Shown here one piece after another: positions 1 to 64,000 of a stretch of 64,000 bases of DNA. Made by a program: the position numbers and the translations under genes. Where the stretch lies: contig JAXLQI010000003.1 of assembly GCA_046331685.1 (NCBI GenBank), forward strand, positions 102,960-166,959, given 5' to 3'. Positions within the stretch are counted from its first letter, which is position 1, and each line of letters opens with the position of its first letter. The notes beneath the pieces were generated by a model. The model was not told the DNA's origin. It did not search any database and saw nothing but the letters and a program-made list of their open reading frames with translations. Source of the DNA: Candidatus Micrarchaeia archaeon (GTDB lineage Archaea; Micrarchaeota; Micrarchaeia; Anstonellales; Bilamarchaeaceae).

Positions 1-828
1 TTTCCACCTATGGCCCTCCAGAAGAAATACTGCATCGGGAGGGTGATCGTCATGATCGCGAGCGTCTGCACGATGATGAGCGCGAGATAGAGCATGATCA
101 CGACCGCGAGGAACAAGACGTTCACCATCGCGAGGAAGAATCCGAAGCTGAGCAGCTGGGATATCACCCCGAAGACCGCCCCGACGACCAGGCCTACTGC
201 GATCTCCGCTATGAAGAACACCACGCTGGCCGCGAGATTACCGCGCACAAGCGCTATCGAGCTTCTCATCGCCTCGATGCCTCCGGAACCGTTCACAGCG
301 ATCTCGAGCTGGGTGAACTGGAGGAAGAAGCCCGCGGTTATCAGGATCAGGATGGCTGCGATCAGCGTCAGCGGGATCAGAATCACGAGCGTCGTGCCGC
401 CTCCACCAGCTATGAACATCAAAGAGAGTGGGACGAGTAGCATACCGCATATCAAGGCCGCCATCACGAGCCCGTAGACGAGATACGGGACGAACATCCT
501 CTTCCCGTTCTCGATGATCGGGACGCCCTTCGGGGCGGCGTCGACGATATTGAAGCAGGTCAGGTGCAATGCCCCGGCGAATATCAGGAGGGGCATGATG
601 ATTGCAGCGGATACTACGATGCCGGCGATGGTCATGGCGCCGATCCCTCCGGCGAAGCTCACGATCCCGAAGAAGACCACGGCCGCGGCTATGATGCCGC
701 AGGCCAGGTATATGGCGAATGTGAGGGCCATGACCTTGAGGAATCCGGCGATCAGGTGCCTGTGGTTTTTCGCGACGAAGCCGAGAGACCTCTCTATCGA
801 CGAGAAAACCGTTTCAAGACTGCCCATG
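1..828 (-). CDS. Multi-pass integral membrane protein. Partial: the C-terminus runs off the window start.
   Basis: Reverse-strand ATG at 826-828. The translation MGSLETVFSSIERSLGFVAKNHRHLIAGFLKVMALTFAIYLACGII... stays open to position 1 and has multiple long hydrophobic helices. It is missing from the ORF track because no stop lies inside the window. Confidence 0.5.
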
Positions 829-1035
829 ATAGCATAGGCCTGGCATATCTTTAAAAAGCCGATATATCATATTATCCTAGTCAGCGGTCATAGGAAGGGG
901 GTAAAACCTGATCCCTTTTCGAACTCAGAAGTTAAGACCCTTCACGGTGACACGAGTACTGCCCTCCGGGCGGGAAAATTCACTGCTGCTGACACTCATC
1001 TTCATTTTTATATTCCCTCCAGTCTTATTCTTGTC

Positions 1036-1284
1036 ATGGATCATCAGGAACGGGCCAGGAAGGATCTCGAGAAGCTGGAGCGGATGCTCCATATCTTCCG
1101 CAAGCTCGGCTTCGATCGGAAATATCCGGCCATCACCGGATACGCGGAGAATTACGGGGCCGACGCGAAGCACTTCTACGAAGAAGGGGATTATTTCACG
1201 TCGTTCGGCGCAGCCAACTATGCATACGGCTTCATCGATGCCATCCTCGTGATCGAAGGGAAGAAAGATGAGCACATCCTCTGA
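1036..1284 (+). CDS. Small conserved archaeal protein immediately upstream of, and overlapping, ksgA. Possibly DUF357-like.
   Basis: 82 aa. It overlaps the ksgA start by 17 nt, consistent with an operon. The context resembles the archaeal Dim1 neighbourhood. The family assignment is from memory only. Confidence 0.4.
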   Translation: MDHQERARKDLEKLERMLHIFRKLGFDRKYPAITGYAENYGADAKHFYEEGDYFTSFGAANYAYGFIDAILVIEGKKDEHIL

Positions 1285-2035
1285 TGCCGGCAGGAAGCGG
1301 AAGAAGTCGCTCGGCCAGTGTTTCCTCGAAGACAGGAACACGCTCGCCCTCGAAGCCCGTCTCGCCCGGTGCGACGGTAAGGTTGTGCTCGAGATCGGGG
1401 CCGGGGACGGGAGGCTGACCGCGGCCGTGCTCGCAGAGCGGCCGAAGAGGCTGATCGCGGTCGAGAAGGACGGGGGATTCGCCGCAGTACTGAGGGAACG
1501 GTTCTCAGGGCGAGGCGATGTCGAGATAATCGAGGCCGATTTCTTGCAGACCGAGCCGCAGAAAGTGGATATCGTCATCGGCAACATCCCTTATTACATC
1601 TCGTCAGACATAGTTTTCCGCCTGAGAGATTACGGCTTCAGCCGGGCAGTCCTGATGGTCCAGAAGGAGTTCGCGCAGAAGATGGCCGCTTCTCCGGGCG
1701 ATGGAAACTTCGGCAGGCTGAGCGTGACCTCCCAGATCGCGTTCAGGATATCCTACGAGCGCACCGTCCTGCGCCACCTCTTCCGGCCGGTCCCGAAGGT
1801 CGATTCGGCCATAATCACTCTCGAGCCGACGGGGAAGCGCCTGACGCCGTTCGAGGAGAACATCATCCGCTGGATATTCCAGCACAAGAACCAGACGGTC
1901 CGCAACTCCCTCCTGCATTCCAAGATGTTCACGGACGCGGACATCGGCCGCCTCGGGGATCTCCAGAAGCGCCGGGGCCGCACGCTCGCGAAGGACGAGT
2001 GCCTCGAGATCGCGCGCCTTCTCGAAAATGTTTAA
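1268..2035 (+). CDS. rsmA: 16S rRNA (adenine1518/1519-N6) dimethyltransferase KsgA/Dim1
   Basis: Motifs GQCFLED, VLEIGAGDGRLT (SAM-binding) and NIPYYISS (the NLPY-type catalytic motif). 255 aa. Confidence 0.9.
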   Translation: MSTSSDAGRKRKKSLGQCFLEDRNTLALEARLARCDGKVVLEIGAGDGRLTAAVLAERPKRLIAVEKDGGFAAVLRERFSGRGDVEIIEADFLQTEPQKVDIVIGNIPYYISSDIVFRLRDYGFSRAVLMVQKEFAQKMAASPGDGNFGRLSVTSQIAFRISYERTVLRHLFRPVPKVDSAIITLEPTGKRLTPFEENIIRWIFQHKNQTVRNSLLHSKMFTDADIGRLGDLQKRRGRTLAKDECLEIARLLENV

Positions 2036-2068
2036 ATACTGAAGGGAGTTAGCATAAGCGGTGATGGT

Positions 2069-2350
2069 ATGGCAAAGACATTTTCTGAGATCCGGGACGA
2101 ATTGCGCTCCCTCAAAGACGAGATTTTCATGAGCGGCGAGAACGCCGATATGAAGCTCGTCGCGAGCTACCTCGATCGGCTTGTCCTGTCGGTCGACAGC
2201 CTCGCGGAGACCCTTGAAGGGCTCGAAGCGAGCATGGAGCAGATTGGCTCCTGCTGCGAAAGCTGCGAGGATATGACGATGGCTAAATCAAAACCGAAGG
2301 CCAAGGCGAAGCCGAAGAAGAAATCGCCGGCCAAGAAGAAAAGGAAGTAA
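2069..2350 (+). CDS. Hypothetical small protein with a Cys cluster and a lysine-rich C-terminal tail
   Basis: 93 aa. Contains CCESCED followed by KSKPKAKAKPKKKSPAKKKRK, a possible nucleic-acid-binding tail. Confidence 0.4.
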   Translation: MAKTFSEIRDELRSLKDEIFMSGENADMKLVASYLDRLVLSVDSLAETLEGLEASMEQIGSCCESCEDMTMAKSKPKAKAKPKKKSPAKKKRK

Positions 2351-2378
2351 TTTTTTTATTTTTTCTTTAGTTTTTCCA
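2351..2378 (+). terminator. Oligo-T archaeal-type terminator after the small ORF
   Basis: The run tttttttattttttctttagttttt lies directly after the TAA stop. Confidence 0.45.
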
Positions 2379-2389
2379 AAGGTGCGTCT

Positions 2390-3256
2390 ATGATGTCCAT
2401 GAAACTCGTCCCGCTGATAATGCTTCTTGTTCTCGCGTTCGGTTGCGCGCAGGCCCCGCCCCAGCCCCAGGCTCCGGCCCAGCCTGCGAAGAATGCCACG
2501 CAGCAGAACCAGATCCCCCCCACGGTTGTGAATACCGATGAGAACGCCACCCCGCCGGCTCCAGAGCCCGCTCCTCCGGTGAAGCCCGAAGCCCCGGCCA
2601 TCCCATCGAAGGAGATCTCCTACTACTCCGGAGGCTGGGTGATATATGGCACACTTTATCCGTCGCAGAGCAAGACCCCGACGAGGACGATCATCCTGGC
2701 GCCCATGCTCGGCGCGGACCGGACCTCTTATCCATCCGGATTCATAAAGAAGCTCCATGACCAGATGCCTAACGCGATCGTCCTAGCAATCGATATGCGC
2801 GGGAACGGCAAGAGCACGAACCTCGGCTCATACCGTGATTTCGATACCGCGACCTACAAGGACATGCGGGCGGATATAATCGGCGCCGACAAATATCTCG
2901 GCGCGAACTATCCGACGGTGAAAGCATATTATGTGGTGGGGGCGAGCATGGGCTCGACAGCAGCGCTCCTCGCTGGAGCCCAGTTCCACAAGATCGAGAA
3001 GGTGGCAATGCTCTCGCCGGGCATGGATTATCAGGGCGTCGAGATCGCCAAGTCGTTGCCTGATTACAGCCAGCCTCTGTTCGTCGCGGCGACGTCGGGC
3101 GACGCCGAATCGGTCACCGCCGCTTCGCAGATCGCTTCGATGGGCCAGCCCGGGCAGGTGACGAAGGAGATATACAAAGGGAGCTCTGCGCACGGCACGG
3201 AGATGTTCGACGGGACCGCTCTGGAGGCCGACCTCCTCTCGTTCCTCGAGAACTAG
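2390..3256 (+). CDS. Secreted (lipoprotein-type signal) alpha/beta hydrolase with a Pro/Gln-rich linker
   Basis: Signal peptide plus LAFGC lipobox. [10 protein letters not shown] linker follows. GxSxG nucleophile elbow VVGASMGST. Confidence 0.6.
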
Positions 3257-4362
3257 AGCCCGAACAGCCCTTTCTTTTTCTCATTCCCTTCTTTTTCCAG
3301 CTCCTCGAGGAGATCCTTCTGCCTCCTGCTCAGGCTCTTCGGCACCTCGATCACGACCCGCACAAGCTCATCGCCCCTGCCGCCCCTGCCAAGCCGGGGC
3401 ATCCCCTCCCCTTTGAGGCGGAAGACGGTGTGCGAGCTGGTCCCCGGAGGGATGTGGAGCCGGTCATGGCCGGAGAGAGTGGGCACATCGATCGCCCCTC
3501 CAAGGGCCGCCCTGCTGAAGCTTATCGGGACTTCGATCCGCAGGTCGTCGTTGTCGCGCTCGAAGACCTCATGGCTGCCGACGTCGACGCGCACGAACAG
3601 GTCCCCGGGACCGTCGCGCCCGTACTCCCCGAGATCCTCGAGGCGCAGCCTCATCCCGCTGTGGATCCCGGCCGGGATTCCGACTTTTATGTGCTCGTTC
3701 GAGCTCGCCTTCCCATTGCCGCCGCAGCTGTGGCACGGCTTCTCGACCACGCTGCCTTCGCCCCTGCACCTGCCGCAAGTCGTGACCGTGAAAAATGACA
3801 TCGGGCCCGCCCTCCTGGCCTGCTGGACCTGGCCTCTGCCCCCGCATGTGCCGCAGGTCTTCCTCTCGCTTCCTGGTTCGGAGCCGCTCCCGCCGCATCT
3901 TGAGCAGGCCTTGCTCCGGTGATAGCTGATATCTTTCTTGACGCCTTTCGCGGCTTCCTCGAGGGTTATCCGGACCACGGTCTCGAGATCAGCTCCATAT
4001 TCCCGCGCTCTCCCTCCTCGCCCCCGGGGACCGAATGACCCGAATATCCCCCCGAAAGGGTCGAAGCCGAAGCTCCGGAAGACCTCCTCGAAATCAGAGA
4101 AATCCGCGCTCCTGAAGATGTCCTCCTGCGAATACATCTGGTCGAAGCCGGCGTGGCCGTACTGGTCGTACTCCGCCCTTTTCTTCTCATCGCTCAGCAC
4201 CGCGTATGCTTCAGATATCTCCTTGAACCTCTCAGTCGCCGATTCGTCCTTGTTCCGGTCCGGATGGTATTTCAGCGCAAGCTTTCGGTATGCGCTCTTT
4301 ATCTCGTCTGCGCTCGCGTTCCTCGCTACGCCGAGGATCTCGTAATAGTCCCTTTTTGTCAT
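3253..4362 (-). CDS. dnaJ: Molecular chaperone DnaJ
   Basis: J-domain DYYEILGV...KYHPDRN. Gly-rich region. Four CxxCxGxG zinc-finger repeats. 369 aa. Confidence 0.9.
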
Positions 4363-4366
4363 AAAA

Positions 4367-4663
4367 CTACCGGTACATGTTGTTGTTCTCCCTCATCATC
4401 TGGTCCCAGATCCGCACGACCGAAGCCGCCCATGCGGTGTCCGGGTCTATCGTTTCCTCGCGGGTGTGGAGCGGCGCCTTCTCCTTCCCGGAGAGGACGC
4501 TGTAGGCTTCGTTGATCTCCTTGAACCTCTCGGTGGCGCCGGGCTCGTGGTTGCGGTCCGGATGGTAGAGCATGGCGAGCCTCCGATAGGCCCGCCGTAT
4601 CTCATCCTTCCCCGCCTTCTTGGACACCCCGAGGATCCCATGGTAGTCTTTCGCGCGAATCAC
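4367..4663 (-). CDS. J-domain-only protein, an extra DnaJ-like co-chaperone between dnaK and dnaJ
   Basis: 98 aa. YHGILGV...LYHPDRN has the HPD motif. There is no zinc-finger or C-terminal domain. It sits 4 nt from dnaJ and 6 nt from dnaK. Confidence 0.6.
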
Positions 4664-4669
4664 CAGGCC

Positions 4670-6559
4670 TCACTTCTTCTCGTCCACTTTCTCATAAGAG
4701 CCTTCGACGACATCTTCCCCCGGACCGCCTTTCTTCTTGCCCTTCTTCACATGCTCGTACCCGGGATCCCCGCCCTCCCCCGGACCTCCTTCCCCCGTCC
4801 CGGGCCCTCCCTGCTGCTGGCCGTACATCGCTCCGCCGATCTCCTGGAGGGCTTTCTTCAGGCTTTCGGTCTCGCTCCTTATCTTCGCCACGTCCTCGCC
4901 GGTCATCGCATCCTCGAGTCTCTTCTGTGCGGAGCTTACCTTGTCGAAGATCTCCTTTGAGATCTTGTCCTTGTACTCCTCGATGGTCTTCTTGGAGATA
5001 TATATCATGCCCTCGGCCTCGTTCTTCGCCGTGGCGAGTTCGAAAGCCTTCTTGTCGGCGTCGGAGAACTTGTCGGCCTCAGCCATCTTGGCCTTGATCT
5101 CGCTATCCTGCATCTTTAGCGGCGCAGTCACACGCATGCTCTGCTCCTTCCCCGTCGCCTTGTCCTTTGCGCTCACATGCAGGATGCCGTTCGCGTCTAT
5201 GTCGAACGTCACTTCGACCTGTGGCATCCCCCTAGGAGCCGGGGGTATCCCCATCAGGGTGAACTTTCCCAGCGATACGTTGTCTCTCGCCATCGGCCTC
5301 TCCCCCTGGAGGATGTGGATGTCGACGGCCGTCTGCATGTCGCTCGCTGTCGAGAAGACCTGGCTCTTCTTTGTCGGTATCGTGGTGTTCCGTTCTATGA
5401 GCGCAGTCCTGACCCCGCCGAGCGTCTCGAGGCCTAGCGTCAGCGGCGTCACGTCCAGGAGCAGTATGTCCTTGACCTCTCCGGAGAGGACCCCCCCCTG
5501 GACGGCGGCCCCCATGGCCACGCATTCCATCGGGTCGATCCCGCGCTCCACTTTCTTCCCTATCGTGTCCTCCACGAATTTCTGGACTATGGGCATCCTT
5601 GTCGGCCCGCCGACCAGTATGATCTTGTCGATGTCGTTGGGGGTGAGCTTCGCGTCCTTGAGCGCCTGCTCGACAGGGGCTCTGCACCTCTCGATGACAG
5701 GCCTGATCAGGTCCTCCAGCTTTGCGCGTGTCAGCTTGTGGACGAAATGCTTGGGCTGGTTCTGGATCGAGGCGAGGAACGGCAGATTGACCTCGCTCTC
5801 CACCGTCGTCGAAAGCTCGATCTTCGCCTTCTCCGCGGCTTCGAGGATCCTCTGCTGGGCCTGCCTGTCCTTGGTCATGTCCACCCCGCTCTCTTTCCTG
5901 AACTGGTCGCTCAGGTACTCCGCGATGATCCTGTCCATGTCGGTCCCGCCGAGCTGGGTGTCGCCGCTTGTGGATTTCACCTCGAAGACCCCGCCTCCGA
6001 AATCCATTATCGTGACATCCAGGGTGCCGCCTCCGAGGTCGAAGACGAGGATCTTCATGTCCTTCCCGGCCTTGTCCATTCCGTATGCGAGGCATGCCGC
6101 CGTGGGCTCGTTCACGAGCCGCACCACCTCGAGGCCGGCTATCGATCCGGCGTCCTTGGTCGCCTGCCTCTGGTTGTCGTTGAAATATGCCGGGACGGTT
6201 ATCACCGCCTTGTCGACGGTCTCGCCGAGGAACTCCTCGGCGTCCTTCTTTATCTTCTGGAGTATGAACGCTGAGAGCTCCTGGGGCCGGTATTCTTTCC
6301 CGAAGATCGTGTATCTGTAGTCGGTCCCCATCTTCCTCTTGAAGGCAGAGACCGTCCCCTCCGGATTCGCCACCGCCTGCCTCCTCGCAGGTTCGCCGAT
6401 GATCCTCTGGCCGTCGCGGGTGAGGGCCACATAGCTCGGGAATGCCTTCCCGTATTGCGTTATGCCCTCCGCGCTCGGTATTATCTTCGGCCTGCCGCCT
6501 TCAAGGAAGGCTGCGGCGCTGTTGCTGGTCCCAAGATCGATTCCTATGATTTTTCCCAT
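4670..6559 (-). CDS. dnaK: Hsp70 chaperone DnaK
   Basis: Typical Hsp70 sequence throughout, including [13 protein letters not shown] and DLGGGTLDV. 629 aa. Confidence 0.95.
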
Positions 6560-6668
6560 TCATTCCACCTCTGATCATGATGCTATCCCGACGGGCACCT
6601 TCGCCTGCGGAACCCCTTTCTTCATCTCCTTCCTGCTTGATTCTGTCCCATTCTCCATTTCAGCCACC

Positions 6669-7196
6669 TCATTTCCCTTTGCCAACCACGACCTTGGCGT
6701 GCCTGAGCACCTTGCCGCGGTAAACGTACCCCTTCACGATCTCCTCGACTATCCTCCCCTCCTCCCCGTCTCCGGAGCGGAGGGCGTCATGCTTGTAGGG
6801 ATCGAACCTCTCGCCCAGGCTCCGCATCTGCTCGACGCCTTCTTTCCGCAGGAGGTCCTGGAGCTTCGAATATATAAGCTCTATCCCGTGCTTGAACTCC
6901 TTCGCGCTCGCCTTGTCTATATGGCCGATCGCAATCTCGAATTCATCGACGACCGGCAGGATCTTGAGCAGCATCTCCGCGCCTGCGTTCTCCCTCAGCA
7001 TCTCGTTCTCCCGGACGCTCCTCTTCTTGAAGTTGTCGAACTCGGCCGCGAGGCGGACAAGCCTTTCCTCGAGCTCGCCCGCTTTCTTCTCGCTTTCGGC
7101 GAGCCGCTCCTCTATCGGTTTTGCCGCCGGATCGGCCGGGGTCCCCCCCTCGGTTCCTGTGTCAGCGTTCTTTTCCTTTTCCGTAAATACCACCAT
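6669..7196 (-). CDS. grpE: Nucleotide exchange factor GrpE
   Basis: 175 aa. Coiled-coil N-terminus plus a GrpE C-terminal beta-domain. It lies first in the grpE-dnaK-J-dnaJ operon. Confidence 0.8.
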   Translation of the reverse strand: MVVFTEKEKNADTGTEGGTPADPAAKPIEERLAESEKKAGELEERLVRLAAEFDNFKKRSVRENEMLRENAGAEMLLKILPVVDEFEIAIGHIDKASAKEFKHGIELIYSKLQDLLRKEGVEQMRSLGERFDPYKHDALRSGDGEEGRIVEEIVKGYVYRGKVLRHAKVVVGKGK

Positions 7197-7347
7197 TCCG
7201 CATCCGGGCCGGAGCCCATACGGCAGTCTGAACTTTAATAACGTTCTTCTCCGCCCTGGTTTTTCATGTTTTGCTATTTGTTGATTTATTTAACAAATTG
7301 TTTAATATTACGAAAGATTTTTAAATTTTCATGCGGGAACATAATTC
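7197..7347. promoter_or_regulatory. AT-rich divergent promoter/operator region between grpE and a wHTH regulator gene
   Basis: About 150 bp that is strongly AT-rich in a GC-rich genome. It contains the near-palindrome TTAACAAATTGTTTAA and TATA-like runs facing both directions. Confidence 0.45.
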
Positions 7348-7749
7348 ATGGTGCAGAGAAGATATTACCGCCAGATAGTCATCCGGTATATCTCTGTCCC
7401 CGTCCACGACGAAAACGCTGAAGCCGACATGGATTATATCTATCAGTGCCTGGGGCTCGGCGATGAGAGGGACGATGTCGGGCGGGCGGTGTTCCGTGCT
7501 ATTGTGAAAGCGAGCATGCGAGGGGAAGGGATCTCATCCCGTGATATCATGTCCCTGAATGAGGTGAGCCAGGCGGCCGTGATCTACCATCTCAACCTTT
7601 TCCAGCGCTCAGGCCTCCTGGTCAAGGATGGCCGGAACTATTTCCTCAGGGCGCCCACTCTCGAGCAGACCCTGGAAGAGATGGAGAATGACGTCCACCG
7701 CAGGTTCGAGAACCTCAGGTCGATAGCGAAGAAGATAGCGCCGCGCTGA
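7348..7749 (+). CDS. Winged-helix transcriptional regulator. Candidate heat-shock regulator of the divergent dnaK operon.
   Basis: 133 aa. A helix-turn-helix-like segment (ISSRDIMSLNEVSQAAVIYHLNLFQRSGLL) sits divergent to grpE. Confidence 0.45.
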   Translation: MVQRRYYRQIVIRYISVPVHDENAEADMDYIYQCLGLGDERDDVGRAVFRAIVKASMRGEGISSRDIMSLNEVSQAAVIYHLNLFQRSGLLVKDGRNYFLRAPTLEQTLEEMENDVHRRFENLRSIAKKIAPR

Positions 7750-7796
7750 TTGTGAAGAAAGAGTGTGGGGGCCGCGCCCCCCCTGAAGAAAAAAAA

Positions 7797-8714
7797 TTAT
7801 TTCGCGCCGTAGAGGACGACATTGTAGCTCCGGTCGTAGGACAGCGGCTGCCACTGCGTCTCCGAAGCGATCCCGGTCTGCTCGTTGAGGCTGAGCAGCA
7901 TCTCCTTCGTGTAGTCGTTGCCGGTGGTCTGCCGGTCGCCGGCGGCGAAGTGCACGTTTATCTTGTCGCTGATCAGGTTCACCTCTTCGGTCTGCTCGAC
8001 CCTCATGACGACCCAGTACCTGCCTTTGGCGAGGCTCGGGTTGTCCTGGAAATCGAAGGTGATCCAGTTGTCGGAGAGGGTGGTCACGGTTATCGGCCGG
8101 GTCACGCTCGAGACCACGCTGCCGGGCTTCCCTCCCTGGTCCTTCCTGAGCTCCACGACGATGTTGGTCGAAGGCTGGGTCCGGAAGTCTATCCTTTTCA
8201 TGAAGATCCGCACCTTGTCGGCCTTGATCCCGTCGTTACCGACGTCGAAGGCCATCGCCCTCCATTCCTTGAATGACACAGAGTCATAGTCAAGCCCTTT
8301 CGTGTCCTCGTTTCCGAGGGGGACGACCTTGAGGTCCCGCGAATACACGACATCGCCGTCGCTCTCGACCGTCAGTTTGATGGTGCCGTCATAAGACGGG
8401 AAGTACTCCAGCTTGAGCGGCTCCGTGGCGTTGGTGTCAGGGGTCGCGCTCGCGGCCTCCTTGCCATCGAGCTTGAGGACGATGCTCTTACCAGCTGCGC
8501 ATGTGACGGTGGCGGTGATGCTGGAAGTCATGGACGTCACTCCGTCCTGTGGGTCCGAGAATGAATAGCTCGGTTTGCACTCCTCCGGTCCTCCGCTCGG
8601 CCCTGGTAGCGGGCCTGGTCCTGCCGTCGTGCCGTTTTTCGGCGTTCCGGTCCCTCCGCCCGTGCAGCCGAAAAGGAGCACGGCGGCTAATAGGAATATT
8701 GCCAGATATCTCAT
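7797..8714 (-). CDS. Secreted lipoprotein, hypothetical, probably beta-rich / Ig-like
   Basis: Signal peptide MRYLAIFLLAAVLLFGC, then a Gly/Thr/Pro linker. 305 aa. Confidence 0.5.
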   Translation of the reverse strand: MRYLAIFLLAAVLLFGCTGGGTGTPKNGTTAGPGPLPGPSGGPEECKPSYSFSDPQDGVTSMTSSITATVTCAAGKSIVLKLDGKEAASATPDTNATEPLKLEYFPSYDGTIKLTVESDGDVVYSRDLKVVPLGNEDTKGLDYDSVSFKEWRAMAFDVGNDGIKADKVRIFMKRIDFRTQPSTNIVVELRKDQGGKPGSVVSSVTRPITVTTLSDNWITFDFQDNPSLAKGRYWVVMRVEQTEEVNLISDKINVHFAAGDRQTTGNDYTKEMLLSLNEQTGIASETQWQPLSYDRSYNVVLYGAK

Positions 8715-8761
8715 ATGATAACCTCCCTGTCCATATCCATCTGGAAAATTTAAATAACAGA

Positions 8762-9595
8762 CTACTTCGATCCGAATATCTCGGGCTTCTGCATTGCGAT
8801 AGCCGCGGCCATCGCGTCGGCCAGCTCGCCGACTTTTTCATATGCATTGTGCTGCTCCAGGTAGGATGCGGCGTAGTCTCCGCCCGTGTACGCATCCACC
8901 GATGCTTTGAGGTGGATCATCTCGCCGTCGGTCATTTTTTCCAGATCAGTCTTCTTCAGGCCGGGATTCGTCCTGGAGAGCAGATCCGCCAGAGCGGCCG
9001 ACCCGGAAGCCATATCGCTTTCAGCCGCGGCTTTGGCCGTGGCGTTTTTCGCCCTGACCGCCGCGGCGTAATCAGCGAGCGACCCGATCCTCTTCGTCCA
9101 GATCCTCTGGAACTCATAACCTGCGTCTGCGCCGTAGATGCTTGTGAACGCGTTCGATAGCGCGGCCGAGTTCTCGTCGAGCGATGCGGCAGTGGCATTG
9201 AATGAGGATGATCCGTCGTAGGCGGCCCTCGCGGCGGAGATGGCGAGAGCCGTGTGCTCACGCTCGATCGAATTGAGCATCACCCTCAGGCTCGCTGCTT
9301 TGGACGCTGTGTCCGCGCTTCCGGCGGCCGCCTGGTCCTGCGTTCTCCGGAGGTCGGCCTTGCAGGAATCCAGGTTCGCCTGGGATGAACGGAGGCTTCC
9401 ATTGCACGAGTTCAGGCTCGCCGCGGCCTTGGCAAGAGCATCGGAGTTCTTCGCCAAGCTCATCTCGGCGAGTGTCGCCCTCTTCTCGAGAGCGGATTCT
9501 GTCCCGGAGGCAATCGCGCTGGACAGCACGAATCCGACGACGAGACAAATCAGGCCGACTGCAGCGATCATCTTCAGCGGGTTTTCCTCTTTCAT
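8762..9595 (-). CDS. Membrane-anchored Ala/Ser-rich hypothetical protein
   Basis: An N-terminal TM helix (MIAAVGLICLVVGFVL) is followed by an Ala-rich, probably helical, ectodomain. Confidence 0.45.
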   Translation of the reverse strand: MKEENPLKMIAAVGLICLVVGFVLSSAIASGTESALEKRATLAEMSLAKNSDALAKAAASLNSCNGSLRSSQANLDSCKADLRRTQDQAAAGSADTASKAASLRVMLNSIEREHTALAISAARAAYDGSSSFNATAASLDENSAALSNAFTSIYGADAGYEFQRIWTKRIGSLADYAAAVRAKNATAKAAAESDMASGSAALADLLSRTNPGLKKTDLEKMTDGEMIHLKASVDAYTGGDYAASYLEQHNAYEKVGELADAMAAAIAMQKPEIFGSK

Positions 9596-9679
9596 CCAGA
9601 CACCCCCGGAAGCCGATAATGACTCCAGGCAATGCAGTTCCTCCGCCTCGGGGCTTAATAAACCTGACTAAGGCGATGA

Positions 9680-9979
9680 TCAGTACTTGCGGTATACCTC
9701 GCGCACGCCGTCTATCCAGCCGCGCAGGTAATCCTGCCACTCGAGGGGGGTCTCGGAGCGGAGTATCTTATAGTGGTTCGACTCCTTGTGGGGCAGGATG
9801 AGGTCGTCGAATTCGGTCGCGTCCAGCTCGCTCCATTCCCGTATCTCGAAATAATCAGCGTGGTCCTCGGCCCAGATCTTCCCCCGCTCCAGGCCTATGA
9901 AGTACGATTTGGCGCTGCTGGCATCGCGGTTCCTCAACAGCCTTTCGAGTATCTCGGACATTCCAAACCCTCCAACCAT
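9680..9979 (-). CDS. Hypothetical protein
   Basis: 99-aa ORF with protein-like composition. No recognisable motif. Confidence 0.35.
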   Translation of the reverse strand: MVGGFGMSEILERLLRNRDASSAKSYFIGLERGKIWAEDHADYFEIREWSELDATEFDDLILPHKESNHYKILRSETPLEWQDYLRGWIDGVREVYRKY

Positions 9980-10147
9980 TGCTCATTTTTTGTTTATATT
10001 ACTACCTGCCCGCCCCTTCCCCACCGACTGCAATATACTACGCAGACAATGTTTAAAAATATATGCAAATGACTACTTTCTAACACATTTGGCGTTTCCG
10101 GGAAGATGTTTTAATTGTTTCTTTCTATGTATATTTGAGGAGATATT

Positions 10148-11098
10148 ATGCAGATGCTCAGGCACCCGGCCGTAAAGGCGACCAGAACCAGGTTCTCCGC
10201 CGCCCTCCTCATCGCAGGCTCGATCCTCCCGTCGTGCATGCCGAAGGAGCAGCCTAAGCTCTTCCCTCCTCCGGACTGCTCGGATATGACGATGACTGTC
10301 GAGCAGATCGACGCCTGCTGGGCAGCGAAAGAATCGTTCGTCCCGCTTTATCCTGTCACGCGGGCAGAAGCAGCGGACCGGCAGCCTGACGCCGGCCCCG
10401 CCATGAAGGTCGCGATCCCTCCAGGGTGCGCCGAGAACATGTCCAGGGTGGGTCCCTTCTGCATAGACCGGTATGAGGCATATGTCGTCTCGGTGAGCTC
10501 TCCCGAAGGGACCGCCCACCCGTTCAACGAGCCGCTGGGATCCGGCCGATTCATCGCGAAGTCCGCGCCGGGCGTCTTCCCCCAGGCGCACATCAGCGGC
10601 GAGCAGGCTTCGGACGCCTGCATGAACGCCGGCAAGAGGCTCTGCACCATGGCCGAATGGCAGAGCGCCTGCATGGGAAGCCGCGGTTTCGCTTATCCAT
10701 ACGGCAACGAGAAGATGAGCGGCACCTGCAATTCCGGCAAGAGATGGGGCCCGGGGCTCCTTTCCGGCGGCCCGTCCTACAACCTCAACGACCCCCGCCT
10801 GAATCTCCTCGAAGGCGGGCTGGCGAGAAGCGGAGAATATGATCTGTGCGTCAGCGATCACAACGTCTACGACATGGTCGGCAACCTGCACGAGTGGGTG
10901 AGCACACGTGTGGACCAGTCCATGGTCGGTTCTGGGAAGACCAACATCCCCGGCCTCTATGTGGTGGCGGGCAACGGGATATTCATGGGCGGGTTCTATA
11001 CGCTCGATGCGAGCTGCCGTTATAAGATAATCGCCCACCCGTTCAGCCACTACGATTACTCGACCGGCTTCAGATGCTGCATGGACCCGAAGAAATAG
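10148..11098 (+). CDS. Secreted lipoprotein with an FGE-sulfatase (SUMF1/EgtB-like) domain
   Basis: Signal peptide plus Cys lipobox. Family-like motifs CIDRYE, YPYGNE, the GNLHEWV-type (GNVWEW-like) and a C-terminal FRCC. Confidence 0.6.
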   Translation: MQMLRHPAVKATRTRFSAALLIAGSILPSCMPKEQPKLFPPPDCSDMTMTVEQIDACWAAKESFVPLYPVTRAEAADRQPDAGPAMKVAIPPGCAENMSRVGPFCIDRYEAYVVSVSSPEGTAHPFNEPLGSGRFIAKSAPGVFPQAHISGEQASDACMNAGKRLCTMAEWQSACMGSRGFAYPYGNEKMSGTCNSGKRWGPGLLSGGPSYNLNDPRLNLLEGGLARSGEYDLCVSDHNVYDMVGNLHEWVSTRVDQSMVGSGKTNIPGLYVVAGNGIFMGGFYTLDASCRYKIIAHPFSHYDYSTGFRCCMDPKK

Positions 11099-11129
11099 TA
11101 TTAAAACAAGTTGGAAATATTCTCTTTTT

Positions 11130-11921
11130 ATGGCAGTGAAGAATCCCCTGGCCCAGGCGGCTCTCTCGAGCGCCAGGTTCGCGAAAAGAAGGATGTTCCA
11201 GCCCCCCGTGCAGATAGAGACGATAATCGTCGACGTGGACCGCACGCTCACGCGGGAGGATTCCCCGAAGCTCGCCCTGGAGAGCCTTGCCGGAAAAGAG
11301 GCGGCCCATAAGGTCTTCGACAGGATACTGAATGATGTGGTCCTGGGAAGGCTGAAGCTCGGCGATGTGCATTCGACGGTGTTCCGCGAGCTCTATTCAC
11401 GCGGATTCAAGACCTCGGACTGGGTGTCCATCATGGAGGATCTTGAGCGTTCCGGCGGCCTCAAGAGCGAGCTCATCGGAGAGCTTCAGGGCCTCGCAGG
11501 GCGCGGAGTCACCGTTGTCCTCGCCACGAGGGCTTCATATGAGAGCGCCAGATGGATCGCAGGGCGGTTCGGATTCCATCACGCGATCGGAAGCGTTGAG
11601 CGGGTGAACGGCGTGTTCCAGGGATTCGACCTCGTGATCGGAGCGAAAGATGAAGGAGACCATTCGATGACCAAGCTGACCGCCGCGCGGAAGGCATTGG
11701 CGGCATCATCAAAGACGCTCGACCCTGGGAGGACCGCCGTAATCGCGAACGATCTCCTCGACGCCCTTGAGATGCTGGAGTGCTCTCGGGGCATCCTCGT
11801 CATGCCTTCCCCGCCCAACCGGCTGGAGAAGCTGACCATGGCGCTGAGGCTCTACGACGTCCTGATACGTGAGCAGGATGTCGTTTCCTGCCTGAAGCCT
11901 TCCCTGGGCTTCGGGGGCTGA
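11130..11921 (+). CDS. HAD-superfamily hydrolase
   Basis: Motif I IIVDVDRTLT (DxDxT). Rossmann-like remainder. 263 aa. Confidence 0.55.
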   Translation: MAVKNPLAQAALSSARFAKRRMFQPPVQIETIIVDVDRTLTREDSPKLALESLAGKEAAHKVFDRILNDVVLGRLKLGDVHSTVFRELYSRGFKTSDWVSIMEDLERSGGLKSELIGELQGLAGRGVTVVLATRASYESARWIAGRFGFHHAIGSVERVNGVFQGFDLVIGAKDEGDHSMTKLTAARKALAASSKTLDPGRTAVIANDLLDALEMLECSRGILVMPSPPNRLEKLTMALRLYDVLIREQDVVSCLKPSLGFGG

Positions 11922-12009
11922 AAATCGGCTAGGCGGCGAGGGTGGGGGATAGAACAACTCTTGTATCCTTTTTTTCCCACTATATTTAAAAACTGGGGCG
12001 GCCACATCC

Positions 12010-12966
12010 TTGTCCATGATAACGGCAAGCCGGACCAGGAGTTTGCACGACCGTGCCCAGGGTACGATCATCGGAGCTGCGATAGGAGACGCCCTCGGCA
12101 TGCCGACCGAAGGGATCTCGAAAAGGACGCTGGAAGGAAGCTACGGTGGGAAGGTCAGCAGCTTCCAGCGGGCCCTCGGCGGTCACCCATGCAGCCATCT
12201 CCGAGCCGGCCAGTACACCGATGACACGCAGCAGCTCATCATCCTCGCGGAATCGCTGGCCGAACGGGGCGGGTTCGATCTGGATGATTTCGGACGCCGT
12301 CTTGCGTTATGGGGCAGGCGCTGCAGGCACGAGCCGGGTTACGACAGGTACGCCGGAACCTCCAGTCTGGACGCAGCGGACAGGCTCACGGCAGGCATCT
12401 CCCCGCTCAAAAGCAGCGGGGCTGGCGTGACATCCTGCGGCTCTGTGATGCGCGTGGCCCCGGTAGGCATCTTTTTCAAGGATTTCGGCGAAGCTTTGAG
12501 GGAAGCGCGGTTCTCCAGCGTCCCCACCCACGATTCCGATGTATGCAAGGATGCCGCCGGAGCCGTGGCCGGCATAATCAACCTGATAGCGAGGCAGGAT
12601 CTCCATCCGTTCAACGCAGCCCGCAAGGCTCTTGATATGATAACCGAACCGATCATACGGGAGAAGATGAAGCTTGCCATGGATATGGCCGGGGCATCTC
12701 CCGAGGATGCGGCAACGGCTATCGGGACCGGATGCAGCGCTTCGTCGACCGCCTCCTTCGCGATCTACTGCGTCCTCAGTTCCCCGGATGATTTCGAGAA
12801 AACGGTCATAACAGCGGCCAACTCTGTCCCTGGCGACACCGATTCGATAGCGTGCATCGCAGGGGCGATCTCCGGCGCATACAACGGCCTCTCTTCAATA
12901 CCGCCGAGATTCCTTTCAGTGGAGAACTTCGATTACCTGCGTTCCCTCTCTTCGAGGCTTGTCTGA
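12010..12966 (+). CDS. ADP-ribosylglycohydrolase family protein (DraG/ARH-like)
   Basis: GAAIGDALGMPTEG signature and overall ARH-like sequence. 318 aa. Confidence 0.8.
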   Translation: MSMITASRTRSLHDRAQGTIIGAAIGDALGMPTEGISKRTLEGSYGGKVSSFQRALGGHPCSHLRAGQYTDDTQQLIILAESLAERGGFDLDDFGRRLALWGRRCRHEPGYDRYAGTSSLDAADRLTAGISPLKSSGAGVTSCGSVMRVAPVGIFFKDFGEALREARFSSVPTHDSDVCKDAAGAVAGIINLIARQDLHPFNAARKALDMITEPIIREKMKLAMDMAGASPEDAATAIGTGCSASSTASFAIYCVLSSPDDFEKTVITAANSVPGDTDSIACIAGAISGAYNGLSSIPPRFLSVENFDYLRSLSSRLV

Positions 12967-12968
12967 AC

Positions 12969-13658
12969 TCAGCGCAATTCGTACTCGTAGCTCACTGCCC
13001 TCATGCTCTGCCCTTCTGACGGGGTGAAAGACACCCTGAACCTCAGGGGCCTCTCGGGCCGTGCGGTGATATCGCATCCGTCGGTGCCGATCCTCTCGCA
13101 ACCGGGCATCGCGACGAATCCGCCGCCCTCGGCGTTGAGATATTCAAGGCTGAGACGGGCTCCCTGGAGCTCGTGGGATGCCACGGCGCATTTCCCTTCC
13201 CCTTCGCACGGTGGGCTGTCTATCACGTATGCCCTGGCCGTGATCCTATCCAAACCCTCGTGGCTCTGGTCGAGCGCGCATTCTATGGCGATATCGCCAT
13301 TTTGCCATTGGGTCAGGCTGCGCAGGGGAGTGATCCTCGGATCCGGGCTTCCGGTCCTCCCTTGGTCCGAGTCGCCTGAGGTCATGACGACCCCGTTCGC
13401 CGCGCTCTGGCAGTCCTCGATCTGTTCGATGGTGAGCATCATGCTGTCGCAGTCCACAGACGGGCTGCCCGGGCGGATCTCGGCCGTGTTTCCAGCGCAG
13501 CCGGTGATTATCGATGCCGCGAGGGCTTCTGAGAGAATCCTTCCGATCGCGCGCGGCCGCGCCCCATTAATGCCGGTCCGTTGCTGTCCTTCTTTCTTCA
13601 AAAGTGCCATAGTGAGCCTCCTTGAGGGTATGTTGCTGTTTCGTATTTTAAATACCAC
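12969..13658 (-). CDS. Secreted lipoprotein, hypothetical. The true start is probably the internal Met at about 13610.
   Basis: MALLKK...ASIITGC gives a signal peptide plus lipobox. It shares the post-lipobox module DCDSMMLTIEQIEDC with the FGE-like lipoprotein at 10148. Confidence 0.5.
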   Translation of the reverse strand: MVFKIRNSNIPSRRLTMALLKKEGQQRTGINGARPRAIGRILSEALAASIITGCAGNTAEIRPGSPSVDCDSMMLTIEQIEDCQSAANGVVMTSGDSDQGRTGSPDPRITPLRSLTQWQNGDIAIECALDQSHEGLDRITARAYVIDSPPCEGEGKCAVASHELQGARLSLEYLNAEGGGFVAMPGCERIGTDGCDITARPERPLRFRVSFTPSEGQSMRAVSYEYELR

Positions 13659-13707
13659 TGTTTAACACAGAATAAGCCCCGCATTGAGCCTTGAAAATTG
13701 TCCATGG

Positions 13708-13926
13708 CGAGCCTTAAGGGCGTTTTTTCCTTGCTAGTTTTTGCCAAAATTTCGCGACAAAGCGAAATTTTTAGCATGGCAAGAACGTCGAAACGTTCTT
13801 GACTGCCATTGTTGCCATGCAACAATAGCAAAAACAAAACGCCTTGTTTTTGAACTTTCGTTCAAAACAGTCGTTTTGGTTCTTAAGGTGGTTCACCGCG
13901 AGCCTCAAGGGCGAGCGCAGTGAACC
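13708..13926. repeat. AT-rich palindrome-dense element flanked by imperfect 17-bp direct repeats, adjacent to the tRNA-Asp 3' end
   Basis: Six consecutive perfect short hairpins at 13747-13878. Direct repeats gcgagccttaagggcg and gcgagcctcaagggcg. The tRNA 3'-end string caaaacgccttg is duplicated at 13834-13845. Confidence 0.5.
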
Positions 13927-13930
13927 AAAA

Positions 13931-14038
13931 CGCCTTGACCGGGATTCGAACCCGGGTCGCGAGAGTGACAGTCTCGTATGCTAGACCACAGAGCGCCCTG
14001 AGCGGTTTCAAACGCTGGGGGCTCTACACTATCAAGGC
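13931..14038 (-). tRNA. tRNA-Asp(GUC) with a putative 35-nt non-canonical intron in the D-loop
   Basis: The 7/7 acceptor stem GCCUUGA/UCAAGGC pairs across 108 nt. T-arm CCGGG-UUCGAAU-CCCGG. Anticodon arm CGAGA-CUGUCAC-UCUCG. Removing 13989-14023 gives a 73-nt cloverleaf with D-loop AGUGGUCUA. Confidence 0.7.
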
Positions 14039-14067
14039 AAAGTAGTTAATCGATTCTACTGAATTAG

Positions 14068-14077
14068 TTTTAAAAAC
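14068..14077 (-). promoter_or_regulatory. TATA box for tRNA-Asp
   Basis: gtttttaaaac lies about 30 nt upstream of the tRNA 5' end on the minus strand. Confidence 0.5.
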
Positions 14078-14097
14078 AAATCGTTGTAACTGAACTC

Positions 14098-14451
14098 ATG
14101 CTCTCTCCATCGAAGAAAGATTCCCCGGTCCTCGCCGCCCTCGCATACGGTCTCGGAACTGTGATCGCGGTGATAATCTACCTGGTCGGGAAGGAAGACA
14201 AGTGGGTCAAGTTCAACGCGCTCCAGGCATTGCTCTTCGATCTCGCCTTCGGCATCGTTTTCATTGGGTTCTTCATCGTCGCCTGGGTGCTCACGATCGT
14301 GACGTTCGGGATCGGCGCGATCTGCATCATCCCCCTCATACTCCTGGTCCCGCTCGTGCTGATAATAAGGCTCTGGCTCGCCTACCGCGCGTTCAAGGGA
14401 GAGTATTTCGAGCTTCCCGCGATCGGCCAGTTCGCCCTAAAATACGTCTGA
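14098..14451 (+). CDS. DUF4870-family small membrane protein
   Basis: AALAYGLGTVIAVIIYLVGKEDKWVKFNALQAL pattern plus two TM helices. 117 aa. Confidence 0.65.
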   Translation: MLSPSKKDSPVLAALAYGLGTVIAVIIYLVGKEDKWVKFNALQALLFDLAFGIVFIGFFIVAWVLTIVTFGIGAICIIPLILLVPLVLIIRLWLAYRAFKGEYFELPAIGQFALKYV

Positions 14452-14456
14452 TCCGC

Positions 14457-15323
14457 ATGATCGACCTCCACGCGCACACTTCGGCGAGCGATGGATCGCT
14501 CTCGTTCTCGGAGCTCGTGACCGAAGCCAAGCGGGTCGGGCTGAGGGCCCTCGCGATCACAGACCACGACACGGTCAGGTGCGCGTCGATGATCAGGCCG
14601 GGTGCCTCAGTGCCGCTCCTGATCCCCGGAGCGGAGCTGACCGTCTTCGACGAAGGGCTGGGATACAAGGATATCCACATACTCGGCCTTTTCCTTGATA
14701 CGTCGGATGCGGCTCTCAATTCCAGGCTCAGCCTGCTCGAGAGCGACCGCCTCGCGCAGAAGAGAGCGACTGTTGCGCGCCTGCGCGAGCTGGGGTACGA
14801 CCTGGATTTCGAGGAAGTGCGGAGGGAAGCCTCCGGGGCGGTAGGCAGGCCGCACATCGCGAAGGCCCTCCTGAGGAAGTATCCGGGCGAGTTCAAGTCC
14901 GTCTCGGAGGTCTTCCAGAAGCTCCTTGCCCGGGGGAAGGAGGGGTACGTCGAGCGGGAGGCGGGCTTCAGCCTGAGGGAATCCGTCGACCTCATACATG
15001 GGGCCGGAGGCCTCGCTTTCGTGGCCCATCCGCTCCTTTACCCCTACGACAGCGTGAAGCTCCTCGAGGATTTCAGGTCGCTCGGCGGCGATGGCGTCGA
15101 GGTCTACTACGATTACATCAAAAACCGTCCGGAGGAGAGGATAAGCGCGGCTGAAAACACGCGCATCATCGAACGTTACCAGGGGCTGGCCCGCGATCTC
15201 GGCCTCCTCGAGAGCGGAGGGAGCGATTTCCACGGTGCGGCCAAGGGCCAGGCTCTCGGCGTTTTCGGGGCCCCGGACCAGGTGCTTGACCGGCTCACCG
15301 CAGCTCTAAGAAAACCTTTATAA
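14457..15323 (+). CDS. PHP-domain (polymerase/histidinol phosphatase) phosphoesterase
   Basis: MIDLHAHTSASDG and ALAITDHDT motifs. The start was trimmed to the ATG at 14457, since the track ORF begins at 14202 in-frame through the upstream gene. Confidence 0.75.
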   Translation: MIDLHAHTSASDGSLSFSELVTEAKRVGLRALAITDHDTVRCASMIRPGASVPLLIPGAELTVFDEGLGYKDIHILGLFLDTSDAALNSRLSLLESDRLAQKRATVARLRELGYDLDFEEVRREASGAVGRPHIAKALLRKYPGEFKSVSEVFQKLLARGKEGYVEREAGFSLRESVDLIHGAGGLAFVAHPLLYPYDSVKLLEDFRSLGGDGVEVYYDYIKNRPEERISAAENTRIIERYQGLARDLGLLESGGSDFHGAAKGQALGVFGAPDQVLDRLTAALRKPL

Positions 15324-15411
15324 TCAGCCTTCTCAAATCTATTAACTGGTTCTAATCCGCAGCACCCCTCGTCATGACCGGGAGGCAGGCAAGGGAAAAG
15401 AGGATACCTCG

Positions 15412-16962
15412 ATGAAGATAAGACGGGCTCTCATCAGCGTCCACGACAAGGAAGGCATCGTCGACTTCGCGAGAGTGCTCTCCAGCCTCGGGATCGAGCT
15501 GATCTCGAGCGGAGGCACAGCGAAGATCCTCCGCGAGAACGGCCTGCAGGTGACCGAAGTGTCGGCAGTCACAGGCTCTCCCGAGATGATGGACGGCCGG
15601 GTAAAGACGATGCATCCGAAGATCCACGGGGCTATCCTCGCCGACCGGAACAGCAAGAAGCACCTCGCCGAGGCCAGGAAGAGCGGCATCGAGCTGATCG
15701 ACCTCGTGGTCGTGAACCTCTATCCTTTCGAGGAGACGATCCGGAAGGGCTCTTCGAAGAGGGAGATAATCGAGAATATAGATATCGGCGGCCCCGCCCT
15801 CCTGCGCGCCGCGGCGAAGAATTACCAGCATGTGGCTGCCGTCTGCAACCCGTCTCGCTACAAGGATGTGGCCGCTGAGATGAAAAGCTCCGGGGGTTGG
15901 CTCTCGGAGAAGACCCTCGAGCGCCTCGCGTTGGACACATGGGAGCATGTGGCGCACTACGATGTCATCATCGAGCAGCACTTCCGGAAGGCTTTCGGGT
16001 ACCAGGATGAGTTCCCGGAGTTCCTCAACCTCACATTCCACAAGAAGCAGGATCTCCGTTACGGGGAGAACCCGCACCAGCGCGCCTCGGTGTATCACGA
16101 CGACCTCTACCGGAACCCGTCATTCCTCGATGCCAAGCAGCTCCAGGGGAAGGAGATGTCGTACAACAACTTCCTCGACTGCAACGCAGCTTTCAAGCTT
16201 ATCCGGGAATTCGACGAGCCCACCGGAGTGATCGTGAAGCACAACAATCCCTGCGGGGTAGCATCGTCCGACCGGATCCTGGATGCCTTCAGGATGGCCA
16301 AATCAGTCGATCCGGAGGCGTCTTTCGGAGGTGTCGTGGCCCTGAACCGGAAGGTCGATGAGGCCCTCGCGCGGGAGATCACGAGCAAGTTCGTCGATAT
16401 CGTGATGGCGCCGGGCTTCGATGAGCGGGCCCTCGAGGTCCTCCGCGCCAAGAAGAACATGCGGGTGATGGAGCACCCCGGTGTGACGGCGAAGAGGGTC
16501 CCCTACCGCAAATACCGCTCGATCCTGGGGGGTTTGCTCGCCCAGGATGCCAATGTCAAGCTGATCGATCAGCTACGCATCGTGACGAGGCGCAAGCCGA
16601 CCGAAAGCGAGATGAAAGCGCTCATGTATGCCTGGAAGATCGTCAAATACGTCAAGTCGAACGCCATCGTCTACGCACGCGAGAACCGGGCCGTCGGGAT
16701 AGGGGCCGGCCAGATGAAGCGCGTGGATGCGACGAAGCTGGCCGCGATGATAGCCAAAGACTACGGCGGGGACGTCCGCGGCTGCGCGATGGCAAGCGAC
16801 GCGTTCTTCCCGTTCCGTGACGGAATAGACTATGCCGCGAAGCTGGGCATAAGCGCGATAATCCAGCCCGGCGGATCGATCCGCGACGATGAGGTCATCA
16901 AGGCTGCGGATGAGCACGGCATCGCGATGGTCTTCACCGGGATACGGCACTTCAGGCACTAG
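15412..16962 (+). CDS. purH: Bifunctional AICAR transformylase / IMP cyclohydrolase PurH
   Basis: N-terminal MGS-like domain ([10 protein letters not shown]), an AICARFT domain and a conserved C-terminus. 516 aa. Confidence 0.95.
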
Positions 16963-17927
16963 GAGAACTCTTTTGCATATCTCTCCGCGAGCAGGACATA
17001 CCGGTCGATCCTCTCGCGCGGCTCGTCCGCCGGTTTCTGCAGCCATTCTATAGCGGCTATCTTCGCCCTCACATTGGCCCTGTAGCACTTATAGAACTGG
17101 AGCAATGCCTCGGCATCCTTATCGCCTGTCCTAGAGAGATATTCGCCCACGAAGGTCTCCGACAGGTCATCCCTTCCCGCGTATTCCAGGTCCATGGCCA
17201 TGAACGCGATATCGCTAGCAACGTCGATGCACCTGAAATCGGCGTTGAACTCGATGCAGTCTATGGCCCGGATCGGGTCGGTCAGGAAGACATTCGCGGT
17301 GTGCAGGTCGCCATGGCAGTCCCTGACAAACCCCCCGCCGGCCCTCCGCCTCAGGAGCCCGTCGTTCCTCTTCATGAACGCAGATGACTTGAGAAGTATG
17401 CTGTCCACCCACCTGCCGAGGCCGGATGCCTTCTCTATCGCTTCGCGGAAGTTGCCCAGGTCGCCGATCTGGGATGCGATCATCGCCGGGGAACCGAACC
17501 CGCCACGCGCTATCTCCGCCCGTTCATGGAACGATGCTACCATGCCGGCGATCGTCCGGACTTCATCAGCACCGACATTATCCTCCTTCAGGAGGAGGTC
17601 CATCCTCCTCCCCTGGTCCAGCCTCACCATCTTCACCGCGTGGTCGATGGCCCTGCCCCTCCCCTCTATCCGCAGCGTCCCGTCCTCTTCGGCGATCGGC
17701 ACGACGCCGAGGTAGACGTCCGGTGAGAGCCTGCTGTTGAGCCTGACCTCCTCCCTGCAGTAGAACTCCCTCAGCTCCATGGTGGAGAAATCGAGGAACG
17801 AGAATCTGAGCGGTTTCTTTATCTTGTAGACGTGCTCCTTGTCCATGAGCAGCCACGACACATGCGTCTCGATGCGCTCGAAGCCGTCCGAGATGGCGCT
17901 GACCTGTCCCTCATCCATATGACCCAC
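16959..17927 (-). CDS. Phosphotransferase-family kinase (APH/choline-kinase-like fold)
   Basis: Catalytic motif CHGDLHTANVF (HGDxxxxN) and a downstream IDxE-type segment. 322 aa. Confidence 0.6.
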   Translation of the reverse strand: MGHMDEGQVSAISDGFERIETHVSWLLMDKEHVYKIKKPLRFSFLDFSTMELREFYCREEVRLNSRLSPDVYLGVVPIAEEDGTLRIEGRGRAIDHAVKMVRLDQGRRMDLLLKEDNVGADEVRTIAGMVASFHERAEIARGGFGSPAMIASQIGDLGNFREAIEKASGLGRWVDSILLKSSAFMKRNDGLLRRRAGGGFVRDCHGDLHTANVFLTDPIRAIDCIEFNADFRCIDVASDIAFMAMDLEYAGRDDLSETFVGEYLSRTGDKDAEALLQFYKCYRANVRAKIAAIEWLQKPADEPRERIDRYVLLAERYAKEFS

Positions 17928-18423
17928 CTACGAACGCCTTCACCGCCTCGAGCCTTCTCCTCATCGGCGCCATCGAATCTATCCTCAGATGGGTCCCCTT
18001 TATCGGCTCGAACCCTTTTTTCATGCGGAGGTAGACTCCGAAATCAGCGTCGCTCGGCCCGCCCCTCCTCCTCCTGCCGAGCCTTTTCTCTGTCTCCGCC
18101 TCAGGCAGCTCGCACAATATGACGAATGACCGGGTCCCCCCTTCCCGCGCTATACGCAGGAACCCTTCCCTGATCGATTCCCTGTAGAACGTCGCATCCA
18201 CGACCGCATCCTTGCCGCTTCCTATCGCCTCCCGGCACAGATCCTCCATCCGCGCATAGACGGCGAGCTTCTCCTCTTCGGTGTAGGCCGGCTTAGGGAA
18301 AAGCCCCTTCCGCACCAGATCGCTGCTGATATGGGCCGCTCCGGTCTTATTGGCGAGAGCGCGGGCCAGGGAAGTCTTTCCGCTCCCCGGCAAACCGCAT
18401 ATGATTATAAGCATGTCAGTCAA
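17911..18423 (-). CDS. P-loop NTPase / small-molecule kinase-like ATP-binding protein
   Basis: Walker A GLPGSGKTS. 170 aa. It overlaps the downstream phosphotransferase gene by 17 nt, consistent with an operon. Confidence 0.6.
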   Translation of the reverse strand: MTDMLIIICGLPGSGKTSLARALANKTGAAHISSDLVRKGLFPKPAYTEEEKLAVYARMEDLCREAIGSGKDAVVDATFYRESIREGFLRIAREGGTRSFVILCELPEAETEKRLGRRRRGGPSDADFGVYLRMKKGFEPIKGTHLRIDSMAPMRRRLEAVKAFVGGSYG

Positions 18424-18464
18424 TACCTCTAGTAAATTTAATAAGCGACTTTTATGGTGATTGG

Positions 18465-19685
18465 ATGGCAGAAGAATATGATGTTATCGTGTTAGGTGGC
18501 GGACCGTCCGGCTCTTCGACAGCCGCGTTCCTCGCTAAAGCAGGCAAGAAGGTCCTGTTGCTGGACCGCGCGAAGTTCCCACGCGACAAGACTTGCGGCG
18601 ACGGCATAAGCGGCCGCTCTGTGGCGGTCCTCAAGGAGCTCGGGGTCCTCAAGGACTTCAAGGACGTGGAGCACATGGATATGTTCGGAGTGGCGTTCTC
18701 TTCCCCGAACGGCACCTTCGTCCCCATCTCATCACGCAGGGAAGGCAACAACGAGTCCCCCGGCTTCGTTTGCAGGAGGGAGGTCTTCGACAACGTCCTC
18801 TTCCAGTTCGCGAAAAAGCTCGTCTCGAAGACCATCGAAGGCTTCATAGCGAGCGACGTTGTCATGGAAGGCGGCAAGGTCGCAGGCGTGAAGGGCAGAT
18901 TCGAAGGCAAAGAGCTGGAGTTCCGCGCCAAGGTCCTTGTCGGCGCCGATGGCGTCGGCGGGATAACCGCGAGGAAATTCGGGGCGACGAACCTAGACGA
19001 GGGCCACCAGTGCGCGGCCATAAGGTGCTACTATGAGGGAGTCGAGGGCATGATCGACCAGATCGAGCTCCATTTCGTCGACGGCGTCCTTCCGGGCTAT
19101 TTCTGGATATTCCCGCTCCCGGGCAAGAAGGCGAATGTCGGTATCGGCATGCTCGTCAAAGACATGAAGAAGCAGAAGGTCAACCTCCAGAAGCTCATGT
19201 TCGACGTCCTCGAGAACAACAAGATGTTCAAGGAGCGCTTCAAGGGCGCGAAGAGGATCAGCGATGTCAAGAGCTGGATGCTCCCTCTCGGTTCGAAGCG
19301 GGTCAAGATGGCCGGGGACGGCTACGTCCTCGTAGGCGATGCCGCATCGCTCATCGATCCGTTCTCCGGCGAAGGGATCGGGAACGCCCTCACAAGCGGC
19401 AAATGCGCGGCGAAGGCGATCCTCACTGCGTTCGAGAAGGACGATTTCTCCGAGAACACCCTCTCAGCATACCCGAAGATGTTCTGGGAGATCGTCGGCG
19501 ACGAGCTCGACACCAATTACAGGATGCAGAGGATGGCCAACAACAAGTTCCTGCTGAACATGATGATCGGCAAGGCCAAGCGCAGCAAGTATGTCCAGAG
19601 CGCTATCAGCGACGCCCTCATCAACCCGCAGGAGCACAGCAAGCTGGTCGACCCTCTGTTCATCTTCAAGGTCCTCCTCGCTTAG
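18465..19685 (+). CDS. Geranylgeranyl reductase family flavoprotein (archaeal lipid saturase-like)
   Basis: FAD motif DVIVLGGGPSGSSTAA. GGR-family length and sequence. 406 aa. Confidence 0.8.
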   Translation: MAEEYDVIVLGGGPSGSSTAAFLAKAGKKVLLLDRAKFPRDKTCGDGISGRSVAVLKELGVLKDFKDVEHMDMFGVAFSSPNGTFVPISSRREGNNESPGFVCRREVFDNVLFQFAKKLVSKTIEGFIASDVVMEGGKVAGVKGRFEGKELEFRAKVLVGADGVGGITARKFGATNLDEGHQCAAIRCYYEGVEGMIDQIELHFVDGVLPGYFWIFPLPGKKANVGIGMLVKDMKKQKVNLQKLMFDVLENNKMFKERFKGAKRISDVKSWMLPLGSKRVKMAGDGYVLVGDAASLIDPFSGEGIGNALTSGKCAAKAILTAFEKDDFSENTLSAYPKMFWEIVGDELDTNYRMQRMANNKFLLNMMIGKAKRSKYVQSAISDALINPQEHSKLVDPLFIFKVLLA

Positions 19686-19716
19686 CTCTATTTTTTTATC
19701 TTATCTCCCATAGGGA

Positions 19717-21066
19717 GTGATGGAGAAATTCGATCTGATCGTCATCGGCGGAGGCTCAGGCCTGGATGTCGTGAGCGCGGCTGCGGCAAAAGGCATGCGG
19801 GTGGCCCTGATAGAGGAGGGTCCGATGGGAGGCACCTGCCTCAACCGCGGGTGCATCCCCTCGAAGATACTAATTCATGCTGCAGATGTCATGCAGGAGA
19901 TAAAAAAGGCCCCCGAGTTCGGCATCACCGTCGGGAAAGTCTCGGTGGATTTCGGGAAAGTCATGTCGCGGGCCCGGGTCGTGGACGAAGACGCGAGGGG
20001 GATCGAAGAGAGCATCCGGAGATCGAAGAACATCACCCTATTCAAGGAGCGCGGGAGGTTCGTCGGCCCGAAGACCCTGCGTGTCGGGGATAAGGAAATC
20101 TCCTCGGACCGCATCGTAATCGCCGCAGGCACCCGTCCTGCGGTGCCTACGGTCGAAGGTCTGGCCTCCGTCCCCTATATGACCAGCGACGATGCCCTGA
20201 GGCTCGATCATCTTCCGGAGAGGCTCATCATCATAGGCGGCGGATATATCTCCTGCGAGCTCGCGCATTTCTTCAGCTCCATGGGATCAAAGGTCGTCAT
20301 CCTCCAGCGGAACGTCCGCCTCCTCCCTGATGAAGATGAGGAGGTTTCCCTGAAATTCACCGAGCTTTTCTCGAAGCAGTGCGAGGTCCATCTGAAGTTC
20401 GCGCTCAAAAGGGTGGAGAAGAAGGGCGGCAATATCGTGGCCTGGGACGCCGAAGGCAAAAGCCTGGAAGGGACCGACCTCCTCGTGGCGACCGGCCGCG
20501 TCCCGAACTCCGATATCCTCGAAGTCTCGAAAGCCGGGATCAAGACGGACAAGCACGGTTATATCGAAAGCGGAGGATTCATGGAGACGAACGTCCCGGG
20601 AGTCTACGTCCTCGGGGACATCGCCGGGAAATATCTTTTCAAGCACTCGGCCAATCTCGAAGCGGAGTATGTCGCCCACAATATCCTGGAGCCGCAGAAG
20701 AGGATAGAGGTTGATTATACGGCGATGCCGCACGCCGTCTTCTCTCATCCGCAGGTGGCCGGGGTAGGCGCGACCGAACAGCAGCTGAAAGAGGGCGGGC
20801 ATGATTACCTTGTCGGCAGATATATGTATTCCGGCACCGGCATGGGCGAAGCGCTCGCGGAGAAGGACGGGTTCGTCAAATTCCTCACCGATTACCAGGG
20901 GAAGATCCTCGGCTGCCATATCATGGGCCCGGAGGCCTCGAGCCTGATCCACGAAGTGCTCGTCTCGATGAAAGCCGGCCGATGCCATGTCAACGATATC
21001 ATCAACACAGTCCATATCCATCCCGCCCTCAGCGAAGTCGTCCAAAGAGGGGCAGGGAGCGTCTAG
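19717..21066 (+). CDS. Pyridine nucleotide-disulfide oxidoreductase, dihydrolipoyl dehydrogenase-like
   Basis: FAD site DLIVIGGGSGL, redox-active disulfide GGTCLNRGCIPSK, NAD site and an interface domain. 449 aa. Confidence 0.85.
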   Translation: MMEKFDLIVIGGGSGLDVVSAAAAKGMRVALIEEGPMGGTCLNRGCIPSKILIHAADVMQEIKKAPEFGITVGKVSVDFGKVMSRARVVDEDARGIEESIRRSKNITLFKERGRFVGPKTLRVGDKEISSDRIVIAAGTRPAVPTVEGLASVPYMTSDDALRLDHLPERLIIIGGGYISCELAHFFSSMGSKVVILQRNVRLLPDEDEEVSLKFTELFSKQCEVHLKFALKRVEKKGGNIVAWDAEGKSLEGTDLLVATGRVPNSDILEVSKAGIKTDKHGYIESGGFMETNVPGVYVLGDIAGKYLFKHSANLEAEYVAHNILEPQKRIEVDYTAMPHAVFSHPQVAGVGATEQQLKEGGHDYLVGRYMYSGTGMGEALAEKDGFVKFLTDYQGKILGCHIMGPEASSLIHEVLVSMKAGRCHVNDIINTVHIHPALSEVVQRGAGSV

Positions 21067-21560
21067 TTGGCGCGTTCGATCATAGGCGGCGAATCAGAGA
21101 AGATCGATCCGGCGGCCATCGCCTGGACCGAGAACGGTGCGAATACGTTCTCGCACTGGAAGACAACGATGAGCTTCGGGTTCGCGATGCTCAGGAAGGC
21201 CTCCTGCTCCAGGCTCAGGTCGAACGCCATCCCGAAGCCCCGCTCGTTCTTCGGGTCTGTGTTCCTGAGGAGGAAATCCAGGCAGGCGCTGCCGCAGAAC
21301 GCGCGCATCCACAGGCTCTCCGAACGCTGGATCTATGTCACAGCATCGACTTTCAGCATCAGCCGTCCGGACGGCTCGTCGAATCCCTTGTCCGGAGAAT
21401 CCCTCTTCTTCGCGAGCATCCACTCGCTCCATGTGCGCTTCGTCCGTCCCGGCTATAAAAATCTTCACGGGTTTCCCATGGAAAAAAATCACGGAAACGG
21501 CTTTTGCGGAAAAAAATTCCAGTGCGCCGGATTTTTATTCATGGACGCGGTTAGATCATC

Positions 21561-22481
21561 ATGAGGAATCCGCTGCCGCTCCTGTTCTTCCTGGGGATGG
21601 CCGCGATACTGTTCCTGTCGCTCCAGGCGTCCAAACAGGCCGCGCCCGAGCAGATGCCTCCGGGCCCGTCAGGGGCCGTACCGACGCTCAACCGGTCGAA
21701 CCTCACGATAGCGTCTTTCAACATCCAGGTTTTCGGGGAGTCCAAGCGCTCGAAATCCGAAGTCATGGATGTCCTAGCGAAGACGGCGAGAAGGTTCGAC
21801 ATCATGGCCATAGAGGAGCTCCGGGACGACACCGAGACGACGCTTCCGTTCTACCTGGAAAGGATCAACTCGCTCCCGGGGCCCAGATACTCGGCCGTCT
21901 CGAGCCCGCGCCTCGGCCGCACCTCGAGCAAGGAGAACTACGCGTTCATCTACAATACCGATGACATCCTCCTTGTCCCGGATTCGAATTACACCTTCGT
22001 GGATCCGCCGGCAGGGACGAGCACCGACCTTTTCCAGCGCGAGCCTTTCATAGCGCGATTCCGCTCGGCAAGCGGCAACTTCACATTCGTCCTCATGGTC
22101 ATCCACACCGAGCCCGACTCCACCCCAGAGGAGCTGAACGACCTGCCGAAAGCCGTCGATGATGCGAAAAAGAAGTTCCCTGACGAGCACGACTTCATCA
22201 TCTTGGGCGATATGAACGCGGATTGCAGCTATCTCAGGCCGACAGACAACATCTCGCTCCGCGGCCCTGCCTACACGTGGCTTATCCCCGACACCGCAGA
22301 CACCACGACGAAAAGCACAGACTGCGCCTATGACCGGATCATCCTGGCCGACGGGGCGAAAGAGAACTACGCTGGCCGGTGGGGCATCTTCCGTTTCGAT
22401 CAGGAGTACGGGCTCAACCAGACCCAGACAGAAGCCGTCTCTGACCATTACCCTGTATGGGCTGAGTTCAACGCTAATTGA
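21561..22481 (+). CDS. Secreted endonuclease/exonuclease/phosphatase (EEP, DNase I-like) family protein
   Basis: A signal peptide is followed by LTIASFNIQVFGESK and ILGDMNADCSY, the EEP catalytic motifs. A TATA-like element lies about 30 nt upstream. Confidence 0.75.
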   Translation: MRNPLPLLFFLGMAAILFLSLQASKQAAPEQMPPGPSGAVPTLNRSNLTIASFNIQVFGESKRSKSEVMDVLAKTARRFDIMAIEELRDDTETTLPFYLERINSLPGPRYSAVSSPRLGRTSSKENYAFIYNTDDILLVPDSNYTFVDPPAGTSTDLFQREPFIARFRSASGNFTFVLMVIHTEPDSTPEELNDLPKAVDDAKKKFPDEHDFIILGDMNADCSYLRPTDNISLRGPAYTWLIPDTADTTTKSTDCAYDRIILADGAKENYAGRWGIFRFDQEYGLNQTQTEAVSDHYPVWAEFNAN

Positions 22482-22821
22482 CGTCCCGGTAGATCGATTC
22501 TGCGAGGAGGCCGTCTTCCGAGAAGAAATGGTCCCTGCTCGGGGCTTCCACGGTGCACGAGACCTTCTGCCCGCTCCCCCTGAACACGACTTTCGCCCCG
22601 GGCCTGAGTATCGGATCCACCTTCTTCCATGTGGCGACCGCCGTCACCTGCGGGAAGGATTCCTGGCCCTCATCCTTCACCCGGTCGTTCTTGAGGACTA
22701 TGTTGAAGGCGCTGAGACGCTCAGGGCAGAGGACCCGGAGAACGGTCCGGCCGGTGGCCTTTATGCTGTCTATGACGGATTCGTTGACATCGAGGGTGAG
22801 GCTGGTGGTTCTCTTTGCCAT
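22474..22821 (-). CDS. Hypothetical protein (116 aa)
   Basis: Trimmed from track ORF 22474..22980, whose 5' part overlaps tRNA-Tyr. The internal ATG at 22819-22821 gives MAKRTTSLTLDV... Confidence 0.35.
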   Translation of the reverse strand: MAKRTTSLTLDVNESVIDSIKATGRTVLRVLCPERLSAFNIVLKNDRVKDEGQESFPQVTAVATWKKVDPILRPGAKVVFRGSGQKVSCTVEAPSRDHFFSEDGLLAESIYRDVN

Positions 22822-22869
22822 GCTATCACAACTAGAGCGGGCCACAAACGCCGGGCTCCGGGCTGATAT

Positions 22870-22994
22870 TCCCGTCGGCCTGACTTGAACAAGCAACCTC
22901 ACCGTTTCCGCCTTTTGGAAAGGCGGCCCAAAACTCGTCAAACCGAGTAAAGGCAAAACTACAGCGGTGCGCTCTACCATTGAGCTACGACGGG
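22870..22994 (-). tRNA. tRNA-Tyr(GUA) with a 53-nt canonical intron at 37/38
   Basis: Acceptor CCCGUCG/CGACGGG. D-arm GCUC-AAUGGUA-GAGC. Anticodon stem CACCG/CGGUG with loop CUGUAG|intron|A. T-arm GCUUG-UUCAAGU-CAGGC. Confidence 0.8.
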
Positions 22995-23040
22995 ATGAGA
23001 TGGAAAAGTGCGGAGAAGTTCTTATAAAGATAGGTATCGG

Positions 23041-24087
23041 TCAATTCCACCGGCACATCCCCTGAACGCATCCGCACCTCACCCCTGCGGCAGAAGCGTC
23101 ATAGCACGTGCGGTATTCGCATGTGGTCACGACCGGCTCCTCGGCTTTGCCCTGGCACACCTGCCCGGAGCATCCTCCGCTGACGCAGTCAGAATCCTTC
23201 GCGCAGGCGGCTTTGGTCTCGGTCCCGCAGAATCCAGCTTTAGCTGGGAAGACCTTCTTCCCGTAGTAATAGACCTCGAAAGGGCCGCTGTAGCCGCCCG
23301 CCTCGGCGGTCCAGTATATCGTGCCGCTGCACTGGGGGCAGTAGCCTGTATTGCTCGGAGCGGATTCGGTCGTCAGGTTCAGCACCCACTTCTCATCGGA
23401 CTTGGTCAGGTAACCGACGACTTTGTAGCAGGGACTCGGCGCGTTGATTGACCCGTTGAGGACCATCCCGTCCGAAGTATAGGTGCTCTGCGGGGCGACG
23501 GCCCCGCCGCATCCACCGTATGATCCGGTGAGCTTGAAAGTCTGCTCAGCAGGGGGCTTGGTCTGACTCGCCGTGCATCTGTTCTCGACGCATCTTCCTT
23601 CGGAGAGGGCTGTCGGGCACATGCATCTCGGCTGGCCGGGCGGGCATTCCGGCTGCTGGTTATAGACATTCACATACTCGCCCATCCCGCAGTCGCAGCA
23701 CCGATTCAGGCGCACGCAGTCGCTGTCCTTCCGGCAGTAATCCTTCACTTCGTATCCTGGCGGGGTTGTCGAAGTATTGTTTTCGGGAGGAGGGACATCC
23801 ACCGCCACGCACTTGTTGCCCTGGCACTCGCCTTTGGAGTCCCTGATAGCGCATTTGCAGACGGGGCCCGTGCACGGGCTGCTGTTGTAGTTGAATCTGT
23901 TGACATAGACGCCGAGGCCGCAGTCGCAGCAGCTTTGCTGGCGGACGCAATCGTCGTTGGTCTTGCAGTAATCCTTGACCTCATACCCTGGAGGCACTGT
24001 CTGATTGGTGCCGTTCGCCGGCGGTGCCTGCAGGCATCCTGCGACCACCAATAAAGCCAGAATTGCGAGCGCGGAAAAGGTCCTCAT
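23041..24087 (-). CDS. Cysteine-rich secreted lipoprotein with two tandem Cys-rich repeats
   Basis: Signal peptide plus VVAGC lipobox. Repeat PPGYEVKDYC(K/R)..DCVR..CCDCG(L/M)G(V/E)YVN occurs twice. About 40 Cys. 348 aa. Confidence 0.6.
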   Translation of the reverse strand: MRTFSALAILALLVVAGCLQAPPANGTNQTVPPGYEVKDYCKTNDDCVRQQSCCDCGLGVYVNRFNYNSSPCTGPVCKCAIRDSKGECQGNKCVAVDVPPPENNTSTTPPGYEVKDYCRKDSDCVRLNRCCDCGMGEYVNVYNQQPECPPGQPRCMCPTALSEGRCVENRCTASQTKPPAEQTFKLTGSYGGCGGAVAPQSTYTSDGMVLNGSINAPSPCYKVVGYLTKSDEKWVLNLTTESAPSNTGYCPQCSGTIYWTAEAGGYSGPFEVYYYGKKVFPAKAGFCGTETKAACAKDSDCVSGGCSGQVCQGKAEEPVVTTCEYRTCYDASAAGVRCGCVQGMCRWN

Positions 24088-24120
24088 GCATCCCTAAAGG
24101 AATCGAACTCTAATAAATGC

Positions 24121-25272
24121 TCACTCGGCCTGCAGGAACGCTCTCAGCCCTTTGATTATGTTCAGATGGCTCTCCTTCGACACCCATTCTCCGGCCGAAT
24201 GCATCCCCCCGCCGCTCGGCCCGTATGTTATGACCGGCACTCCGGAGAGCGCCAACACGTTCTCATCGGCGACGGAGTTGCCATAGACTATCCGAGGCTT
24301 GCCGAAATTCTCGGCTATCATCTTCTCCATCCTTTTCACCGGCGCCTCAGTGCGCTCGGTGATCTGGGGAGTGAGGTACGGGGTCTTCCGCGCTTTCAGG
24401 CTGACCTCTATCTTCCTGCCGCCGATCGGGCGGAACACCCCCTTCTCATAGAGGTGATCGATCCCGTACCGCAGCTCGTTGAGCACGCTCGCGGACGTCT
24501 CAGGGGGGACCAGATGCCGGTCGAGCTCGATGCGCGCCGAATCCGGGAGCGAGAGCGATTCGCTCTGCCCGTGGAACGAACGGACGAATATCGGAGGCCT
24601 GGGGAGAAGCTTGTGGGTCTTCGGCTTGATATTGGCGAGCTCGCGGATGAGTTTCGCCCCTTCGGTGATGGCGTTCACCCCTCCTGAGTCTGCACCGTGC
24701 GCAGCCTTTCCAGGGACGGTGAACTCATAGACAGCCCTCCCGAGCCTTCCGAGCGTGAGCTGCCTCTCACCGAGGTGCTCCCCTCCGTCGCCGCCTGTGT
24801 CGGTGCTTATTATAGCCTCGCAGCCGTGGAAGAATCCGCTCCTGACTATCGCATGGGCCCCTTCGGAGATGTTCTCTTCGTCCACCCCGAAAGCGATCTT
24901 CACCGGCCTTTTCGAATCCCCAGCCGCGCAGAGGATCGCGCAGACCCCTGCTTTCATGTCCCAGGCCCCGAGGCCGATCAGCCTCCCGTCCTCTTCCGTG
25001 AGCTTGAAGGGGTCCGTCTTCCATCCTTCGGCCGGCCCTACTGTATCCATGTGGCCATAGAGCCCGATCGGCTTCCCCTCTCCGCCACGGGTGGCAAGGA
25101 CGTTGAACCTGCCCGGTGAGACCTCGAGCCTTTCCGTGGAGAATCCCAGCCCGGAGAGCAGGATCTCAAGCCTCTCGGCCAGTTTGCGCTCATCAGGCCC
25201 TACTGATCTTATCGATACAAGCTCAGCGAGCAGTCCTATCTCATCCATGGATTGTTTAGCCGCTAGGGACAT
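24121..25272 (-). CDS. M20-family metallopeptidase / deacylase (ArgE/DapE/LysK-like)
   Basis: YGHMDTV metal-binding motif and an M20 dimerisation region. 383 aa. Confidence 0.8.
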   Translation of the reverse strand: MSLAAKQSMDEIGLLAELVSIRSVGPDERKLAERLEILLSGLGFSTERLEVSPGRFNVLATRGGEGKPIGLYGHMDTVGPAEGWKTDPFKLTEEDGRLIGLGAWDMKAGVCAILCAAGDSKRPVKIAFGVDEENISEGAHAIVRSGFFHGCEAIISTDTGGDGGEHLGERQLTLGRLGRAVYEFTVPGKAAHGADSGGVNAITEGAKLIRELANIKPKTHKLLPRPPIFVRSFHGQSESLSLPDSARIELDRHLVPPETSASVLNELRYGIDHLYEKGVFRPIGGRKIEVSLKARKTPYLTPQITERTEAPVKRMEKMIAENFGKPRIVYGNSVADENVLALSGVPVITYGPSGGGMHSAGEWVSKESHLNIIKGLRAFLQAE

Positions 25273-26860
25273 AAATACCGCGCTCGTTCGCCTCCCTGAT
25301 CATCGCCGGGATATCGAGCTTCCTGCGGAAATCGGTTATGGTCGTGAAGGGGTAGTGCTGCAGAGATAGCGTCTTCTCGAATATCTCGAGCGGGCTCATC
25401 CCGTGGCGGTAAAGGGCGCTGATGCTCGAGTTGGTCGTCCCGGCGCTTATGTCCTCCCCGTTCCTCTTCTGGCGGACGAGCGGATCCATTATCTGGGGGT
25501 GCTGGGACATCATCAGCGGAAGAGCCCCGCTTATGCTCTCTCCAGGGAGCCCCCCGAGCCTTCCGCTCGCCACGGCGAGCTGGGTGGCCATCACGCTCAT
25601 TATCATGTCAGGGTTGTCCCCTGTCGGATAGTCGGGCGCCTTCGCGAGCTTCTGGCCGTCGAAGACCCAGCCCGGATCCTCGAACATCGAGCCGACTATC
25701 GGAAGGCCGCTCCTCATGAGCATCAGGGACATGTTGATCGGGAAATGCATCCCCACCGCCCGTGCCTTGAGATATGCCGCCATCTCGCGGGGCTCAGCCG
25801 GCATCTCCTCGTGCCATTCATGGCCGCACCCCTTCAGCCTGCCGGTCTCCCATCCGACCTCGTTCCTCAGGGTTATCTCGCGGTCCTGGCAGACGCTCCG
25901 GAACGATCTCATGTCGTCGGTGAGCCGGGCCTTGACGATATATTTCGATTCTATCCGGCAGTTCGGGCATGGCGTCTTCACCATCCAAGGCTTGTCGTCC
26001 TGGACCAGGTTGGCATAGAATCTCCGGTTCTCCTTGGATCTGCCCCCGCGCAGCTCCGCGTTCCGGATCGCATCGGTCAGGAAAGTGAAGAACTCATGGT
26101 CGGCTTCCAGCACCCGGAGGTGGAGGTTTGGGGTCGAGCTGAATAATAGCGGGATCCCTCCCATGTCCACCCCTATCTTCGACAGGTACGAGCGGATGGA
26201 GAAATGCATCTGGATGGCCTTCGCCTGGAAAAGGTCGCCGGAGGCTGAGACGACCCTCTGCGCGAGCCATATATCCTCCTCGGTGTACAGCTCGGTCGGC
26301 TTGAAATGGTTGCTCTTCCCCATATCGGCCCTTCCCAGGTTCTGGACGAATCTGCGGGCGCTTCCGCTCTCCATCCCCCATAGCCTGGCTTTCGCGTATC
26401 GGTCGCCCTCTATGTCATCGACGAACTGGGAGAGTATGCCGTAAGCCGGTCTCCGGAAAGATGCCATCAGCGTCCCCTGGTCAAGGGCGAGCAGGTCACT
26501 CTCGATCCTCTCCCTCCGCATCCCTGCATCCATCGCCCGGTATATTCCGAAACCGCCCCGCAACGCCGTCGCGGCCGCTGCTAGCATCGCTCCGGCTATG
26601 AAAGTATGCAGCTCGTAGTTGGTCGTCCAGGAATTGCACATCTCTCCGCCGATGTGGATCAGCCCGGCGACCTCCTCCTTCCCTTCGGATGGGGTTATGC
26701 TCGGCTCGTCGATCGGCCCCCGCACCGAGAAGACTTTCCCCCGCAGGCAACCCGGGGCGAAGCTCCTTTCGGCGAATGCGGCGTTCTCCACGAACGCGGC
26801 GATCCCCTTGGCGTTACGCCGTATGCCCTCTTTCAACACCGATTCTGTGCTATATGACAT
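25256..26860 (-). CDS. Conserved hypothetical 534-aa protein with an internal Cys/His zinc-ribbon-like motif
   Basis: Long ORF with protein-like composition. TPCPNCR...SVCQDRE...GCGHEWHEE cluster. It overlaps the downstream M20 gene by 17 nt. No family could be assigned. Confidence 0.55.
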   Translation of the reverse strand: MSYSTESVLKEGIRRNAKGIAAFVENAAFAERSFAPGCLRGKVFSVRGPIDEPSITPSEGKEEVAGLIHIGGEMCNSWTTNYELHTFIAGAMLAAAATALRGGFGIYRAMDAGMRRERIESDLLALDQGTLMASFRRPAYGILSQFVDDIEGDRYAKARLWGMESGSARRFVQNLGRADMGKSNHFKPTELYTEEDIWLAQRVVSASGDLFQAKAIQMHFSIRSYLSKIGVDMGGIPLLFSSTPNLHLRVLEADHEFFTFLTDAIRNAELRGGRSKENRRFYANLVQDDKPWMVKTPCPNCRIESKYIVKARLTDDMRSFRSVCQDREITLRNEVGWETGRLKGCGHEWHEEMPAEPREMAAYLKARAVGMHFPINMSLMLMRSGLPIVGSMFEDPGWVFDGQKLAKAPDYPTGDNPDMIMSVMATQLAVASGRLGGLPGESISGALPLMMSQHPQIMDPLVRQKRNGEDISAGTTNSSISALYRHGMSPLEIFEKTLSLQHYPFTTITDFRRKLDIPAMIREANERGIYVPSG

Positions 26861-27080
26861 ATCCTAAACCCTGTGAATGTTCTGTCGCAATGCAGTTATT
26901 GATGTGAATGTTTTAATAACGTAACTTTTTTACGATTATCGAAAGTCAAGGATCATCGACGGCCACCCACCGATCCTTCTGTGCCGTCTCACCGACCCAT
27001 CCCCTGGTGTCACGGTACGCGCTTCCCTTATATTTAAGTTTTAACCCAAAAAGACCGGAAAAGGTCCGAAAATAGCTCAC

Positions 27081-27089
27081 TTTTTATAT
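27081..27089 (+). promoter_or_regulatory. TATA box of the first Lrp/AsnC gene
   Basis: tttttatat lies about 25 nt upstream of the GTG start at 27112. Confidence 0.45.
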
Positions 27090-27111
27090 CTTTTGCCGGA
27101 TATTATCCAAT

Positions 27112-27567
27112 GTGAAAGAGATAAAGCTGGATGAAAACGACCACCACATACTTGACGCCCTAAAAAGCGACGCAAGGCAGACCATTGCCGAGCTATCCAC
27201 CCATCTCGGCATACCCCGTGCAACGGTGCACGAACGGATAATGAGGATGAAGAAGAGCGGAGTGATAAAGCGGTTCACTATAGAAGAGGACTACCGCCTC
27301 ACCGGTCTTCCGACCATGTCCTTCGTGTTCGCTGAATACGACCGCGCATCGAAGATGGACCAGCACGAGGTGGCCCGCCAGATAGCCAAGATAGGCGGCG
27401 TCCTGGGGGTGTATATCATCTCAGGCCAGTGGGACCTCCTGATCAAGGTGAGGGGAAAGAATATCGAGGATATAGGCAACCTCATCCTCGACCGGATCAG
27501 GAACACCCAGGGCGTCTTCAAGACCTACACCATGGCCTGCTTCGAAGTCGCCAAAGACGAGATATGA
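27112..27567 (+). CDS. Lrp/AsnC family transcriptional regulator
   Basis: An N-terminal HTH (DHHILDALKSDARQTIAELSTHLGIPRATVHERI) plus a C-terminal RAM domain. GTG start. 151 aa. Confidence 0.85.
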   Translation: MKEIKLDENDHHILDALKSDARQTIAELSTHLGIPRATVHERIMRMKKSGVIKRFTIEEDYRLTGLPTMSFVFAEYDRASKMDQHEVARQIAKIGGVLGVYIISGQWDLLIKVRGKNIEDIGNLILDRIRNTQGVFKTYTMACFEVAKDEI

Positions 27568-27598
27568 TTATAATATCCCGACCGGATAGTGCTTATGG

Positions 27599-28009
27599 AT
27601 GAAAGTCGATGAAACCGATGAGTCGATCATAGCGGCTCTGAAGAAGGATTCACGGGCGAGCAATGTCAGCATCGGAAAGGCCCTCGGAATCACCGAAGGG
27701 GCTGTCCGCTGGAGGGTGGCCAGGCTGCTGCGGGCAGGCATCATCCGCTCCTTCACGATAGATGTGTCCGAAGGCGCGAACACCTTCGCGATCCTCATGG
27801 TCAAGGCCAGGGGGGAGACCAAGAAGATGATGTCCTCGATATCCTCATTGTCCGTCCACAGGGACGCGTACGAGATCTCAGGCGAATATGATGGCTGCCT
27901 GATAATCGAAGGCCCCTCGGTGGGGGCTATCGACCAGAAGATCGACAGCATACGCAAGCTGAAGGAAGTCGCGGACACCAGGACTTTCATATCTTTCCGC
28001 CGCTGGTGA
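27599..28009 (+). CDS. Lrp/AsnC family transcriptional regulator (second, tandem paralog)
   Basis: HTH region DESIIAALKKDSRASNVSIGKALGITEGAVRWRV plus a RAM-like C-terminus. 136 aa. Confidence 0.8.
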   Translation: MKVDETDESIIAALKKDSRASNVSIGKALGITEGAVRWRVARLLRAGIIRSFTIDVSEGANTFAILMVKARGETKKMMSSISSLSVHRDAYEISGEYDGCLIIEGPSVGAIDQKIDSIRKLKEVADTRTFISFRRW

Positions 28010-28013
28010 GACC

Positions 28014-28850
28014 ATGTGCGCCCAAAGGAGACATTCTGACTCCGCTGCCGAGCCGGTTGTCGTGCCCTTGCCACAGCCCGCGGTCCCCACGCGGGTCGTG
28101 GATACCGTCGGCGGGGTAGCGGAATTCCTCCGCGAGAGGGGGATCACGAAGCCTGGTCCGATGTCGCTGATCGACGCAACGCCGGAGCTCCTCCGCGTGA
28201 GGGCGAATTTCGCCGGGACTCCGGTGGCCGGGACGCTCACGCACCCGCCCCCGATAATCGTCCGGGTGCCGGACGCGACGATCGAGAGGTTCGTAGGGAA
28301 AGGCAATGAGGCCTGCCACATCCCATGGACCAATATCATCCTCGTCTCGGATTCCGCTCTCGCATCTCCCAGGCGCAGCGAGATCCTCGTCCACGAGATC
28401 ACGCACTACGCCGGATTCCGCGGCCATGACGGGAGTTCCGTATACCGCGGTCCGAATGGCCAGACCGCGCTCATGGGGATCCCGGTCTGGATGGAAGAGG
28501 GCCTTGTGAACGCCTTCTCTTCCCGTTCGGCTTCCGGCGTATCAGAGATAAGCTACCCCTACGAAACCCTCGCCGGCATCCTGCTCGAGAAGCTGCATTT
28601 CGATCCGCAGGTCATCAGGCTCGCATACATAACCGGGGATTTCAGGGCGTTCCAGGGCGTGGTGGACAGCCAGCTCGGATCAGGGACATTCGAAGGGATG
28701 CTCCGCTGCCAGAGCGGGGCCGAGGCGTTCTCATTCGTTTATTCTCGCGTCCAGGCCCAGCGTCCGGCTTTCTTCGACGAGAAAGGTTTCCGCGCCGACC
28801 CGGCCGTCCAGCGGGCGCTTTCGATGGTCGGCAACAACCTGCGGCTGTGA
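28014..28850 (+). CDS. Hypothetical protein with an HExxH zinc-metalloprotease-like motif
   Basis: VHEITHYAGF. 278 aa. It starts 5 nt after the second Lrp gene. Confidence 0.45.
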   Translation: MCAQRRHSDSAAEPVVVPLPQPAVPTRVVDTVGGVAEFLRERGITKPGPMSLIDATPELLRVRANFAGTPVAGTLTHPPPIIVRVPDATIERFVGKGNEACHIPWTNIILVSDSALASPRRSEILVHEITHYAGFRGHDGSSVYRGPNGQTALMGIPVWMEEGLVNAFSSRSASGVSEISYPYETLAGILLEKLHFDPQVIRLAYITGDFRAFQGVVDSQLGSGTFEGMLRCQSGAEAFSFVYSRVQAQRPAFFDEKGFRADPAVQRALSMVGNNLRL

Positions 28851-28887
28851 GCGCCTCTTTTTTAATCCGTCCACCCAAATCGTCTTC

Positions 28888-29418
28888 ATGGAACGAAAAG
28901 GCGCACCGCATGATGCCGAGAACGTCCTCGCGTTTCCGGCCCGGGCACCGCCACTCCGCGCACCTGCTGTCGGCGGGCTGTCGAAGATGATCAGCAGAGG
29001 CGTATGCCTCGGCCTTCTTGCCCGTATCGCCCCGATAGACAAGGAGCTGGAGGACATGCTCCGGATGCCTGAGAAGATGTACATGATCGAAAGGAGCGAT
29101 TGCTTCTCTTCCCAGTCGGACCGGGATATCTCAGGAGTGGTCATGCATCTCCAGTTCGGCCTTTCGATGCCCCTGGATTTCGCCGATTACGGCATCGACG
29201 TCAGCGGGAAGGGAAGCTCATCCTTCTGCACGTTCGTGGACCGGTCGAGGAAGGTGATCGTCTCGATGCCCCTGCAGACTCTCTATGGCGGCGAGGCGTC
29301 TTGGGACGACTTCAAGGACGGTTTGCGGCATGCCCTCTCCGCAGCGAAGGCCAAGGAGGGCAGCGGGGAGAGGTTCGACTTCGTTCTCTTCAAGGACAGC
29401 CTCATCAGCACCATCTGA
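28888..29418 (+). CDS. Hypothetical protein
   Basis: 176-aa ORF in the same orientation as the Lrp/HExxH cluster. No motif recognised. Confidence 0.35.
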   Translation: MERKGAPHDAENVLAFPARAPPLRAPAVGGLSKMISRGVCLGLLARIAPIDKELEDMLRMPEKMYMIERSDCFSSQSDRDISGVVMHLQFGLSMPLDFADYGIDVSGKGSSSFCTFVDRSRKVIVSMPLQTLYGGEASWDDFKDGLRHALSAAKAKEGSGERFDFVLFKDSLISTI

Positions 29419-29462
29419 CCCCTCCGGGATAAGGTTATATACCGGACCTGAGAATCGGGTTT

Positions 29463-29957
29463 ATGGCACTGAGGAAAATCCCTGGCGGAAGGGCCACGGC
29501 TGCAGTCTCCGCCGATCCCGATGTCAAAGCGGTCCCGCGTGATTCTGTCGTCGCCCAGCTGCGTGACCTCGCCTCGGGATGGAAGCAGGGCTACGAGAAG
29601 ACGCTCAACATGCCCGGCCAGCTCTACTCTTTCCAGGAAGGGACCCTTCTCGCCTTCTCGTCTGATGAGCGGATGCGCGCGCTCGATTTCCTCCCCTCCA
29701 TGCGATCCGGTGGCGCTCCTCCCGGCGGGATCGACGCTTACGGCCTCATCGTCTATGAGACATCCAGTTCGGCCTACTTCCTCCTCGTGGACACCGGACG
29801 GGGGATATTGGTCAAAGGGCAGATAGCGAGCTTCCATTCCGGCGAGAAGGAGGATTGGGGCCGTTTCATGGGCTCCGTGGAAAAAGCGCTGGGGCTCGCG
29901 AGGCCCGGTAAAATCGCGGTCGTGGATACGGTCCTCGGCATCAGCGAGACGTACTGA
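29463..29957 (+). CDS. Hypothetical protein
   Basis: 164 aa with protein-like composition. Its stop abuts the stop of the convergent 120-aa gene. Confidence 0.4.
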   Translation: MALRKIPGGRATAAVSADPDVKAVPRDSVVAQLRDLASGWKQGYEKTLNMPGQLYSFQEGTLLAFSSDERMRALDFLPSMRSGGAPPGGIDAYGLIVYETSSSAYFLLVDTGRGILVKGQIASFHSGEKEDWGRFMGSVEKALGLARPGKIAVVDTVLGISETY

Positions 29958-30320
29958 TCAGACCGCCTTTTCCATGACCTCGCGGATCACTTTTGCGACA
30001 GGGGACTTCTCATCCGCGTTGTGCAGGCTGATCTTTATAGGCTGTCCGGCCTTGTTCTGGTACGTGACATCGACCCTGAAAGAGTCGGAGTTTATGCTCC
30101 ACACCCTCGTGTCATCGCCTTTCAGGAAAGCCATATGTGAAACGGTATATTTTTTTGAAAGCTCGGCATAGAGCGTCTCAGCCACCCTTTGGGCCAGGCC
30201 CGCCCTCTCCTGCGCGCTGCCTGCCTTGTCGCCGAGGCGGCTCTCCGCCATTATCTTCAGCGACAATGGTTTCGCTTCATGCTCTTTCCCTTGCGCGCCT
30301 TTCCTTCGGAATGTGCTCAT
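29958..30320 (-). CDS. Hypothetical 120-aa protein, last gene of the giant-gene operon
   Basis: It starts 27 nt downstream of the giant ORF stop. A GGTGA Shine-Dalgarno-like element lies 4-8 nt upstream of its ATG. Confidence 0.5.
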   Translation of the reverse strand: MSTFRRKGAQGKEHEAKPLSLKIMAESRLGDKAGSAQERAGLAQRVAETLYAELSKKYTVSHMAFLKGDDTRVWSINSDSFRVDVTYQNKAGQPIKISLHNADEKSPVAKVIREVMEKAV

Positions 30321-30347
30321 AGATTCACCCGCCTCATTGGATATCCC

Positions 30348-33300
30348 CTACGGTTTCCTTAAAGCCCGCTCTTTCAGCAGGAGCATGTAAACGAACGAAT
30401 TGAAAACCGATAATGGATCATGCGTCTCGACATTATAGTAATCCTTCGCCCCTTTGATGAACGACCTCTGGTCGCCGCAGGTTTCGATCATATCCACATC
30501 ATCCCCGGCGACCCCCACGTGGGGCAGGTACTCGTAACCCGGCGCCACCCAGTAATAAGAGATATCGACATTCACCCGCTTGCCGTATTTCACCTCCAGC
30601 AGGGCCTTTGTGAATGGCAGGAGGGTCTTGTAGCCGGTATCGACGAGGACTCCGTCGAAGACCTTCTTCTTCGACGGGTCGGTTATCCCGCTCTTGGCAA
30701 GATAACTGAGCAGTTTTTCGCAATTCGCTTTGAACTGCGGATCCATATGCATCGCGCTCTTGATCTGCAGCCGGAGGCTGTTCATGAAATGCCCGAACAG
30801 GTCGGTCTGCATGCTTGCCACCGTAGCCGTCTTAGGGTCAGCAGAAGCCTTGAATACCGAATAGGCATACTGGTTGGCCTTGAAGACCATATCCGAGATG
30901 TTATGCGCATCGTTCTCGAAGAAATCCTTGCCGAGGGAGGTCCTGGTTATCAGCGCGCCCTTGGGCATCTTATGCCCTTTCCTGCTCGCTATCGTCCCGT
31001 CGACCACCATGAACGCGGCTCCATCCCTCCAGAGGTATACCCTGGACTTGTCCGGATAATGGCTGACGATCGCATCTGTGGACAGGAAGACCCTCTCCAC
31101 CACATGCTCGAGGGGACTCACTCCGAATCCTTCAGTGATGGGTATCTGCTTGTCTATGGCTACGCTCTCGACGCCGAATATCCCGGCGTTCTTGTTGATT
31201 ATGAGCTGGAGCTGGGCCTTCGAGAGCTTCTTGGCCGTGTGTTTCGTCGCGAAATCCATCAGGGCTTTTTCGAGTTCGGCCATCTTCTTGACATCCTTGA
31301 ATGAATGCCCGATCGTGAGCAGGTCCTCGGGTACCGACGATTCCAGATCCGCCCTGAAGCTGTCGATGCTCTTGAACCTGCTTTGGGCCTTGAACTCGCT
31401 CTCGACTAATCTGCTATATGCTACATCCGGCGATTCTTTTTCAACGGGTTTGGGGGCAGGGAGCTTCGGTTTCATCCCTGATCTGCTCAGGCGGAGATGC
31501 TCTGTAGCGATCTCGATGGTCGTCCAATCCGGATGCTGGTCCTTTATTATCAGCATCTCGAAATAATCCGAGCTCACGACCATGAAACCCGTGATCGCTG
31601 CTTTCCCCAGCTTGTCGAATTCCTCGGCGAGCCCCTTCACCCGGGCCGCGTCTTCGATTGCATGCCGCTTTATCTCTAGCTCCCGCTCATAATAGATGAC
31701 CCTCGACTGGCGCAGGGTCTCTTCCTTGACCGCGTTCCCGCCGTGATCGAGCTTTTCGGCGATTTTCTTCACCGCATCGCGATATTCGGGATAGTCCTTG
31801 GTCACTTCCGCCAGGGTGAACCCTGCCTTCAGATTCTCGACGAAATGCTCGAGGGTTCCGGCGATCTTCCCGACCCTATCCTTGGTCATACCGCCGCCGA
31901 CAAGATCCTCAATGCCCTCAAGCATCCTGACCCTCGGGCTTTTCCTCGCAGGTATGCCCACCCTCTCGGATTTGTCGCCGACCGTGATGTCGAATTCGAA
32001 CGCATCGATTTTCTCAGACATACTAGTCATGATCTTCGATTTCCCGGCGAATACCATGCCAGGTGGCAGGACTGTATCAGGCGCCGCAAGCAACTCATCA
32101 GCGTACGCTGAAGGTTCTGTGATCAGTTCTGATTCTTTGACCGCCATAGGGGTCTTGGAGATCTCTTTCGGACCGGCGCTCTTCTCCTTCGGCGGCACGA
32201 CCGGCGTGATCAGATCCTCTTCCGTGACAACCATGGGCGTCTCTGAGATCTCCTTTGGTTTGAAGCCTTTTCCGGTCGCAGCTGGTTCTGGCCCTTCCCC
32301 CCCGGGTGGCGGGGGCAGTGCGGCCGGCTCGGCAATCTTGGGCGCCGGAAGTTTCCCGGTCTTGGCCGCTCCTCCCTTCCCTGCGACAGTCCCTTCGGCC
32401 GGCCCGTATCTCAATTCTTCCCAACGCTCGTTGATGAAGTCGTTCAGGCCGCTGACCGGCCTTTTCTTGCCTAGGTACCAGATGATGTCCAGGTGCAGCT
32501 GCCTGACAAGGTCCCGTGTCCCGGGAATGACCTTCCCAGGCAGGCGTATGACGACGAAATGCTCCTCTTTTTGGGTTTTGGTCGCGTCCTCATTCGCTTC
32601 CTTGGGGCTGACGTCCCCGGTGTGCGTTTTCAGGTACTCGTGAATGGGGATAACCCGATCATAAGCTACCACGACCCCCTCGTTTTTCTGTATCCCTGCC
32701 GGAATCTTGACGTGGATGTCATACTCTCCGATCTCCTTCATGCTTTTCGCTCCAAAAGGCATATCATAGCTCATGACGCCATCAGTGCCTACATGGATTC
32801 CACGGGGGTCGTTTGTGGTGAGCCTGTCGAAATATCTGATGCCCTCTGCCGTCTCGGCATACCCCTGGAAATCGAAAGTCTTTGCAAGGCCTTTTTCCGA
32901 CTTTATCGCGAAAAGCTGATCGTATTCTTCGCCCGAAAGGAGCGGCAGGCCGTTATGCATGCGGCCTTTCCAGCCTCCTGCTTTTACCAATGCTTCTGCC
33001 GGCGTCTCCTCGGGAGCCATCTTCGGGGGTGCCGCAGGCTCGGTTTTTTCGAATCCCGTTGGAATGGGTGCTTTCTTTGCCAGCTCTTCCACGGACGCTG
33101 ATTCAGGCACCGGAACAGGAGGCGCTTTCTTGGCCGGAGCGGTCTTCTCCACCACCTCTTCGGGGGGAGGAGCGGGTTTCTTCGCCAGCGGCGTCTTGGC
33201 CTCTTCAGCTGGAACGGGCGGCTCTACAGCGAGCGCCTTTTTCTTCCCTAATGCAGGGGTGGCCTCAGGCTGCTTCTTCGGCGGTTTGGCCGTGAACTCC

Positions 33301-36300
33301 TCGGCGCCTGCGGCAAGGGGCAGTCCGGCCGGAGTCGCCACCTTCTTCGCCATAACCGGCGTCTTATCCTCTTCGGTGCCGATCGGTGTTTTCGCCGTTT
33401 CTTTTATCCTGCGCTCGACGGCGCCCTTCAGCCCCTCGACGTATTCAGCCTGGTCACGGCGTGCTGCATCCATCAGCGCCAGTATCTCGTCGCCGTAGAG
33501 ATGGACCCGTCCATCGACCCTCTCGACGGTCCGGACCCTGCCCCCGTGGATGAACAGGGAGCCCACTTTCGGGGCATTCGGGCTTGTCGTGTCGAAGCCG
33601 AGCCCGAAGGGCTTCCCTTCGTGGGCTTCGACGATCGGTTTCACAGGGCTCTTCAGGTCGGACGGGGCGAGCTTGTCGGCTTTGAGGTCCAGCCCGGCTT
33701 TCTCTCCTAGCAGCTCTGCCATCATGGCTTTCGCGGCCGGGACCTCACCTTGGAACAGGTCCTTCCCGTTCCCCATCTTGATGGACGCCGCCTTGTCGAG
33801 CGCAGAGGCCATGTCGATGAGCATGCCGCTCGTTGCATCAGCGAAATCCCTGTTGAAGTCGGTGAAATCCGGTTTCCCTTCCTTGGATCCGATCCTGGCC
33901 CCTATGCCGTCCATGTCTATCGGCTGGAACGTCAGCTCTACCTCGCCGCTTGCGCGCCGCACCAGCATCACTGTGGTGTTCCGGTCGAAACGGTCCATCA
34001 GCAGGATCCTTCTCGAAAGCTCGTGATACGTGTTCCAGGCCTTGAATATCTTCTCCCTGCCCTCTTTCGTCTGGGCTAGCTTGTAGAACATCGCCGCTGC
34101 GGCGTTGTCGGCGTCAGGCTTCTTCAGGACCTCATCCCTGAACATGGCAACCCCCAGGACTGTCACGTTCTCCGTCTTCCCGTCCGATGGCAGGCTCGCC
34201 ATGACCTTCTTGCCTTCGTAGGCTTTCACCAGGGATCCGTCCGGCAAGGTTATCGTGGTTTCGGAGTGCCCTGTTTTCGGGGATGCCAGGTCATGTATGT
34301 CCAGCGATATCCCGTAGTCCTGCATCAGCGGTTTTCCGTCGACCATCAACCCTGTGTCGTATGCATACCCGTGCAGGGTCTCGGGCGGGACGAGGCCTTT
34401 GGAAGCTGCCAGTTCCTCCCCGAATTTGACCGGGAGCATATCCTCGGGCTTCACGAATATGCTCCGCCCGTCCGACATCTTCACCTTGAAGATGCCCCTC
34501 AACCCGCTCAGGGGCTCGACGCTGCTTATCTTCTTGCCGCCGAATCCCGGGATCGCCGCGATCCTCGCAGGCAATCCGCCCCTCACGATCAGATCCAGGA
34601 ATACCTTGACCTTGGAGTCATATTCGAATGTCTCGCTCTCGAGCCGTATCCTGTGGGGCCCGACCTTGTCCGCCAATTCGGCTTTTTTCGGGTCCCCGTC
34701 CGCCATCCCCGCGACCTGGCCCTCCGTGTGCTCGACCCATCTCTTCAGCTCGATGATGCCGTCCCGGTCTTTCCTGAAAGACGAGATGTCGATCCCGAAA
34801 GCGTCAAGGACATTCAGCCTTCCTTCCGATCCGCCCTCACCGTAGATCTCTTTCATCAGGGCCGGGTCCTGGCCGTTCTTCTTTGTATAGGCGGCGATCG
34901 CTCCGAATTCCTCCCCGGGAGGCAGGGCGGCCTTAGCCTCATCGATTTTTTTCAGGTGCCCCAGCTCTTTCGCGCCCCTGAACCATTCCATCGCCATGCG
35001 AAGCTTCATCATGGGATTGTTTTCCAGGATCATGTGGTCCAGCTTCCAGGCCAGGTACGGATCGGTCGCCCTTATGCTGTCGATGATGAACTTTCCTGAG
35101 GGTTTTGTGAATATGCTACCGCTGAATTCGGCTAGGCCCTCGGCCGTCCCCCCTGCTAGGAGGTGCGAATACGCTTTTCCTATGGACGTGCTGACGCTCT
35201 CTCCAGGCGCAGCTTTGAGCAGGAAATCCGCGATGACGGCCCGGGTGACCGGGTCGGCAGATTCGAAGACGTTTTTCACCAGGCCGTTCTTCCTGATGGC
35301 TTCGACCGAGGACGATCTCGGATCGCCGGTCTTGGCCCATTCTGCGAGCCTGGCCTCGGCTTCGCTCATCGATATGTCGCCGCGCATCCTGAGCGAGCCC
35401 TCGGCCACCTTGAGGAGGTCTGTGAGCTTCGGGCTTCCGCTTTCTATCTCGAGCCTCGCCGCCGCGATCCCGTCGCTGTCCACCCCCTCTATGTTCTTCT
35501 TGTATTCCGAGATCTTCTCCATGGCCGGCGGGGGTTCCTTCGGTTTCGGGACAGCCTTGGACGAGATGCCCTCCGCCTCTGTCCAGGATGCAGGGTCAGT
35601 CCTGCCCTCGAGCTTCTTCGCGGCTTTCCGCAGGGCCACTATGTCGGACTCCACGGCATCCGCTTCGGCATGCTTGCCTTCAGCGCGGAGTATCGACGCT
35701 TGGTCGGTGAGCTTGTTCGATCTCTCGAATAGCATCTCCGAAGGCGTCTTAGGTTTGGCAGACGGGACGGGTTCGGGGTATTTCGCGGCAGGGCTAGGCT
35801 CCTTCATCGGCGCCGGTTCGATCGGTTTCGCGGTGCCAGGTTCCACACCGCCTGGTTTGATCCCGCTTTTGAGCGTCGGTTCTATTGCCACAGGTGCTGC
35901 GACCGGGGCGGTTTCCATCCCAGGTATGGTCGCGGCCATCTCCATCCTGATGCTGTCCCAGGTCTTCGCTGCGAACCCTCCCGGGTCCTCCGAGTTTGTC
36001 TTGTAGAGCTCTTTGAACACCGTGGCAGCATCGGCGGTCAGGATCGTCCTGCCGTCCGTGTCCATCGGCACGTTCTTCTTCCCGTTGATGAAATTCTTCC
36101 CTTCGATCCTGAACATCTCATCGACATCGTGGAGCTCTGCCGCGGCCTCGGCCGGGGCTTCCTCTCCCTTCAGGAACGCCTCCCTCCTTTTAGCGAGGGC
36201 TGCCTTCTGCCCCATGGTGAGCTTTGCGTTGAGGCCTATGCCTATCGGGGTCCCGGCATTGGAAGTGAGGGCCTTCTCCACCCCGTCAACGAATCCAGGT

Positions 36301-39300
36301 GATTTTCCTATCTCCTCATGCCAGGCTTTCGCGCCTTCCTTGATGCTCGAAAAGGATTCTGTGAAAAGCGTCTTATACGTCTTACCGGACGGCCCAAGGT
36401 CGGTCAGCTGCATCTGGAGCAGCACATCCATCGTGCCCCTCAATTCGGTCCCGTACGATTCGTGGAGTTCCCCGAAATCCAGCTTCCCCCCGCTTTCTTT
36501 GGCCAGGAACGCCGCGCCGGAATCCGTGTCTATCCTGCCGAACCTGAGGACCATCGCCCCCTTCTCATCGGATACCACCAGGTGCCCGAGTTTCTCCAGG
36601 TGGGCGGCATCCTCTTTGGAGACCCTTCTGGTCATCGCCCATATGTTCCCGTGGTGGCCGTCTGAGAAGCCGACGCTCATGAGGCCGGTCTGGGTGTATC
36701 CGTACTCCTTCATGACCAGTTTCCAGAACAGCTCGGGATTCTCGGCCCTCATCTTCTTCAGGGCAGGATTCGCTTCGACGAACTTGGAGAACTGCTCGAT
36801 CGCCATGGCCGACTCGGTCTTCTCGTGGATGATCTTCCCGCCGGCCTTGGCGTCGCCCTCATGGTATCCCATGTGCTGCATGATCCCGAATCTGGCCCTG
36901 CGCCCTCGGTCGAACAAAGACAGCTCTTTGCCGCCGTGGCCGGTTATCACTTCCGGGGCCGCGATCCCCGCATGTTTTTCCGCAAGCGTCGAGCCCAGCT
37001 TTTCTGCCGAGAGATCCTGCGCCTTCGCTATGAACGCGACTTTCTCCTTCCCCGGCGTCTCGACTGTGATCTCGAAGGCTCCCTGGGCGGCGAATATGAA
37101 CCTGACTTTCTTGACCTTGCTTCCTGCCGGGATCTTCTGGTTCGCGAAAGTTATCTCGCCTTTTCCTATCATGGAGGCGAGATCGCTGGTCAGCAGCCCG
37201 ATGGCTCGCGTCGTCGCGCTTCCTGCCTCCAGCTCTATCCCGGCGCCATGAAGCGCGTCGCTGATTTTGTTTGTAAGCTCCCAGACGTCCTCATTCTCCA
37301 GCGCTGCCTTTTCGATTTTGGCCTTGAGCTCCGGAGCCTTTGACGGTTCAGGAGCTAGCTTGGACAATGCTTCGGAGTTCGCGATGGCACTGAGACGTAG
37401 ACCGATATCATATTTCCCTTTCTTCTCAAGAGCGTCAAGGGCCTTTGCCAGGTTCTCAGGCTTCCCGATCCCTTTCTTCAGGAGGGCTCCGGCGAGGTAA
37501 TCCTCATCTGCCGGTTCCCGTCCCTCGCTCTCGGCTCGTCCTTTCGCGAACTCGGATGCCGCGATATCCACCGGATTCTTCGAAGCTTTGAGTTTGAGGC
37601 TTATCGCCTCTTTTGTCATCTCCCCGATTAATTCGAATGCGGCTTTCTCCAATGGCGCTCCCTGTTTCGCCGCTTCCTCTTTGATGGCCGCTGTGAACTG
37701 TTCATCAAGTTCCGTCGCAGGCGGTTTGTTCCCTTTCGCCATCTCTGCATACGCCTTGGCGGCAGCCTTCTGGCCTTCCACTGCCTTAGCGGCGGTTTCG
37801 GGGCTTACACCTTCGCCCACAAGCTTTTCGATCGCATTCTTCCCGACCTCGTCGAGCGCTTTCTCTCCTGTCGATAAGACCGGTTTCGCTTCGATAGTCT
37901 GTTTCACCGGCTCTATCTTCGGCCCGCCTGACTTCACATCCCTTGCCGCTTCCATCCCGAGCTCGTAGGAAAGATCAGCAGGCGAAAGTTCGGAAGCCTT
38001 GATGACTTTGAAGAATTCCGCCTTGCCTGAGAATTCGGGCGGGACCTTCCCGCTCTTCGAATACTCATTGTAGGCATCGGTGAGCGATTTCGTCCTTGCT
38101 TCGGTTTCGGAAGGTGCGATTTTTTCCACCGCTTCAGGCTTTGGCGCTTCCGCAACTGCTGCCTCGGGTTTGGTCACCCCACCGGCTTTCTTCTTCGCGA
38201 GCGCTTCTTTGAGCTTCGACAGCGCCTCCCCCTTCACGAATGTCTTCGCAGGGGATTTCGCCTCGCTGAAAGCCGCCTCCGGGGACTTCCCCTTCGAACG
38301 CGCTTCGGTGTATCTGATGACGAAGTCAGGTGATGGGGCGGTCGCCTCCTTGAAAGCCTCGGCCGGCCCCTTTCCTTCGTTGCGGGCTGACGAATAAAGG
38401 AGGTGAGGCATCTCGCCTGCGGTCATCATCTTGCTCAGGTGGCCTGCCTCCAGGTCGAGCATCAGCTTCTTGCTCTCGGGAGGGAGACCCTCTGCCGCTT
38501 TGCTCATCTCCGAGATCCCAGCCCTGACCTCGATGGGGTTCTTGCCGGACATTACCTTGGCGTAGGATTCACCGGCGCCGCCCATGCTCTTGCGGAACCC
38601 TGCCAGTTCCTTTGCAGCCGCGTGCTCCTCCACGGACATGAACTCGCTCCGGAATCCGAACAGGATCTGCGTGAACTGCGAAGCGCGGGAGCTGTATTTC
38701 GGCACCCCTCCCTCATGGACCGAGAGGGCCATCCTCTTCGACACGCGCGCCTGCGCCCAAGGAAGAAGGACGGAGGTCGAGGCCCCGCTCATTCCGGTGA
38801 AGACAAGCCCCTGCCAGCCCATCTCGCCTTTCTTGTAAGCATCGTAGATCTTGGGCGCCTGGAATACCAGGAATTCGCCGGCCCCTCCGTAGAACATCGA
38901 TTTCTCAAGTCCCCACGTTGCGCCTTTGTAAGCGTAATACCCAGCTTTGGCTAACCCGCCCGCGGGGGCTTCCGCCGCGGCAAGGAAAGTCAGCCCCTTC
39001 AGCGCTGCTATCCGGTGCCCAATCGGCACGACCGCCCCGACAGCGCTCAGGCCCGCCCTGATATATAATTCGGTGCTCCATTTCCCTGATCTCTCGGCCT
39101 CCTCATAGGCTTCGGCCACGCCCTTGACGCCGGTGACGACGAAATACGCCCCTCCGGTCGCAGCTCCGAGGATCATATCGCCTGCGAACGTCCCTGCAGC
39201 CTTCCCGAAAGCGTAGCGGGCGCCGATGTCGCCCATTTCGCTCTTCAGTCCCTTGGTCTTCGCGTCAGAATCGGATATCTCTCCCTTGTCGGTGAAAGAG

Positions 39301-42300
39301 ACCATCCCGCTGGACTTGAGCGTCGCATCCGATCCGCTGATGTCGCCAGCGATCGCGAGGTCTCCGGCTTTCTTGGACAGAATCATCCTCCCGAGGACGA
39401 CGGCCACGAACTCCTTCTCGGTCTGGACGCCGGTCCCTGCCACCGATGGGGTCTTGGTCCCGAAGCCGATAGATATGTCGTATCCTTCCACGGTCGGAAC
39501 AAGGACATTATCAAGCAGCATATCGAAGTTCTGGGCCGCCTTCATCAGCCTCTCCCTCTGGTCCGGGGAGAGCCTCTCCAGCGATTCGAATCTCAGGCCG
39601 TCGACCGTCTCCTTGGCGTCCAGGCCCACCCTCCAGAAGAAGATATGGCCCGCATCTTTCCCCGCCTTCTCTATGTCTTCCTTGTTGCCCTCCTTGGCAT
39701 CTCCGAACATGTAGGATGAAGTGAGCAGCATCTCGGACCTGCTTACCGACATCACTTCCTTGCCGAAGTTGATTTTCCTCGGGACGCGCCTTCCATGCTC
39801 GTCCACAGCTGAATAGACGGATATGTAAGTGCTTTTCTGGGGGCCGGTCTTGAAGTCGCCGGTGGTGTGCTCGTAAACGGTCGCCGTGACCTCTTTGTTG
39901 GTCTTGAGGGCAGTGAGGAATGTCTCGTCGTTGTCCAGGGCGGTCATCGCATCCTCAAGGCAGATCGCGCTCATCTCCCTCGCGGCTGTCGATGTGTCGT
40001 ATTCGAGCTTGAAATACGGGAGCTTCATCCCGGTCCTCTTCTCATACTCCTTCGCGATCTCTGCGAAATCCTCGGCCTTCTCCAGCCTTCCGAACTCAGA
40101 AAGATCGCCTTTGAGCATGAACCGCTTGCCCTTCTCTATGAACGCTTTTGCGAACTCCCTTGCGGCCGTCCTCTCCTTCTCCTTCCCCACCGTTTCACGG
40201 TATTTCTTGTCTGCCGCTTCCAGGACCGGAGGATTCTTCTCTCCTGCGAGGATCGAGTCCACAGCCTTATGGTTGGCGCTTGCGGTTCCCTCCCAATCCT
40301 TCTCGCTCCGCTCGTAGCTGGCGCCGAGCTTGTCGAGCGGGGATTTCAGGGCCTTGTTCCTCTCATCCCTCAACTTCACGGCATCGTCTTTCTCTACGAC
40401 CCCATACGGGGCCTTTTCCAGGAACGCGCCATCCACGCCCGCCTTTTCATCACGGGCCTTCCACTTGTTGAAATCAGATGTGGCGGCTTTGATCCCGTAT
40501 CCCTCGGCCATCTTGGCCTTGAACATGTCAGATTCGAGCGTCCTGAATCCTTTCCTCGCTCCGATCACATCTCCTGCCTCAGCGGCATCGCTGAGGGCCA
40601 TGAGCCTCTTGCCATAGAACGATGTATTGAAGTATGGGAGCCTGCCTTTCTCGACGACGTCCTTGATGGAGCCTTTCTCATACGCTCCGGCCCCGGGCAC
40701 CGGGATGGATTCCAGCATCAGCCTCGAAAGGAGCTTCTCCCTCGCTCCGAGCCCGTCCTTGCCCGGAGGGATCATCGCGAGCTCTTTCTCATATCTGTAC
40801 CTGCTGTTCGGGTCAGGTATCAGTCCGACCAGCACTCCGAGCTCAGGGTTCCCGATCGTCCCACGGTCTCCTCCTGCGAAGAACTTGATCCCGTTGTCGG
40901 CATAGCCCTTCTTTATATCGTACTCGTCCAGGTGCATCTTCGCCCCCTGGAACCTGATATCGAAATTCGTGTGGACCTTCGCCGAATATGTCTCGGCATC
41001 CGCGAACCGCTCGGACCAGTTGAGCGAGATGACGGTGGAATGCTTGGTCTTGTAGCCGTTGAGGTCGAGCCATTTCTCCCCGCGCTCGTCCGTGGTCTTG
41101 ACGCCCTGCGATCCGGTGAGGTCCTCATACAGCTTCTGCAGTTTTGCCGGATCGTCGCCTGCGGCCGCAAGGCGGTCGCCTTTGCCGTGGTATGAGACGA
41201 GGTCGTTGTAGAGCGCTTTCAGCTTCCCCTGGTCTTCGCCCGCTTCTGCGTACCTCTCTGAGAAGACCTCCTTCATGGGCTTCTGCCCTTCCCTGAGGTA
41301 AGTCTCTTTCGGGAAGTTCGCGATCATATCCCTGACCAGGAGCTTTGTAAGGACGCTCTGGACCCTGCCTATGTCCTTCTTGAAGGCCTCCTGCTCGAGC
41401 CATATCGCTCCGTCACGCTGTTTCTTTATCTTCTCCTCACGGGAGACCAGCTCGCTGCCCGCTGCGTTCAAGCCTATGCCCCGCTCGACAAGCTTCTTCT
41501 TCCTCTCGGCGGTCAGCGGCACCGGCTTCGAGTCCGCCCCGATGAGCTTCTCGCCTTTCTCATCGGCATCATGGCCTTCGCCGATCGCGAGGAACGTCTT
41601 CGCGGCAGCGTCGAGCTCGGCCCTCCCGCTCTTCTTGTTTATGGTGTCTATCCTGGTGACGCTCTTGTGGAGCTTGGCGAGAGAATCGGCCGCCGCGTCC
41701 GCGCTCAATCTCTTATCATTTCCGCTCGCTATGAGCGATGTTATTTCTTGGTCTAAGAGTGACTTGTATAAGGCGTTCCGAAGCTCGTCGGCCTCCTTCG
41801 CCTTGCCCTCTTTCCCGAGCGAATCCGCTTTCTTGAGAGCGAGATCGACCTTCTCCTTCATCTCCGGCGGAAGCCCGCTCGAGAGTTCGTCGGTCCTCTT
41901 CCTCACGAACGCCGGCCCGGCGTCATCCGCCGCTTCGTACTCCTCTTCAAGGTCGACCGACATCAGCAACTCGGATGTCCCTTTTTCGCGGAGGGCCGCT
42001 GCCCTGCCGACCGAGCTTGTCATGGACACGAAGTCCGAGCCTTCCGAAGCATATTTCTTCTTCATCGCCTCGCGGTCCTTCTCGGCCCCTAGTATCGCGA
42101 TCCCTTTCGAGTCGCCGGCAGCTTTTTCCTGGAGGAACGAATCCCGGGTCAATTCGTGCCCCAGCTTGACCGCTGATTTAATCCCGGCTGCTTCGACAGC
42201 GTCTTCCAGCTCTGCCTTCGTCGGTTCCCTTCCGAGCTCTTTCTTCAGGCTCGCCTCGGTCTCCGCCCTCTTCTCCTTCCCGAGGGCTTCAGTCACCGAT

Positions 42301-45300
42301 CCTCCTGCGAGTATGGCTTTCGCGAGCGGCGCGTCTATGGCGCCTTCGGGCGGCTTCCAGCCTTTCGGTCCGATATCGAGGATCCTTTTGCCTCCAAGGG
42401 TATTGTTGGCAGAATATTCCCCGAGGTATCTCTCTGCGCGGACCATCCTTTTCGTGCGTTCTGAAGCTCCTTCAGGGCTCAGCTTGCCTTCATCCATGGC
42501 CGCGTCCTTGGCGTACATCGCCGCCATGTCGAATATTATCTTGGCCTCCTTCTTCAGCCCGGAGCCCGCGGTCCTGATCGCAAGGTCGAAATACGCCTGG
42601 GCATTCGTCTTCATCGCCGGATTCGTTATCTTCGCCTCCAGCTCGGTCCTCTCCTTGTAGATGGATAAGACGAGCAGGTCCGGATCGTTGAAGACAGGGA
42701 TGCCTGGCAGCTTGGAGTTGGCCTCTCCCACCCTCGCTATCGCCAGCACCCTTTCCCGGTCTTCTTTCTTCACGCTGAGATATATCTCGGCGATGTTCTG
42801 GAATATCATCCCGTTCTCCAGGTCCCCGGACATGATCCTCCGCGCAGAGCTCCCCAGCATCTCCAGGACCGCTTCCTTCTGGTCCTTGGGCGCGGCAGGA
42901 TTGAGCATCTCGCTATACGACTTGACGAGTTTCTCCATCGCCTTGACGCGTGATAACTCTTCCCTTGCCGCAAGATCAGCGATCGTCAGCTTCTTCTCCT
43001 TGAGGTACTTCTCGACCGCGCCCTTGAACTCCGGGTCCTCTGCCATCTGCTTCTTTATCTTCGCTTCAGAGGCCGCGATATCCTCCTTCGATATGCGGTC
43101 TTCGCCCTTGACAAGGCGGTCCTTCTCCTTCTTCAATTCACCGATCAGCCAGCCGAGCTCAGCTTTCCCGGGAGCCTTCTCGCCCATCGATTTATGGGCC
43201 TTGGTCAGCTTGATCAGGTTCCCTTCCAGTATGAGATAGCCCCGGGCGATGACCTCGGCAAGCTCGGGCTTCTTCGATATCACGGCGATGACCTGCTTGA
43301 TCTCATTCTTCTGCTCTGGAGTGCCTTTGGAGAATCGCAGAGCGAGCACCGCGATTGAGTTCATCGCCCCTTTATCCCAGTCCTTCAGGTATCCTTCCAT
43401 CCCCTTATCGAATATCGCTGCCGTCTCGCTGAGAGCCGGCTCTTTGATGCCGGACAGTATGTCCTTCCTGACCTTCCCGACGAAACCCAGGATCGTCATG
43501 CCCTTCTCTATCGCCTCTTTCGTCGCCTTGCCCGGTGCCTCAAGAGGCTTGAGCGCCGCTTCTATCCCATCTTTGATCTCCTTGGGCAAGGTCTTATCGA
43601 GAAGGATCTTTTTCAGTCCGGAGACTATCTCGGCGGCGAGTTTCAGTTCATCCGCCGCAGGAGCTTTGGCTTCAACCGCTGCGGGTTTGGGGGCAGTGGG
43701 TTTGACGGCCGGTTCTTTTGGTTTTGCGACCGGTCCTGTAGGGACTACAGTGGGGGGAGTAACCGCCGGCCCTTTGGGCACTGCAGCCGGAGCCTTTGGA
43801 GCCTCAGGAGCAGCCTTCTTCTCCTCGGGCGCAGGAGCGAGCTTGAATCCAGGCCCTTTTGAAGGGGGCTGCATCTTCGGCAATGGAGTGTGGTACGGTT
43901 TCCCTTCCTCCAGCTTGTCCGCTTTCTTCTCGCGCTCCTCCTTGCCCTTCCCTGCGTTCCTGAACGACTCGGCGAGCGCCTTTACCCTCGGGTCGTTCCT
44001 GTCCTTTATCCCGAGGGCCCGCATGGCGGCTTCTTCGACGCTGAACCCCCTCCCCACCAGCCACTCCATGTTGCGGAGGTTCATCCCATCTTCGAGATTG
44101 GAAGACATCTTCTCAAGGGCGCCGGCGACCTCCTTGTCCCCGCCTTTCTCCGCGTATTTCTTCCCCAGCTCGTACTGCTTCACGGCGGTATCCATCCCGC
44201 CGCCGCGGAGCACGCAGTCCAGGGCGCGTCCGAAGATCTTCATCGCGCCGTCCTTTATCTCCTTGGCTTTGCCGGCGAGCTTGCCTTCCGAGTCGAATAT
44301 CTTGCCGACAAGCTCCGAGGCGAACGTCATCTTCTCTAGCTCGGCGATCGTGGCTGGCGGTTTGTCCTTGAACATCTTCGCGATCGCTTCGGCTTTCGCT
44401 TTCAGTATGCTGTCTTTGAACCCGGCAGCGGCTTCGGCGGCTTTCTTCTGGTATTCCGCCCCGACAGCCGAGACCGCCTGCGCCACGGTCTTTTTCCTCT
44501 CGGAGAGGTCCTTGCTTATCTCATCGAGCTTTTTCCGCAGCTCCCCTTTGGCCTCGCTGTGCCTGGCGAGGATCGTCTGCTGGAGCTTCGCTGTCTCGAT
44601 GAGGCTCTTGACCGCCTCGGCGCGCTTCTCCTTCGTCGCGCCGGCCTTGCCGAATGAATCTATCAGGCCTTTGACCCGAGGGTCGTTCTTGTCCTTTATG
44701 CCGAGGACCCTCATCGCGGCTTCTTCCGCGCTGAGGCGCTTCGCCGGATCGGTGTTGCTGACATGCCTCTCCATGGCGGCTATGTTGTGCGCCAGGCTCA
44801 GGGCGGCTAGGCCGCGGGCGAAGACCGCGACGCTTTCCCTGGCCTCCTCGCCGGTCTTGTCCTTCAGGATCTTGAGGGCGTTCTTGACGTAGTCTATCTT
44901 CTCTTTCGTCTCCTCCTTATCCTCTTTCCCTGTCTCCTCCTTCTTTTTCTTCTCTTCCTCGAGCTTCTTCTCCAGCGCTTCCAGGTCGTCCTTGAGCTTG
45001 CCTAGCTGCTCCTTCGCGGATTCCTGCATCGCGCTCATCATGAGGGCGCTCACCATCCCCTGGAAGGCGAGCACGGTCGCGGTCTCCGGGCTTCCGCCGC
45101 TTATGGCCGATTCGACAGCGCTGGTCTGCCGGTTAATGCCGTCCATCCGTCCGGCATGGGCCTCCACATGGGCATTTGCCTCGTCGGTGTTGCCGAGGGG
45201 GTGGCTCGACATGGTGAGGACTTCCTTCTCCACCCTGGCTGCCAGAGTCGGATCTGCGCTGAGGGCCTCAGGATGGTCGGCGATGTGCTCGACCGCGTTC

Positions 45301-45812
45301 AGGGTCGCCCTTCCCAGCGAGAGATGCGCCGCCCTCTCGGTCGGGTCGTCTGAGAGCCCCGCGAAGTTCCAGAAATTGTTCCGGAACATGTCTATCGTGC
45401 CCTGGGGGGCTCCTGACGCCTCGAGGATCATCTCGCCCCTGATCGTCCTGCCGAGGCCGATGATGGCCATCCTGAGGTCAGCCCCGTCCCTCTCGGCAGC
45501 CGCCATATCCCCGGACTTGATGTGGCCTTCCCTCCGGAGAGCGATGTCTTCGATCGTGGCGAGCTCCCTGCCATGGGTGGACCGCATGTTCTCGGGGACG
45601 ATGGCCTCCACCCTTGATCTTATCCCTGCGGCATCGGGAAGGCTGGTCCCGAGGCTTCCGGCAGCGCTCGAGAACCGGTCGAGCATGACCCTCGTAGAGG
45701 CGTCGACGGATCCTATGTTGGCTTTCGAGGCAGCGAGACGGTCGGGTGTCAGGTCGAGCCCGCCGAATTGAGGGTGGCTCGATCCGGGCGTATCCATCGT
45801 CTTCTGCGCCAT
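30348..45812 (-). CDS. Giant protein of about 5,150 aa, of unknown function. It is rich in K/E/A low-complexity and probable coiled-coil sequence, with internal repeats, Pro-rich linkers, a central hydrophobic cluster and globular regions with no family I can name.
   Basis: A single uninterrupted 15.6-kb ORF in a GC-rich genome. The track start at 45998 overlaps the upstream gene. The Met at 45810-45812 (MAQKTMD) lies 5 nt after the upstream stop. There is no N-terminal signal peptide. Confidence 0.85.
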   Translation of the reverse strand: MAQKTMDTPGSSHPQFGGLDLTPDRLAASKANIGSVDASTRVMLDRFSSAAGSLGTSLPDAAGIRSRVEAIVPENMRSTHGRELATIEDIALRREGHIKSGDMAAAERDGADLRMAIIGLGRTIRGEMILEASGAPQGTIDMFRNNFWNFAGLSDDPTERAAHLSLGRATLNAVEHIADHPEALSADPTLAARVEKEVLTMSSHPLGNTDEANAHVEAHAGRMDGINRQTSAVESAISGGSPETATVLAFQGMVSALMMSAMQESAKEQLGKLKDDLEALEKKLEEEKKKKEETGKEDKEETKEKIDYVKNALKILKDKTGEEARESVAVFARGLAALSLAHNIAAMERHVSNTDPAKRLSAEEAAMRVLGIKDKNDPRVKGLIDSFGKAGATKEKRAEAVKSLIETAKLQQTILARHSEAKGELRKKLDEISKDLSERKKTVAQAVSAVGAEYQKKAAEAAAGFKDSILKAKAEAIAKMFKDKPPATIAELEKMTFASELVGKIFDSEGKLAGKAKEIKDGAMKIFGRALDCVLRGGGMDTAVKQYELGKKYAEKGGDKEVAGALEKMSSNLEDGMNLRNMEWLVGRGFSVEEAAMRALGIKDRNDPRVKALAESFRNAGKGKEEREKKADKLEEGKPYHTPLPKMQPPSKGPGFKLAPAPEEKKAAPEAPKAPAAVPKGPAVTPPTVVPTGPVAKPKEPAVKPTAPKPAAVEAKAPAADELKLAAEIVSGLKKILLDKTLPKEIKDGIEAALKPLEAPGKATKEAIEKGMTILGFVGKVRKDILSGIKEPALSETAAIFDKGMEGYLKDWDKGAMNSIAVLALRFSKGTPEQKNEIKQVIAVISKKPELAEVIARGYLILEGNLIKLTKAHKSMGEKAPGKAELGWLIGELKKEKDRLVKGEDRISKEDIAASEAKIKKQMAEDPEFKGAVEKYLKEKKLTIADLAAREELSRVKAMEKLVKSYSEMLNPAAPKDQKEAVLEMLGSSARRIMSGDLENGMIFQNIAEIYLSVKKEDRERVLAIARVGEANSKLPGIPVFNDPDLLVLSIYKERTELEAKITNPAMKTNAQAYFDLAIRTAGSGLKKEAKIIFDMAAMYAKDAAMDEGKLSPEGASERTKRMVRAERYLGEYSANNTLGGKRILDIGPKGWKPPEGAIDAPLAKAILAGGSVTEALGKEKRAETEASLKKELGREPTKAELEDAVEAAGIKSAVKLGHELTRDSFLQEKAAGDSKGIAILGAEKDREAMKKKYASEGSDFVSMTSSVGRAAALREKGTSELLMSVDLEEEYEAADDAGPAFVRKRTDELSSGLPPEMKEKVDLALKKADSLGKEGKAKEADELRNALYKSLLDQEITSLIASGNDKRLSADAAADSLAKLHKSVTRIDTINKKSGRAELDAAAKTFLAIGEGHDADEKGEKLIGADSKPVPLTAERKKKLVERGIGLNAAGSELVSREEKIKKQRDGAIWLEQEAFKKDIGRVQSVLTKLLVRDMIANFPKETYLREGQKPMKEVFSERYAEAGEDQGKLKALYNDLVSYHGKGDRLAAAGDDPAKLQKLYEDLTGSQGVKTTDERGEKWLDLNGYKTKHSTVISLNWSERFADAETYSAKVHTNFDIRFQGAKMHLDEYDIKKGYADNGIKFFAGGDRGTIGNPELGVLVGLIPDPNSRYRYEKELAMIPPGKDGLGAREKLLSRLMLESIPVPGAGAYEKGSIKDVVEKGRLPYFNTSFYGKRLMALSDAAEAGDVIGARKGFRTLESDMFKAKMAEGYGIKAATSDFNKWKARDEKAGVDGAFLEKAPYGVVEKDDAVKLRDERNKALKSPLDKLGASYERSEKDWEGTASANHKAVDSILAGEKNPPVLEAADKKYRETVGKEKERTAAREFAKAFIEKGKRFMLKGDLSEFGRLEKAEDFAEIAKEYEKRTGMKLPYFKLEYDTSTAAREMSAICLEDAMTALDNDETFLTALKTNKEVTATVYEHTTGDFKTGPQKSTYISVYSAVDEHGRRVPRKINFGKEVMSVSRSEMLLTSSYMFGDAKEGNKEDIEKAGKDAGHIFFWRVGLDAKETVDGLRFESLERLSPDQRERLMKAAQNFDMLLDNVLVPTVEGYDISIGFGTKTPSVAGTGVQTEKEFVAVVLGRMILSKKAGDLAIAGDISGSDATLKSSGMVSFTDKGEISDSDAKTKGLKSEMGDIGARYAFGKAAGTFAGDMILGAATGGAYFVVTGVKGVAEAYEEAERSGKWSTELYIRAGLSAVGAVVPIGHRIAALKGLTFLAAAEAPAGGLAKAGYYAYKGATWGLEKSMFYGGAGEFLVFQAPKIYDAYKKGEMGWQGLVFTGMSGASTSVLLPWAQARVSKRMALSVHEGGVPKYSSRASQFTQILFGFRSEFMSVEEHAAAKELAGFRKSMGGAGESYAKVMSGKNPIEVRAGISEMSKAAEGLPPESKKLMLDLEAGHLSKMMTAGEMPHLLYSSARNEGKGPAEAFKEATAPSPDFVIRYTEARSKGKSPEAAFSEAKSPAKTFVKGEALSKLKEALAKKKAGGVTKPEAAVAEAPKPEAVEKIAPSETEARTKSLTDAYNEYSKSGKVPPEFSGKAEFFKVIKASELSPADLSYELGMEAARDVKSGGPKIEPVKQTIEAKPVLSTGEKALDEVGKNAIEKLVGEGVSPETAAKAVEGQKAAAKAYAEMAKGNKPPATELDEQFTAAIKEEAAKQGAPLEKAAFELIGEMTKEAISLKLKASKNPVDIAASEFAKGRAESEGREPADEDYLAGALLKKGIGKPENLAKALDALEKKGKYDIGLRLSAIANSEALSKLAPEPSKAPELKAKIEKAALENEDVWELTNKISDALHGAGIELEAGSATTRAIGLLTSDLASMIGKGEITFANQKIPAGSKVKKVRFIFAAQGAFEITVETPGKEKVAFIAKAQDLSAEKLGSTLAEKHAGIAAPEVITGHGGKELSLFDRGRRARFGIMQHMGYHEGDAKAGGKIIHEKTESAMAIEQFSKFVEANPALKKMRAENPELFWKLVMKEYGYTQTGLMSVGFSDGHHGNIWAMTRRVSKEDAAHLEKLGHLVVSDEKGAMVLRFGRIDTDSGAAFLAKESGGKLDFGELHESYGTELRGTMDVLLQMQLTDLGPSGKTYKTLFTESFSSIKEGAKAWHEEIGKSPGFVDGVEKALTSNAGTPIGIGLNAKLTMGQKAALAKRREAFLKGEEAPAEAAAELHDVDEMFRIEGKNFINGKKNVPMDTDGRTILTADAATVFKELYKTNSEDPGGFAAKTWDSIRMEMAATIPGMETAPVAAPVAIEPTLKSGIKPGGVEPGTAKPIEPAPMKEPSPAAKYPEPVPSAKPKTPSEMLFERSNKLTDQASILRAEGKHAEADAVESDIVALRKAAKKLEGRTDPASWTEAEGISSKAVPKPKEPPPAMEKISEYKKNIEGVDSDGIAAARLEIESGSPKLTDLLKVAEGSLRMRGDISMSEAEARLAEWAKTGDPRSSSVEAIRKNGLVKNVFESADPVTRAVIADFLLKAAPGESVSTSIGKAYSHLLAGGTAEGLAEFSGSIFTKPSGKFIIDSIRATDPYLAWKLDHMILENNPMMKLRMAMEWFRGAKELGHLKKIDEAKAALPPGEEFGAIAAYTKKNGQDPALMKEIYGEGGSEGRLNVLDAFGIDISSFRKDRDGIIELKRWVEHTEGQVAGMADGDPKKAELADKVGPHRIRLESETFEYDSKVKVFLDLIVRGGLPARIAAIPGFGGKKISSVEPLSGLRGIFKVKMSDGRSIFVKPEDMLPVKFGEELAASKGLVPPETLHGYAYDTGLMVDGKPLMQDYGISLDIHDLASPKTGHSETTITLPDGSLVKAYEGKKVMASLPSDGKTENVTVLGVAMFRDEVLKKPDADNAAAAMFYKLAQTKEGREKIFKAWNTYHELSRRILLMDRFDRNTTVMLVRRASGEVELTFQPIDMDGIGARIGSKEGKPDFTDFNRDFADATSGMLIDMASALDKAASIKMGNGKDLFQGEVPAAKAMMAELLGEKAGLDLKADKLAPSDLKSPVKPIVEAHEGKPFGLGFDTTSPNAPKVGSLFIHGGRVRTVERVDGRVHLYGDEILALMDAARRDQAEYVEGLKGAVERRIKETAKTPIGTEEDKTPVMAKKVATPAGLPLAAGAEEFTAKPPKKQPEATPALGKKKALAVEPPVPAEEAKTPLAKKPAPPPEEVVEKTAPAKKAPPVPVPESASVEELAKKAPIPTGFEKTEPAAPPKMAPEETPAEALVKAGGWKGRMHNGLPLLSGEEYDQLFAIKSEKGLAKTFDFQGYAETAEGIRYFDRLTTNDPRGIHVGTDGVMSYDMPFGAKSMKEIGEYDIHVKIPAGIQKNEGVVVAYDRVIPIHEYLKTHTGDVSPKEANEDATKTQKEEHFVVIRLPGKVIPGTRDLVRQLHLDIIWYLGKKRPVSGLNDFINERWEELRYGPAEGTVAGKGGAAKTGKLPAPKIAEPAALPPPPGGEGPEPAATGKGFKPKEISETPMVVTEEDLITPVVPPKEKSAGPKEISKTPMAVKESELITEPSAYADELLAAPDTVLPPGMVFAGKSKIMTSMSEKIDAFEFDITVGDKSERVGIPARKSPRVRMLEGIEDLVGGGMTKDRVGKIAGTLEHFVENLKAGFTLAEVTKDYPEYRDAVKKIAEKLDHGGNAVKEETLRQSRVIYYERELEIKRHAIEDAARVKGLAEEFDKLGKAAITGFMVVSSDYFEMLIIKDQHPDWTTIEIATEHLRLSRSGMKPKLPAPKPVEKESPDVAYSRLVESEFKAQSRFKSIDSFRADLESSVPEDLLTIGHSFKDVKKMAELEKALMDFATKHTAKKLSKAQLQLIINKNAGIFGVESVAIDKQIPITEGFGVSPLEHVVERVFLSTDAIVSHYPDKSRVYLWRDGAAFMVVDGTIASRKGHKMPKGALITRTSLGKDFFENDAHNISDMVFKANQYAYSVFKASADPKTATVASMQTDLFGHFMNSLRLQIKSAMHMDPQFKANCEKLLSYLAKSGITDPSKKKVFDGVLVDTGYKTLLPFTKALLEVKYGKRVNVDISYYWVAPGYEYLPHVGVAGDDVDMIETCGDQRSFIKGAKDYYNVETHDPLSVFNSFVYMLLLKERALRKP

Positions 45813-45817
45813 ATGCT

Positions 45818-46153
45818 TCACTCGGGCCGGATGCCCTCCGCTATCCTGACCAGATCCCGGAGCCTTTGGATGCGGGTCTCGAAAGTATCCGTGAACTTTG
45901 GCTTGCTGGCCTCCCACCCCTTCAGGGCGTCCAGGGCTTTCTGGTACCTCTCGAAATTCTTCGCGAGCTCCGGGGGCTTCCCGCCGGATGCTTTCCATGC
46001 CGCGAGCGCCTCCTCGAGCTGGGCGATCATCTTCTTCACCCGTTCGCGGGTCTCGGCTTCGACCTGGCCGATCGTGGATTCGTTTATCTTGGGGTTGAGG
46101 GCTTCGGCGACCAGCGAATTCTCGTATCTCTCCAATTCCTCTGGACTTGCCAT
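45818..46153 (-). CDS. Hypothetical 111-aa helical protein, first gene of the giant-gene operon
   Basis: MASPEELERYENSL... with charged, helical composition. Its stop lies 5 nt before the giant-gene ATG. Confidence 0.5.
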   Translation of the reverse strand: MASPEELERYENSLVAEALNPKINESTIGQVEAETRERVKKMIAQLEEALAAWKASGGKPPELAKNFERYQKALDALKGWEASKPKFTDTFETRIQRLRDLVRIAEGIRPE

Positions 46154-46159
46154 GTTAAA

Positions 46160-46210
46160 CGCCTGCAGGATCCTCTAATAGGATTCTTGCAGTAAGTATA
46201 TATATCCATT
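46160..46210 (-). promoter_or_regulatory. Candidate promoter for the 111-aa/giant-gene operon: a TATA-like box plus an inverted repeat
   Basis: gtatatatatcc at 46197-46208 lies about 45-55 nt upstream of the ATG. An imperfect inverted repeat GCAGGATCCTC..AGGATTCTTGC at 46162-46187 sits between it and the start. Confidence 0.4.
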
Positions 46211-46228
46211 TTCCGGAGCCGCGGAATG

Positions 46229-47620
46229 CTAATCGTCGAGGAAGTGCTTCTCGTATATGGCCTTCGCCGCTTTCTCGGCATCCCCGTTCCTCAGGAAGAG
46301 GATGAAGCTGATGCCCTGGTGCGAGTGGTACGGCACGTTCACTCCGGCCTCGTCCAGGGATCTGAATATCCTCCATCCCAGGCCGGGGGTGCGGCTGACC
46401 TCCTCACCCACTATGGCCAGAGCGCTTATCTCATGCACTTTCAGCTGGTGGGGGCCGATGGCCTCGCGGATCGCCGCCGCGACATCCCCGGTCCTGCGCC
46501 CGGCGAGGTTCCGTTTCCTTATTATGACCGAGATGTCATTCACCGAGGACGGCGCATGCTCGATGGATATGCCGAGCTTGCGGAACAGCTGGATGACACC
46601 CTCGAAGAACCCCACGGCGTTGGCCTCCCCGTATTTCACTATCTCGAACGCAGCGAATTCCCCCCGGTGCACGATCCCGGTGATCTCCCTCTCGCTCCGC
46701 CCGATCTGGGGGAGGATGTATGTCCCCCCTGCCTCGGGGTCGAACGTGTCGAGCACCTGGGTGATCACCCCGTGGATCGCGAGCGGGACAGCGGCTTCGT
46801 ATTGGAAGACGCCGAACGACCCGCCCAGCGTCAGCTCGGTGAGCTCCCGGTGCGTCATGCTCCGTATCACCGGCGCGTCCGGGTCTATCGCCGGTTCCAC
46901 AGCCCTGATCCCGGCGCTGTCGGTGAAGTTCTGGTAGAGCCCTGCCCCGAGGGCCGCAGCGAGCACGGATCCTGTGTAATCGCTCCCGCCCCGCGGGAAT
47001 GTCCGCACCTTGCCGGAATCGTCATATCCGTAGAACCCCGGGAAGACGACCCTCTCGCCGTCGTCCATGGCTCTCTGGACCGCTGACGCTATCGCCTGGT
47101 ACCTCCCTTCATCGATGGCGCAGGCCCCGTCCCTGAGGCTCACCCTGAACCCGGCATCCAACGGGTCGAGATACCTCGCCCTTATGTGGAGCATGTTGAG
47201 GTATGCGCTGAACAGCCTGGCGTTCAGCTCCTCTCCGAGGGCCGCGAGCGGGGCATCGTCATCCCCGAGCATCCCTGCCCTCGTGATCACGGCCTGCCGG
47301 ATCGTCTGGCTCACCCTTCCCTCTGCGAGGCGGATCCTCCCCTCTATGTCGGAATACCTCTTCTCGAGCAGCGAGATCCCTTCTTCGAGGGGCTCGTTCT
47401 TCCTGGCTTTTTTGGCGATCGACAGGAGGAGGTCGGTGACTTTCGGGCTGTCGCGGGGGAGCGCCTTCTCAGGATCGTTCCGGTCGGTTATCTTCCCCGG
47501 AGCAGATACCACGATCACCCTCATATCATCATTCCGGGCTATCCTCTCCGCGGCCGCGGCGAAGCTTGTCCCGCTGGCCATGGAAGTGCCGCCGAATTTC
47601 GCTACAATCAAGCTTGACAT
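46229..47620 (-). CDS. lysC: Aspartate kinase
   Basis: N-terminal IVAKFGGTSMA amino-acid-kinase motif plus C-terminal ACT domains. 463 aa. Confidence 0.9.
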   Translation of the reverse strand: MSSLIVAKFGGTSMASGTSFAAAAERIARNDDMRVIVVSAPGKITDRNDPEKALPRDSPKVTDLLLSIAKKARKNEPLEEGISLLEKRYSDIEGRIRLAEGRVSQTIRQAVITRAGMLGDDDAPLAALGEELNARLFSAYLNMLHIRARYLDPLDAGFRVSLRDGACAIDEGRYQAIASAVQRAMDDGERVVFPGFYGYDDSGKVRTFPRGGSDYTGSVLAAALGAGLYQNFTDSAGIRAVEPAIDPDAPVIRSMTHRELTELTLGGSFGVFQYEAAVPLAIHGVITQVLDTFDPEAGGTYILPQIGRSEREITGIVHRGEFAAFEIVKYGEANAVGFFEGVIQLFRKLGISIEHAPSSVNDISVIIRKRNLAGRRTGDVAAAIREAIGPHQLKVHEISALAIVGEEVSRTPGLGWRIFRSLDEAGVNVPYHSHQGISFILFLRNGDAEKAAKAIYEKHFLDD

Positions 47621-47758
47621 TAATTCACCTGTGGATCCCTGAAGTGATTCGTTATTCGTATATATTTTACGAAATCAATAAAAATATGTGCATATTACTA
47701 CGGATTTCGTAATCCCAGGGCCATGGTACGGGGCGGGCGGATGAATGAGAAAAAAAGC

Positions 47759-49324
47759 TCAGTCAACCTGGCCGAGGAGCATCTTGCGCATCTCGATCGG
47801 CTCGAGGTCCTTGAGCGCGTTCAGGGCGAAGTCGAGGTTGGCCTCGCTGTGCGCGTGGATGGTGAACATCTTGTCGCCTTTCTCCACGCGGTCCCCCCTG
47901 AGGCGATGGAGGAGCACTCCGGCCCCCTTGTCGCGCGGCGCCCCTGCGATCCTCGCGATCTTCGAGATCATCTTGTTGTCGATGTGGAATATGCTCCCGG
48001 TGACATCCGAAGTCACGGTATGGGTGTACTGGCCGATCGGTATATCCGAGTTCCTCACCTTGGCATCGCCGCCCTGGAGCTCGATTATCTCCCTGAACTT
48101 GGCCATCGCCTTCCCGTTGTTGATCAGCGTCTCCGCGACGGAGTACCCCTTGCCCTTATCCACCTTGCCGCTGAGCTCGAGGAGCTTTCCGGCCATGATG
48201 AGGCTCTTGTGGCGCAGGTCGTCCGGACCGTTCCCGCTGAGGACCTCGAGGACATCCAGGCATTCCAGCCCTGGCCCGACGCCGTTCCCCACAGGCTCGG
48301 CGCCGTCGGTTATGATCGCCTCTATCTTCATGTCGAGCCTTTCCCCCACACGGAGGAAATGCTTGGCGAGCTCATTGCCGCGTTCTACGTACGGGACCTT
48401 CACCCCGCGGCCCACCGGGATATCTATTAGGACGTACTCGGCCCCGACGCTCTTCTTCTTCCCGAGGATGCTCGCGAGCAGCATCCCCTCCGGGTCGAGG
48501 CTCAGGGGGTGCCTGATTCGGATGAGCTTGTCATCGACCGGAGCGAGCTTCATCCCCCCGCCCCAGACTATGGCGCCCTTCGCCTTCAGGACGATCGAGC
48601 GCATCTCATCCATGTTGAAGATCACATTCGACAGCACTTCCATGGTGTCGGCTGTCCCGGCGGCCGAAGTTATCGAACGTGATGAGGTCTTCGGGATGTA
48701 AAGCCCGGCAGCCGCTATGATCGGCACAAGTATCATCGTGGTCCGGTTCCCGGCCACGCCTCCGATGCAGTGCTTGTCAAGGATCGGTCTCTTCCCCAGG
48801 TTCAGCTGGTCGCCTGATTCGACGGTCGCCTGGGCGAGCGAGATGACCTCGTCGTCCGAGAATCCGTTTATGTAGGCCGCGGTGATCCACGCAGATGTCT
48901 CGATCTCGCTCAGCTTGTCGTCCATTATCTCCCGCACGATGGTCTTTATCTCGCTGTCGTTGAGGGCCCCTTTGTCGAGCTTCTTCTTGATGAATCCGAT
49001 GGATTCCGGCCGGTCCATGTGGACGATCTCCATGCTGTCCCCCCTCTTCAGCTTGTGGATCTGGGCGAGGTCGCGGAAGACGCCGACCTCTCCGGCTTTC
49101 ACCAGCTCATCGCTGACATCCACTATCACCGTATGCGGTCCCATCCCGTGATGGCGGACCTCGGTGCGGTAGCCGGAGTAGATGTCGTGCTCCTGGGCCT
49201 CGGTCTTGTTGAGCACTATTATGTTCCTTCCTGTGAAGATGTCGATCACCTTCACCTTGCATTCGTACTTCTTGACCTTCCAGACATCCACTCGTTTCGT
49301 AGTTTTCTCGACGTATTCCACCAT
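47759..49324 (-). CDS. AMP phosphorylase (thymidine phosphorylase family, archaeal type)
   Basis: Pyrimidine-nucleoside phosphorylase fold with the archaeal N-terminal extension. 521 aa. It is adjacent to ribose-1,5-bisphosphate isomerase. Confidence 0.8.
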   Translation of the reverse strand: MVEYVEKTTKRVDVWKVKKYECKVKVIDIFTGRNIIVLNKTEAQEHDIYSGYRTEVRHHGMGPHTVIVDVSDELVKAGEVGVFRDLAQIHKLKRGDSMEIVHMDRPESIGFIKKKLDKGALNDSEIKTIVREIMDDKLSEIETSAWITAAYINGFSDDEVISLAQATVESGDQLNLGKRPILDKHCIGGVAGNRTTMILVPIIAAAGLYIPKTSSRSITSAAGTADTMEVLSNVIFNMDEMRSIVLKAKGAIVWGGGMKLAPVDDKLIRIRHPLSLDPEGMLLASILGKKKSVGAEYVLIDIPVGRGVKVPYVERGNELAKHFLRVGERLDMKIEAIITDGAEPVGNGVGPGLECLDVLEVLSGNGPDDLRHKSLIMAGKLLELSGKVDKGKGYSVAETLINNGKAMAKFREIIELQGGDAKVRNSDIPIGQYTHTVTSDVTGSIFHIDNKMISKIARIAGAPRDKGAGVLLHRLRGDRVEKGDKMFTIHAHSEANLDFALNALKDLEPIEMRKMLLGQVD

Positions 49325-49340
49325 AACATAACCTCTAGGA

Positions 49341-50270
49341 TCATTCGTACAGCCTGATTCCGAGCTTCTGGCTCGCCATGGAGAAGAAAGACTGCGGGGG
49401 GATCACTCCGGCTTCGGTGACATACCCGCTTATGTATTTCGCGGCGGTGGCCTCGAACGCCGGATTAGCTATCCTCACCCCCTTGGGGGGGTGGTCCCAA
49501 ACCTCCCGTGGGTCCCTCTCCTCGATCTTCTCCCTTGTGCCGAATATCGTCATGGGGCTGTACTTGAACAGTTCGGCAGCCGAATAGAACGAGACATCGT
49601 TCATCCTCGCTATGTGCGCGAGCGCGGATGTGCCTATCTTGTTTATCAGGTCCCCCCTGGATGTGACGGAATCGGCCCCGACCAGCACTATGTCGGCTTT
49701 CTTCATGAACAGGTTCATGGCGCCGTCCACCGCGCAGGTCACGTCGATGCCGGCTCTGGCGAGCTCTGAGGCGGTCTTCCTACCCTGGTACCTCGGCCTG
49801 GTCTCGAACGACACCACCTTGAAACGTTTCCTCATCTTCTTCGCCGCGATCATGCACATCGTCGAAGTCGAGGAATGGCAGATCGTGAGCACCAGCGCAT
49901 CGTCCGGTATAAGCCTGGCCCCGTATTCGGCCAGCTTCTTCGCCCCCTCGTCTATCGAGCCGAGGACCTCCTTCTCATGGGAGACGACCGCCCTCTTCAG
50001 CCCGGCCACAGAAGCAGGTTCCTTCGAGAGCTCGGCAAGGAAGCGGACGCTCTCGTCAAGGGTGTTCCTCATCATGGGCTCTGTCGGCCTGCTCGCGGCC
50101 AGCGCTTCGGCCGTCTCTGATATCTCCTTGTAGAGCGCATCCGCGGTCCGAGCTTTGGAGTCCTTCGCCGCGGCGGAGATGGCCTTCAGCGCCTCTTTCG
50201 CGACATTCCGGGCGCCCTGGATCTTCAACGATCTGATATCGGTTATCGTCTTCCTGACCGCCTTATGCAT
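49341..50270 (-). CDS. Ribose-1,5-bisphosphate isomerase (eIF-2B alpha/beta/delta-like, e2b2 family)
   Basis: eIF2B/MtnA-family sequence (VLVGADSVTSRGDLINKIGT). It is paired with the AMP phosphorylase. Confidence 0.75.
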   Translation of the reverse strand: MHKAVRKTITDIRSLKIQGARNVAKEALKAISAAAKDSKARTADALYKEISETAEALAASRPTEPMMRNTLDESVRFLAELSKEPASVAGLKRAVVSHEKEVLGSIDEGAKKLAEYGARLIPDDALVLTICHSSTSTMCMIAAKKMRKRFKVVSFETRPRYQGRKTASELARAGIDVTCAVDGAMNLFMKKADIVLVGADSVTSRGDLINKIGTSALAHIARMNDVSFYSAAELFKYSPMTIFGTREKIEERDPREVWDHPPKGVRIANPAFEATAAKYISGYVTEAGVIPPQSFFSMASQKLGIRLYE

Positions 50271-50367
50271 GGTTAGCTAACGGGCGGTAGGAATAAATAT
50301 ATTCCGCAGATTCGACGGGAGAACTAGATGACGATGGAAAATGAAAATAAAAGATAAAAAGGAGATA

Positions 50368-50682
50368 TCAGCCGAAGAGGCTCGCAAGACCTTCAGCGGC
50401 CTGCTCCTCTTTCTTGCCTTCGTCTTCCTTCTTCTCCTCTTTCTTCGACTCATGCGCGGCCGCGGGTGCGGCAGCGGCCGGAGCGGCAGCGACCATCATG
50501 GACTGCTTGAGGAGGTCCTCGAAGTTGACGCCCTTGACCGCCTCTGAGAGGACCTTGGCCCGGGCTTCATCGACTTCAGCGCCGCTCGCCTTTATGACGG
50601 CGACGATGTGCTCCTTAGTAACTTCCTTTCCAGCTCCGTGCAGGAGAAGCACGGCATGCAAATATGGATCTACCTTCGTCAT
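50368..50682 (-). CDS. rpl12: 50S ribosomal protein L12/P1 (stalk)
   Basis: Ala/Pro hinge plus an acidic KKEEKKEDEGKKEEQAAEGLASLFG tail. 104 aa. Confidence 0.85.
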   Translation of the reverse strand: MTKVDPYLHAVLLLHGAGKEVTKEHIVAVIKASGAEVDEARAKVLSEAVKGVNFEDLLKQSMMVAAAPAAAAPAAAHESKKEEKKEDEGKKEEQAAEGLASLFG

Positions 50683-50699
50683 ATCTTCACCTCGATTTT

Positions 50700-51560
50700 C
50701 TAACCAAGCTTTCCAAGAGCCGAACCCTGCCGCAAGGCAGAGACGAGAAGCTGCTCCATGGAGCTTGATGAATATAAGCTGCCGTTCAGCGATATGTTCA
50801 CGGCCTGTTTGAAAGCATCGCCGAGCAGGAAGTTTATGTTCTGCTGCGTCGGATAGCCCGCGTTGATCGAGAAGTTCATGGCCTCTCTGAGCCCTGAGGC
50901 GAGGTCGGTCCCGATGCTGTCGCCGACGTCGAGCATCTCTTTTGTGAAGATGTACTCGCCGTCGAAACCGAAGATCATGCTCGCCATTATCTCGAAAGGC
51001 ATGACATTGAGCGTCTGGAGGGCCTTGACCTTCGCGACCACCAGCTTCTCGCCGGATTTCGCGATAACGCTCTCCTTCGCCACGACAATCTTGCCGGCCT
51101 TGATCTGGGCGTTCACCCCTCCGGCCTTGAGTTCCGAGAGCGCAGGGCCTGGCGCGAGGTCTGTCTCGCCTTCATGGACGACTATGTCGGCTATCGCGAC
51201 GTCTCCGACCTTGGCGGCCCTCCTCTTCCGGTTCTCCTTGAAGAACCTGTTGATCTCGAAGGCCGATTGGTTGGTGTATATGAGCGCAACAGGCTTGTCG
51301 CATTCGCCGACTTTGGCCGCGAGCTTCGGGTTCGCTGCGAGCACGCGGCTCACCACAGGCTTCTTGAGTACGAGCACCTGGCCCCCTTCCTTCCTGATCC
51401 TGGCACGGAGCGACTGGAACAGCGCGTCAGGGAGCTTGCGCAGGTCGAGCAGCGCGACCGTCTTGTATTTCTTCATGTCGGCGATCGCGTGCTTTACCGC
51501 CTCTACCTTCTTCTTTACCTCTTTCTTGTTAGTGTCAGTTTTGTACGCCATATCAGCCAC
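50700..51560 (-). CDS. rpl10: 50S ribosomal protein L10 / acidic P0
   Basis: P0-like N-terminal domain, with a stalk tail GSALGKLG resembling L12. 286 aa. Confidence 0.85.
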   Translation of the reverse strand: MADMAYKTDTNKKEVKKKVEAVKHAIADMKKYKTVALLDLRKLPDALFQSLRARIRKEGGQVLVLKKPVVSRVLAANPKLAAKVGECDKPVALIYTNQSAFEINRFFKENRKRRAAKVGDVAIADIVVHEGETDLAPGPALSELKAGGVNAQIKAGKIVVAKESVIAKSGEKLVVAKVKALQTLNVMPFEIMASMIFGFDGEYIFTKEMLDVGDSIGTDLASGLREAMNFSINAGYPTQQNINFLLGDAFKQAVNISLNGSLYSSSSMEQLLVSALRQGSALGKLG

Positions 51561-51562
51561 CT

Positions 51563-52192
51563 TCAGATCTTCGCAGGCCTGCCCATCGTCAGTTTGACAT
51601 AGACGGACTTGATGTTGCCCTCGTTCACCCTGTTCTTGACCGTTTCGTAGACGGCCTCGGCATTCTCGACAAGCTCGTCGGTGCTCATAGCCTCGGTTCC
51701 GATTAGAGCCTGGGCGACCGGCATGTACTTGCCTTTAGATACGATCCTGATGCTGTTCTTGGATCTCTCGATGAGCTCCTTGATGTTGCCGACTATGGGC
51801 TTGGGCAGCTTGCCTTTCTTGCCCAGCGCCTGGCCGAGGGATTTTGCGACCGCGCCCATCAGGTTAGGCTGGGCGAGCAGGAAATAATTGTCGGAAAGGT
51901 CCTTCAGCTTCGCCGGATCGGCGTATGAAGGGATGGTGTCCGGCATGATCACGAGGTCCGCCCCGGCCCTCCTTGCCTCGTCGGCCATGTTGCCTTCGGC
52001 GAAAACCGCCGATTTGAGCTCTTTTCCGCCCTTGCCTTTCGGGAGGACTATGTCGAGGTTGAGCCTGTTCTCGGATTTCGCGAAGTCGATGCCTCTCATG
52101 TTGATGATAAGCTCGACGCTCTGCTTGAACTTCTTCTTGCCCTTCTCTTCCATGGCCTTCTGTATTGCAGCTACGAGTTTGGATTTTTCCAT
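51563..52192 (-). CDS. rpl1: 50S ribosomal protein L1
   Basis: Typical uL1 sequence. 209 aa. L1-L10-L12 order. Confidence 0.9.
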   Translation of the reverse strand: MEKSKLVAAIQKAMEEKGKKKFKQSVELIINMRGIDFAKSENRLNLDIVLPKGKGGKELKSAVFAEGNMADEARRAGADLVIMPDTIPSYADPAKLKDLSDNYFLLAQPNLMGAVAKSLGQALGKKGKLPKPIVGNIKELIERSKNSIRIVSKGKYMPVAQALIGTEAMSTDELVENAEAVYETVKNRVNEGNIKSVYVKLTMGRPAKI

Positions 52193-52553
52193 AAAAAGCC
52201 CTCCTACTTCCCTGAGTAGTCTTATCGGGTGTAATGATAGTTATGAGATGAATTTAAAAAACTATTACATGCCAGGAATGCGATTATCCGGGCCCGCCTG
52301 CCACGGTGAGCGCCGAAGAATATGAGAGATTGGTGCGGAAAAGATAGAAATCGGGGGATGATTATAGAAATAAAAGAACTAGGGAATCATCTCTTCGGCG
52401 GTTCTGCCTTAGGGCCGCCGTGGATATCCCAGACCGGGAGCGTGATCTCCCCGCAGGCGATCTCCTTGACGCGTGGGGGTCCGATCCTCGTCTCAGGCGT
52501 CGGTTTCGGTGCCTGGACCGGGGGTTCTGGTCCCCTTAATCCTGGCTTGGACA

Positions 52554-52667
52554 TCACAGCTCACCGACTCTCCGCTTCATCTTCCTCTTGAGCCTCTTGC
52601 GCTTCTTCTTTACCCACTTCCAGCGCATGCGGTTCTTCTTTTTCCATTTTCGCGGTTTCGCACCCAT
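52554..52667 (-). CDS. rpl41e: 50S ribosomal protein L41e (37 aa; not in the ORF track)
   Basis: Translation MGAKPRKWKKKNRMRWKWVKKKRKRLKRKMKRRVGEL, matching the archaeal eL41 pattern PRKWKKK.RMRWKW.KK..RLKR. Confidence 0.55.
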   Translation of the reverse strand: MGAKPRKWKKKNRMRWKWVKKKRKRLKRKMKRRVGEL

Positions 52668-52719
52668 GAGTTCACCTAACTAATGATTCGCTATAATTCG
52701 TGTTCTAGATAATTATCAG

Positions 52720-53205
52720 TTACGTTTTTATATCTAGCTTAAGCCTGACCTGGTCGTAGATGCGCCTGATGTTCCTCCAGTGGCTCCCCTCCCAGAATAT
52801 CTTGCCGCAGCTCCGGCAGCGCCAGAATTTTTCGTGATGCTCGGCGATGTTTTCCGGAAGCTTGCCCTCTATCGCGTCGCGGCCTACGACCTCCAGTTCA
52901 CCGTTGCAGCTCGCGCATCTCGTCTTCTCGGGGAAGCTTATCTCTTTCTCCGCCCCGCTCTCCTTCAGGAGCCAGCTGATCTGCTCGGCGATATCATCGC
53001 TTTTTATGAATATGCAGCGGACCCCTTTGCCCTCGCACCGCAGCGAGAGGGGCAGGTCTCTCGTCACGAACACCATCCCGTTCTTCTTGGCATGGTCCAG
53101 CAGGGCGGTGTCGCTCTGGCCGGTCATGAACTCGCTGTCGAGGCCGAGTATCCTGCACCAGGAGGCGAGGCGTTTCAGCATCTCGTCGAATAGGAATCTC
53201 GTCAT
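52720..53205 (-). CDS. Mut7-C RNase-domain protein (DUF82: PIN-like N-terminus plus C-terminal zinc ribbon)
   Basis: N-terminal RFLFDEMLKRLASWCRILGLD. C-terminal CASCNGEL...FWRCRSCGKIFWEGSHW. Confidence 0.7.
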   Translation of the reverse strand: MTRFLFDEMLKRLASWCRILGLDSEFMTGQSDTALLDHAKKNGMVFVTRDLPLSLRCEGKGVRCIFIKSDDIAEQISWLLKESGAEKEISFPEKTRCASCNGELEVVGRDAIEGKLPENIAEHHEKFWRCRSCGKIFWEGSHWRNIRRIYDQVRLKLDIKT

Positions 53206-53247
53206 CAGGATAAGAGAAGTAAGAGAAAAGTAAAAAGCTATCGAAAA

Positions 53248-53553
53248 TTAACTAAGGTTGATCTTCACGAAGACGTTGGTCGGGACCTTGATCCTGAGAA
53301 TCTGCTTGATGTTCTTCTCGTCGCCCTCGACGTCGCAGAGCCTCTTGTGCACCCGCTTCTCCCAGTGCTCGTAGGTGTCGGTTCCGTCGCCGCACGGCGT
53401 GCGCCTGCAGGATATCTCGAGCTTCCGCCTTGGAAGCCTGACCGGGCCGATGAAGTCCATCCCGATCCCTTCGGCCAGCACCTTGATCTGCTGGACCACG
53501 TTGTCGAGGGCCGCAGGGTCCTCGCCGCTGAGCTTGATTCTGACTTTTGTCAT
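53248..53553 (-). CDS. rps10: 30S ribosomal protein S10 (uS10)
   Basis: VRIKLSG.DP..LD...GPVRLPRRKL.....TP.G......WEKRVHKRLCDV aligns with the archaeal uS10 consensus. 101 aa. Confidence 0.7.
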   Translation of the reverse strand: MTKVRIKLSGEDPAALDNVVQQIKVLAEGIGMDFIGPVRLPRRKLEISCRRTPCGDGTDTYEHWEKRVHKRLCDVEGDEKNIKQILRIKVPTNVFVKINLS

Positions 53554-53665
53554 GTTTTACCTCTGATTAGTCTAAATCTAGACAAAATTTGCAGGTCTAA
53601 TAGTGTAAACAAACATATTTAAATTTGCTGAAATTCTGCTAATCAATCGGCACTGGAGGCATTCG

Positions 53666-54583
53666 ATGCATTTTCTCACGCTCAAGGATTTCGATGGTGA
53701 ATGGATCGAGTCGGTCATCTCTCTCGCCATCGCGATCAAGAAAAACCCGGCCAGATACCGCTCGGCGCTCGGGCAGAAGACGCTCGCCATGCTTTTCCAG
53801 AAGACCTCCACGCGCACCCGCGTATCGTTCGAGACCGGGATGACACGGTTGGGGGGCCATGCGATCTACATGGACTGGCGGAGCACGCAGTTCGTTCTGG
53901 CTGAGCTGCAGGACGAAGCGAAAGCCGTGTCGCGCTACGTCGATGCGATCATGGTCCGTCCGCTGAGGCATGAGACCCTGCTCGAGATGGCCAAAGGCAG
54001 CGAAGTCCCGATCATCAACGGCCTGTCAGAGAAATACCACCCATGCCAGGCTCTCGCCGACGTGATGACGGTCAAGGAGAGATTCGGGGCGCTCGAGGGC
54101 AAGAAGGTCGTTTACCTCGGGATAGCGAACAATGTCAGCAATTCGCTCTCGCTCGCCTGCGCCAAGTGCGGTGCTGATTTCGTCCTGTGCACTCCAGAAC
54201 GGGACTCCGACAGCCTGGACACCGAGCTTCTGCTCCAGGCGAAGACTACCGGCCACTATTCACAGACCACGGATGTATCTGCCGTGAGGGGAGCCGATAT
54301 CCTCTATACCGATACCTGGGTGAACATGGAATATTTCTCCGACCCCAAGTTCGCGAAGGAGAAGGCGCGGCGCGAGAAGCTGCTCAAACCATACCAGCTC
54401 AACAGGAGACTCCTCGAGAGAGCCGGCCCGCAGGCCTGTTCCATGCACGACATGCCCGCGCACATCGGCTATGAGGTAGACGAATACTGCCTGCGCGGCC
54501 CCCGTTCGCTCGCCTTCGTCCAGGCCGAGAACCGGATGTGGGCGCAGATGGCGCTCCTGCTCAGGCTCCTCGGCGCCGAGTGA
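53666..54583 (+). CDS. argF: Ornithine carbamoyltransferase (aspartate/ornithine carbamoyltransferase family)
   Basis: STRTRVSFE carbamoyl-phosphate motif, HPCQALAD and an OTC-like N-terminus. 305 aa. Linked to carAB. Confidence 0.7.
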   Translation: MHFLTLKDFDGEWIESVISLAIAIKKNPARYRSALGQKTLAMLFQKTSTRTRVSFETGMTRLGGHAIYMDWRSTQFVLAELQDEAKAVSRYVDAIMVRPLRHETLLEMAKGSEVPIINGLSEKYHPCQALADVMTVKERFGALEGKKVVYLGIANNVSNSLSLACAKCGADFVLCTPERDSDSLDTELLLQAKTTGHYSQTTDVSAVRGADILYTDTWVNMEYFSDPKFAKEKARREKLLKPYQLNRRLLERAGPQACSMHDMPAHIGYEVDEYCLRGPRSLAFVQAENRMWAQMALLLRLLGAE

Positions 54584-54625
54584 ATCTATTAATCCTTTTC
54601 TTCCGATATACCCCCGGGTGGTAGA

Positions 54626-55510
54626 TTGTTCGTAACTGTTTTGTCCGACAAACCCGAGCTGCGCGAGAGGTTCTGCAAGGCGGTCGGAGCCGAATCCGGG
54701 AAGAACGAGCTGGGCTTCTATTCTGCAGAGCACGAAGGGAAGAAGATGACGCTGATAGACCCGGTCCATTATCCCGAGAAGATACAGCCTCTGCTCTATT
54801 CCCTCTCCATGGCGGATTACGTCGTCGTCCTCGCTGACGGCGTCACCCCGAAGCTCGGGGAGATCATCGTGGCGGTCAATTGCCTGAAGCTCGACAAGGG
54901 GATAATCGTCTCCTCCTCGCCCCTCCCGCTCGCCGGGACCACGCTGGAGCGGTTCGAGAGATGCGCCGATATAGATTCGGCACGGATCAAGCTCCTCTCC
55001 CTCAGCAAACCCGAATACGGGGAAAACCCGATCGCGTTCGTCGACCGGATGGAACCGGTCAAATCTCTCGGGAATGTCGCCTACGGCATATTGAAGGGCG
55101 GGACCCTGAAGGTCCATGACAAGCTCTTCCTCCTCCCTGAGAAGAAAGACCTGGAGGTGCGGAGCCTCCATGTCGCCGGAGCTGAGGTCCAGGAGGTATC
55201 GGCAGGGCAGATGTTCTCCATGGCCTACAAGGGCGAGGCTTTCGAGCGCGGGGTCGTCGTGCCTCTCCACAACGAATTCGAGGTCGGCAACATCATCAAC
55301 GGCAGGTTCTCCCGCTCACCTTTCTTCAAGGACGAGCTGAAGGGCAAGATCCATGCGTACTCTAATCTGCAGTTCATCGAAGGGCACATGAGCGAAAACG
55401 ACCTCACATTGAGCCAGCCGATTGCCTACGAGAAAGGCGACCTGATGCTGGTGGTGGATGCGAGCAACCAGAAGCTTCGGATAGTCGGCCCGTTCCAGAG
55501 CAAATGGTGA
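54626..55510 (+). CDS. Degenerate translational-GTPase (EF-1alpha/EF-Tu-like) paralog lacking a P-loop
   Basis: Residual G3/G4-like motifs LIDPVHY (DxPGH) and NCLKLD (NKxD) with no GHVDHGKS. A domain II-like beta-barrel segment KVHDKLFLLPEKKDLEVRSLHVAGAEV. Confidence 0.45.
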   Translation: MFVTVLSDKPELRERFCKAVGAESGKNELGFYSAEHEGKKMTLIDPVHYPEKIQPLLYSLSMADYVVVLADGVTPKLGEIIVAVNCLKLDKGIIVSSSPLPLAGTTLERFERCADIDSARIKLLSLSKPEYGENPIAFVDRMEPVKSLGNVAYGILKGGTLKVHDKLFLLPEKKDLEVRSLHVAGAEVQEVSAGQMFSMAYKGEAFERGVVVPLHNEFEVGNIINGRFSRSPFFKDELKGKIHAYSNLQFIEGHMSENDLTLSQPIAYEKGDLMLVVDASNQKLRIVGPFQSKW

Positions 55511-55511
55511 A

Positions 55512-56030
55512 TCAGCTATCGAGCCCGGCGATCCCGGTCACGGTGTTCCAGTTCCTGGTAGTGACGACCTTGCCGAACTCCTTATCCAGCATCCCCATGA
55601 TGTCAACGGTCTTCGCCGCAGGGGACAATACGGAATAAATCTCGCTGCCTGCTGCCCGCATGCTGTACGTGCCGTCGCCGCGTTCCTTTGTCTTCGGCCT
55701 AGCGCCATCAGGAAGGAAAGTGACATACAAACGCGTCCCGGGCTCGTCCTTGACGCCTTTGAACGGCTCGCCCGCCACCATCTCCTTCAAACTATCCATC
55801 GCCCGCAGGATGACCCGCGTCTCGCTCCCGATCAGCTTGTGGAGCCCGCTTTCGATTTTTTTTGTGTTGGCTTTTTCGGAACCGGAAGCATCGAAGATCA
55901 CGTTGCCGCTCGCCTTGAACGTGGAGACGTCATTGTACCCGAGAGATTCGAACATCTTGCGCAGGGCATCCATCTTCACCGTCTTCCCGCCCACATTGAT
56001 CCCGCGTACGAAGGCTACGTAGGTTGTCAT
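55512..56030 (-). CDS. DUF1697 family protein
   Basis: N-terminal VAFVRGINVGGKTVKM and overall DUF1697 pattern. 172 aa. Confidence 0.7.
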   Translation of the reverse strand: MTTYVAFVRGINVGGKTVKMDALRKMFESLGYNDVSTFKASGNVIFDASGSEKANTKKIESGLHKLIGSETRVILRAMDSLKEMVAGEPFKGVKDEPGTRLYVTFLPDGARPKTKERGDGTYSMRAAGSEIYSVLSPAAKTVDIMGMLDKEFGKVVTTRNWNTVTGIAGLDS

Positions 56031-56093
56031 ACCGGCAAATCGGTTCGCGAACTATTATAAATTCCCCCGTGCCTTATAGGTTTCTGATTCTTC

Positions 56094-57170
56094 ATGAGCG
56101 GCGGTAAACGGGCAGTGTTAGTGTTGCAGGACGGCACGGTCCTCCAGGGCCTTGGTTTCGGAGCGGAAGCAGAGAGGATGGGGGAGCTTGTTTTCAACAC
56201 TTCCATGATGGGCTACCAGGAAGCCCTTACCGATCCCAGCTATGGCGGCCAGATACTGCTGATGACCTACCCCATGGTCGGCAACTACGGGACCAACAGG
56301 ACCGACCAGGAGAGCGCAAAGGTGCATCCGAGCGGATTCGTAATACGGGAGCTGAGCCGGGACCCGGAGCACCGTGATTCGGTCGCGGACATTGATTCTT
56401 TCCTTCGCGGCAACGGCGTGCCCGGCATATGCGGGATAGACACACGGTTCGTCGTCCGCCGCATCCGCGACAAGGGTGTCATGCCGGCGATCCTCGCCGT
56501 GTCATCCAAGGAGGGCGGTCCCGACCCGAAGAAGCTTGGGAAGAAGCTCGAATTCGACTACTCGTCCATTGATTTCGTGTCGAAAGTGTCCACGGAAAAG
56601 CCACAGGTGTTCGGGAAAGGGAAAAAGAAGGTCGTCCTCATGGATTACGGGGTGAAGATGGGGATCGTCCGCGAGCTCGTCGCCCGCGGCTGCACCGTCC
56701 ACATGCTCCCGAGCTCGAGCTCTGCCGAAGACGTGAAAGCCCTCGAGCCGGATGGGATAATGCTCTCCAACGGGCCAGGCGACCCGGCGATACTCAAGGA
56801 GGCGCACAAGACGATAAGGGATCTTGAGGGCTATCGGCCGGTCTTCGGAGTGTGCCTCGGCCACCAGCTCATCGCCCACGCTTTCGGCGGAGACACGTAC
56901 AAGCTCAAGTTCGGCCACCGCGGCTCAAACCATGCCGTCTTGGATGTCAGCACAAATAAAATCGCGATAACCACGCAGAACCACGGCTACGCGGTAGGGA
57001 AGATCCCGGCGGGGTTCGAGCTCACGCACATCAATGTGAACGACCGGAGCGTGGAAGGAATGGACTGCGAGAAAAAGCGGATCTTCTCGGTCCAGTACCA
57101 CCCGGAAGCATCCCCAGGGCCTCATGACGCCAGATACCTATTCGATAGGTTCATCAAGATGATGGAGTGA
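56094..57170 (+). CDS. carA: Carbamoyl-phosphate synthase small (glutaminase) subunit
   Basis: CPSase small N-domain plus class I glutamine amidotransferase. GVCLGHQ catalytic Cys. 358 aa. Confidence 0.9.
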   Translation: MSGGKRAVLVLQDGTVLQGLGFGAEAERMGELVFNTSMMGYQEALTDPSYGGQILLMTYPMVGNYGTNRTDQESAKVHPSGFVIRELSRDPEHRDSVADIDSFLRGNGVPGICGIDTRFVVRRIRDKGVMPAILAVSSKEGGPDPKKLGKKLEFDYSSIDFVSKVSTEKPQVFGKGKKKVVLMDYGVKMGIVRELVARGCTVHMLPSSSSAEDVKALEPDGIMLSNGPGDPAILKEAHKTIRDLEGYRPVFGVCLGHQLIAHAFGGDTYKLKFGHRGSNHAVLDVSTNKIAITTQNHGYAVGKIPAGFELTHINVNDRSVEGMDCEKKRIFSVQYHPEASPGPHDARYLFDRFIKMME

Positions 57171-57174
57171 TGGT

Positions 57175-57627
57175 ATGACAGAAAAGAACGAAGGACCAGC
57201 GAACAATGTGAAGTGCAGTTTCTGCGGAAACGACACATGGTGCGAGCAGTGCCAGCGCGAGCCGGGCAAGGCCACGGGGATGGAGCACATCTGCTACGAC
57301 TGCTTCCAGAAGATGGGGGGCGTGCTGCCAGATAACGTCAAGGACAAGACGCACATCTGCATCCCCCCGGAGAAGCTCCAGGAGAACTTCGAGAGGTTCC
57401 TCAGCGAGATGACCCACAGGGCTTTCATGGACCTCTGGGACGCCGAGAAGAAGAAGCTCAAGGAGATGTCGCGCCAGGAGCTCGCGCAGGCGGCCTTCTT
57501 CGAAGGGGCCAGGTTCATGTTCGGATTCATGCAGAAGATGTCCCAGGACAACGAGCAGCGCGCGGTCGACGAGCAGGCCGAGAAAGTTGTTAAGGAAGAG
57601 ACGAAATCCGAAGAAAAGAAAGAGTGA
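57175..57627 (+). CDS. Small Cys-rich (zinc-ribbon-like) protein inserted between carA and carB
   Basis: 150 aa. CSFCGNDTWCEQCQ....HICYDCF is followed by a K/E-rich helical tail. It starts 4 nt after carA and ends 7 nt before carB. Confidence 0.5.
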   Translation: MTEKNEGPANNVKCSFCGNDTWCEQCQREPGKATGMEHICYDCFQKMGGVLPDNVKDKTHICIPPEKLQENFERFLSEMTHRAFMDLWDAEKKKLKEMSRQELAQAAFFEGARFMFGFMQKMSQDNEQRAVDEQAEKVVKEETKSEEKKE

Positions 57628-57634
57628 TCTCGCA

Positions 57635-60600
57635 ATGGCATCAGGTAAGCTGAAGAAGGTCCTTGTGATCGGGTCAGGTCCGATCGTGATAGGCCAGTCC
57701 GCCGAGTTCGACTACTCAGGCGCCCAGGCATGCAAGGCCCTCCGCGAGGAAGGCATCCAGGTCGTTTTGGTTAATTCAAACCCGGCCACCATCCAGACCG
57801 ACAAGGATATCGCCGACCTTGTCTATATCGAGCCGCTGACCACGCCGGTCCTGGAGAGGATAATCGAGCGCGAGAAGCCTGAGGCTCTGCTTGCGACGAT
57901 GGGCGGGCAGACCGCCCTCAACCTCTCGATGGACCTCCACCGCAAGGGCATCCTGAAGAAGCACGGAGTCCGTTTCCTCGGGACCGACGCCGAGGCTATC
58001 GATGTGGCGGAGTCCCGGGAGAAATTCAACCGGCTGATGGAGCGGATCGGCATCCCCATCCTGCCGGGCAAAGTGGTCACAGATGTCCCTGCCGCGGTCG
58101 AATTCGTGAAGGGGATCGGCTACCCGGTCATCATCCGCCCCTCGTTCACCCTGGGAGGCACCGGGGGCGGGACGGCTTATGACGACTCCGAACTGAAACG
58201 GATCCTCGAGTTCGCCCTGCGCCTCAGCGCCACGGGAGAAGCCCTTGTCGAGAGGAGCGCGATCGGCTGGGGGGAATTCGAGTACGAGGTCGTGAGGGAC
58301 TCGGCAGGGAACGCCCAGATCATCTGCAACATGGAGAACATCGATCCGATGGGCGTCCATACCGGGGAGAGCATAGTCGTCGCCCCATCCCAGACGCTCA
58401 GCGATGGGGACCACCAGAAGCTCCGGGACGCATCACTGAAGATAGTCCACGCGATAGGGATCCAGGGGGGCTGCAACGTCCAGCTCTCCATGGACCAGGA
58501 GACCGGCGATTACGTTGTGATAGAGGTGAATCCGAGGCTCTCCCGTTCCTCCGCGCTCGCTTCCAAGGCCACAGGCTACCCGATCGCGAGGGTGGCTACG
58601 AAGATCGCCCTGGGCTTCAGCCTGCCGGACATCAGGAACGCGATAACAGGCACTTCGGCGGCTTTCGAGCCGGCGCTGGATTACTGCGTGGTCAAGATCC
58701 CGAGGTGGCCTTTCGACAAGTTCCCGCGCACCTCCAGAGTCATCGGGACGCAGATGAAAAGCACAGGCGAGGTCATGGCGATAGGGCGGACTTTCCCAGA
58801 GGCCCTCCAGAAAGCCGTGCGCAGCCTCGAAGTGAAGATTCCGAAGGGGATGAACCCGGATGAGCACCTCTTCCCCCCCACCGACCTGCGCCTCTTCGCC
58901 ATGCTTGAAGCGCTGCGGCGCGGAAGGCCAGCTGAAGAGCTCCATAAAATCACGAAGATAAACCCCTGGTTCATACGGAGGATGGAGGAGATCGTGAGGA
59001 TGGAGGGCCGCCTTCGCTCGGAGAAGCTCGGGAAGCAGCTCCTCCTGGAATCGAAGCGGCTCGGCTTCTCGGACTCGCAGATCGCCGCCCTTTGCGGGGT
59101 CGGGGATGAGCTCGCGGTGAGGAAGCTCCGCAAATCCGCCGGAATCGTCCCGACCTACAAGATCGTCGACTCATGCGCCGGCGAGTTCGAGGCTCTGACG
59201 CCGTATTTCTACTCCGTCTATGAGAGCGAGAACGAAGCGGTCCCCATGGGCGGGCGGAAGGTCGTGGTGATAGGCTCCGGGCCGATCCGCATCGGCCAGG
59301 GCATCGAATTCGACTACTGCTGCTCGCACGCGGCCTTCGCGCTCAGGGAACTGGGATACAAGAGCATCATGATAAACAACAATCCCGAGACCGTCAGCAC
59401 AGACTTCGATTCAAGCGACCGGCTTTATTTCGAGCCCCTGACTTTCGAGGACGTCATGAATGTCATCGAGAACGAATCGCCGGAGGGCGTCATAGTCCAG
59501 CTCGGCGGGCAGACCAGCATCAACCTGGCCGAGCCGCTGGAGAAGGCAGGGGCCAAGGTCCTCGGGACCCACACGGACGGGATCGATATCGCAGAGGACC
59601 GCGAGCGCTTCCGGGCGCTTGCGAACAGGCTCAGGATCCCCCAGCCCCAGAACGGCACTGCGGTAAGCGAAGGCCAGGCCCTCGAGGTGGCGGCAAGGAT
59701 CGGTTACCCGATAGTCGTCCGCCCGAGCTATGTGATCGCAGGGAGGGCGATGGAGATCGTGAGGAATGACGCCGAGCTCCGCCGATACATAGGGGAGGCG
59801 GTGGATGTGAGCGAGAAGCGCCCTGTCCTTATAGACAAATACATCGACAACGCCATCGAGTGCGAGGTCGACGCCGTGAGCGACGGCAAGGATGTCTTCA
59901 TCGGCGGCCTGATGGAGCACATAGAGCCTGCAGGCGTGCACTCCGGGGATGCGAACATAGTCCTGCCGTCCATGCGCCTCTCGGCCGGGGAGAAGAAGAC
60001 GATCGACGAGTACACCCTGAAGATCTCAAGGGCCCTAGGCATCGTGGGCCTTGTGAACATCCAGTATGTGGTCAAGGGAGGCGTCGTCTACATCCTCGAG
60101 GCCAATCCGAGGGCGAGCCGCACCGTCCCGTTCGTCAGCAAGGCGATCGGGCTGCCCCTCATCAAGGTCGCAATCAAGGCGATGCTGGGAGCCAAGGTCC
60201 CCAGGCATAAGCCGAAGATGGATCACTTCGCGGTCAAGAGCGTCGTATTCCCGTTCCTCAAGCTCACCGGGACAGACACCAAGCTCGGGCCTGAGATGCG
60301 CAGCACGGGGGAGACCATGGGCATCGGGCGGTCGTTCGAGATGGCATACTACAAGGCCCTGCTCGCGGCCGGGATCAGGCTCGACGACACGAAGGAGCAG
60401 AACGCGTTCATCAGCCTCCGCGACGAGGACAAGATCCACGTCAAGAAGCTCGCAGACCTCCTCGACAAGCTGGGGTTCACAATCTACGGCACCCTCGGCA
60501 CTGTCGGGAGCATACCCGGAGCGATCACAATCCCGAAGATCGGGCAGGGACACCCTGATGTGGTGGAGCTTATAGAATCAGGCACGATCAACCTTGTCGT

Positions 60601-60781
60601 CAACACCCCCACGAAGGGGGGTGGATCGCATACCGACGGATTCAAGATGCGCCAGGCGAGCATCCATAACGGCATCCCCTGCATCACCAATCTCAATACC
60701 GCCTACGAGCTCCTTCGCGCGATGGCGGAGCTGAAGAAGAAAGACCTCGATATACGCCGCGTCGAGGAATACGCGGGCTGA
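57635..60781 (+). CDS. carB: Carbamoyl-phosphate synthase large subunit
   Basis: Two ATP-grasp halves, an oligomerisation domain and an MGS-like domain. Start set at MASGKLKKVLVIGSGPIVIGQ rather than the upstream in-frame Met. Confidence 0.95.
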   Translation: MASGKLKKVLVIGSGPIVIGQSAEFDYSGAQACKALREEGIQVVLVNSNPATIQTDKDIADLVYIEPLTTPVLERIIEREKPEALLATMGGQTALNLSMDLHRKGILKKHGVRFLGTDAEAIDVAESREKFNRLMERIGIPILPGKVVTDVPAAVEFVKGIGYPVIIRPSFTLGGTGGGTAYDDSELKRILEFALRLSATGEALVERSAIGWGEFEYEVVRDSAGNAQIICNMENIDPMGVHTGESIVVAPSQTLSDGDHQKLRDASLKIVHAIGIQGGCNVQLSMDQETGDYVVIEVNPRLSRSSALASKATGYPIARVATKIALGFSLPDIRNAITGTSAAFEPALDYCVVKIPRWPFDKFPRTSRVIGTQMKSTGEVMAIGRTFPEALQKAVRSLEVKIPKGMNPDEHLFPPTDLRLFAMLEALRRGRPAEELHKITKINPWFIRRMEEIVRMEGRLRSEKLGKQLLLESKRLGFSDSQIAALCGVGDELAVRKLRKSAGIVPTYKIVDSCAGEFEALTPYFYSVYESENEAVPMGGRKVVVIGSGPIRIGQGIEFDYCCSHAAFALRELGYKSIMINNNPETVSTDFDSSDRLYFEPLTFEDVMNVIENESPEGVIVQLGGQTSINLAEPLEKAGAKVLGTHTDGIDIAEDRERFRALANRLRIPQPQNGTAVSEGQALEVAARIGYPIVVRPSYVIAGRAMEIVRNDAELRRYIGEAVDVSEKRPVLIDKYIDNAIECEVDAVSDGKDVFIGGLMEHIEPAGVHSGDANIVLPSMRLSAGEKKTIDEYTLKISRALGIVGLVNIQYVVKGGVVYILEANPRASRTVPFVSKAIGLPLIKVAIKAMLGAKVPRHKPKMDHFAVKSVVFPFLKLTGTDTKLGPEMRSTGETMGIGRSFEMAYYKALLAAGIRLDDTKEQNAFISLRDEDKIHVKKLADLLDKLGFTIYGTLGTVGSIPGAITIPKIGQGHPDVVELIESGTINLVVNTPTKGGGSHTDGFKMRQASIHNGIPCITNLNTAYELLRAMAELKKKDLDIRRVEEYAG

Positions 60782-60816
60782 GGCAATTATAAGCATGCTC
60801 TATCATATATATACAC

Positions 60817-62094
60817 ATGCTCTCACTGGAAAAGCGGTCCTCCGGGTCTTCGCATCGTCCGTGCCGGGCGTTCCTCACCGCCGCGCTCGCAATCTCAATG
60901 CTTCCATCTTCCTGCAGCGGCAGGGTCAACGGGGACGAACGCTCCTCCTGGCTGCCCGCCGTGCGCGTGGACGTGGCAAAGAACGGGGCTCCGCCAGAAG
61001 CGATGCCGATATATGCGGGCATCGACGAGCGGAATCTATACGGCGTCACTCATTATTTCGACAGATACACGGAGATCCCGTCCGGCGACCTCGGGAACAA
61101 GGCAAGGGTGGTCCGGCTCATAATAGAGAAGCTCTCGGAATCATTCGACCTGCGCTACGAGACCGGCGGCAGCATCCTGCGCAACGACGCGTTCATCTTC
61201 ATGGACAACCCCGGAATATGGCCGAGCGCCGTGTATATGAAGGATGCGGCGGTCATTGGCCGGATGCAATTCCTCTCCAAAGACGGATCGACGATAGCTG
61301 ACTGCGGCGCGGGTGACTGCCCGATACGCGACCTCATAGCACTCAAGCTCTCAGGCTCTTTCAAGCCTTCGTCTGATACCCTCTCGGGCCTCACCGAATC
61401 CGAATACGAAAGCATCCGATCCTACTCTCGGGACCTCAGCGAAGAGGTCCTCCACGACTACTACAACGAGTGGCTGTCGGAATCCGAGCGCTCCCTATTC
61501 GTCACCCGTTTCAGCTCGCTCTGGGAGACGGTCTCCATCGGCAAGGACGACGATGGAGTGTTCTCGGAGGCATGGAGGAGCGGCGGGATAGCGTTCGCTA
61601 TAGACGAGAGCGGCGCCATCAAGCCTTATATGCTGAAGGTCCCGGTGACCACAGCGATCTCGGAATTCTGCCCGTCCTGCACACCAGCTGAGGTCCATTC
61701 AGCCGAGATCGCGGCCATCTCGTTCATCCAGGTCATCGGGGCGCAGGCCAGCTCGTTCATGGGCAGCAGCCAGAACTACCTGGGGTTCTACATGTCACAG
61801 GACGCATCGCAGGGGAAGCCGGACGAAGGTTACGGACACTACCGAAAGGTTTTCATCGAGCGCGAGTCATATTCCCATGTAGGGAGAGGCGAGAAAACCC
61901 GCGTTGCTTACCCAAAATTCCTCCGGAGCATGTACGAGCCGTTCTGCAGGTCCGCCTACCTGGACAAGATTTTCAGCGACGGGCTCAAATCCGAGCCGGC
62001 GGTCTCGGCGAATCCCTACCTCTCGGATTACGACAGCTTCCGCGCCCTCGTCTCCTCGCTGATCCCGCTAGTCCTCAAGCACGCCAAAGGCTGA
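60817..62094 (+). CDS. Secreted lipoprotein, hypothetical
   Basis: Signal peptide with a Cys lipobox-like SMLPSSC. 425 aa with protein-like composition. Confidence 0.45.
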   Translation: MLSLEKRSSGSSHRPCRAFLTAALAISMLPSSCSGRVNGDERSSWLPAVRVDVAKNGAPPEAMPIYAGIDERNLYGVTHYFDRYTEIPSGDLGNKARVVRLIIEKLSESFDLRYETGGSILRNDAFIFMDNPGIWPSAVYMKDAAVIGRMQFLSKDGSTIADCGAGDCPIRDLIALKLSGSFKPSSDTLSGLTESEYESIRSYSRDLSEEVLHDYYNEWLSESERSLFVTRFSSLWETVSIGKDDDGVFSEAWRSGGIAFAIDESGAIKPYMLKVPVTTAISEFCPSCTPAEVHSAEIAAISFIQVIGAQASSFMGSSQNYLGFYMSQDASQGKPDEGYGHYRKVFIERESYSHVGRGEKTRVAYPKFLRSMYEPFCRSAYLDKIFSDGLKSEPAVSANPYLSDYDSFRALVSSLIPLVLKHAKG

Positions 62095-62098
62095 TCAT

Positions 62099-63256
62099 TC
62101 AGATGAATATCCGGAAAAGGAGCAGGAGGGTGGGCAATATGATCGCGCCCATCATCGTCGTCCTCCCTGCCCCTGCCCGGAGGGCGAGGAGCCCGCAGAG
62201 CGTAGATGCGCCGAGGACAAGCAACCCGGCCGGGCCGTCGATCAGGAAAGTAAGCGCGGTCAGATACGCCCCGAAAATCAGGTTGAACCTGCTGAAATCT
62301 ATCCCGGCGAGCCCCCCGGCTTTTTTCCTCAAGGCGTAGACCGCGAGCGACGCGAGGCCGGCGCTGAAGCAGAAAACCGATAGGATGGCTGGGAGATCAG
62401 CGCCGATATCCGTGAAACCGGCGAGCCAAGCGGTCGCTCCCACCCTGCTCTTCCCAATCGAGGCCGATGTGGCGAGGGAGAACACCGCCTGGCTCATGGT
62501 TATCGAGCTCGTCGCGGCTAGGTATGCGATACTGTCCAGCGGCACGGCGATGGCGAGCAGGGCCGCCGCCTGGGACGATGAGCCCACTCCCGGGACCATC
62601 ACCGCAGCGAGGCCGATGATGAGGCCATAGAGCGTGAACCTCAGCAGCCCCTTCCCGGCAGGCTCATCGCTCTGCTCGATCACCCCTCCTTTCTGATAGC
62701 TGAATATGCCAGCCATGGCGAACATCCCGGAGAAGAGCGGGAGGAACGGATCGGTCAAGCCGCTCTTGAAGGAGAGGATGCCGAGCATCCCGCTGAGGAT
62801 GAATATCATGATCCCGGCAAGGGGCCGCCGGCTTTTCGCCAGGAGGGCGATGGTCATGGCGACTAGGACGAAACCCATCCATGGTGAGAGCACCGGGTAG
62901 ACCGCAGGGAAAAACCAGAGGGTTGCCGGAAGCAGGGCGACTGCCGCGACGAGCGCGGCGACAGATGAAAGTATCACGCACTTCAGAGCCAGTATCCCTT
63001 TCCCGGACCGTGCCATCCTCTGGCCTGGCAGGGCGATCATGAGCGCTCCCTGGTCGGGCACGCCGAAGAAGATGGCCGGGATGAACGAGGAGATTATATG
63101 GGCCGGGAACAGGGCGGCGATCGCGGTCGCCATGGTCTTCCGATCTAGTCCTGATGAAGCGAGCGCGGAGATGAGCGTGTTGGAGTGCAGGCCAGGGAGC
63201 AGGCCTCCGAGAAGACCGCTGAGGAAACCTATCAGGAACCCTGCCGCATCGCCCAT
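62099..63256 (-). CDS. TctA/DUF112-family integral membrane protein
   Basis: GFLIGFLSGLLGGLLPGL signature. About 10 predicted TM helices. 385 aa. Confidence 0.6.
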   Translation of the reverse strand: MGDAAGFLIGFLSGLLGGLLPGLHSNTLISALASSGLDRKTMATAIAALFPAHIISSFIPAIFFGVPDQGALMIALPGQRMARSGKGILALKCVILSSVAALVAAVALLPATLWFFPAVYPVLSPWMGFVLVAMTIALLAKSRRPLAGIMIFILSGMLGILSFKSGLTDPFLPLFSGMFAMAGIFSYQKGGVIEQSDEPAGKGLLRFTLYGLIIGLAAVMVPGVGSSSQAAALLAIAVPLDSIAYLAATSSITMSQAVFSLATSASIGKSRVGATAWLAGFTDIGADLPAILSVFCFSAGLASLAVYALRKKAGGLAGIDFSRFNLIFGAYLTALTFLIDGPAGLLVLGASTLCGLLALRAGAGRTTMMGAIILPTLLLLFRIFI

Positions 63257-63292
63257 ATCATCCCCCGAAAAAGGATCGGAAGATGAGGCTTA

Positions 63293-64000
63293 TTACCCTA
63301 TCGCTACGTTCCTGACGCGTATGTGCGGCCCGCCGTCGCTGACCGGGACCTCCTGCGAGAATTTCCCGCACACCCCCGGGCTCGTCCCGAAGTCGTCGCC
63401 GACGCATTCGACGTCGAGCAGGGTCTGGAGTATGCTCCCGGTGATGGTAACATCCCTCATCAGGGCCCCCTTCTCCCCGTTCGTTATCTCATATGCCTCC
63501 TCTGCCTTGAACATGAATCCGCCGGAGAATATATCGACGCTCCCGCCCTTCATGCCCTTGAGGTATACGCCGCTCTTTATGGCGAAGACCTCGGAGACGG
63601 CGCTCTCCCCTTTCTGGAAATAGGTGTTGCTCATCCGGACTATGGGAGCCTCCCCGTAATCCTGCGCCCGCGCATGGCCGTTCTTCCCGGCCTTGAGCTC
63701 TGCCGCGGTCTCCATCGATGTCATGAACTCCCGCAGGATCCCCTTCTCCACCAGGGTGGCGGGCCGTGCCGGCGTGCCCTCATCGTCGAACTCATAATGC
63801 CCGAAATCCTGCGCCCCCGGGTCGTCTATTATCGTGACGAGCTCGTTGCCTATCCTCTTCCCGACCTTATCCGCGAGTATGGACTCCCTGTCGATTATGG
63901 AATCGGCCTCGCAGGCATGGCCGACCGCTTCATGGGAGAACACCCCTGTCATCTCAGGGTCGAAGATGACGGTGAACCTACCTTTAGGCGGAGGTATCGC
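63293..64000 (-). CDS. TldD/PmbA-family metallopeptidase. Partial: the N-terminus lies beyond the window end.
   Basis: HEAVGHACE motif and a TldD/PmbA C-terminal domain. The ORF is open to the window edge. Confidence 0.75.
   Translation of the reverse strand, partial: AIPPPKGRFTVIFDPEMTGVFSHEAVGHACEADSIIDRESILADKVGKRIGNELVTIIDDPGAQDFGHYEFDDEGTPARPATLVEKGILREFMTSMETAAELKAGKNGHARAQDYGEAPIVRMSNTYFQKGESAVSEVFAIKSGVYLKGMKGGSVDIFSGGFMFKAEEAYEITNGEKGALMRDVTITGSILQTLLDVECVGDDFGTSPGVCGKFSQEVPVSDGGPHIRVRNVAIG

Follow-up and report, generated by a model that had tools for sequence, protein, structure and literature searches.

A palindrome-dense spacer behind an intron-containing tRNA-Asp gene of a Micrarchaeota archaeon, possibly an enlarged trailer and terminator

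In a Candidatus Micrarchaeota (DPANN) archaeon, the spacer that separates the 3' end of an intron-containing tRNA-Asp gene from the next gene's promoter carries a cluster of perfect palindromes that is real and far above chance. Its proximal ~100 nt form a module that recurs behind tRNA-Asp in four Micrarchaeota lineages, namely the one represented by the 64-kb stretch of DNA analysed here ('the window') and those of the related loci L094, L003 and L085. The explanation we favour, with confidence that is about evenly balanced, is that the element is a trailer and terminator spacer of tRNA-Asp which was enlarged by local inverted duplications.

A cluster of perfect palindromes next to tRNA-Asp

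The original prediction listed six consecutive perfect palindromes in this region. All were recovered in place to within 1 nt, and some proved longer than described, with stems of 10 bp (13746-13771), 9 bp (13829-13852) and 8 bp (13848-13867). Perfect hairpins with a stem of at least 8 bp and a loop of 3-8 nt number 12 in the window, and five of the 12 fall within the 122 bp from 13746 to 13867. Dinucleotide shuffles of 13700-13930 contained a mean of 0.08 such hairpins versus the five observed—a number reached by one shuffle in 2000—and even with stems of at least 7 bp, no perfect hairpin was found in any of 11 AT-rich intergenic stretches elsewhere in the window. Folding of 13660-13929 yielded -104.7 kcal/mol on the minus strand (z = -7.4), while the plus strand reached z = -5.6. 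G-U pairs in the stems, four on the minus versus five on the plus strand, are uninformative as a test of strand asymmetry. The trailer of one relative, L089, is ordinary in structure (z = -0.4); dense hairpins are therefore not general to these tRNA-Asp trailers.

Other described features were likewise recovered: the GGTTCAC...GTGAACC stem is present, the direct repeat CGCCCTTRAGGCTCGC occurs exactly twice (13707-13722 and 13898-13913), and so does the duplicated 12-mer CAAGGCGTTTTG (13835-13846 and 13926-13937). The stretch is also AT-rich, as claimed, but this is unremarkable here, with many intergenic regions at 31-44% GC in a window of 58.8% GC.

The neighbouring tRNA-Asp gene was called by ARAGORN and Rfam only as a truncated gene of 64-66 nt. 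A full-length call emerged once 33-37 nt were cut out of the D-loop, and the intron sits at the identical position in every related tRNA-Asp locus fetched. As the gene runs along the minus strand and extends beyond the tool calls, the hairpin element constitutes its 3' flank. The acceptor strands read GCCUUGA and UCAAGGC, the discriminator base is a G at 13931 (G73), and the gene sequence lacks the CCA end. A TATA-like box, TTTTAAAA, is located ~30-37 nt upstream of the tRNA-Asp 5' end on the minus strand and, on the plus strand, ~25 nt upstream of the start of a DUF4870 gene; the TTTTTAAAA context upstream of tRNA-Asp is kept in relatives.

On its far side, the hairpin element is bounded by the promoter of an orphan gene in the same orientation as tRNA-Asp. 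The start signals of this gene comprise, besides a TATA-like box (Table 1), GGAGG at 13621..13617 and an ATG at 13610..13608. Scanning from 13655 to 14067 returned no other TATA-like box, so no promoter was found inside the element. In a search of 5.8 billion proteins, the orphan protein matched itself alone, an entry listed as hypothetical and assigned to a Candidatus Micrarchaeia archaeon MAG, and it matched no Pfam family.

Table 1 Features of the tRNA-Asp locus and its 3' flank (positions within the window)
Feature	Position	Strand	Basis or remark
Downstream orphan gene, 213 aa, signal/lipobox-like N-terminus	12969..13610	-	bounds the element, not part of it
TATA-like box TATTTAAAAT of the downstream gene	13645..13654	-	motif scan
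Possible relic of tRNA-Asp 3' end and native flank: UCAAGGC + 11 nt + CUUAUUCUGUG	13666..13694	-	similarity to L091 and L089
Direct-repeat copy B, CGCCCUUAAGGCUCGCCAUGGAC (block B)	13700..13722	-	core GGCUCGCCAUGGACA common to L094
Distal nested palindrome (~130-nt region), predicted four-way junction	13719..13843	-	fold z = -5.1
Double U-tract UUUUGUUUUUG	13829..13839	-	U4 + U5
Conserved hairpin CGACUG-UUUUGAAC-GAAA-GUUCAAAA-ACAAGGCG	13840..13873	-	common to L094, L003 and L085 behind tRNA-Asp
Helix a 3' strand GAACCAAAA	13874..13882	-	adjoins the conserved hairpin directly
Variable insert inside helix a	13883..13921	-	39 nt here, 32-37 nt in relatives
Direct-repeat copy A	13891..13913	-	inside the variable insert
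Helix a 5' strand UUUUGGUUC	13922..13930	-	9 Watson-Crick pairs with 13882..13874
tRNA-Asp(GTC) gene with D-loop intron of ~35 nt	13931..14038	-	tool calls and intron-removal test
TATA-like box TTTTAAAA	14068..14075	.	motif scan

A proximal trailer module and a distal palindrome

The module (13930..13829) starts with a helix of 7-9 bp, helix a, which encloses a variable insert and is followed by a hairpin of 14-16 bp. In all four lineages helix a abuts both G73 and the hairpin, and its equivalents (7 bp in L094, 9 bp in L003, 8 bp in L085) differ in sequence while remaining perfectly complementary. Its 5' strand begins right behind the discriminator base, the first four U forming a weak U4 tract. 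The sequence of the insert differs among lineages and is not conserved. In the window, it accommodates most of a stem, H1 (GGUUCACUGCG / CGCGGUGAACC; 13926-13916 with 13899-13889), whose first five nucleotides, GGUUC, overlap the 5' strand of helix a at 13926-13922, so that H1 and helix a compete. Minimum free energy folds of the isolated trailers omit helix a in every lineage because competing stems win.

The conserved 34-nt hairpin takes in, partly, the palindromes 13850-13865 and 13863-13878, and its 3' strand equals the first 7 nt of the 12-mer CAAGGCGTTTTG. Across the four aligned sequences, 94.8% of cells are paired and four pairs changed on both sides; the covariation score is 0.333 as compared to 0.158 in shuffles, none of which (0/500) reached it. 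A covariance model of the hairpin retrieved only four copies in 233 kb, all of them tRNA-Asp-linked, and also scored weakly on the opposite strand. Compensatory changes of the kind expected of a conserved structured RNA are thus confined, within these four sequences, to 13930..13840. The suggestion of a structured RNA consequently holds for the proximal ~100 nt, but not beyond.

Known RNA families do not account for the module. At the gathering threshold, Rfam returned only 5S rRNA and one tRNA for the whole window, and a permissive scan of 13400-14300 gave nothing but sub-threshold chance matches (E ≥ 0.38) in 13660-13930. RNase P RNA and SRP RNA were ruled out by the Rfam scan and by reading the sequence. 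Likewise, a C/D-box or H/ACA guide RNA was rejected, with no RUGAUGA, CUGA or ACA boxes seen in the four trailers and no Rfam guide-RNA match.

With respect to its distribution, the module occurs with the downstream gene in either convergent (L003) or co-directional orientation (window, L094, L085) and is therefore independent of its neighbour. It is absent behind tRNA-Asp in L089/L090, L091, L088, the L001 group, L081/86/87, L083 and L002, a patchiness that requires several losses or some mobility. Gene content 3' of tRNA-Asp differs between relatives. No close relative came to light, the nearest PHP homologue being 66% identical; further fetched loci carry no tRNA-Asp beside the PHP gene and have either a cation-ATPase neighbour (L092, L093, L095, L096, L098-L100) or other neighbours (L097, L221-L223).

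Directly behind the hairpin lies the double U-tract UUUUGUUUUUG, the sole run of at least five U on the minus strand between tRNA-Asp and the next gene. With runs of at least four U at the putative transcript end, it is most likely where transcription of the tRNA unit stops, a termination site predicted from its sequence. A U-run follows the hairpin in three of the four lineages, L003 and L085 having UUUUUG at the same place and L094 having none. In Methanococcus maripaludis, termination was most effective and aCPSF1 bound most strongly with two U4 tracts, and terminators in the archaea studied are U-tracts without a preceding hairpin (PMC8716108). The conserved, covarying hairpin is therefore left unexplained by termination alone.

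The distal nested palindrome consists of two outer arms (13843-13821 and 13741-13719) around the hairpins H5 (13808-13826), H6 (13780-13801) and H7 (13746-13771). The segment 13747..13719, including one arm, is homologous (p about 0.001) to a palindrome of L003 that lies between tRNA-Asp and an HAD gene running convergently. Relatives offer no equivalent of the perfect palindromes H5 and H7, and H6 bears only a weak by-eye resemblance to the inner hairpin of L003. Short words recur throughout—the tRNA end three times, a word resembling a ribosome-binding site and start three times, and UUGGCA..AACUAG twice—which points to local duplication. Block B is similar to the stretch of the downstream gene that holds its ribosome-binding site and start codon. 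Small open reading frames in the element (43-79 codons) were dismissed as genes: the ATG of block B is common to L094, but the frames are unrelated after six codons.

On the explanation we favour, the element would be a non-coding spacer between the tRNA-Asp 3' end and the next gene's promoter, its first ~100 nt being co-transcribed with tRNA-Asp as a structured 3' trailer. Archaeal RNA polymerase together with aCPSF1 would stop at the U-tract, RNase Z would cut behind G73 to free the tRNA, and the trailer hairpins would define and protect the 3' end of the trailer. In the distal ~130 nt, the outer arms would descend from a palindrome such as that between tRNA-Asp and the convergent gene of L003, to which local direct and inverted duplications, probably by template switching—a process able to create perfect hairpins (PMC8794818)—would have added three further perfect hairpins in this lineage. 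The resulting palindrome would most likely act as a back-up bidirectional stop or as an insulator before the orphan promoter, or may have no function of its own; transcription and function of H5-H7 are putative.

Were this explanation true, the locus would be an ordinary gene boundary of unusual shape. It would also provide a hairpin-based tRNA 3' trailer in an archaeal group whose terminators were thought to need U-tracts only, and would illustrate how perfect palindromes accumulate through local duplication in fast-evolving DPANN spacers. The conserved helix and hairpin, missing from Rfam, are a candidate processing or termination signal of uncultivated Micrarchaeota.

Integration and other explanations

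The duplicated 12-mer at the tRNA 3' end had been read as the footprint of site-specific integration. This does not hold up: the second copy of CAAGGCGTTTTG consists of the conserved hairpin's 3' strand and the U-run behind it, and relatives with different tRNA ends also carry a hairpin strand and U-run matching it. The 12-mer contains only 7 nt of tRNA, as does the TCAAGGC repeat, and the 21-nt 3' end of tRNA-Asp has no second match in the window with up to three mismatches. The tRNA 3' segment of att repeats usually exceeds 15 nt by a wide margin. The idea that the 3' strand of the hairpin copies the T-arm and acceptor of the tRNA was also considered and rejected, the best match being a non-significant 5-9 nt. 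What lies between the repeats is only 79-244 nt long and non-coding. No integrase or transposase turned up within about 9 kb when 18 neighbouring proteins were scanned with Pfam, and the neighbouring ADP-ribosylglycohydrolase, which has DPANN homologues, is a typical DPANN gene rather than foreign cargo. The tRNA-Asp 3' half was not found in viral contigs. On the explanation we favour, the recurrence of a tRNA 3' end in short repeats is insufficient evidence of integration.

Nor was the proposal of a MITE borne out. Blastn detected one copy of the element in the 64-kb window, parts of it are syntenically conserved, and there were no phage, plasmid or viral matches: plasmid and phage collections did not match the element, and viral contigs did not match the exact palindrome H6 (a loose hairpin pattern hit them more than 120 times, non-specifically and hence uninformatively). 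Near the element's ends, we found only an 8-nt inverted pair, GGCGTTTT/AAAACGCC, which overlaps the tRNA end, and the 7-nt TCAAGGC, which could be a duplication. The original prediction had held that a single-copy, syntenically conserved element would be merely a terminator or UTR; with one copy in 64 kb and parts conserved in synteny, this is largely what we observe.

A different and weaker signal nevertheless keeps an insertion remnant at the tRNA-Asp 3' end, whether a scar or a small non-autonomous element, in consideration. The tRNA 3' acceptor strand UCAAGGC (13938..13932) recurs at 13694..13688, and 11 nt past this second copy stands CUUAUUCUGUG, an 11-mer identical to the flank right behind tRNA-Asp in L091, with 9/11 nt common to L089. 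In both of these relatives, tRNA-Asp is followed by CUUAUUCUG(UG) within about 7 nt. On this view, an insert of ~240 nt might have pushed the tRNA end and its native flank apart, with duplication of the terminal 7 nt of the tRNA, before being lost again in some lineages. An old insertion or deletion bounded by the 7-nt tRNA-end repeat is possible from this arrangement, but deletion between short repeats could explain the end-to-flank pattern equally well, and 13666..13694 may alternatively be a short hairpin with a U-rich tail (a terminator-like match in a scan). The patchy presence of the module among similarly related lineages, the variable gene content 3' of the tRNA and the sub-terminal 23-nt direct repeats near both ends would all fit an insertion. 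Yet the repeat is just 7 nt with no longer tRNA segment copied, the hairpin strand's likeness to the tRNA end is not significant, clear terminal inverted repeats are missing, as are an integrase, a transposase, foreign cargo and viral, plasmid or phage matches, and the inserted segment evolves in a compensatory manner, unlike a decaying scar. We hence consider an insertion remnant unlikely.

Somewhat less doubtful, albeit still rather improbable, is a stable structured small RNA linked to the tRNA—a trailer released by RNase Z, possibly together with the distal four-way junction—or an RNA switch. In the latter variant, three mutually complementary segments, X (tRNA end plus helix a strand), X' (helix a strand plus CGNCUG) and X'' (CAAGGCG plus U-run), would pair in alternative ways, coupling the folding or processing of the tRNA to downstream read-through. 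Indeed, X' can pair over 13-14 bp with the tRNA 3' end and the adjoining helix a strand in 4/4 lineages. Such an RNA would be in line with the compensatory changes in helix a and hairpin, the insert length held at 32-39 nt, the conserved outer hairpin sequence (CGCCUG / CAAGGCG) and the very strong fold, both of the whole region and of the predicted junction, and with hairpins being dispensable for archaeal termination. However, neither an Rfam match nor an internal promoter was found, the distal junction is without structural counterpart in relatives, and the distribution is patchy and represented by four sequences only. Furthermore, the palindromes are perfect, with G-U pairs equally few on both strands, and so do not demonstrate selection on RNA of one strand.

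The mismatch-free stems would also suit DNA as the functional molecule, with H5-H7 and half-site words serving as operators or upstream sites for the orphan lipoprotein-like gene, or extruding as cruciform DNA. Stems are perfect on both strands and the DNA fold is strong (z = -8.1); H5-H7 are located past the likely terminator, 90-180 bp ahead of the orphan gene's TATA box; the words TTGCCA/TGGCAA, GAAC/GTTC and AAAAC/GTTTT recur; and a helix-turn-helix protein is encoded 6 kb from the element. We still regard this as quite unlikely: the palindromes all differ in sequence, implying no single dimeric factor, they are not kept in relatives, the gene to be regulated is an orphan, and archaeal regulators usually bind at the TATA/BRE or start site rather than that far upstream. 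A replication origin, be it chromosomal or of an integrated plasmid, appears highly improbable. Dense inverted repeats in an AT-rich stretch would be expected of one, but AT-richness is usual for intergenic DNA of this window, the 18 neighbouring proteins include no Orc1/Cdc6, Rep or partition protein, the GC skew shows no switch, and since every palindrome is different, no repeated motif resembling an origin-recognition box exists.

A more speculative proposal, to which we assign little probability, concerns the trailer module by itself, as either an undescribed cis-acting RNA element of Micrarchaeota (a three-segment switch) or a small insertion element specific to the tRNA-Asp 3' end. As a cis-acting element, it would comprise helix a with its insert, followed by a hairpin that copies the tRNA acceptor ends at its base. 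In the switch form, the middle segment could pair with the tRNA 3' end or with the distal CAAGGCG and U-run, so that folding or processing of the tRNA would be tied to termination or read-through. As an insertion element, the module could target the tRNA-Asp 3' end and duplicate its last 7 nt.

Comparison with known systems

Tyrosine-recombinase integrases of archaeal viruses and plasmids integrate elements into tRNA genes, bounded by attL and attR. Shared with these are the site at a tRNA 3' end, short repeats containing the last tRNA nucleotides and variable gene content 3' of the tRNA. In contrast, the present repeats include merely 7 nt of tRNA, there is no integrase and no cargo, and the repeats are 91 or 244 nt apart, with intervening sequence under pairing constraint. 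MITEs and REP/BIME-like repeats resemble the element in being small, non-coding, AT-rich, strongly self-complementary and intergenic; unlike them, it shows a single copy in the sequence searched and no clear terminal inverted repeats, and relatives retain part of it at the corresponding locus.

Bacterial intrinsic and bidirectional terminators share with the element a hairpin followed by a U-run, an A-rich 5' side and terminator-like character on both strands; the homologous palindrome of L003, too, lies between convergent genes. The differences are the archaeal polymerase and termination machinery and an array of 6-7 hairpins instead of one. Archaeal terminators acted on by aCPSF1/FttA are closer in their U-tracts, with U4 + U5 behind the tRNA unit here and two U4 performing best in M. 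maripaludis (PMC8716108). They have no upstream hairpin, whereas this locus has a covarying one of 14-16 bp, which in L094 even stands without a U-run. Finally, hairpins generated by template switching (PMC8794818) match the element in their mismatch-free stems, and the nearby direct and inverted copies of short words suggest that palindromes were created or extended in one step, although here the mechanism is deduced from the pattern of the sequence alone.

The tRNA-Asp gene and its palindrome-rich 3′ flank

The source is a DPANN archaeon, because PurH, PHP and other neighbour proteins are closest to Candidatus Micrarchaeota/Micrarchaeia homologues. Its closest relatives in the collections are distant (best non-self PHP 66% identical, best PurH 84%), and window GC is 58.8%. 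On the minus strand, ARAGORN and Rfam placed a truncated, badly paired tRNA-Asp(GTC) at 13930-13995; once 33-37 nt of D-loop were taken out, ARAGORN called the full-length tRNA. Since the gene reads 14038..13931 on the minus strand, the hairpin-dense spacer at ~13700-13930 is its 3′ flank. An intron of ~25-35 nt occupies the same D-loop site, after about position 15, at every Micrarchaeota tRNA-Asp locus fetched (L001, L003, L081-L091, L094), despite unrelated intron sequences. The L002 tRNA-Asp carries a second intron, 3′ of the anticodon. Elsewhere in the window, tRNA-Tyr(GUA) (22870-22994, minus strand), found by Rfam and missed by ARAGORN, has a ~55-nt canonical anticodon-loop intron with a perfect 8-bp hairpin (22908-22926), and a 5S rRNA gene lies at 880-994 (plus strand; Rfam, 66.5 bits).

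All palindromes and repeats of the original prediction are present, and their clustering is confirmed and highly non-random. Five of the 12 perfect hairpins with stems of at least 8 bp in the whole 64-kb window fall inside 13746-13867 (mean in the shuffled 231-nt region, 0.08), and 11 other AT-rich intergenic stretches of the window contained none with a stem of at least 7 bp. For 13660-13929, the minus-strand fold reaches -104.7 kcal/mol (z = -7.4) and the plus-strand fold z = -5.6. The low GC that the prediction had stressed is present, but is not unusual among the window's intergenic DNA.

Features of the tRNA-Asp locus (window coordinates)
Feature	Position	Strand	Remarks
ADP-ribosylglycohydrolase gene	12010-12966	+	flanks tRNA
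Orphan 213-aa gene	12969-13610	-	signal/lipobox-like N-terminus (…AASIITGCAGN…)
ATG of orphan gene	13610	-	same direction as tRNA
GGAGG of orphan gene	13621..13617	-	
RBS and start codon of orphan gene	13627..13608	-	CUCAAGGAGGCUCACUAUGG
TATA-like box of orphan gene	13645-13654	-	TTTWAAW; at the element's end
Degenerate upstream copies of orphan RBS-start word	13718..13702, 13909..13893	-	CUUAAGGCUCGCCAUGG, CUUGAGGCUCGCGGUGA
Nested palindrome	13843..13719	-	3′ of U-run; predicted four-way junction, z = -5.1
Outer arms of nested palindrome	within 13843..13719	-	GGCGUUUUGUUUUUGCUA / UAGCAAGGAAAAAACGCC
H7	13746-13771		enclosed by outer arms
H6	13780-13801		enclosed by outer arms
H5	13808-13826		enclosed by outer arms
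tRNA-Asp(GTC), actual extent	14038..13931	-	GCCUUGA-UA-GUGUAG, ~35-nt intron, UGGUCUAGCAU...CCCGGUCAAGGCG
TATA-like box	14068-14075		TTTWAAW; serves tRNA-Asp and divergent DUF4870 gene
DUF4870 membrane-protein gene	14098-14451	+	between tRNA and PHP
PHP phosphoesterase gene	14457-15323	+	flanks tRNA

A paired module behind tRNA-Asp in four lineages

Among tRNA-Asp loci gathered from genome, metagenome and assembly collections, four lineages (the window and the related loci L094, L003 and L085) have a common architecture 3′ of the tRNA. Directly behind discriminator G73 lies the 5′ strand of a helix, here helix a (UUUUGGUUC, AUUUUCC, AAAAUUCCU or AAUUUUCC), whose exact complement (9, 7, 9 and 8 Watson-Crick pairs) follows after a variable insert of 39, 35, 32 or 37 nt. 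Abutting helix a on its 3′ side is a hairpin of 14-16 bp, with outer positions that are kept across lineages ((C/U)G(C/A)CUG ... (C)AAGGCG), while its inner stems vary yet remain paired (UUUUGAAC/GUUCAAAA, UUUUGAACGG/CCGUUCAAAG, CGCGAACGG/CCGUUCGCG, CGUGACC/GGUCACG). In the four-lineage hairpin alignment 94.8% of cells are paired, as against ~40% in slid controls; both-sided changes occur at 4 pairs, and the covariation score is 0.333 versus 0.158 in shuffles (0/500). A U-run follows in the window (UUUUGUUUUUG) and in L003 and L085 (UUUUUG), and is absent behind the L094 hairpin.

The hairpin is specific to tRNA-Asp rather than a terminator motif used generally in these genomes, since in 233 kb of sequence from Micrarchaeota, whole window included, its covariance model matched the four copies and nothing else. 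The module was not found behind tRNA-Asp in L089/L090, L091, L088, L001/L082/L084, L081/L086/L087, L083 or L002, some of these non-carriers being as close to the window as carriers, and the tRNA-Tyr(GUA) gene has no trailer module of this type. One other Micrarchaeota lineage (L001 1-200, minus strand; L082 ~10300-10500, plus strand; L084, minus strand) has a U6 run 3′ of tRNA-Asp, followed by a motif of ~18 nt (about AUUCUNNNGGAGCACNAG) repeated directly 3-4 times over.

The distal palindromes and the neighbourhood

Behind the U-run, the 3′ arm of the nested palindrome (13747..13719) is homologous to an L003 palindrome between tRNA-Asp and a convergent HAD gene (p about 0.001). H6 and its flanks resemble, by eye, the L003 inner hairpin GGCAGGAACUAGUUCUC; H5 and H7 had no counterpart in any relative compared. 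The 23-nt direct repeat comprises copy A (13913..13891), window-specific and within the helix a insert, and copy B, within which a block (GGCUCGCCAUGGACA, 13713..13699) is common to the window and L094 (p about 0.002). The cores of both copies resemble the ribosome-binding site and start of the orphan gene, and other words recur two to three times, direct or inverted (UUGGCA..AACUAG, AUGGCA, GAAC/GUUC, CAAGGC). Together these features suggest a spacer enlarged by local duplication. Template switching, a documented one-step route to perfect hairpins (PMC8794818), could have been the source of those seen here.

The 18 neighbouring proteins include DnaK, GrpE, an HTH protein, HAD, an FGE-sulfatase-like protein, ADP-ribosylglycohydrolase (a normal DPANN gene), DUF4870, PHP, PurH, kinases and oxidoreductases; none is an integrase, transposase, Rep or Orc1/Cdc6. 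Among 5.8 billion proteins the orphan protein had no homologue, and it belongs to no Pfam family. ADP-ribosylglycohydrolase and PHP domains are joined in a single chain in several proteins of Woesearchaeota (P0164, P0173, P0174, P0177), which points to a functional link between the two. Gene content 3′ of the tRNA varies: in L003 the HAD gene is 119 nt from the tRNA, in the window two extra genes and the element intervene, and L085 is without HAD. A small difference also concerns the DUF4870 gene, present at the tRNA in the window and L091 and absent from L003, L094 and L089.

Readings of the spacer

A tRNA-Asp 3′ trailer and terminator spacer is the best-supported explanation, at about even chances. 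Its proximal ~100 nt form a conserved RNA structure, and its distal ~130 nt would be a palindrome array enlarged in the window lineage, possibly a back-up or bidirectional stop before the next promoter. The original prediction had offered a duplicated tRNA 3′ end as a possible integration footprint. That interpretation is not supported as argued, since the CAAGGCGTTTTG copy at 13846..13835 consists of the conserved hairpin's 3′ strand and the U-run, and has counterparts in relatives with different tRNA ends (AAAGGCGUUUUU in L003, tRNA end CCAAGGCG; GAAGGCGUUUUU in L085, tRNA end CUGAGGCG). Only 7 nt of it correspond to tRNA sequence, local similarity between tRNA 3′ end and trailer was not significant in any of the four lineages, and the window holds no longer repeated tRNA fragment. 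A relic of insertion at the tRNA end is unlikely. One signal does favour an old insertion or deletion: 13694..13666 reads UCAAGGC, 11 nt and CUUAUUCUGUG, repeating the tRNA 3′ acceptor strand, and the CUUAUUCUGUG 11-mer stands directly behind tRNA-Asp in L091 (9/11 nt in L089; a similar motif, by eye, 3′ of the module in L085). With a 7-nt repeat at its ends, the segment of ~244 nt is compatible with three histories: an insertion that duplicated its target, site-specific recombination, or short-repeat deletion in relatives. The constraint on pairing within it speaks against a scar in decay. Similar DNA was absent from phage, plasmid and viral collections.

In all four lineages the hairpin 5′ strand, together with the helix a strand, can form an alternative helix of 13-14 bp with the 3′ end of the tRNA itself, which accounts for the continued likeness of the two AGGCG segments. 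Such alternative pairing may be switch-like. That the element is a functional small RNA or switch linked to the tRNA seems rather unlikely. Folded as DNA, the plus strand of 13700-13930 gives z = -8.1; a DNA-level protein-binding region is improbable. No GC-skew switch was found, and a replication origin is very unlikely.

As to the trailer, the two TATA-like boxes (TTTWAAW) at 14068-14075 and 13645-13654 are the only ones and the element contains none, and the sole run of five U on the minus strand (13834..13830), preceded by a U4 run, lies directly behind the conserved hairpin. In Methanococcus maripaludis, terminators that had two U4 tracts were the most effective and bound aCPSF1 most strongly (PMC8716108). 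The trailer is accordingly most simply read as co-transcribed with the tRNA and would end at 13839-13829. Apart from the module, a modest novelty without an Rfam entry, the element is ordinary fast-evolving spacer DNA of unusual shape. Term-seq in four archaeal species recorded U-rich 3′ ends without a hairpin upstream (PMC8716108), and the conserved hairpin is without explanation in known archaeal termination.

Follow-up and report, generated by a model that had tools for sequence, protein, structure and literature searches.

A tRNA-Asp(GUC) gene from a Micrarchaeota archaeon with a probable 35-nt intron between positions 15 and 16 and a predicted relaxed bulge-helix-bulge motif

Results

A 64,000-nt stretch of DNA (hereafter, the window) comes from a Micrarchaeota (DPANN) archaeon near Ca. 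Bilamarchaeum and very probably carries a functional gene for tRNA-Asp(GUC) whose 35-nt intron, situated between tRNA positions 15 and 16, is spliced out of the RNA by protein enzymes. The anatomy of this gene could be established directly. The complete pre-tRNA-Asp(GUC) gene occupies 13931..14038 on the minus strand, 108 nt running from G1 (14038) to the discriminator G73 (13931), as defined by ARAGORN on the spliced form and by the orthologues. An earlier note on this DNA, in which the strand was left unstated, had taken 108 nt to be the distance between the two acceptor halves, but this is the length of the whole gene. The 5′ exon (14024..14038, minus strand; tRNA positions 1–15) consists of the acceptor strand GCCUUGA, U8 and A9, the D-stem strand GUGU, and A14 and G15. 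It is followed by the intron (13989..14023, minus strand) and by the 3′ exon (13931..13988, minus strand; tRNA positions 16–73), which contains the D-loop remainder UGGUCUA, the D-stem strand GCAU, the anticodon arm with the GUC anticodon at 13967..13969 on the minus strand, the 4-nt variable loop CGAC, the T-arm, the 3′ strand of the acceptor stem and G73. Read 5′ to 3′ (14038 to 13931), the pre-tRNA begins with GCCUUGA UA GUGU AG, continues through the intron AGCCCCCAGCGUUUGAAACCGCUCAGGGCGCUCUG into UGGUCUA GCAU A, and ends with CGAGA CUGUCAC UCUCG CGAC CCGGG UUCGAAU CCCGG UCAAGGC G.

The acceptor stem GCCUUGA/UCAAGGC forms 7 of 7 base pairs. The earlier note was right about this stem but had placed its start one base off, because 13931 is the discriminator; on the plus strand GCCTTGA occupies 13932–13938. 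The T-arm (CCGGG-UUCGAAU-CCCGG) and the anticodon arm (CGAGA-CUGUCAC-UCUCG) are both canonical, and the gene has a D-loop intron only, with none at 37/38, just as had been described. In silico excision of 14023..13989 yields the D-stem GUGU/GCAU and the D-loop AGUGGUCUA, which agrees with the earlier proposal in every detail. ARAGORN reported a perfect 73-nt tRNA-Asp(gtc) cloverleaf for the spliced form and a truncated 66-nt tRNA-Asp (13930–13995) for the unspliced window. The spliced sequence, with its AGUGGUCUA D-loop and U13–G22 pair, combines the GUC anticodon with G73, a G10–U25 pair and a 4-nt variable loop, the last three being typical of yeast and archaeal tRNA-Asp.

Signals expected of a transcription unit flank the gene. 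An A/T-rich element resembling a TATA box (TTTTTAAAA; 14068..14076, minus strand) lies at −38 to −30, that is, 30–38 nt upstream of tRNA position 1, and an A/T box (TTTTTAAAA, GTTTATAAT or TTTTATAAA) is found equally far upstream in all intron-bearing orthologues, suggesting that this element is a putative promoter. CCA is not encoded in the gene; instead G73 is directly followed by an oligo-U run (TTTT; 13927..13930, minus strand), which likely serves as an archaeal termination signal judging from its sequence and position. The orthologous gene at locus L002 is likewise trailed by TTTTGG. Downstream of the tRNA lies a 270-nt trailer rich in hairpins, for which blastn found no counterpart among the fetched loci.

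To compare this gene with its relatives, one genome per species was scanned with a pattern derived from the 3′ exon, which returned 63 loci, and a scan of metagenomes for a split D-arm added 9 more. The genomes that carry a near-identical tRNA-Asp 3′ exon are almost all labelled Micrarchaeota or Micrarchaeia. In about 50 tRNA-Asp genes from Micrarchaeota the sequence is continuous, running GCCUUGG UA GUGU AG(U/C) GGUC(U/C)A GCAU and onward; the first 15 nt of intron-less genes (GCCTTGGTAGTGTAG, followed by T) match the 5′ exon of the window gene. The exact junction is thus established by these orthologues, in which GUGUAG runs directly into UGGUC, equal to the window sequence minus 35 nt, and the earlier placement of the intron at about 15/16 is thereby made precise. 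Nothing is inserted at this point in the approximately 50 orthologues, whereas 13 other distinct genes have inserts of divergent sequence and length there. Hence presence or absence of the insert is polymorphic at precisely one position, where 14 distinct genes (window, L002/L013, L009, L005, L069, L072, L073, L070, L046, L062/L076, L071, L032, L068 and L074/L075) contain 16–45 nt, the individual lengths being 16, 21, 26, 32, 35, 36, 37, 44 or 45 nt.

The intron-bearing genes have the anticodon stem CGAGA/UCUCG in common (UCUUG in L071); in most of the intron-less genes this stem is CGAGC/GCUUG instead. Because the intron-bearing exons form a coherent group by virtue of this shared stem, the simplest reading is that the intron was probably gained once in one subclade. 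It was then probably passed on vertically within this Micrarchaeota subclade while its length drifted.

Both exons of the window gene show 100% identity with their counterparts in L002/L013 (Bilamarchaeum sp.) and in L009, so that the spliced sequence is base for base that of two other Micrarchaeota species. The introns, by comparison, match the window intron at only 28 of 36 (L002/L013) and 24 of 35 (L009) positions, or about 70–78%. With respect to the approximately 50 intron-less genes, the window gene differs almost only at stem positions, and pairing is kept in each case. Compensatory changes are also apparent in the acceptor stem among intron-bearing genes, in which UGA/UCA (U5–A68, G6–C67, A7–U66) alternates with CGG/CCG (C–G, G–C, G–C), CAG/CUG (C–G, A–U, G–C) and UGG/CCA (U–A, G–C, G–C). 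Since the exons are identical while the introns diverge, and since acceptor changes are compensated, these are selected tRNAs rather than decaying copies; sequence comparison shows purifying selection on the exons. In the genome scan we found one tRNA-Asp pattern match in each of six intron-bearing species genomes and two in four intron-less genomes (JAJZKU01, JBMFWW01, JBMFUB01 and DAHWXM01), and the window gene is probably the sole tRNA-Asp gene of its genome. Taken together, the comparative evidence argues for an expressed and selected tRNA-Asp gene from which the insert has to come out.

We derived the geometry of a possible splice motif from the tRNA-Tyr(GUA) gene in the same window (22994..22870, minus strand), which contains an intron of about 53 nt at the canonical 37/38 position: a 4-bp central helix, 3-nt bulges, and a cut after the second base of the bulge. 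A single relaxed bulge-helix-bulge (HBh′) scheme of this kind accommodates 14 of 14 inserts. In the window gene the 5′ strand of the central helix H is the exon sequence G10 U11 G12 U13 (14026..14029, minus strand), which pairs with the intron sequence GCUC (13991..13994, minus strand), the 4 nt preceding the last 2 nt of the intron. The intron strand of H mimics the 3′ strand of the D-stem. The window helix consists of G–C, U·U, G–C and U·G, such that 3 of 4 positions are paired and U·U is a mismatch; over the whole set of 11 non-redundant junction sequences, H is paired in 40 of 44 cells, with GCUC, GCAC, GCAU, ACAU and GCGC as the intron-side variants.

The 5′ splice site would fall within a 3-nt bulge composed of A14, G15 and the first intron nucleotide, A (14023..14025, minus strand), with the predicted cut between 14024 and 14023. 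This bulge, with the sequence AG/A (AG/U in one case), separates H from a second helix in 14 of 14 introns. The second helix, h′, is internal to the intron and is formed by GCCC (14019..14022, minus strand) and GGGC (13995..13998, minus strand). It covaries among relatives, where all 4 of its pairs are changed on both sides, the variants being GCCC/GGGC, GUCC/GGAC, GCAC/GUGC, GGGU/ACCC, GAAA/UUUU and GCUU/GAGC. The 3′ splice site falls in the trinucleotide formed by the last two intron bases, U and G, and exon U16 (13988..13990, minus strand), with the predicted cut between 13989 and 13988. In 14 of 14 genes, H is directly followed by two intron nucleotides and exon U16.

As in a BHB-type intron, removal of the insert restores the cloverleaf, a 4-bp H lies between the two sites, and the 5′ site resides in a 3-nt bulge flanked by h′. 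By inspection, however, the exon sequence that follows the 3′ trinucleotide is GGUCUA, which is unable to pair with A9/U8. The 3′ site therefore lacks a closing exon helix, because A9/U8 face G18/G19, and since this exon helix is missing the motif belongs to the relaxed HBh′/BHL class rather than to the strict hBHBh′ class. The strict hBHBh′ motif is the substrate of the α4 and α′2 forms of the splicing endonuclease EndA.

Covariation was assessed in trimmed junction segments of 11 non-redundant junction sequences representing the 14 distinct introns. HBh′ pairing was found in 90.9% of 88 cells, compared with 31–69% when the partners were slid by 1–3 columns; the segments had been placed according to the HBh′ model, a bias towards that model against which the slid controls guard in part. 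Both sides had changed in 14 cells, and 0 of 500 shuffles reached the observed score. In addition, the unconstrained minimum-free-energy fold of the L046 gene consists of exactly H, the 3-nt bulge and h′. Conservation of the fold is directly visible in these comparisons, and the covariation supports the HBh′ model. The earlier note had proposed a non-canonical archaeal intron and a search for a BHB motif at its junctions; both suggestions proved sound, in that the host belongs to the Micrarchaeota and a BHB-like HBh′ structure with covariation over the 11 non-redundant sequences is present at the junctions.

We considered a splice register one base earlier, at 14/15, with a central helix formed by A9–G12 and CGCU. 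In the window and in the GCUC-type relatives, inspection indicates that A9 G10 U11 G12 pairs perfectly (4 bp) with C44 G45 C46 U47, and for the window gene the product would be identical (GUGUA joined to GUGG). However, the introns of L002, L009 and L005 end in A, which resolves the register to 15/16, because a cut at 14/15 would give these relatives A15. Every intron-less orthologue has G15, and A15 would break the G15–C48 Levitt pair. Moreover, h′ does not abut the bulge in the 14/15 register, and a slide of −1 lowers pairing across the family to 30.7%, making this register a very poor candidate. Registers 16/17 and 17/18 were rejected on inspection, as their central helices are mismatched.

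One feature of the window gene and its closest relatives complicates the folding of the precursor. In the window, L002, L009 and the L005 group, the GCUC strand of H leaves a U11·U47 mismatch. In addition, the sequences UAGAGY and RCUCUR can form a continuous 6-bp helix between pre-tRNA nucleotides 13–18 and 45–50 that buries both splice sites. For the window precursor, ViennaRNA returned −41.4 kcal/mol with the 6-bp helix, −35.2 kcal/mol in the HBh′ conformation and −36.1 kcal/mol when the D-stem was formed, such that the 6-bp helix is about 6 kcal/mol more stable than the HBh′ fold in the nearest-neighbour model. As a splice motif this helix was rejected: it shows no covariation, and its pairing rate of 74% of cells was also attained by 203 of 500 shuffles. 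It is complete only in the subclade of the window. In our view the 6-bp helix represents a competing conformer, which would have to be overcome by the enzyme.

In introns that end in GCUCUR, two substitutions both weaken H and create the 6-bp helix. It is conceivable, though in our judgement improbable, that splicing of this probably sole tRNA-Asp gene is gated by such a conformational switch. G15 is the archaeosine site in archaeal tRNAs, and because the predicted cut is directly 3′ of G15, splicing could also be ordered relative to modification of this residue. If this were true, a non-canonical intron would have a regulatory or quality-control role instead of being a passive insertion.

Three other readings of the locus were weighed against a spliced intron, and even jointly they appear improbable. 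That a 35-nt insertion which is never removed disrupted the tRNA-Asp gene and left it without function would account for the failure of standard detectors on the unspliced sequence and for a most stable predicted precursor fold that hides both junctions in a helix; another tRNA-Asp gene could also lie beyond the 64 kb. Against this, three species have the same exon sequences but divergent introns, acceptor-stem changes are compensated within the intron-bearing clade, and the pairs of H and h′ covary. The promoter-like and terminator signals are conserved, and six related species genomes each contain a sole tRNA-Asp pattern match. We consider a dead gene highly unlikely. Equally hard to credit is an unusual long tRNA that keeps the insert in the mature RNA as a D-loop expansion hairpin, for which we know of no precedent. 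The insert does have a hairpin of its own, made up of h′ and an inner stem (AGCG/CGCU), and the conformation with the D-stem formed is close in energy to the HBh′ fold (−36.1 versus −35.2 kcal/mol). However, the insert varies from 16 to 45 nt and its loop sequence is not conserved, and the conserved pairing of its four pre-terminal bases with G10–U13 competes with the D-stem, which makes sense for endonuclease recognition and not for a retained arm. Retention would, moreover, place the insert between G15 and G18/G19, the D-loop residues through which canonical tRNAs make conserved tertiary contacts in their core.

The remaining reading, that the real gene is a 66-nt tRNA-Asp without a D-arm at 13930/13931–13995, preceded by unrelated sequence, takes the ARAGORN call at face value and agrees with an Rfam match to 13931–13994. 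This tRNA would have a mismatched acceptor stem and no D-arm, its score of 26.3 bits is below the Rfam threshold, and the same tools gave truncated calls or none in relatives. Another 35 nt upstream there is a perfect 5′ acceptor strand with the 5′ half of a D-arm, both of which all orthologues conserve, and we regard the 66-nt gene as exceedingly improbable. A snoRNA-like (C/D box) role for the intron was also rejected, as inspection of the 35-nt insert revealed neither box C nor box D motifs.

For the spliced intron, which is the reading that we prefer, we propose the following mechanism. Transcription would start from the TATA-like box and end at the oligo-U run. In the precursor, the 5′ strand of the D-stem (G10–U13) would pair with four intron bases instead of its normal partner, giving the 4-bp H, and A14, G15 and the first intron base would bulge out between H and the 4-bp h′. 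The 3′ site would be two bases beyond H in an unpaired stretch, so that the substrate would be of the HBh′ (bulge-helix-loop-like) type. A broad-specificity EndA would cleave on the 3′ side of G15 and on the 5′ side of U16, the exons would be joined by an RtcB-type ligase, and the D-stem would re-form. RNase P would then trim the leader, and CCA would be added. We infer cleavage, ligation and the identities of these enzymes by analogy with known systems, in which respect EndA is most likely of the ε2 type, as in ARMAN-2 from the same phylum.

The 37/38 intron of tRNA-Tyr in the window means that this genome must splice tRNAs, implying an EndA. We found neither EndA nor RtcB in the 64-kb window or in the fetched loci: a crude tblastn search with an approximate M. 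jannaschii EndA query gave no credible match, and Pfam scans of 17 translated segments, representing 16 of the window's ORFs, identified only housekeeping genes and no EndA or RtcB. Absence of these genes from the window is expected, because 64 kb is only part of a genome.

Standard tools had difficulty with genes of this type. With the Rfam tRNA model in E-value mode, the partial window match fell below the gathering score of 29, whereas an intron-less orthologue scored 64.8 bits. When the same tools were applied to relatives, the output was inconsistent, consisting of truncated calls or none.

Discussion

The kind of intron described here, a non-canonical archaeal tRNA intron, is already known, and our understanding of archaeal tRNA splicing is unchanged by it. 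Non-canonical sites listed in a review include 3/4, 20/21, 22/23, 25/26, 29/30, 30/31, 45/46, 53/54, 56/57 and 59/60, a list that closes with 'etc.' (PMC4090602).

One comparison is with the pre-tRNA-Glu of M. kandleri, which has an HBh′ intron in the D-loop at 20b/21 that is spliced; the mature form was seen in RNA-Seq, and the intron was completely removed by the broad-specificity EndA of A. pernix (PMC5829648). In both this archaeal pre-tRNA and the window gene, the D-loop is interrupted by an intron of the relaxed HBh′ type. They differ in the side of the D-loop that is interrupted (20b/21 versus 15/16) and in tRNA and phylum, and M. kandleri tRNA-Glu has an additional canonical intron at 37/38, whereas the window tRNA-Asp has the D-loop intron only. 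HBh′, hBH and BHL introns are handled only by (αβ)2 and ε2 enzymes (PMC5829648).

An ε2 enzyme is known from ARMAN-2 (Ca. Micrarchaeum acidiphilum), which shares its phylum with the archaeon of the window. According to the available portions of the ARMAN-2 papers, 56% of its tRNA genes are disrupted (PMC3239211, PMC12397907), its introns occupy many non-canonical positions with motifs that are often relaxed (PMC3239211), and its ε2 EndA cuts both strict and relaxed (hBH/BHL) substrates in vitro (PMC3239211; structures in PMC3488258 and PMC12397907). The examples given in those portions are at 37/38, 53/54 and 59/60, as opposed to 15/16 in the window, and the same portions contain no mention of a 15/16 intron in tRNA-Asp (PMC3239211, PMC3488258, PMC12397907). 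The view of the earlier note that a relaxed-specificity endonuclease would be needed is consistent with the missing exon-side helix at the 3′ site and with the available part of the ARMAN-2 work (PMC3239211).

The D-loop intron of A. pernix pre-tRNA-Thr2(UGU) is removed by EndA alone, with neither guide RNA nor modifications, although cleavage is slower there than at 37/38, and the authors refer to its motif as a canonical BHB (PMC3241643). This pre-tRNA resembles the window gene in having its intron in the D-loop; it differs in its full BHB, its crenarchaeal (αβ)2 enzyme, its tRNA identity and its lineage. The introns of Thermoproteales tRNAs (20/21, 22/23, 25/26 and others) likewise have a transplantable BHB-type signal, can be situated almost anywhere in the tRNA body and reflect lineage-specific gain (PMC4090602). 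However, the Thermoproteales introns moved into many tRNAs, apparently by transposition (PMC4090602), whereas for the window intron our evidence covers one site in one tRNA, with probable vertical transmission within the subclade.

The 14 natural variants at a single site constitute a small covariation data set for HBh′ substrates, and they define the conserved features of such natural substrates in a phylum known for its ε2 splicing endonuclease. There is also a practical consequence for annotation. ARAGORN, and Rfam/Infernal run at default thresholds, overlook or truncate what is probably the sole tRNA-Asp gene in genomes of this Micrarchaeota subclade, and because of this, tRNA-Asp would be falsely scored as absent in MAG annotations and in estimates of tRNA complement and completeness for the subclade.

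PurH is encoded at 15412–16962 of the window, 1.4 kb from tRNA-Asp. The window's own protein is NCBI MFN7991358.1, and the best PurH homologues belong to uncultured archaea, among them Ca. Bilamarchaeum dharawalense (77% identity). The intron-bearing orthologue of L002 sits between HAD and ATPase genes, in the same HAD...PHP-PurH neighbourhood as in the window, and PurH of L002 is 82% identical to that of the window. Among the other PurH-linked loci, tRNA-Asp was absent from the fetched stretches of L001, L003 and L004, and ARAGORN called no tRNA in any of L001–L004, the intron-bearing gene of L002 included. The window further contains a 5S rRNA at 880–994 and housekeeping genes for DnaK, DnaJ, CarB, an aspartokinase-type amino-acid kinase (AA_kinase and ACT domains), HAD and PHP. 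The rRNA, the intron-bearing tRNA-Tyr and the housekeeping genes identify the window as normal chromosomal DNA of a tRNA-splicing DPANN archaeon.

tRNA-Asp genes in DPANN archaea are interrupted at several positions

Among the tRNA-Asp loci recovered from other genomes and metagenomes, three carried interruptions at further positions. In an Aenigmatarchaeota locus (L022, about 4720-4830, plus strand), an insert of ~34 nt was found at the end of the 5′ strand of the acceptor stem, near position 7/8. Similarly, the gene in a Micrarchaeota locus (L064, about 100-230, minus strand) contained an insert of ~39 nt near 10/11. We therefore conclude that tRNA-Asp is interrupted independently at several 5′-side positions in DPANN archaea.

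The third gene, on a metagenomic Micrarchaeota-type locus (L071, 885-1020, plus strand), contained two introns. The first lies in the D-loop at 15/16 and is 21 nt long. The second insert, of ~46 nt, lies in the T-loop (UUCGAAU/GCUUUG...CGACGAU/CCCGG, slashes marking the junctions), with an ambiguous junction that would fall at either 58/59 or 60/61. ARAGORN made no call at this gene.

A subgroup of three loci (L005, at 4894-4938, L069 and L072) had tRNA-Asp introns of 44-45 nt containing GAUGA-like and CUGA elements in the context …GGAUGACGAGAUGAUUUU…CCUGAGC. These elements resemble C/D box motifs; they are probably just part of a hairpin stem.

A second, partial tRNA-Asp copy in L051 and sequences flanking the window tRNA-Asp gene

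L051, another of the fetched loci, has an intact tRNA-Asp gene without an intron, followed 1.1 kb later by a second copy of the 3′ part of tRNA-Asp, from the D-loop onward (2904-2990, plus strand). Upstream of this copy, neither a 5′ acceptor strand nor a D-stem could be recognised (…CGGCGGUAGU/GGUCCAGCAU…). The copy may represent a duplicate that was truncated, one half of a split tRNA or a scar left by integration.

In the window, an exact 12-nt repeat, CAAAACGCCTTG, occurs on the plus strand at 13832-13846 and 13923-13937. One copy comprises the 3′ end of the tRNA-Asp gene and its trailer and the other is 91 nt downstream of the gene; the chance expectation for such a match is ~0.14. The repeat may be a remnant of an attachment-site-like duplication. 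Compared with the Bilamarchaeum sp. locus (L002), the interval between the HAD and tRNA-Asp genes of the window contains two additional genes, an ADP-ribosylglycohydrolase (12010-12966) and an unknown ORF (12969-13658). The 270-nt stretch downstream of tRNA-Asp (13660-13930) is A/T-rich, dense in short hairpins and contains a repeated 16-mer, GCGAGCCTYAAGGGCG (13707-13722 and 13898-13913). A blastn search with this stretch gave no match in the fetched relatives, indicating that it is not conserved in any of them.

Other features of the window

The window also contains a tRNA-Tyr(GUA) gene (22870-22994, minus strand; Rfam, 52 bits) with the archaeal C1-G72 pair and an intron of ~53 nt at the canonical 37/38 position, in which GCGG pairs with C32-U35 and the 3′ bulge is AA/A. 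This gene was missed by ARAGORN run with default settings. The 5S rRNA gene (880-994, plus strand; Rfam, 66.5 bits) is apparently solitary, with no 16S or 23S rRNA within the window.

A giant single ORF of 5216 aa occupies 30348-45998 on the minus strand. Scanned as two halves, it contained no significant Pfam domain, the sole signal being a sub-threshold methyltransferase-like match (18.9 bits). DPANN genomes repeatedly encode giant surface proteins.

Follow-up and report, generated by a model that had tools for sequence, protein, structure and literature searches.

The window analysed here is a 64,000-nt stretch of contig JAXLQI010000003.1 from a Candidatus Micrarchaeia metagenome-assembled genome (MAG; GCA_046331685.1), and its minus strand carries a giant gene (30348..45812, −) encoding a protein of 5,154 aa (557.7 kDa, pI 7.07). 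The longest minus-strand ORF in the window extends further upstream (30348..45998, 5,216 codons counted from the first ATG), its first 62 codons overlapping a 111-aa gene. Translation from the ATG at 45812 gives 5,154 aa, matching in length and sequence (100% identity) a protein of the public collection (P0002), namely NCBI MFN7991375.1, locus U0R44_04435, which is annotated as a "hypothetical protein" and comes from a Candidatus Micrarchaeia MAG. At a sister locus (L004, 77% identical), the same small gene is followed by a 4-nt gap and then MAHKEMDTPGSTHPQFGNLNL, where the giant locus has MAQKTMDTPGSSHPQFGGLDL. This shared arrangement and the length of the NCBI protein support the start at 45812 that an earlier note on this DNA had proposed.

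The base composition implies a stop probability of 0.036 per codon, so that 5,216 codons without a stop would occur with a probability of ~1e-82, which excludes a chance origin. Stops number 236 and 125 in the two remaining minus-strand frames, no other stop-free stretch in the window is longer than 1,122 codons on the + strand or 629 codons on the − strand, and the GC3 of the giant gene (0.74) is inside the range of the neighbouring genes. The uninterrupted 15.5-kb ORF is a real gene on the chromosome of a tiny, probably host-dependent DPANN archaeon (Candidatus Micrarchaeia); the earlier note had named episymbiotic DPANN archaea among the lineages known to have proteins of this size. An artefact, either a misassembly or chimera of the MAG contig or a pseudogene in decay whose frame is still open, has to be considered: the sequence is metagenome-assembled, an independent Logan assembly (SRR26348421) confirms with 100% identity only window positions 43789–48154, that is, the 5′ 2 kb of the gene, and the L005 relative is broken into overlapping ORFs of 4,502 and 876 aa. 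However, independent assemblies and sources (NCBI, JGI, ENA and Logan) contain dozens of collinear relatives that are similarly large, and, together with the stop-free probability, the native GC3 and the evident conservation of the catalytic residues described below, they effectively refute such an artefact.

The giant gene is flanked by two small genes on the same strand. The 111-aa gene (45818..46153, −), of a family denoted up-110, ends 5 nt before the giant ATG, and a TATA-like box read in the sequence, ATATATATA (46197..46205, −), lies 44 nt upstream of its own ATG; the counterpart in L004, about as far upstream, is TTTATATT, and ATATATATA is the putative archaeal promoter of the unit. 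A 120-aa gene (29958..30320, −), with a basic product (pI 9.65), follows the giant stop at a distance of 27 nt and is preceded by GGTGA. The earlier note had read this arrangement as a three-gene operon whose two small proteins could be dedicated chaperones or partners. The gaps of 5 and 27 nt, the GGTGA and the TATA-like box are all present, but the unit is not conserved as a three-gene operon, because the 120-aa protein matches only itself among 5.8 billion proteins (search with a word pre-filter) and no homologue is found downstream of the giant genes of relatives; we therefore rejected it as a conserved partner. The partnership holds for the 111-aa gene, for which the co-occurrence analysis proposed earlier recovered homologues of 105–119 aa in L004, L005, L006 and L007 (blastp E 1e-7 to 1e-23), each directly upstream of a giant gene and either overlapping it or separated from it by at most 5 nt; wherever the giant start is visible (5/5 loci), an up-110 gene adjoins it. 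The 111-aa protein has no match in Pfam, NCBIfam or PADLOC.

Beyond the stretch covered by the earlier note, two conserved genes of ~170 aa lie at 28888–29957 (+), convergent with the unit. The 164-aa gene (29463..29957, +) has a stop that abuts the stop of the 120-aa gene and a TATA-like TTATATA ~20 nt upstream of its ATG, and its product is 43% identical to L002_181 (E 8e-39). The product of its 176-aa paralogue (28888..29418, +) matches those of convergent genes downstream of giants in L002 and L005–L007 (E 1e-23 to 3e-35) and in L008–L010 (E 1e-23 to 5e-30). Members of this family, denoted conv-180, are convergent downstream of the giant gene in all eight loci with a visible 3′ end and have no significant match in Pfam or, including a profile search, in the PDB. 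One of 12 members showed a faint, non-significant match to SUKH_5, an immunity-protein family (E 0.03).

Block architecture and relatives of the giant protein

The giant protein is rich in alanine, lysine and glutamate (A 12.4, K 10.6 and E 9.5%), as the earlier note had stated. Its N-terminus (MAQKTMDTPGSSHPQ...) is hydrophilic and no 19-residue window of the whole protein exceeds 1.46 on the Kyte-Doolittle scale, which confirms that there is no obvious signal peptide, extends this to transmembrane helices and led us to reject a transmembrane or secreted surface protein. A repeat protein was likewise rejected, the internal repetition consisting of one 80-aa repeat (aa 343–423 / 578–653) and two kinase-like modules. 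The long helices expected earlier are seen in the one segment that was modelled, aa 1450–2420, where AlphaFold predicts long α-helices. Fold assignments cover this segment and the two kinase-like modules.

Searches of annotation libraries yielded no assignment. Pfam models run on five 1,200-aa tiles of the giant and on both small proteins gave nothing above threshold, a sub-threshold match to NNMT_PNMT_TEMT (20.2 bits vs a cut-off of 25) being treated as noise; NCBIfam and PADLOC had no match in any tile, and phmmer searches of the PDB with both halves of the protein found nothing. A scan of IMG/VR was also empty and thus gave no indication that the gene is viral.

Comparison with its relatives resolves the giant into a string of blocks, with proline-rich stretches between several of them. 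The N-terminal region (aa 1–624; 43941..45812, −) begins with a part that is nearly private to this protein (aa 1–350), and aa 350–790 are common to 18 relatives. A Pro/Ala/Lys-rich stretch identified by a sliding-window proline count (aa 625–727; 43632..43940, −) is followed by the family-conserved core (aa 730–2420; 38553..43625, −), common to 11–18 relatives and helical where modelled. Toward its end, the core contains a Gly/Ala-rich, amphipathic to hydrophobic patch (aa ~2200–2400; 38613..39215, −) with a Kyte-Doolittle maximum of 1.42, at which the AlphaFold model is of low confidence. In the stretch aligned to giant aa 1870–2420, five relatives (P0005, P0011, P0016, P0020 and P0032) reach values of 1.6–2.0, and the patch might hypothetically insert into a membrane. 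Next come the two kinase-like modules, and five further Pro/Ala/Lys-rich stretches (aa 3296–3370, 3400–3436, 4157–4280, 4473–4531 and 4519–4555, the last two overlapping); all such stretches may act as flexible linkers. The lineage-variable C-terminal part ends in a domain (aa 4795–5154; 30351..31430, −) that is common only to P0005 and P0016, other relatives ending in a different domain of ~600 aa, and that has no match in a PDB profile search or a JGI metagenome scan.

An exhaustive search of 1.84 billion representatives identified ~70 relatives at E ≤ 1e-3 (34 at ≤ 1e-30), most of them of 3,000–7,300 aa; every named relative belongs to a Micrarchaeota or Micrarchaeia MAG, and three paralogues (U0R44_04435, U0R44_03465 and U0R44_03430) are present in the same MAG. 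A word-indexed protein search with aa 2850–4020 retrieved one relative only and thus badly under-samples the family compared with the exhaustive search; a GTDB genome scan found one other MAG only, and a JGI metagenome scan with the kinase core only five loci. The architecture is largely collinear across relatives, with a conserved core corresponding to giant aa 350–2420. We define the family by three features, all of which the giant displays: a protein of >3,000 aa with one or more modules of ~400 aa (G-x-x-G, K, D-x4-N and I-D-x-D), this largely collinear core, and an up-110 gene that adjoins the start of the giant gene. Two relatives, P0024 and P0055, also carry a PPP-type phosphoesterase domain with intact GDxHG, GDxVDRG and GNHE motifs, which would fit a phospho-transfer theme. 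The full text of PubMed Central and bioRxiv yielded no earlier description of Micrarchaeota giant proteins or kinase domains, and the family appears to be undescribed until now.

Two kinase-like modules

The earlier note had found no assignable function in the giant beyond a weak kinase-like echo. That assessment proved too modest, because the protein contains two complete modules with full sets of catalytic residues, verified in the DNA, and it is these modules that define the family, whose proteins carry 1–3 copies each. Module D1 (aa 2880–3290; 35943..37175, −) has K2930, D3051-G-H-H-G-N3056 and I-D3095-T-D3097, and module D2 (aa 3720–4130; 33423..34655, −) has the G3770-x-x-G3773 loop, K3788, D3940-R-F-D-R-N3945 and I-D3966-M-D3968. 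This is the catalytic constellation of the protein-kinase-like (PKL) superfamily, with an ATP-binding Lys, a catalytic Asp with an Asn five residues on and a metal-binding Asp, so that each module keeps the full set for ATP phosphotransfer: Gly-rich loop, Lys, D-x4-N loop and metal-binding Asp. D1 and D2 are homologous, as jackhmmer merges both types and hhalign aligns them with a probability of 100% (E 2.6e-56), and D1 is 44% identical to a module of the relative P0001.

The AlphaFold model of the kinase module (pLDDT 93.6, pTM 0.92) is predicted to be bilobal, with an N-lobe of β-sheet and αC helix and a helical C-lobe, and the catalytic domains of PI3K, PI4K and PIKK are the nearest structural neighbours of this predicted fold. 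Sequence profiles did not recognise it. PF00454 (PI3_PI4_kinase) had no match at E ≤ 1 in any giant tile or any of 41 modules, scanning the 41 modules singly or as a profile gave no Pfam, NCBIfam or PDB sequence-profile match, and the PDB profile search with the kinase module found no kinase. The modules also lack the signatures of eukaryotic-type kinases, that is, matches to the Pkinase models (PF00069/PF07714) and the HRD and DFG/APE motifs. With Pfam, NCBIfam and PDB profiles all silent, the assignment rests on one predicted structure and on the motifs; it is a structural assignment, and we infer the substrate and biological role.

The family consensus motifs are FVKxEDLxP, DRHxRN and IDxD, represented by FVKPEDM, DRFDRN and IDMD in D2 and by IAKAQDL, DGHHGN and IDTD in D1. 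The PI3K/PI4K motifs are (F/V)K-x-GDDLRQD, DRHxxN and IDFG. The two sets are parallel in position and partly alike in residues, the comparison being one with established PI3K/PI4K motifs rather than of aligned sequences. Both catalytic loops of the giant depart from the family consensus DRHxRN, and the activity of D1 and D2 could be altered.

A structural megaprotein could carry such modules as pseudokinases or nucleotide-binding switches, the remainder serving as a cytoskeletal or envelope scaffold or as a molecular ruler. The huge size and K/E/A-rich composition of the giant, the long helices modelled for aa 1450–2420, the six Pro-rich stretches between blocks and the off-consensus residues beside the catalytic Asp in both D1 and D2 are compatible with this possibility. 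Pseudokinases, however, typically lose residues of the catalytic Asp/Asn/Lys type, whereas among the 77 modules of the family, which are only 17–47% identical, D3940, N3945, D3966 and G3798 (D2 numbering) are invariant, and K3788 (87%), D3968 (96%) and G3773 (99%) nearly so. The intact PPP motifs of some relatives likewise argue against a purely structural role, which we consider quite unlikely. The kinase-like fold might also support other chemistry, such as AMPylation (as in SelO), glutamylation (as in SidJ) or phosphorylation of small molecules or sugars (APH-, MTR-kinase- or WaaP-like), although we regard this as improbable. On the strength of the modelled fold and the conserved residues, the giant is instead likely to be an active ATP-dependent phosphotransferase.

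Comparison with known systems and proposed role

Among known proteins, PI3K/PI4K/PIKK catalytic domains (PF00454 clan; PI3K-alpha 4ykn, Vps34 2x6f, PI4KIII-beta 8q6f, SMG1, ATM/Tel1 and mTOR) are structurally closest to the giant modules, with ~235 of 411 residues superposing at only 10–15% identity. The differences are substantial: the giant shows no accessory domain of the FAT, FATC, helical or C2 type, the modules stand in tandem inside an archaeal protein of 4–7 thousand residues and are unrecognised by the Pfam model and PDB sequence profiles, D-x-D takes the place of DFG, and D2-type modules vary at the His of DRH, with DRF, DRY and DRA among them. CotH (5jda), the Legionella PI 3-kinase MavQ (7m7a), HipA, Bud32/RIO and actin-fragmin kinase (1cja) belong to the same superfamily but give lower structural scores than PI3K/PI4K; they are single-domain proteins of 250–550 aa with no detectable sequence relationship to the giant modules.

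Giant proteins of host-dependent DPANN archaea are known from Nanohaloarchaeota, in which SPEARE surface proteins of 5,000–9,400 aa have been proposed to function in host interaction (PMC6642349, PMC10266531) and, according to PMC10266531, combine a Sec signal peptide and a membrane anchor with Ig-like and fibronectin-like repeats and a VirB4/TraG-like ATPase. In contrast, the giant has no Sec signal peptide, no Ig, FN3 or AAA match in Pfam and no membrane anchor that we could find, and no SPEARE proteins are among the relatives from the exhaustive search, that is, there is no sequence similarity. The "Archaeovorins" of Omnitrophota (bioRxiv 10.1101/2023.11.21.568195), bacterial proteins of >10,000–85,000 aa, are similarly very large, non-repetitive mosaics of ultra-small host- or prey-associated prokaryotes, but contain recognisable Pfam domains (glycosyl transferases, peptidases, NUDIX), whereas none is detectable here.

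The family also resembles polymorphic toxin systems (PMC3482391) in its large conserved body, variable C-terminal domains, small lineage-specific downstream gene and multiple paralogues. A toxin- or effector-like system of this type would consist of a conserved delivery and scaffold body with exchangeable C-terminal effectors, with the 120-aa orphan as the immunity protein and a moderately hydrophobic central hairpin entering the target membrane. Aa 4795–5154 are indeed found in only two of the ~70 relatives, the tight linkage of the 120-aa gene to the giant would suit an immunity gene, several relatives have the central hydrophobic hairpin, and the faint SUKH_5 match points in the same direction. 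However, that match is not significant and concerns a single conv-180 member, no 120-aa homologue exists anywhere in the protein collection searched, and immunity genes are normally co-directional with the toxin gene, whereas the conserved small neighbours of the giant are upstream or convergent, not downstream and co-directional. Furthermore, none of the known domains of toxins, pre-toxins, trafficking or secretion was recognised (Pfam, NCBIfam and PADLOC), and conservation is strongest in the kinase module, not in an N-terminal delivery domain, so that we view this alternative as unlikely.

The best overall explanation, to which we assign a probability of about 60%, is that the ~558-kDa protein is a multidomain phosphotransferase megaprotein of Micrarchaeota, possibly engaged in symbiont–host interaction. 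The up-110 protein would be co-translated with the giant and could serve as a chaperone, adaptor or regulator, and the giant itself would be a phosphotransferase on a long scaffold, with a protein or the head group of a lipid as its substrate. The family may serve the cell–cell interface with the host, where it could, for instance, modify components of the envelope or membrane at the point of contact. Given that Micrarchaeota genomes are tiny yet carry up to three such genes, this would be the most likely job for the family, although we offer it tentatively and with considerable doubt. The lack of a secretion-system gene near the locus, of a signal peptide and of a clear transmembrane helix counts against a host-directed function.

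A more specific and rather unlikely version of the phosphotransferase reading, a "kinase-on-a-rope," would have these proteins form a Micrarchaeota-specific, megadalton-scale class of deep-branching PI3K/PI4K/PIKK relatives that are passed to the host membrane or an intercellular bridge and phosphorylate inositol-type lipids or proteins of the host, with up-110 in the role of chaperone and the hydrophobic hairpin at the centre anchoring them in the membrane. To our knowledge, the PI3K/PI4K/PIKK catalytic domain is regarded as essentially eukaryotic, a few bacterial effectors aside.

DPANN archaea have genomes of ~1 Mb, and even so this MAG devotes ~51 kb to three paralogues of a giant family that none of the annotation libraries tried detects and that GenBank labels "hypothetical." The predicted intact PI3K/PI4K-like module at its conserved heart would turn an orphan into a testable enzyme, with named residues and a defined partner gene, and the defined neighbour genes are candidate substrates or regulators. 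If the modules are ordinary cytoplasmic regulators, they would still make up a new clade within the kinase superfamily, highly divergent and set in an unusual giant-protein architecture. If they act on lipids or host proteins, they would provide a first molecular handle on the dealings of Micrarchaeota with their hosts and give a kinase family that is central to eukaryotic membrane signalling an archaeal branch; and if the proteins are indeed passed to the host, they would reveal a new molecular mechanism of DPANN–host interaction.

A 15.5-kb gene on an archaeal chromosome

The minus strand of the window contains a single stop-free frame from 45998 to 30348, the first 62 codons of which overlap a 111-aa gene (45818..46153), and an ATG at 45812, 5 nt past the TGA of this small gene, opens an ORF of 5,154 aa (30348..45812). 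The probability of 5,216 stop-free codons, as computed from base composition, is ~1e-82, and the remaining two minus-strand frames over the giant gene contain 236 and 125 stops. A public protein (P0002; NCBI MFN7991375.1, on a 223-kb contig) has the same length of 5,154 aa and is 100% identical to the giant, the GC3 of the gene (0.74) is like that of the neighbouring genes, and the Logan assembly of SRR26348421 matches window positions 43789-48154 with 100% identity. Thus, the uninterrupted ORF described in the earlier note is a real gene, and an artefact is extremely improbable. The start at 45812, also proposed there, is backed by the length of the public protein and by a sister locus (L004; small protein 77% identical), where only 4 nt separate the corresponding small gene from a giant ORF beginning MAHKEMDTPGSTHPQFGNLNL. 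Both reported spacings, 5 nt ahead of the giant ATG and 27 nt between the giant stop and the start of a 120-aa gene, were confirmed, and the TATA-like element placed at ~46.2 kb corresponds to a ATATATATA box read in the sequence at 46197-46205. A signal peptide was not found in the giant, and the hydropathy scan agrees with the earlier reading that its N-terminus carries none.

The window is part of an archaeal chromosome. Its genes include a lone 5S rRNA gene (880-994, plus strand), a tandem pair of Lrp/AsnC regulators (27112-28009, plus strand) and an intron-containing tRNA of 125 nt (22870-22994, minus strand) that Rfam detected and ARAGORN missed. An aspartate kinase gene (46229-47620) lies directly upstream of the giant unit, followed by adjacent genes for AMP phosphorylase and ribose-1,5-bisphosphate isomerase (47759-50270, minus strand), enzymes 1 and 2 of the archaeal AMP-salvage pathway, and, farther along the window, by genes for ribosomal proteins L12, L10 and L1 and carbamoyl-phosphate synthase. 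There was no indication of a mobile element in the window, and no relative turned up when the viral contigs of IMG/VR were scanned.

A family of Micrarchaeota giants and their small neighbours

Searches of Pfam, NCBIfam and PADLOC with five overlapping tiles of the giant and with the small proteins yielded no significant match, and neither did a phmmer search of the PDB with the giant. A word-indexed homology search returned one relative, and a scan of GTDB species representatives recovered only the MAG of that relative, whereas an exhaustive HMMER search (query giant aa 2802-4000), compared with which the word-indexed search under-samples the family, found 70 proteins at E<=1e-3, including 34 at E<=1e-30, mostly of 3,000-7,300 aa. 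All named relatives come from Candidatus Micrarchaeota/Micrarchaeia MAGs. The MAG of the window encodes three giant paralogues, namely, the 5,154-aa protein and, 35 locus-tag units apart on another contig, U0R44_03430 (P0020; 5,879 aa) and U0R44_03465 (P0008; 6,069 aa); in a second MAG, AB1529_04980 and AB1529_05015 are likewise 35 locus-tag units apart on one contig.

Full-length comparison showed a largely collinear architecture, in which aa 350-2420 of the giant are common to 11-18 relatives and its kinase regions to up to 49, whereas aa 1-350 and 4130-4770, and most of aa 2420-2880, occur in the giant alone. The C-terminal domain (aa 4795-5154) was found in two relatives only, others ending in an unrelated domain of ~600 aa. 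At one locus (L005, 17455-20085), this ~600-aa domain has an ORF to itself, of 876 aa, which shares 55 nt with the end of a 4,502-aa ORF; the gene could be truly split, or the arrangement could stem from a frameshift, be it programmed or an error. Apart from the kinase modules, the only repeat in the giant is one of ~80 aa in the N-terminal region (aa 343-423 and 578-653; window 44544-44786 and 43854-44081; 42% identity), with the core EEAAMR(V/A)LGIKD(K/R)NDPRVK. A Gly/Ala-rich, amphipathic and weakly hydrophobic patch (aa ~2200-2400; window 38613-39215; Kyte-Doolittle 1.42) could be a membrane-inserting hairpin; in several relatives, the stretch aligning to giant aa 1870-2420 contains a moderately hydrophobic helix or a pair of them (Kyte-Doolittle 1.6-2.0).

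The flanking small genes had been proposed to encode dedicated partners, and this is supported for the 111-aa gene but not for the 120-aa gene. Homologues of the former (105-119 aa; pairwise E 1e-7 to 1e-23) are present at four relatives' loci (L004, L005, L006 and L007), where they overlap the giant start or stop <=5 nt before it, so that this small partner is conserved and tightly coupled; it may act as a chaperone or adaptor of the giant. The 120-aa gene is an orphan, with only a self-match among 5.8 billion proteins searched with a word pre-filter, and is missing from the relatives' loci examined. A polymorphic-toxin-like effector with this gene as its immunity gene would be compatible with the position of the 120-aa gene next to the giant; such a system appears unlikely.

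Convergent with the giant unit are two paralogous plus-strand genes that the earlier note had overlooked, of 176 aa (28888-29418) and 164 aa (29463-29957). Members of this family (~165-250 aa) combine a basic, variable N-terminus with a conserved ~130-aa domain (motifs MPxxLY, SFSSD, YGI, FCTLVDxxRKIIV and SW), have no match in Pfam or PDB, and are conserved as convergent neighbours downstream of the giant gene in 8/8 loci with a visible 3' end (the window, L002 and L005-L010). One member gave a faint, non-significant match to SUKH_5. Two more small uncharacterised families recur beside giants (L006_181/186, L007_235 and L002_179; L002_199, L007_168 and a 429-aa ORF of L010), with no member in the window.

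Kinase-like modules

D1 (aa 2880-3290) and D2 (aa 3720-4130), the giant's two ~400-aa modules, merged in an iterated search with 1-3 regions per relative into one module family, and profile-profile comparison of the D1 and D2 types gave a probability of 100% (E 2.6e-56). Over 77 modules, mostly <60% identical to each other, Asp3940, Asn3945 (five residues on), Asp3966 and Gly3798 (D2 numbering) are invariant, followed by Gly3773 (99%), Asp3968 (96%), Gly3770 (94%) and Lys3788 (87%). These residues make up the constellation typical of protein-kinase-fold phosphotransferases (Gly-loop, Lys, D-x4-N, metal-Asp), for which D1 is also complete (K2930, D3051, N3056, D3095). In most relatives, a D2-type module precedes a D1-type module; in the giant the order is reversed, implying that the modules were rearranged internally or duplicated independently.

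PI3K and PI4K are characterised by the signatures FK-x-GDDLRQD, DRHxxN and IDFG. The family consensus (FVKxEDL, DRHxRN, IDxD) and the corresponding D2 motifs (FVKPEDM, DRFDRN, IDMD) appear to resemble these in position and, in part, in residues, a likeness judged at the level of motifs. In the kinase-module comparison, PI3K-alpha scored 13.3, Vps34 13.0, PI4KIII-beta 12.6, SMG1 12.0 and CotH 11.5, followed by Tel1, mTOR, PI4KIII-alpha and PI4KII-alpha (about 11), Bud32 and actin-fragmin kinase (10.2), and aminoglycoside kinases, RIO, HipA, SelO and eukaryotic protein kinases (8-9). Independently, Foldseek ranked ATM, Vps34, PI4KIII-beta and ATR first, weakly (E 2.6e-4 upward, TM-score <=0.29). 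No module was recognised by the PI3_PI4_kinase model of Pfam or by a profile search of the PDB. On its predicted structure, we therefore place the module in the protein-kinase-like superfamily, with PI3K, PI4K and PIKK as the closest groups, and do not assign it to PF00454.

The giant is a long polypeptide, rich in linkers, that carries two intact modules of predicted kinase fold, and these are probably active phosphotransferases (probability roughly 0.7). Such a polypeptide might also be a structural scaffold carrying pseudokinases, which is quite unlikely with the constellation present in both modules; kinase-fold enzymes with other chemistry are also unlikely. Four relatives contain a calcineurin-like, PPP-type metallophosphoesterase domain (GDxHG, GDxVDRG and GNHE motifs) beside the kinase modules (P0024 aa 3758-3881 and P0055 aa 3309-3388, at L005 and L007; also P0023 and P0028), which is absent from the giant.

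Novelty and possible role

Among DPANN archaea, Nanohaloarchaeota are known to have giant proteins, the SPEARE proteins (secreted, Ig-repeat, VirB4-ATPase; PMC10266531, PMC6642349), which are unrelated to the Micrarchaeota family. No account of giant proteins or kinase domains in Micrarchaeota turned up in literature searches; the fold itself is known, and the family appears to be undescribed, as do its architecture and its gene neighbourhood. The family might serve host interaction, a possible but doubtful role that is suggested by the way of life of DPANN archaea, by what three paralogues of ~17 kb each cost a small genome, and by precedents in bacteria such as MavQ.
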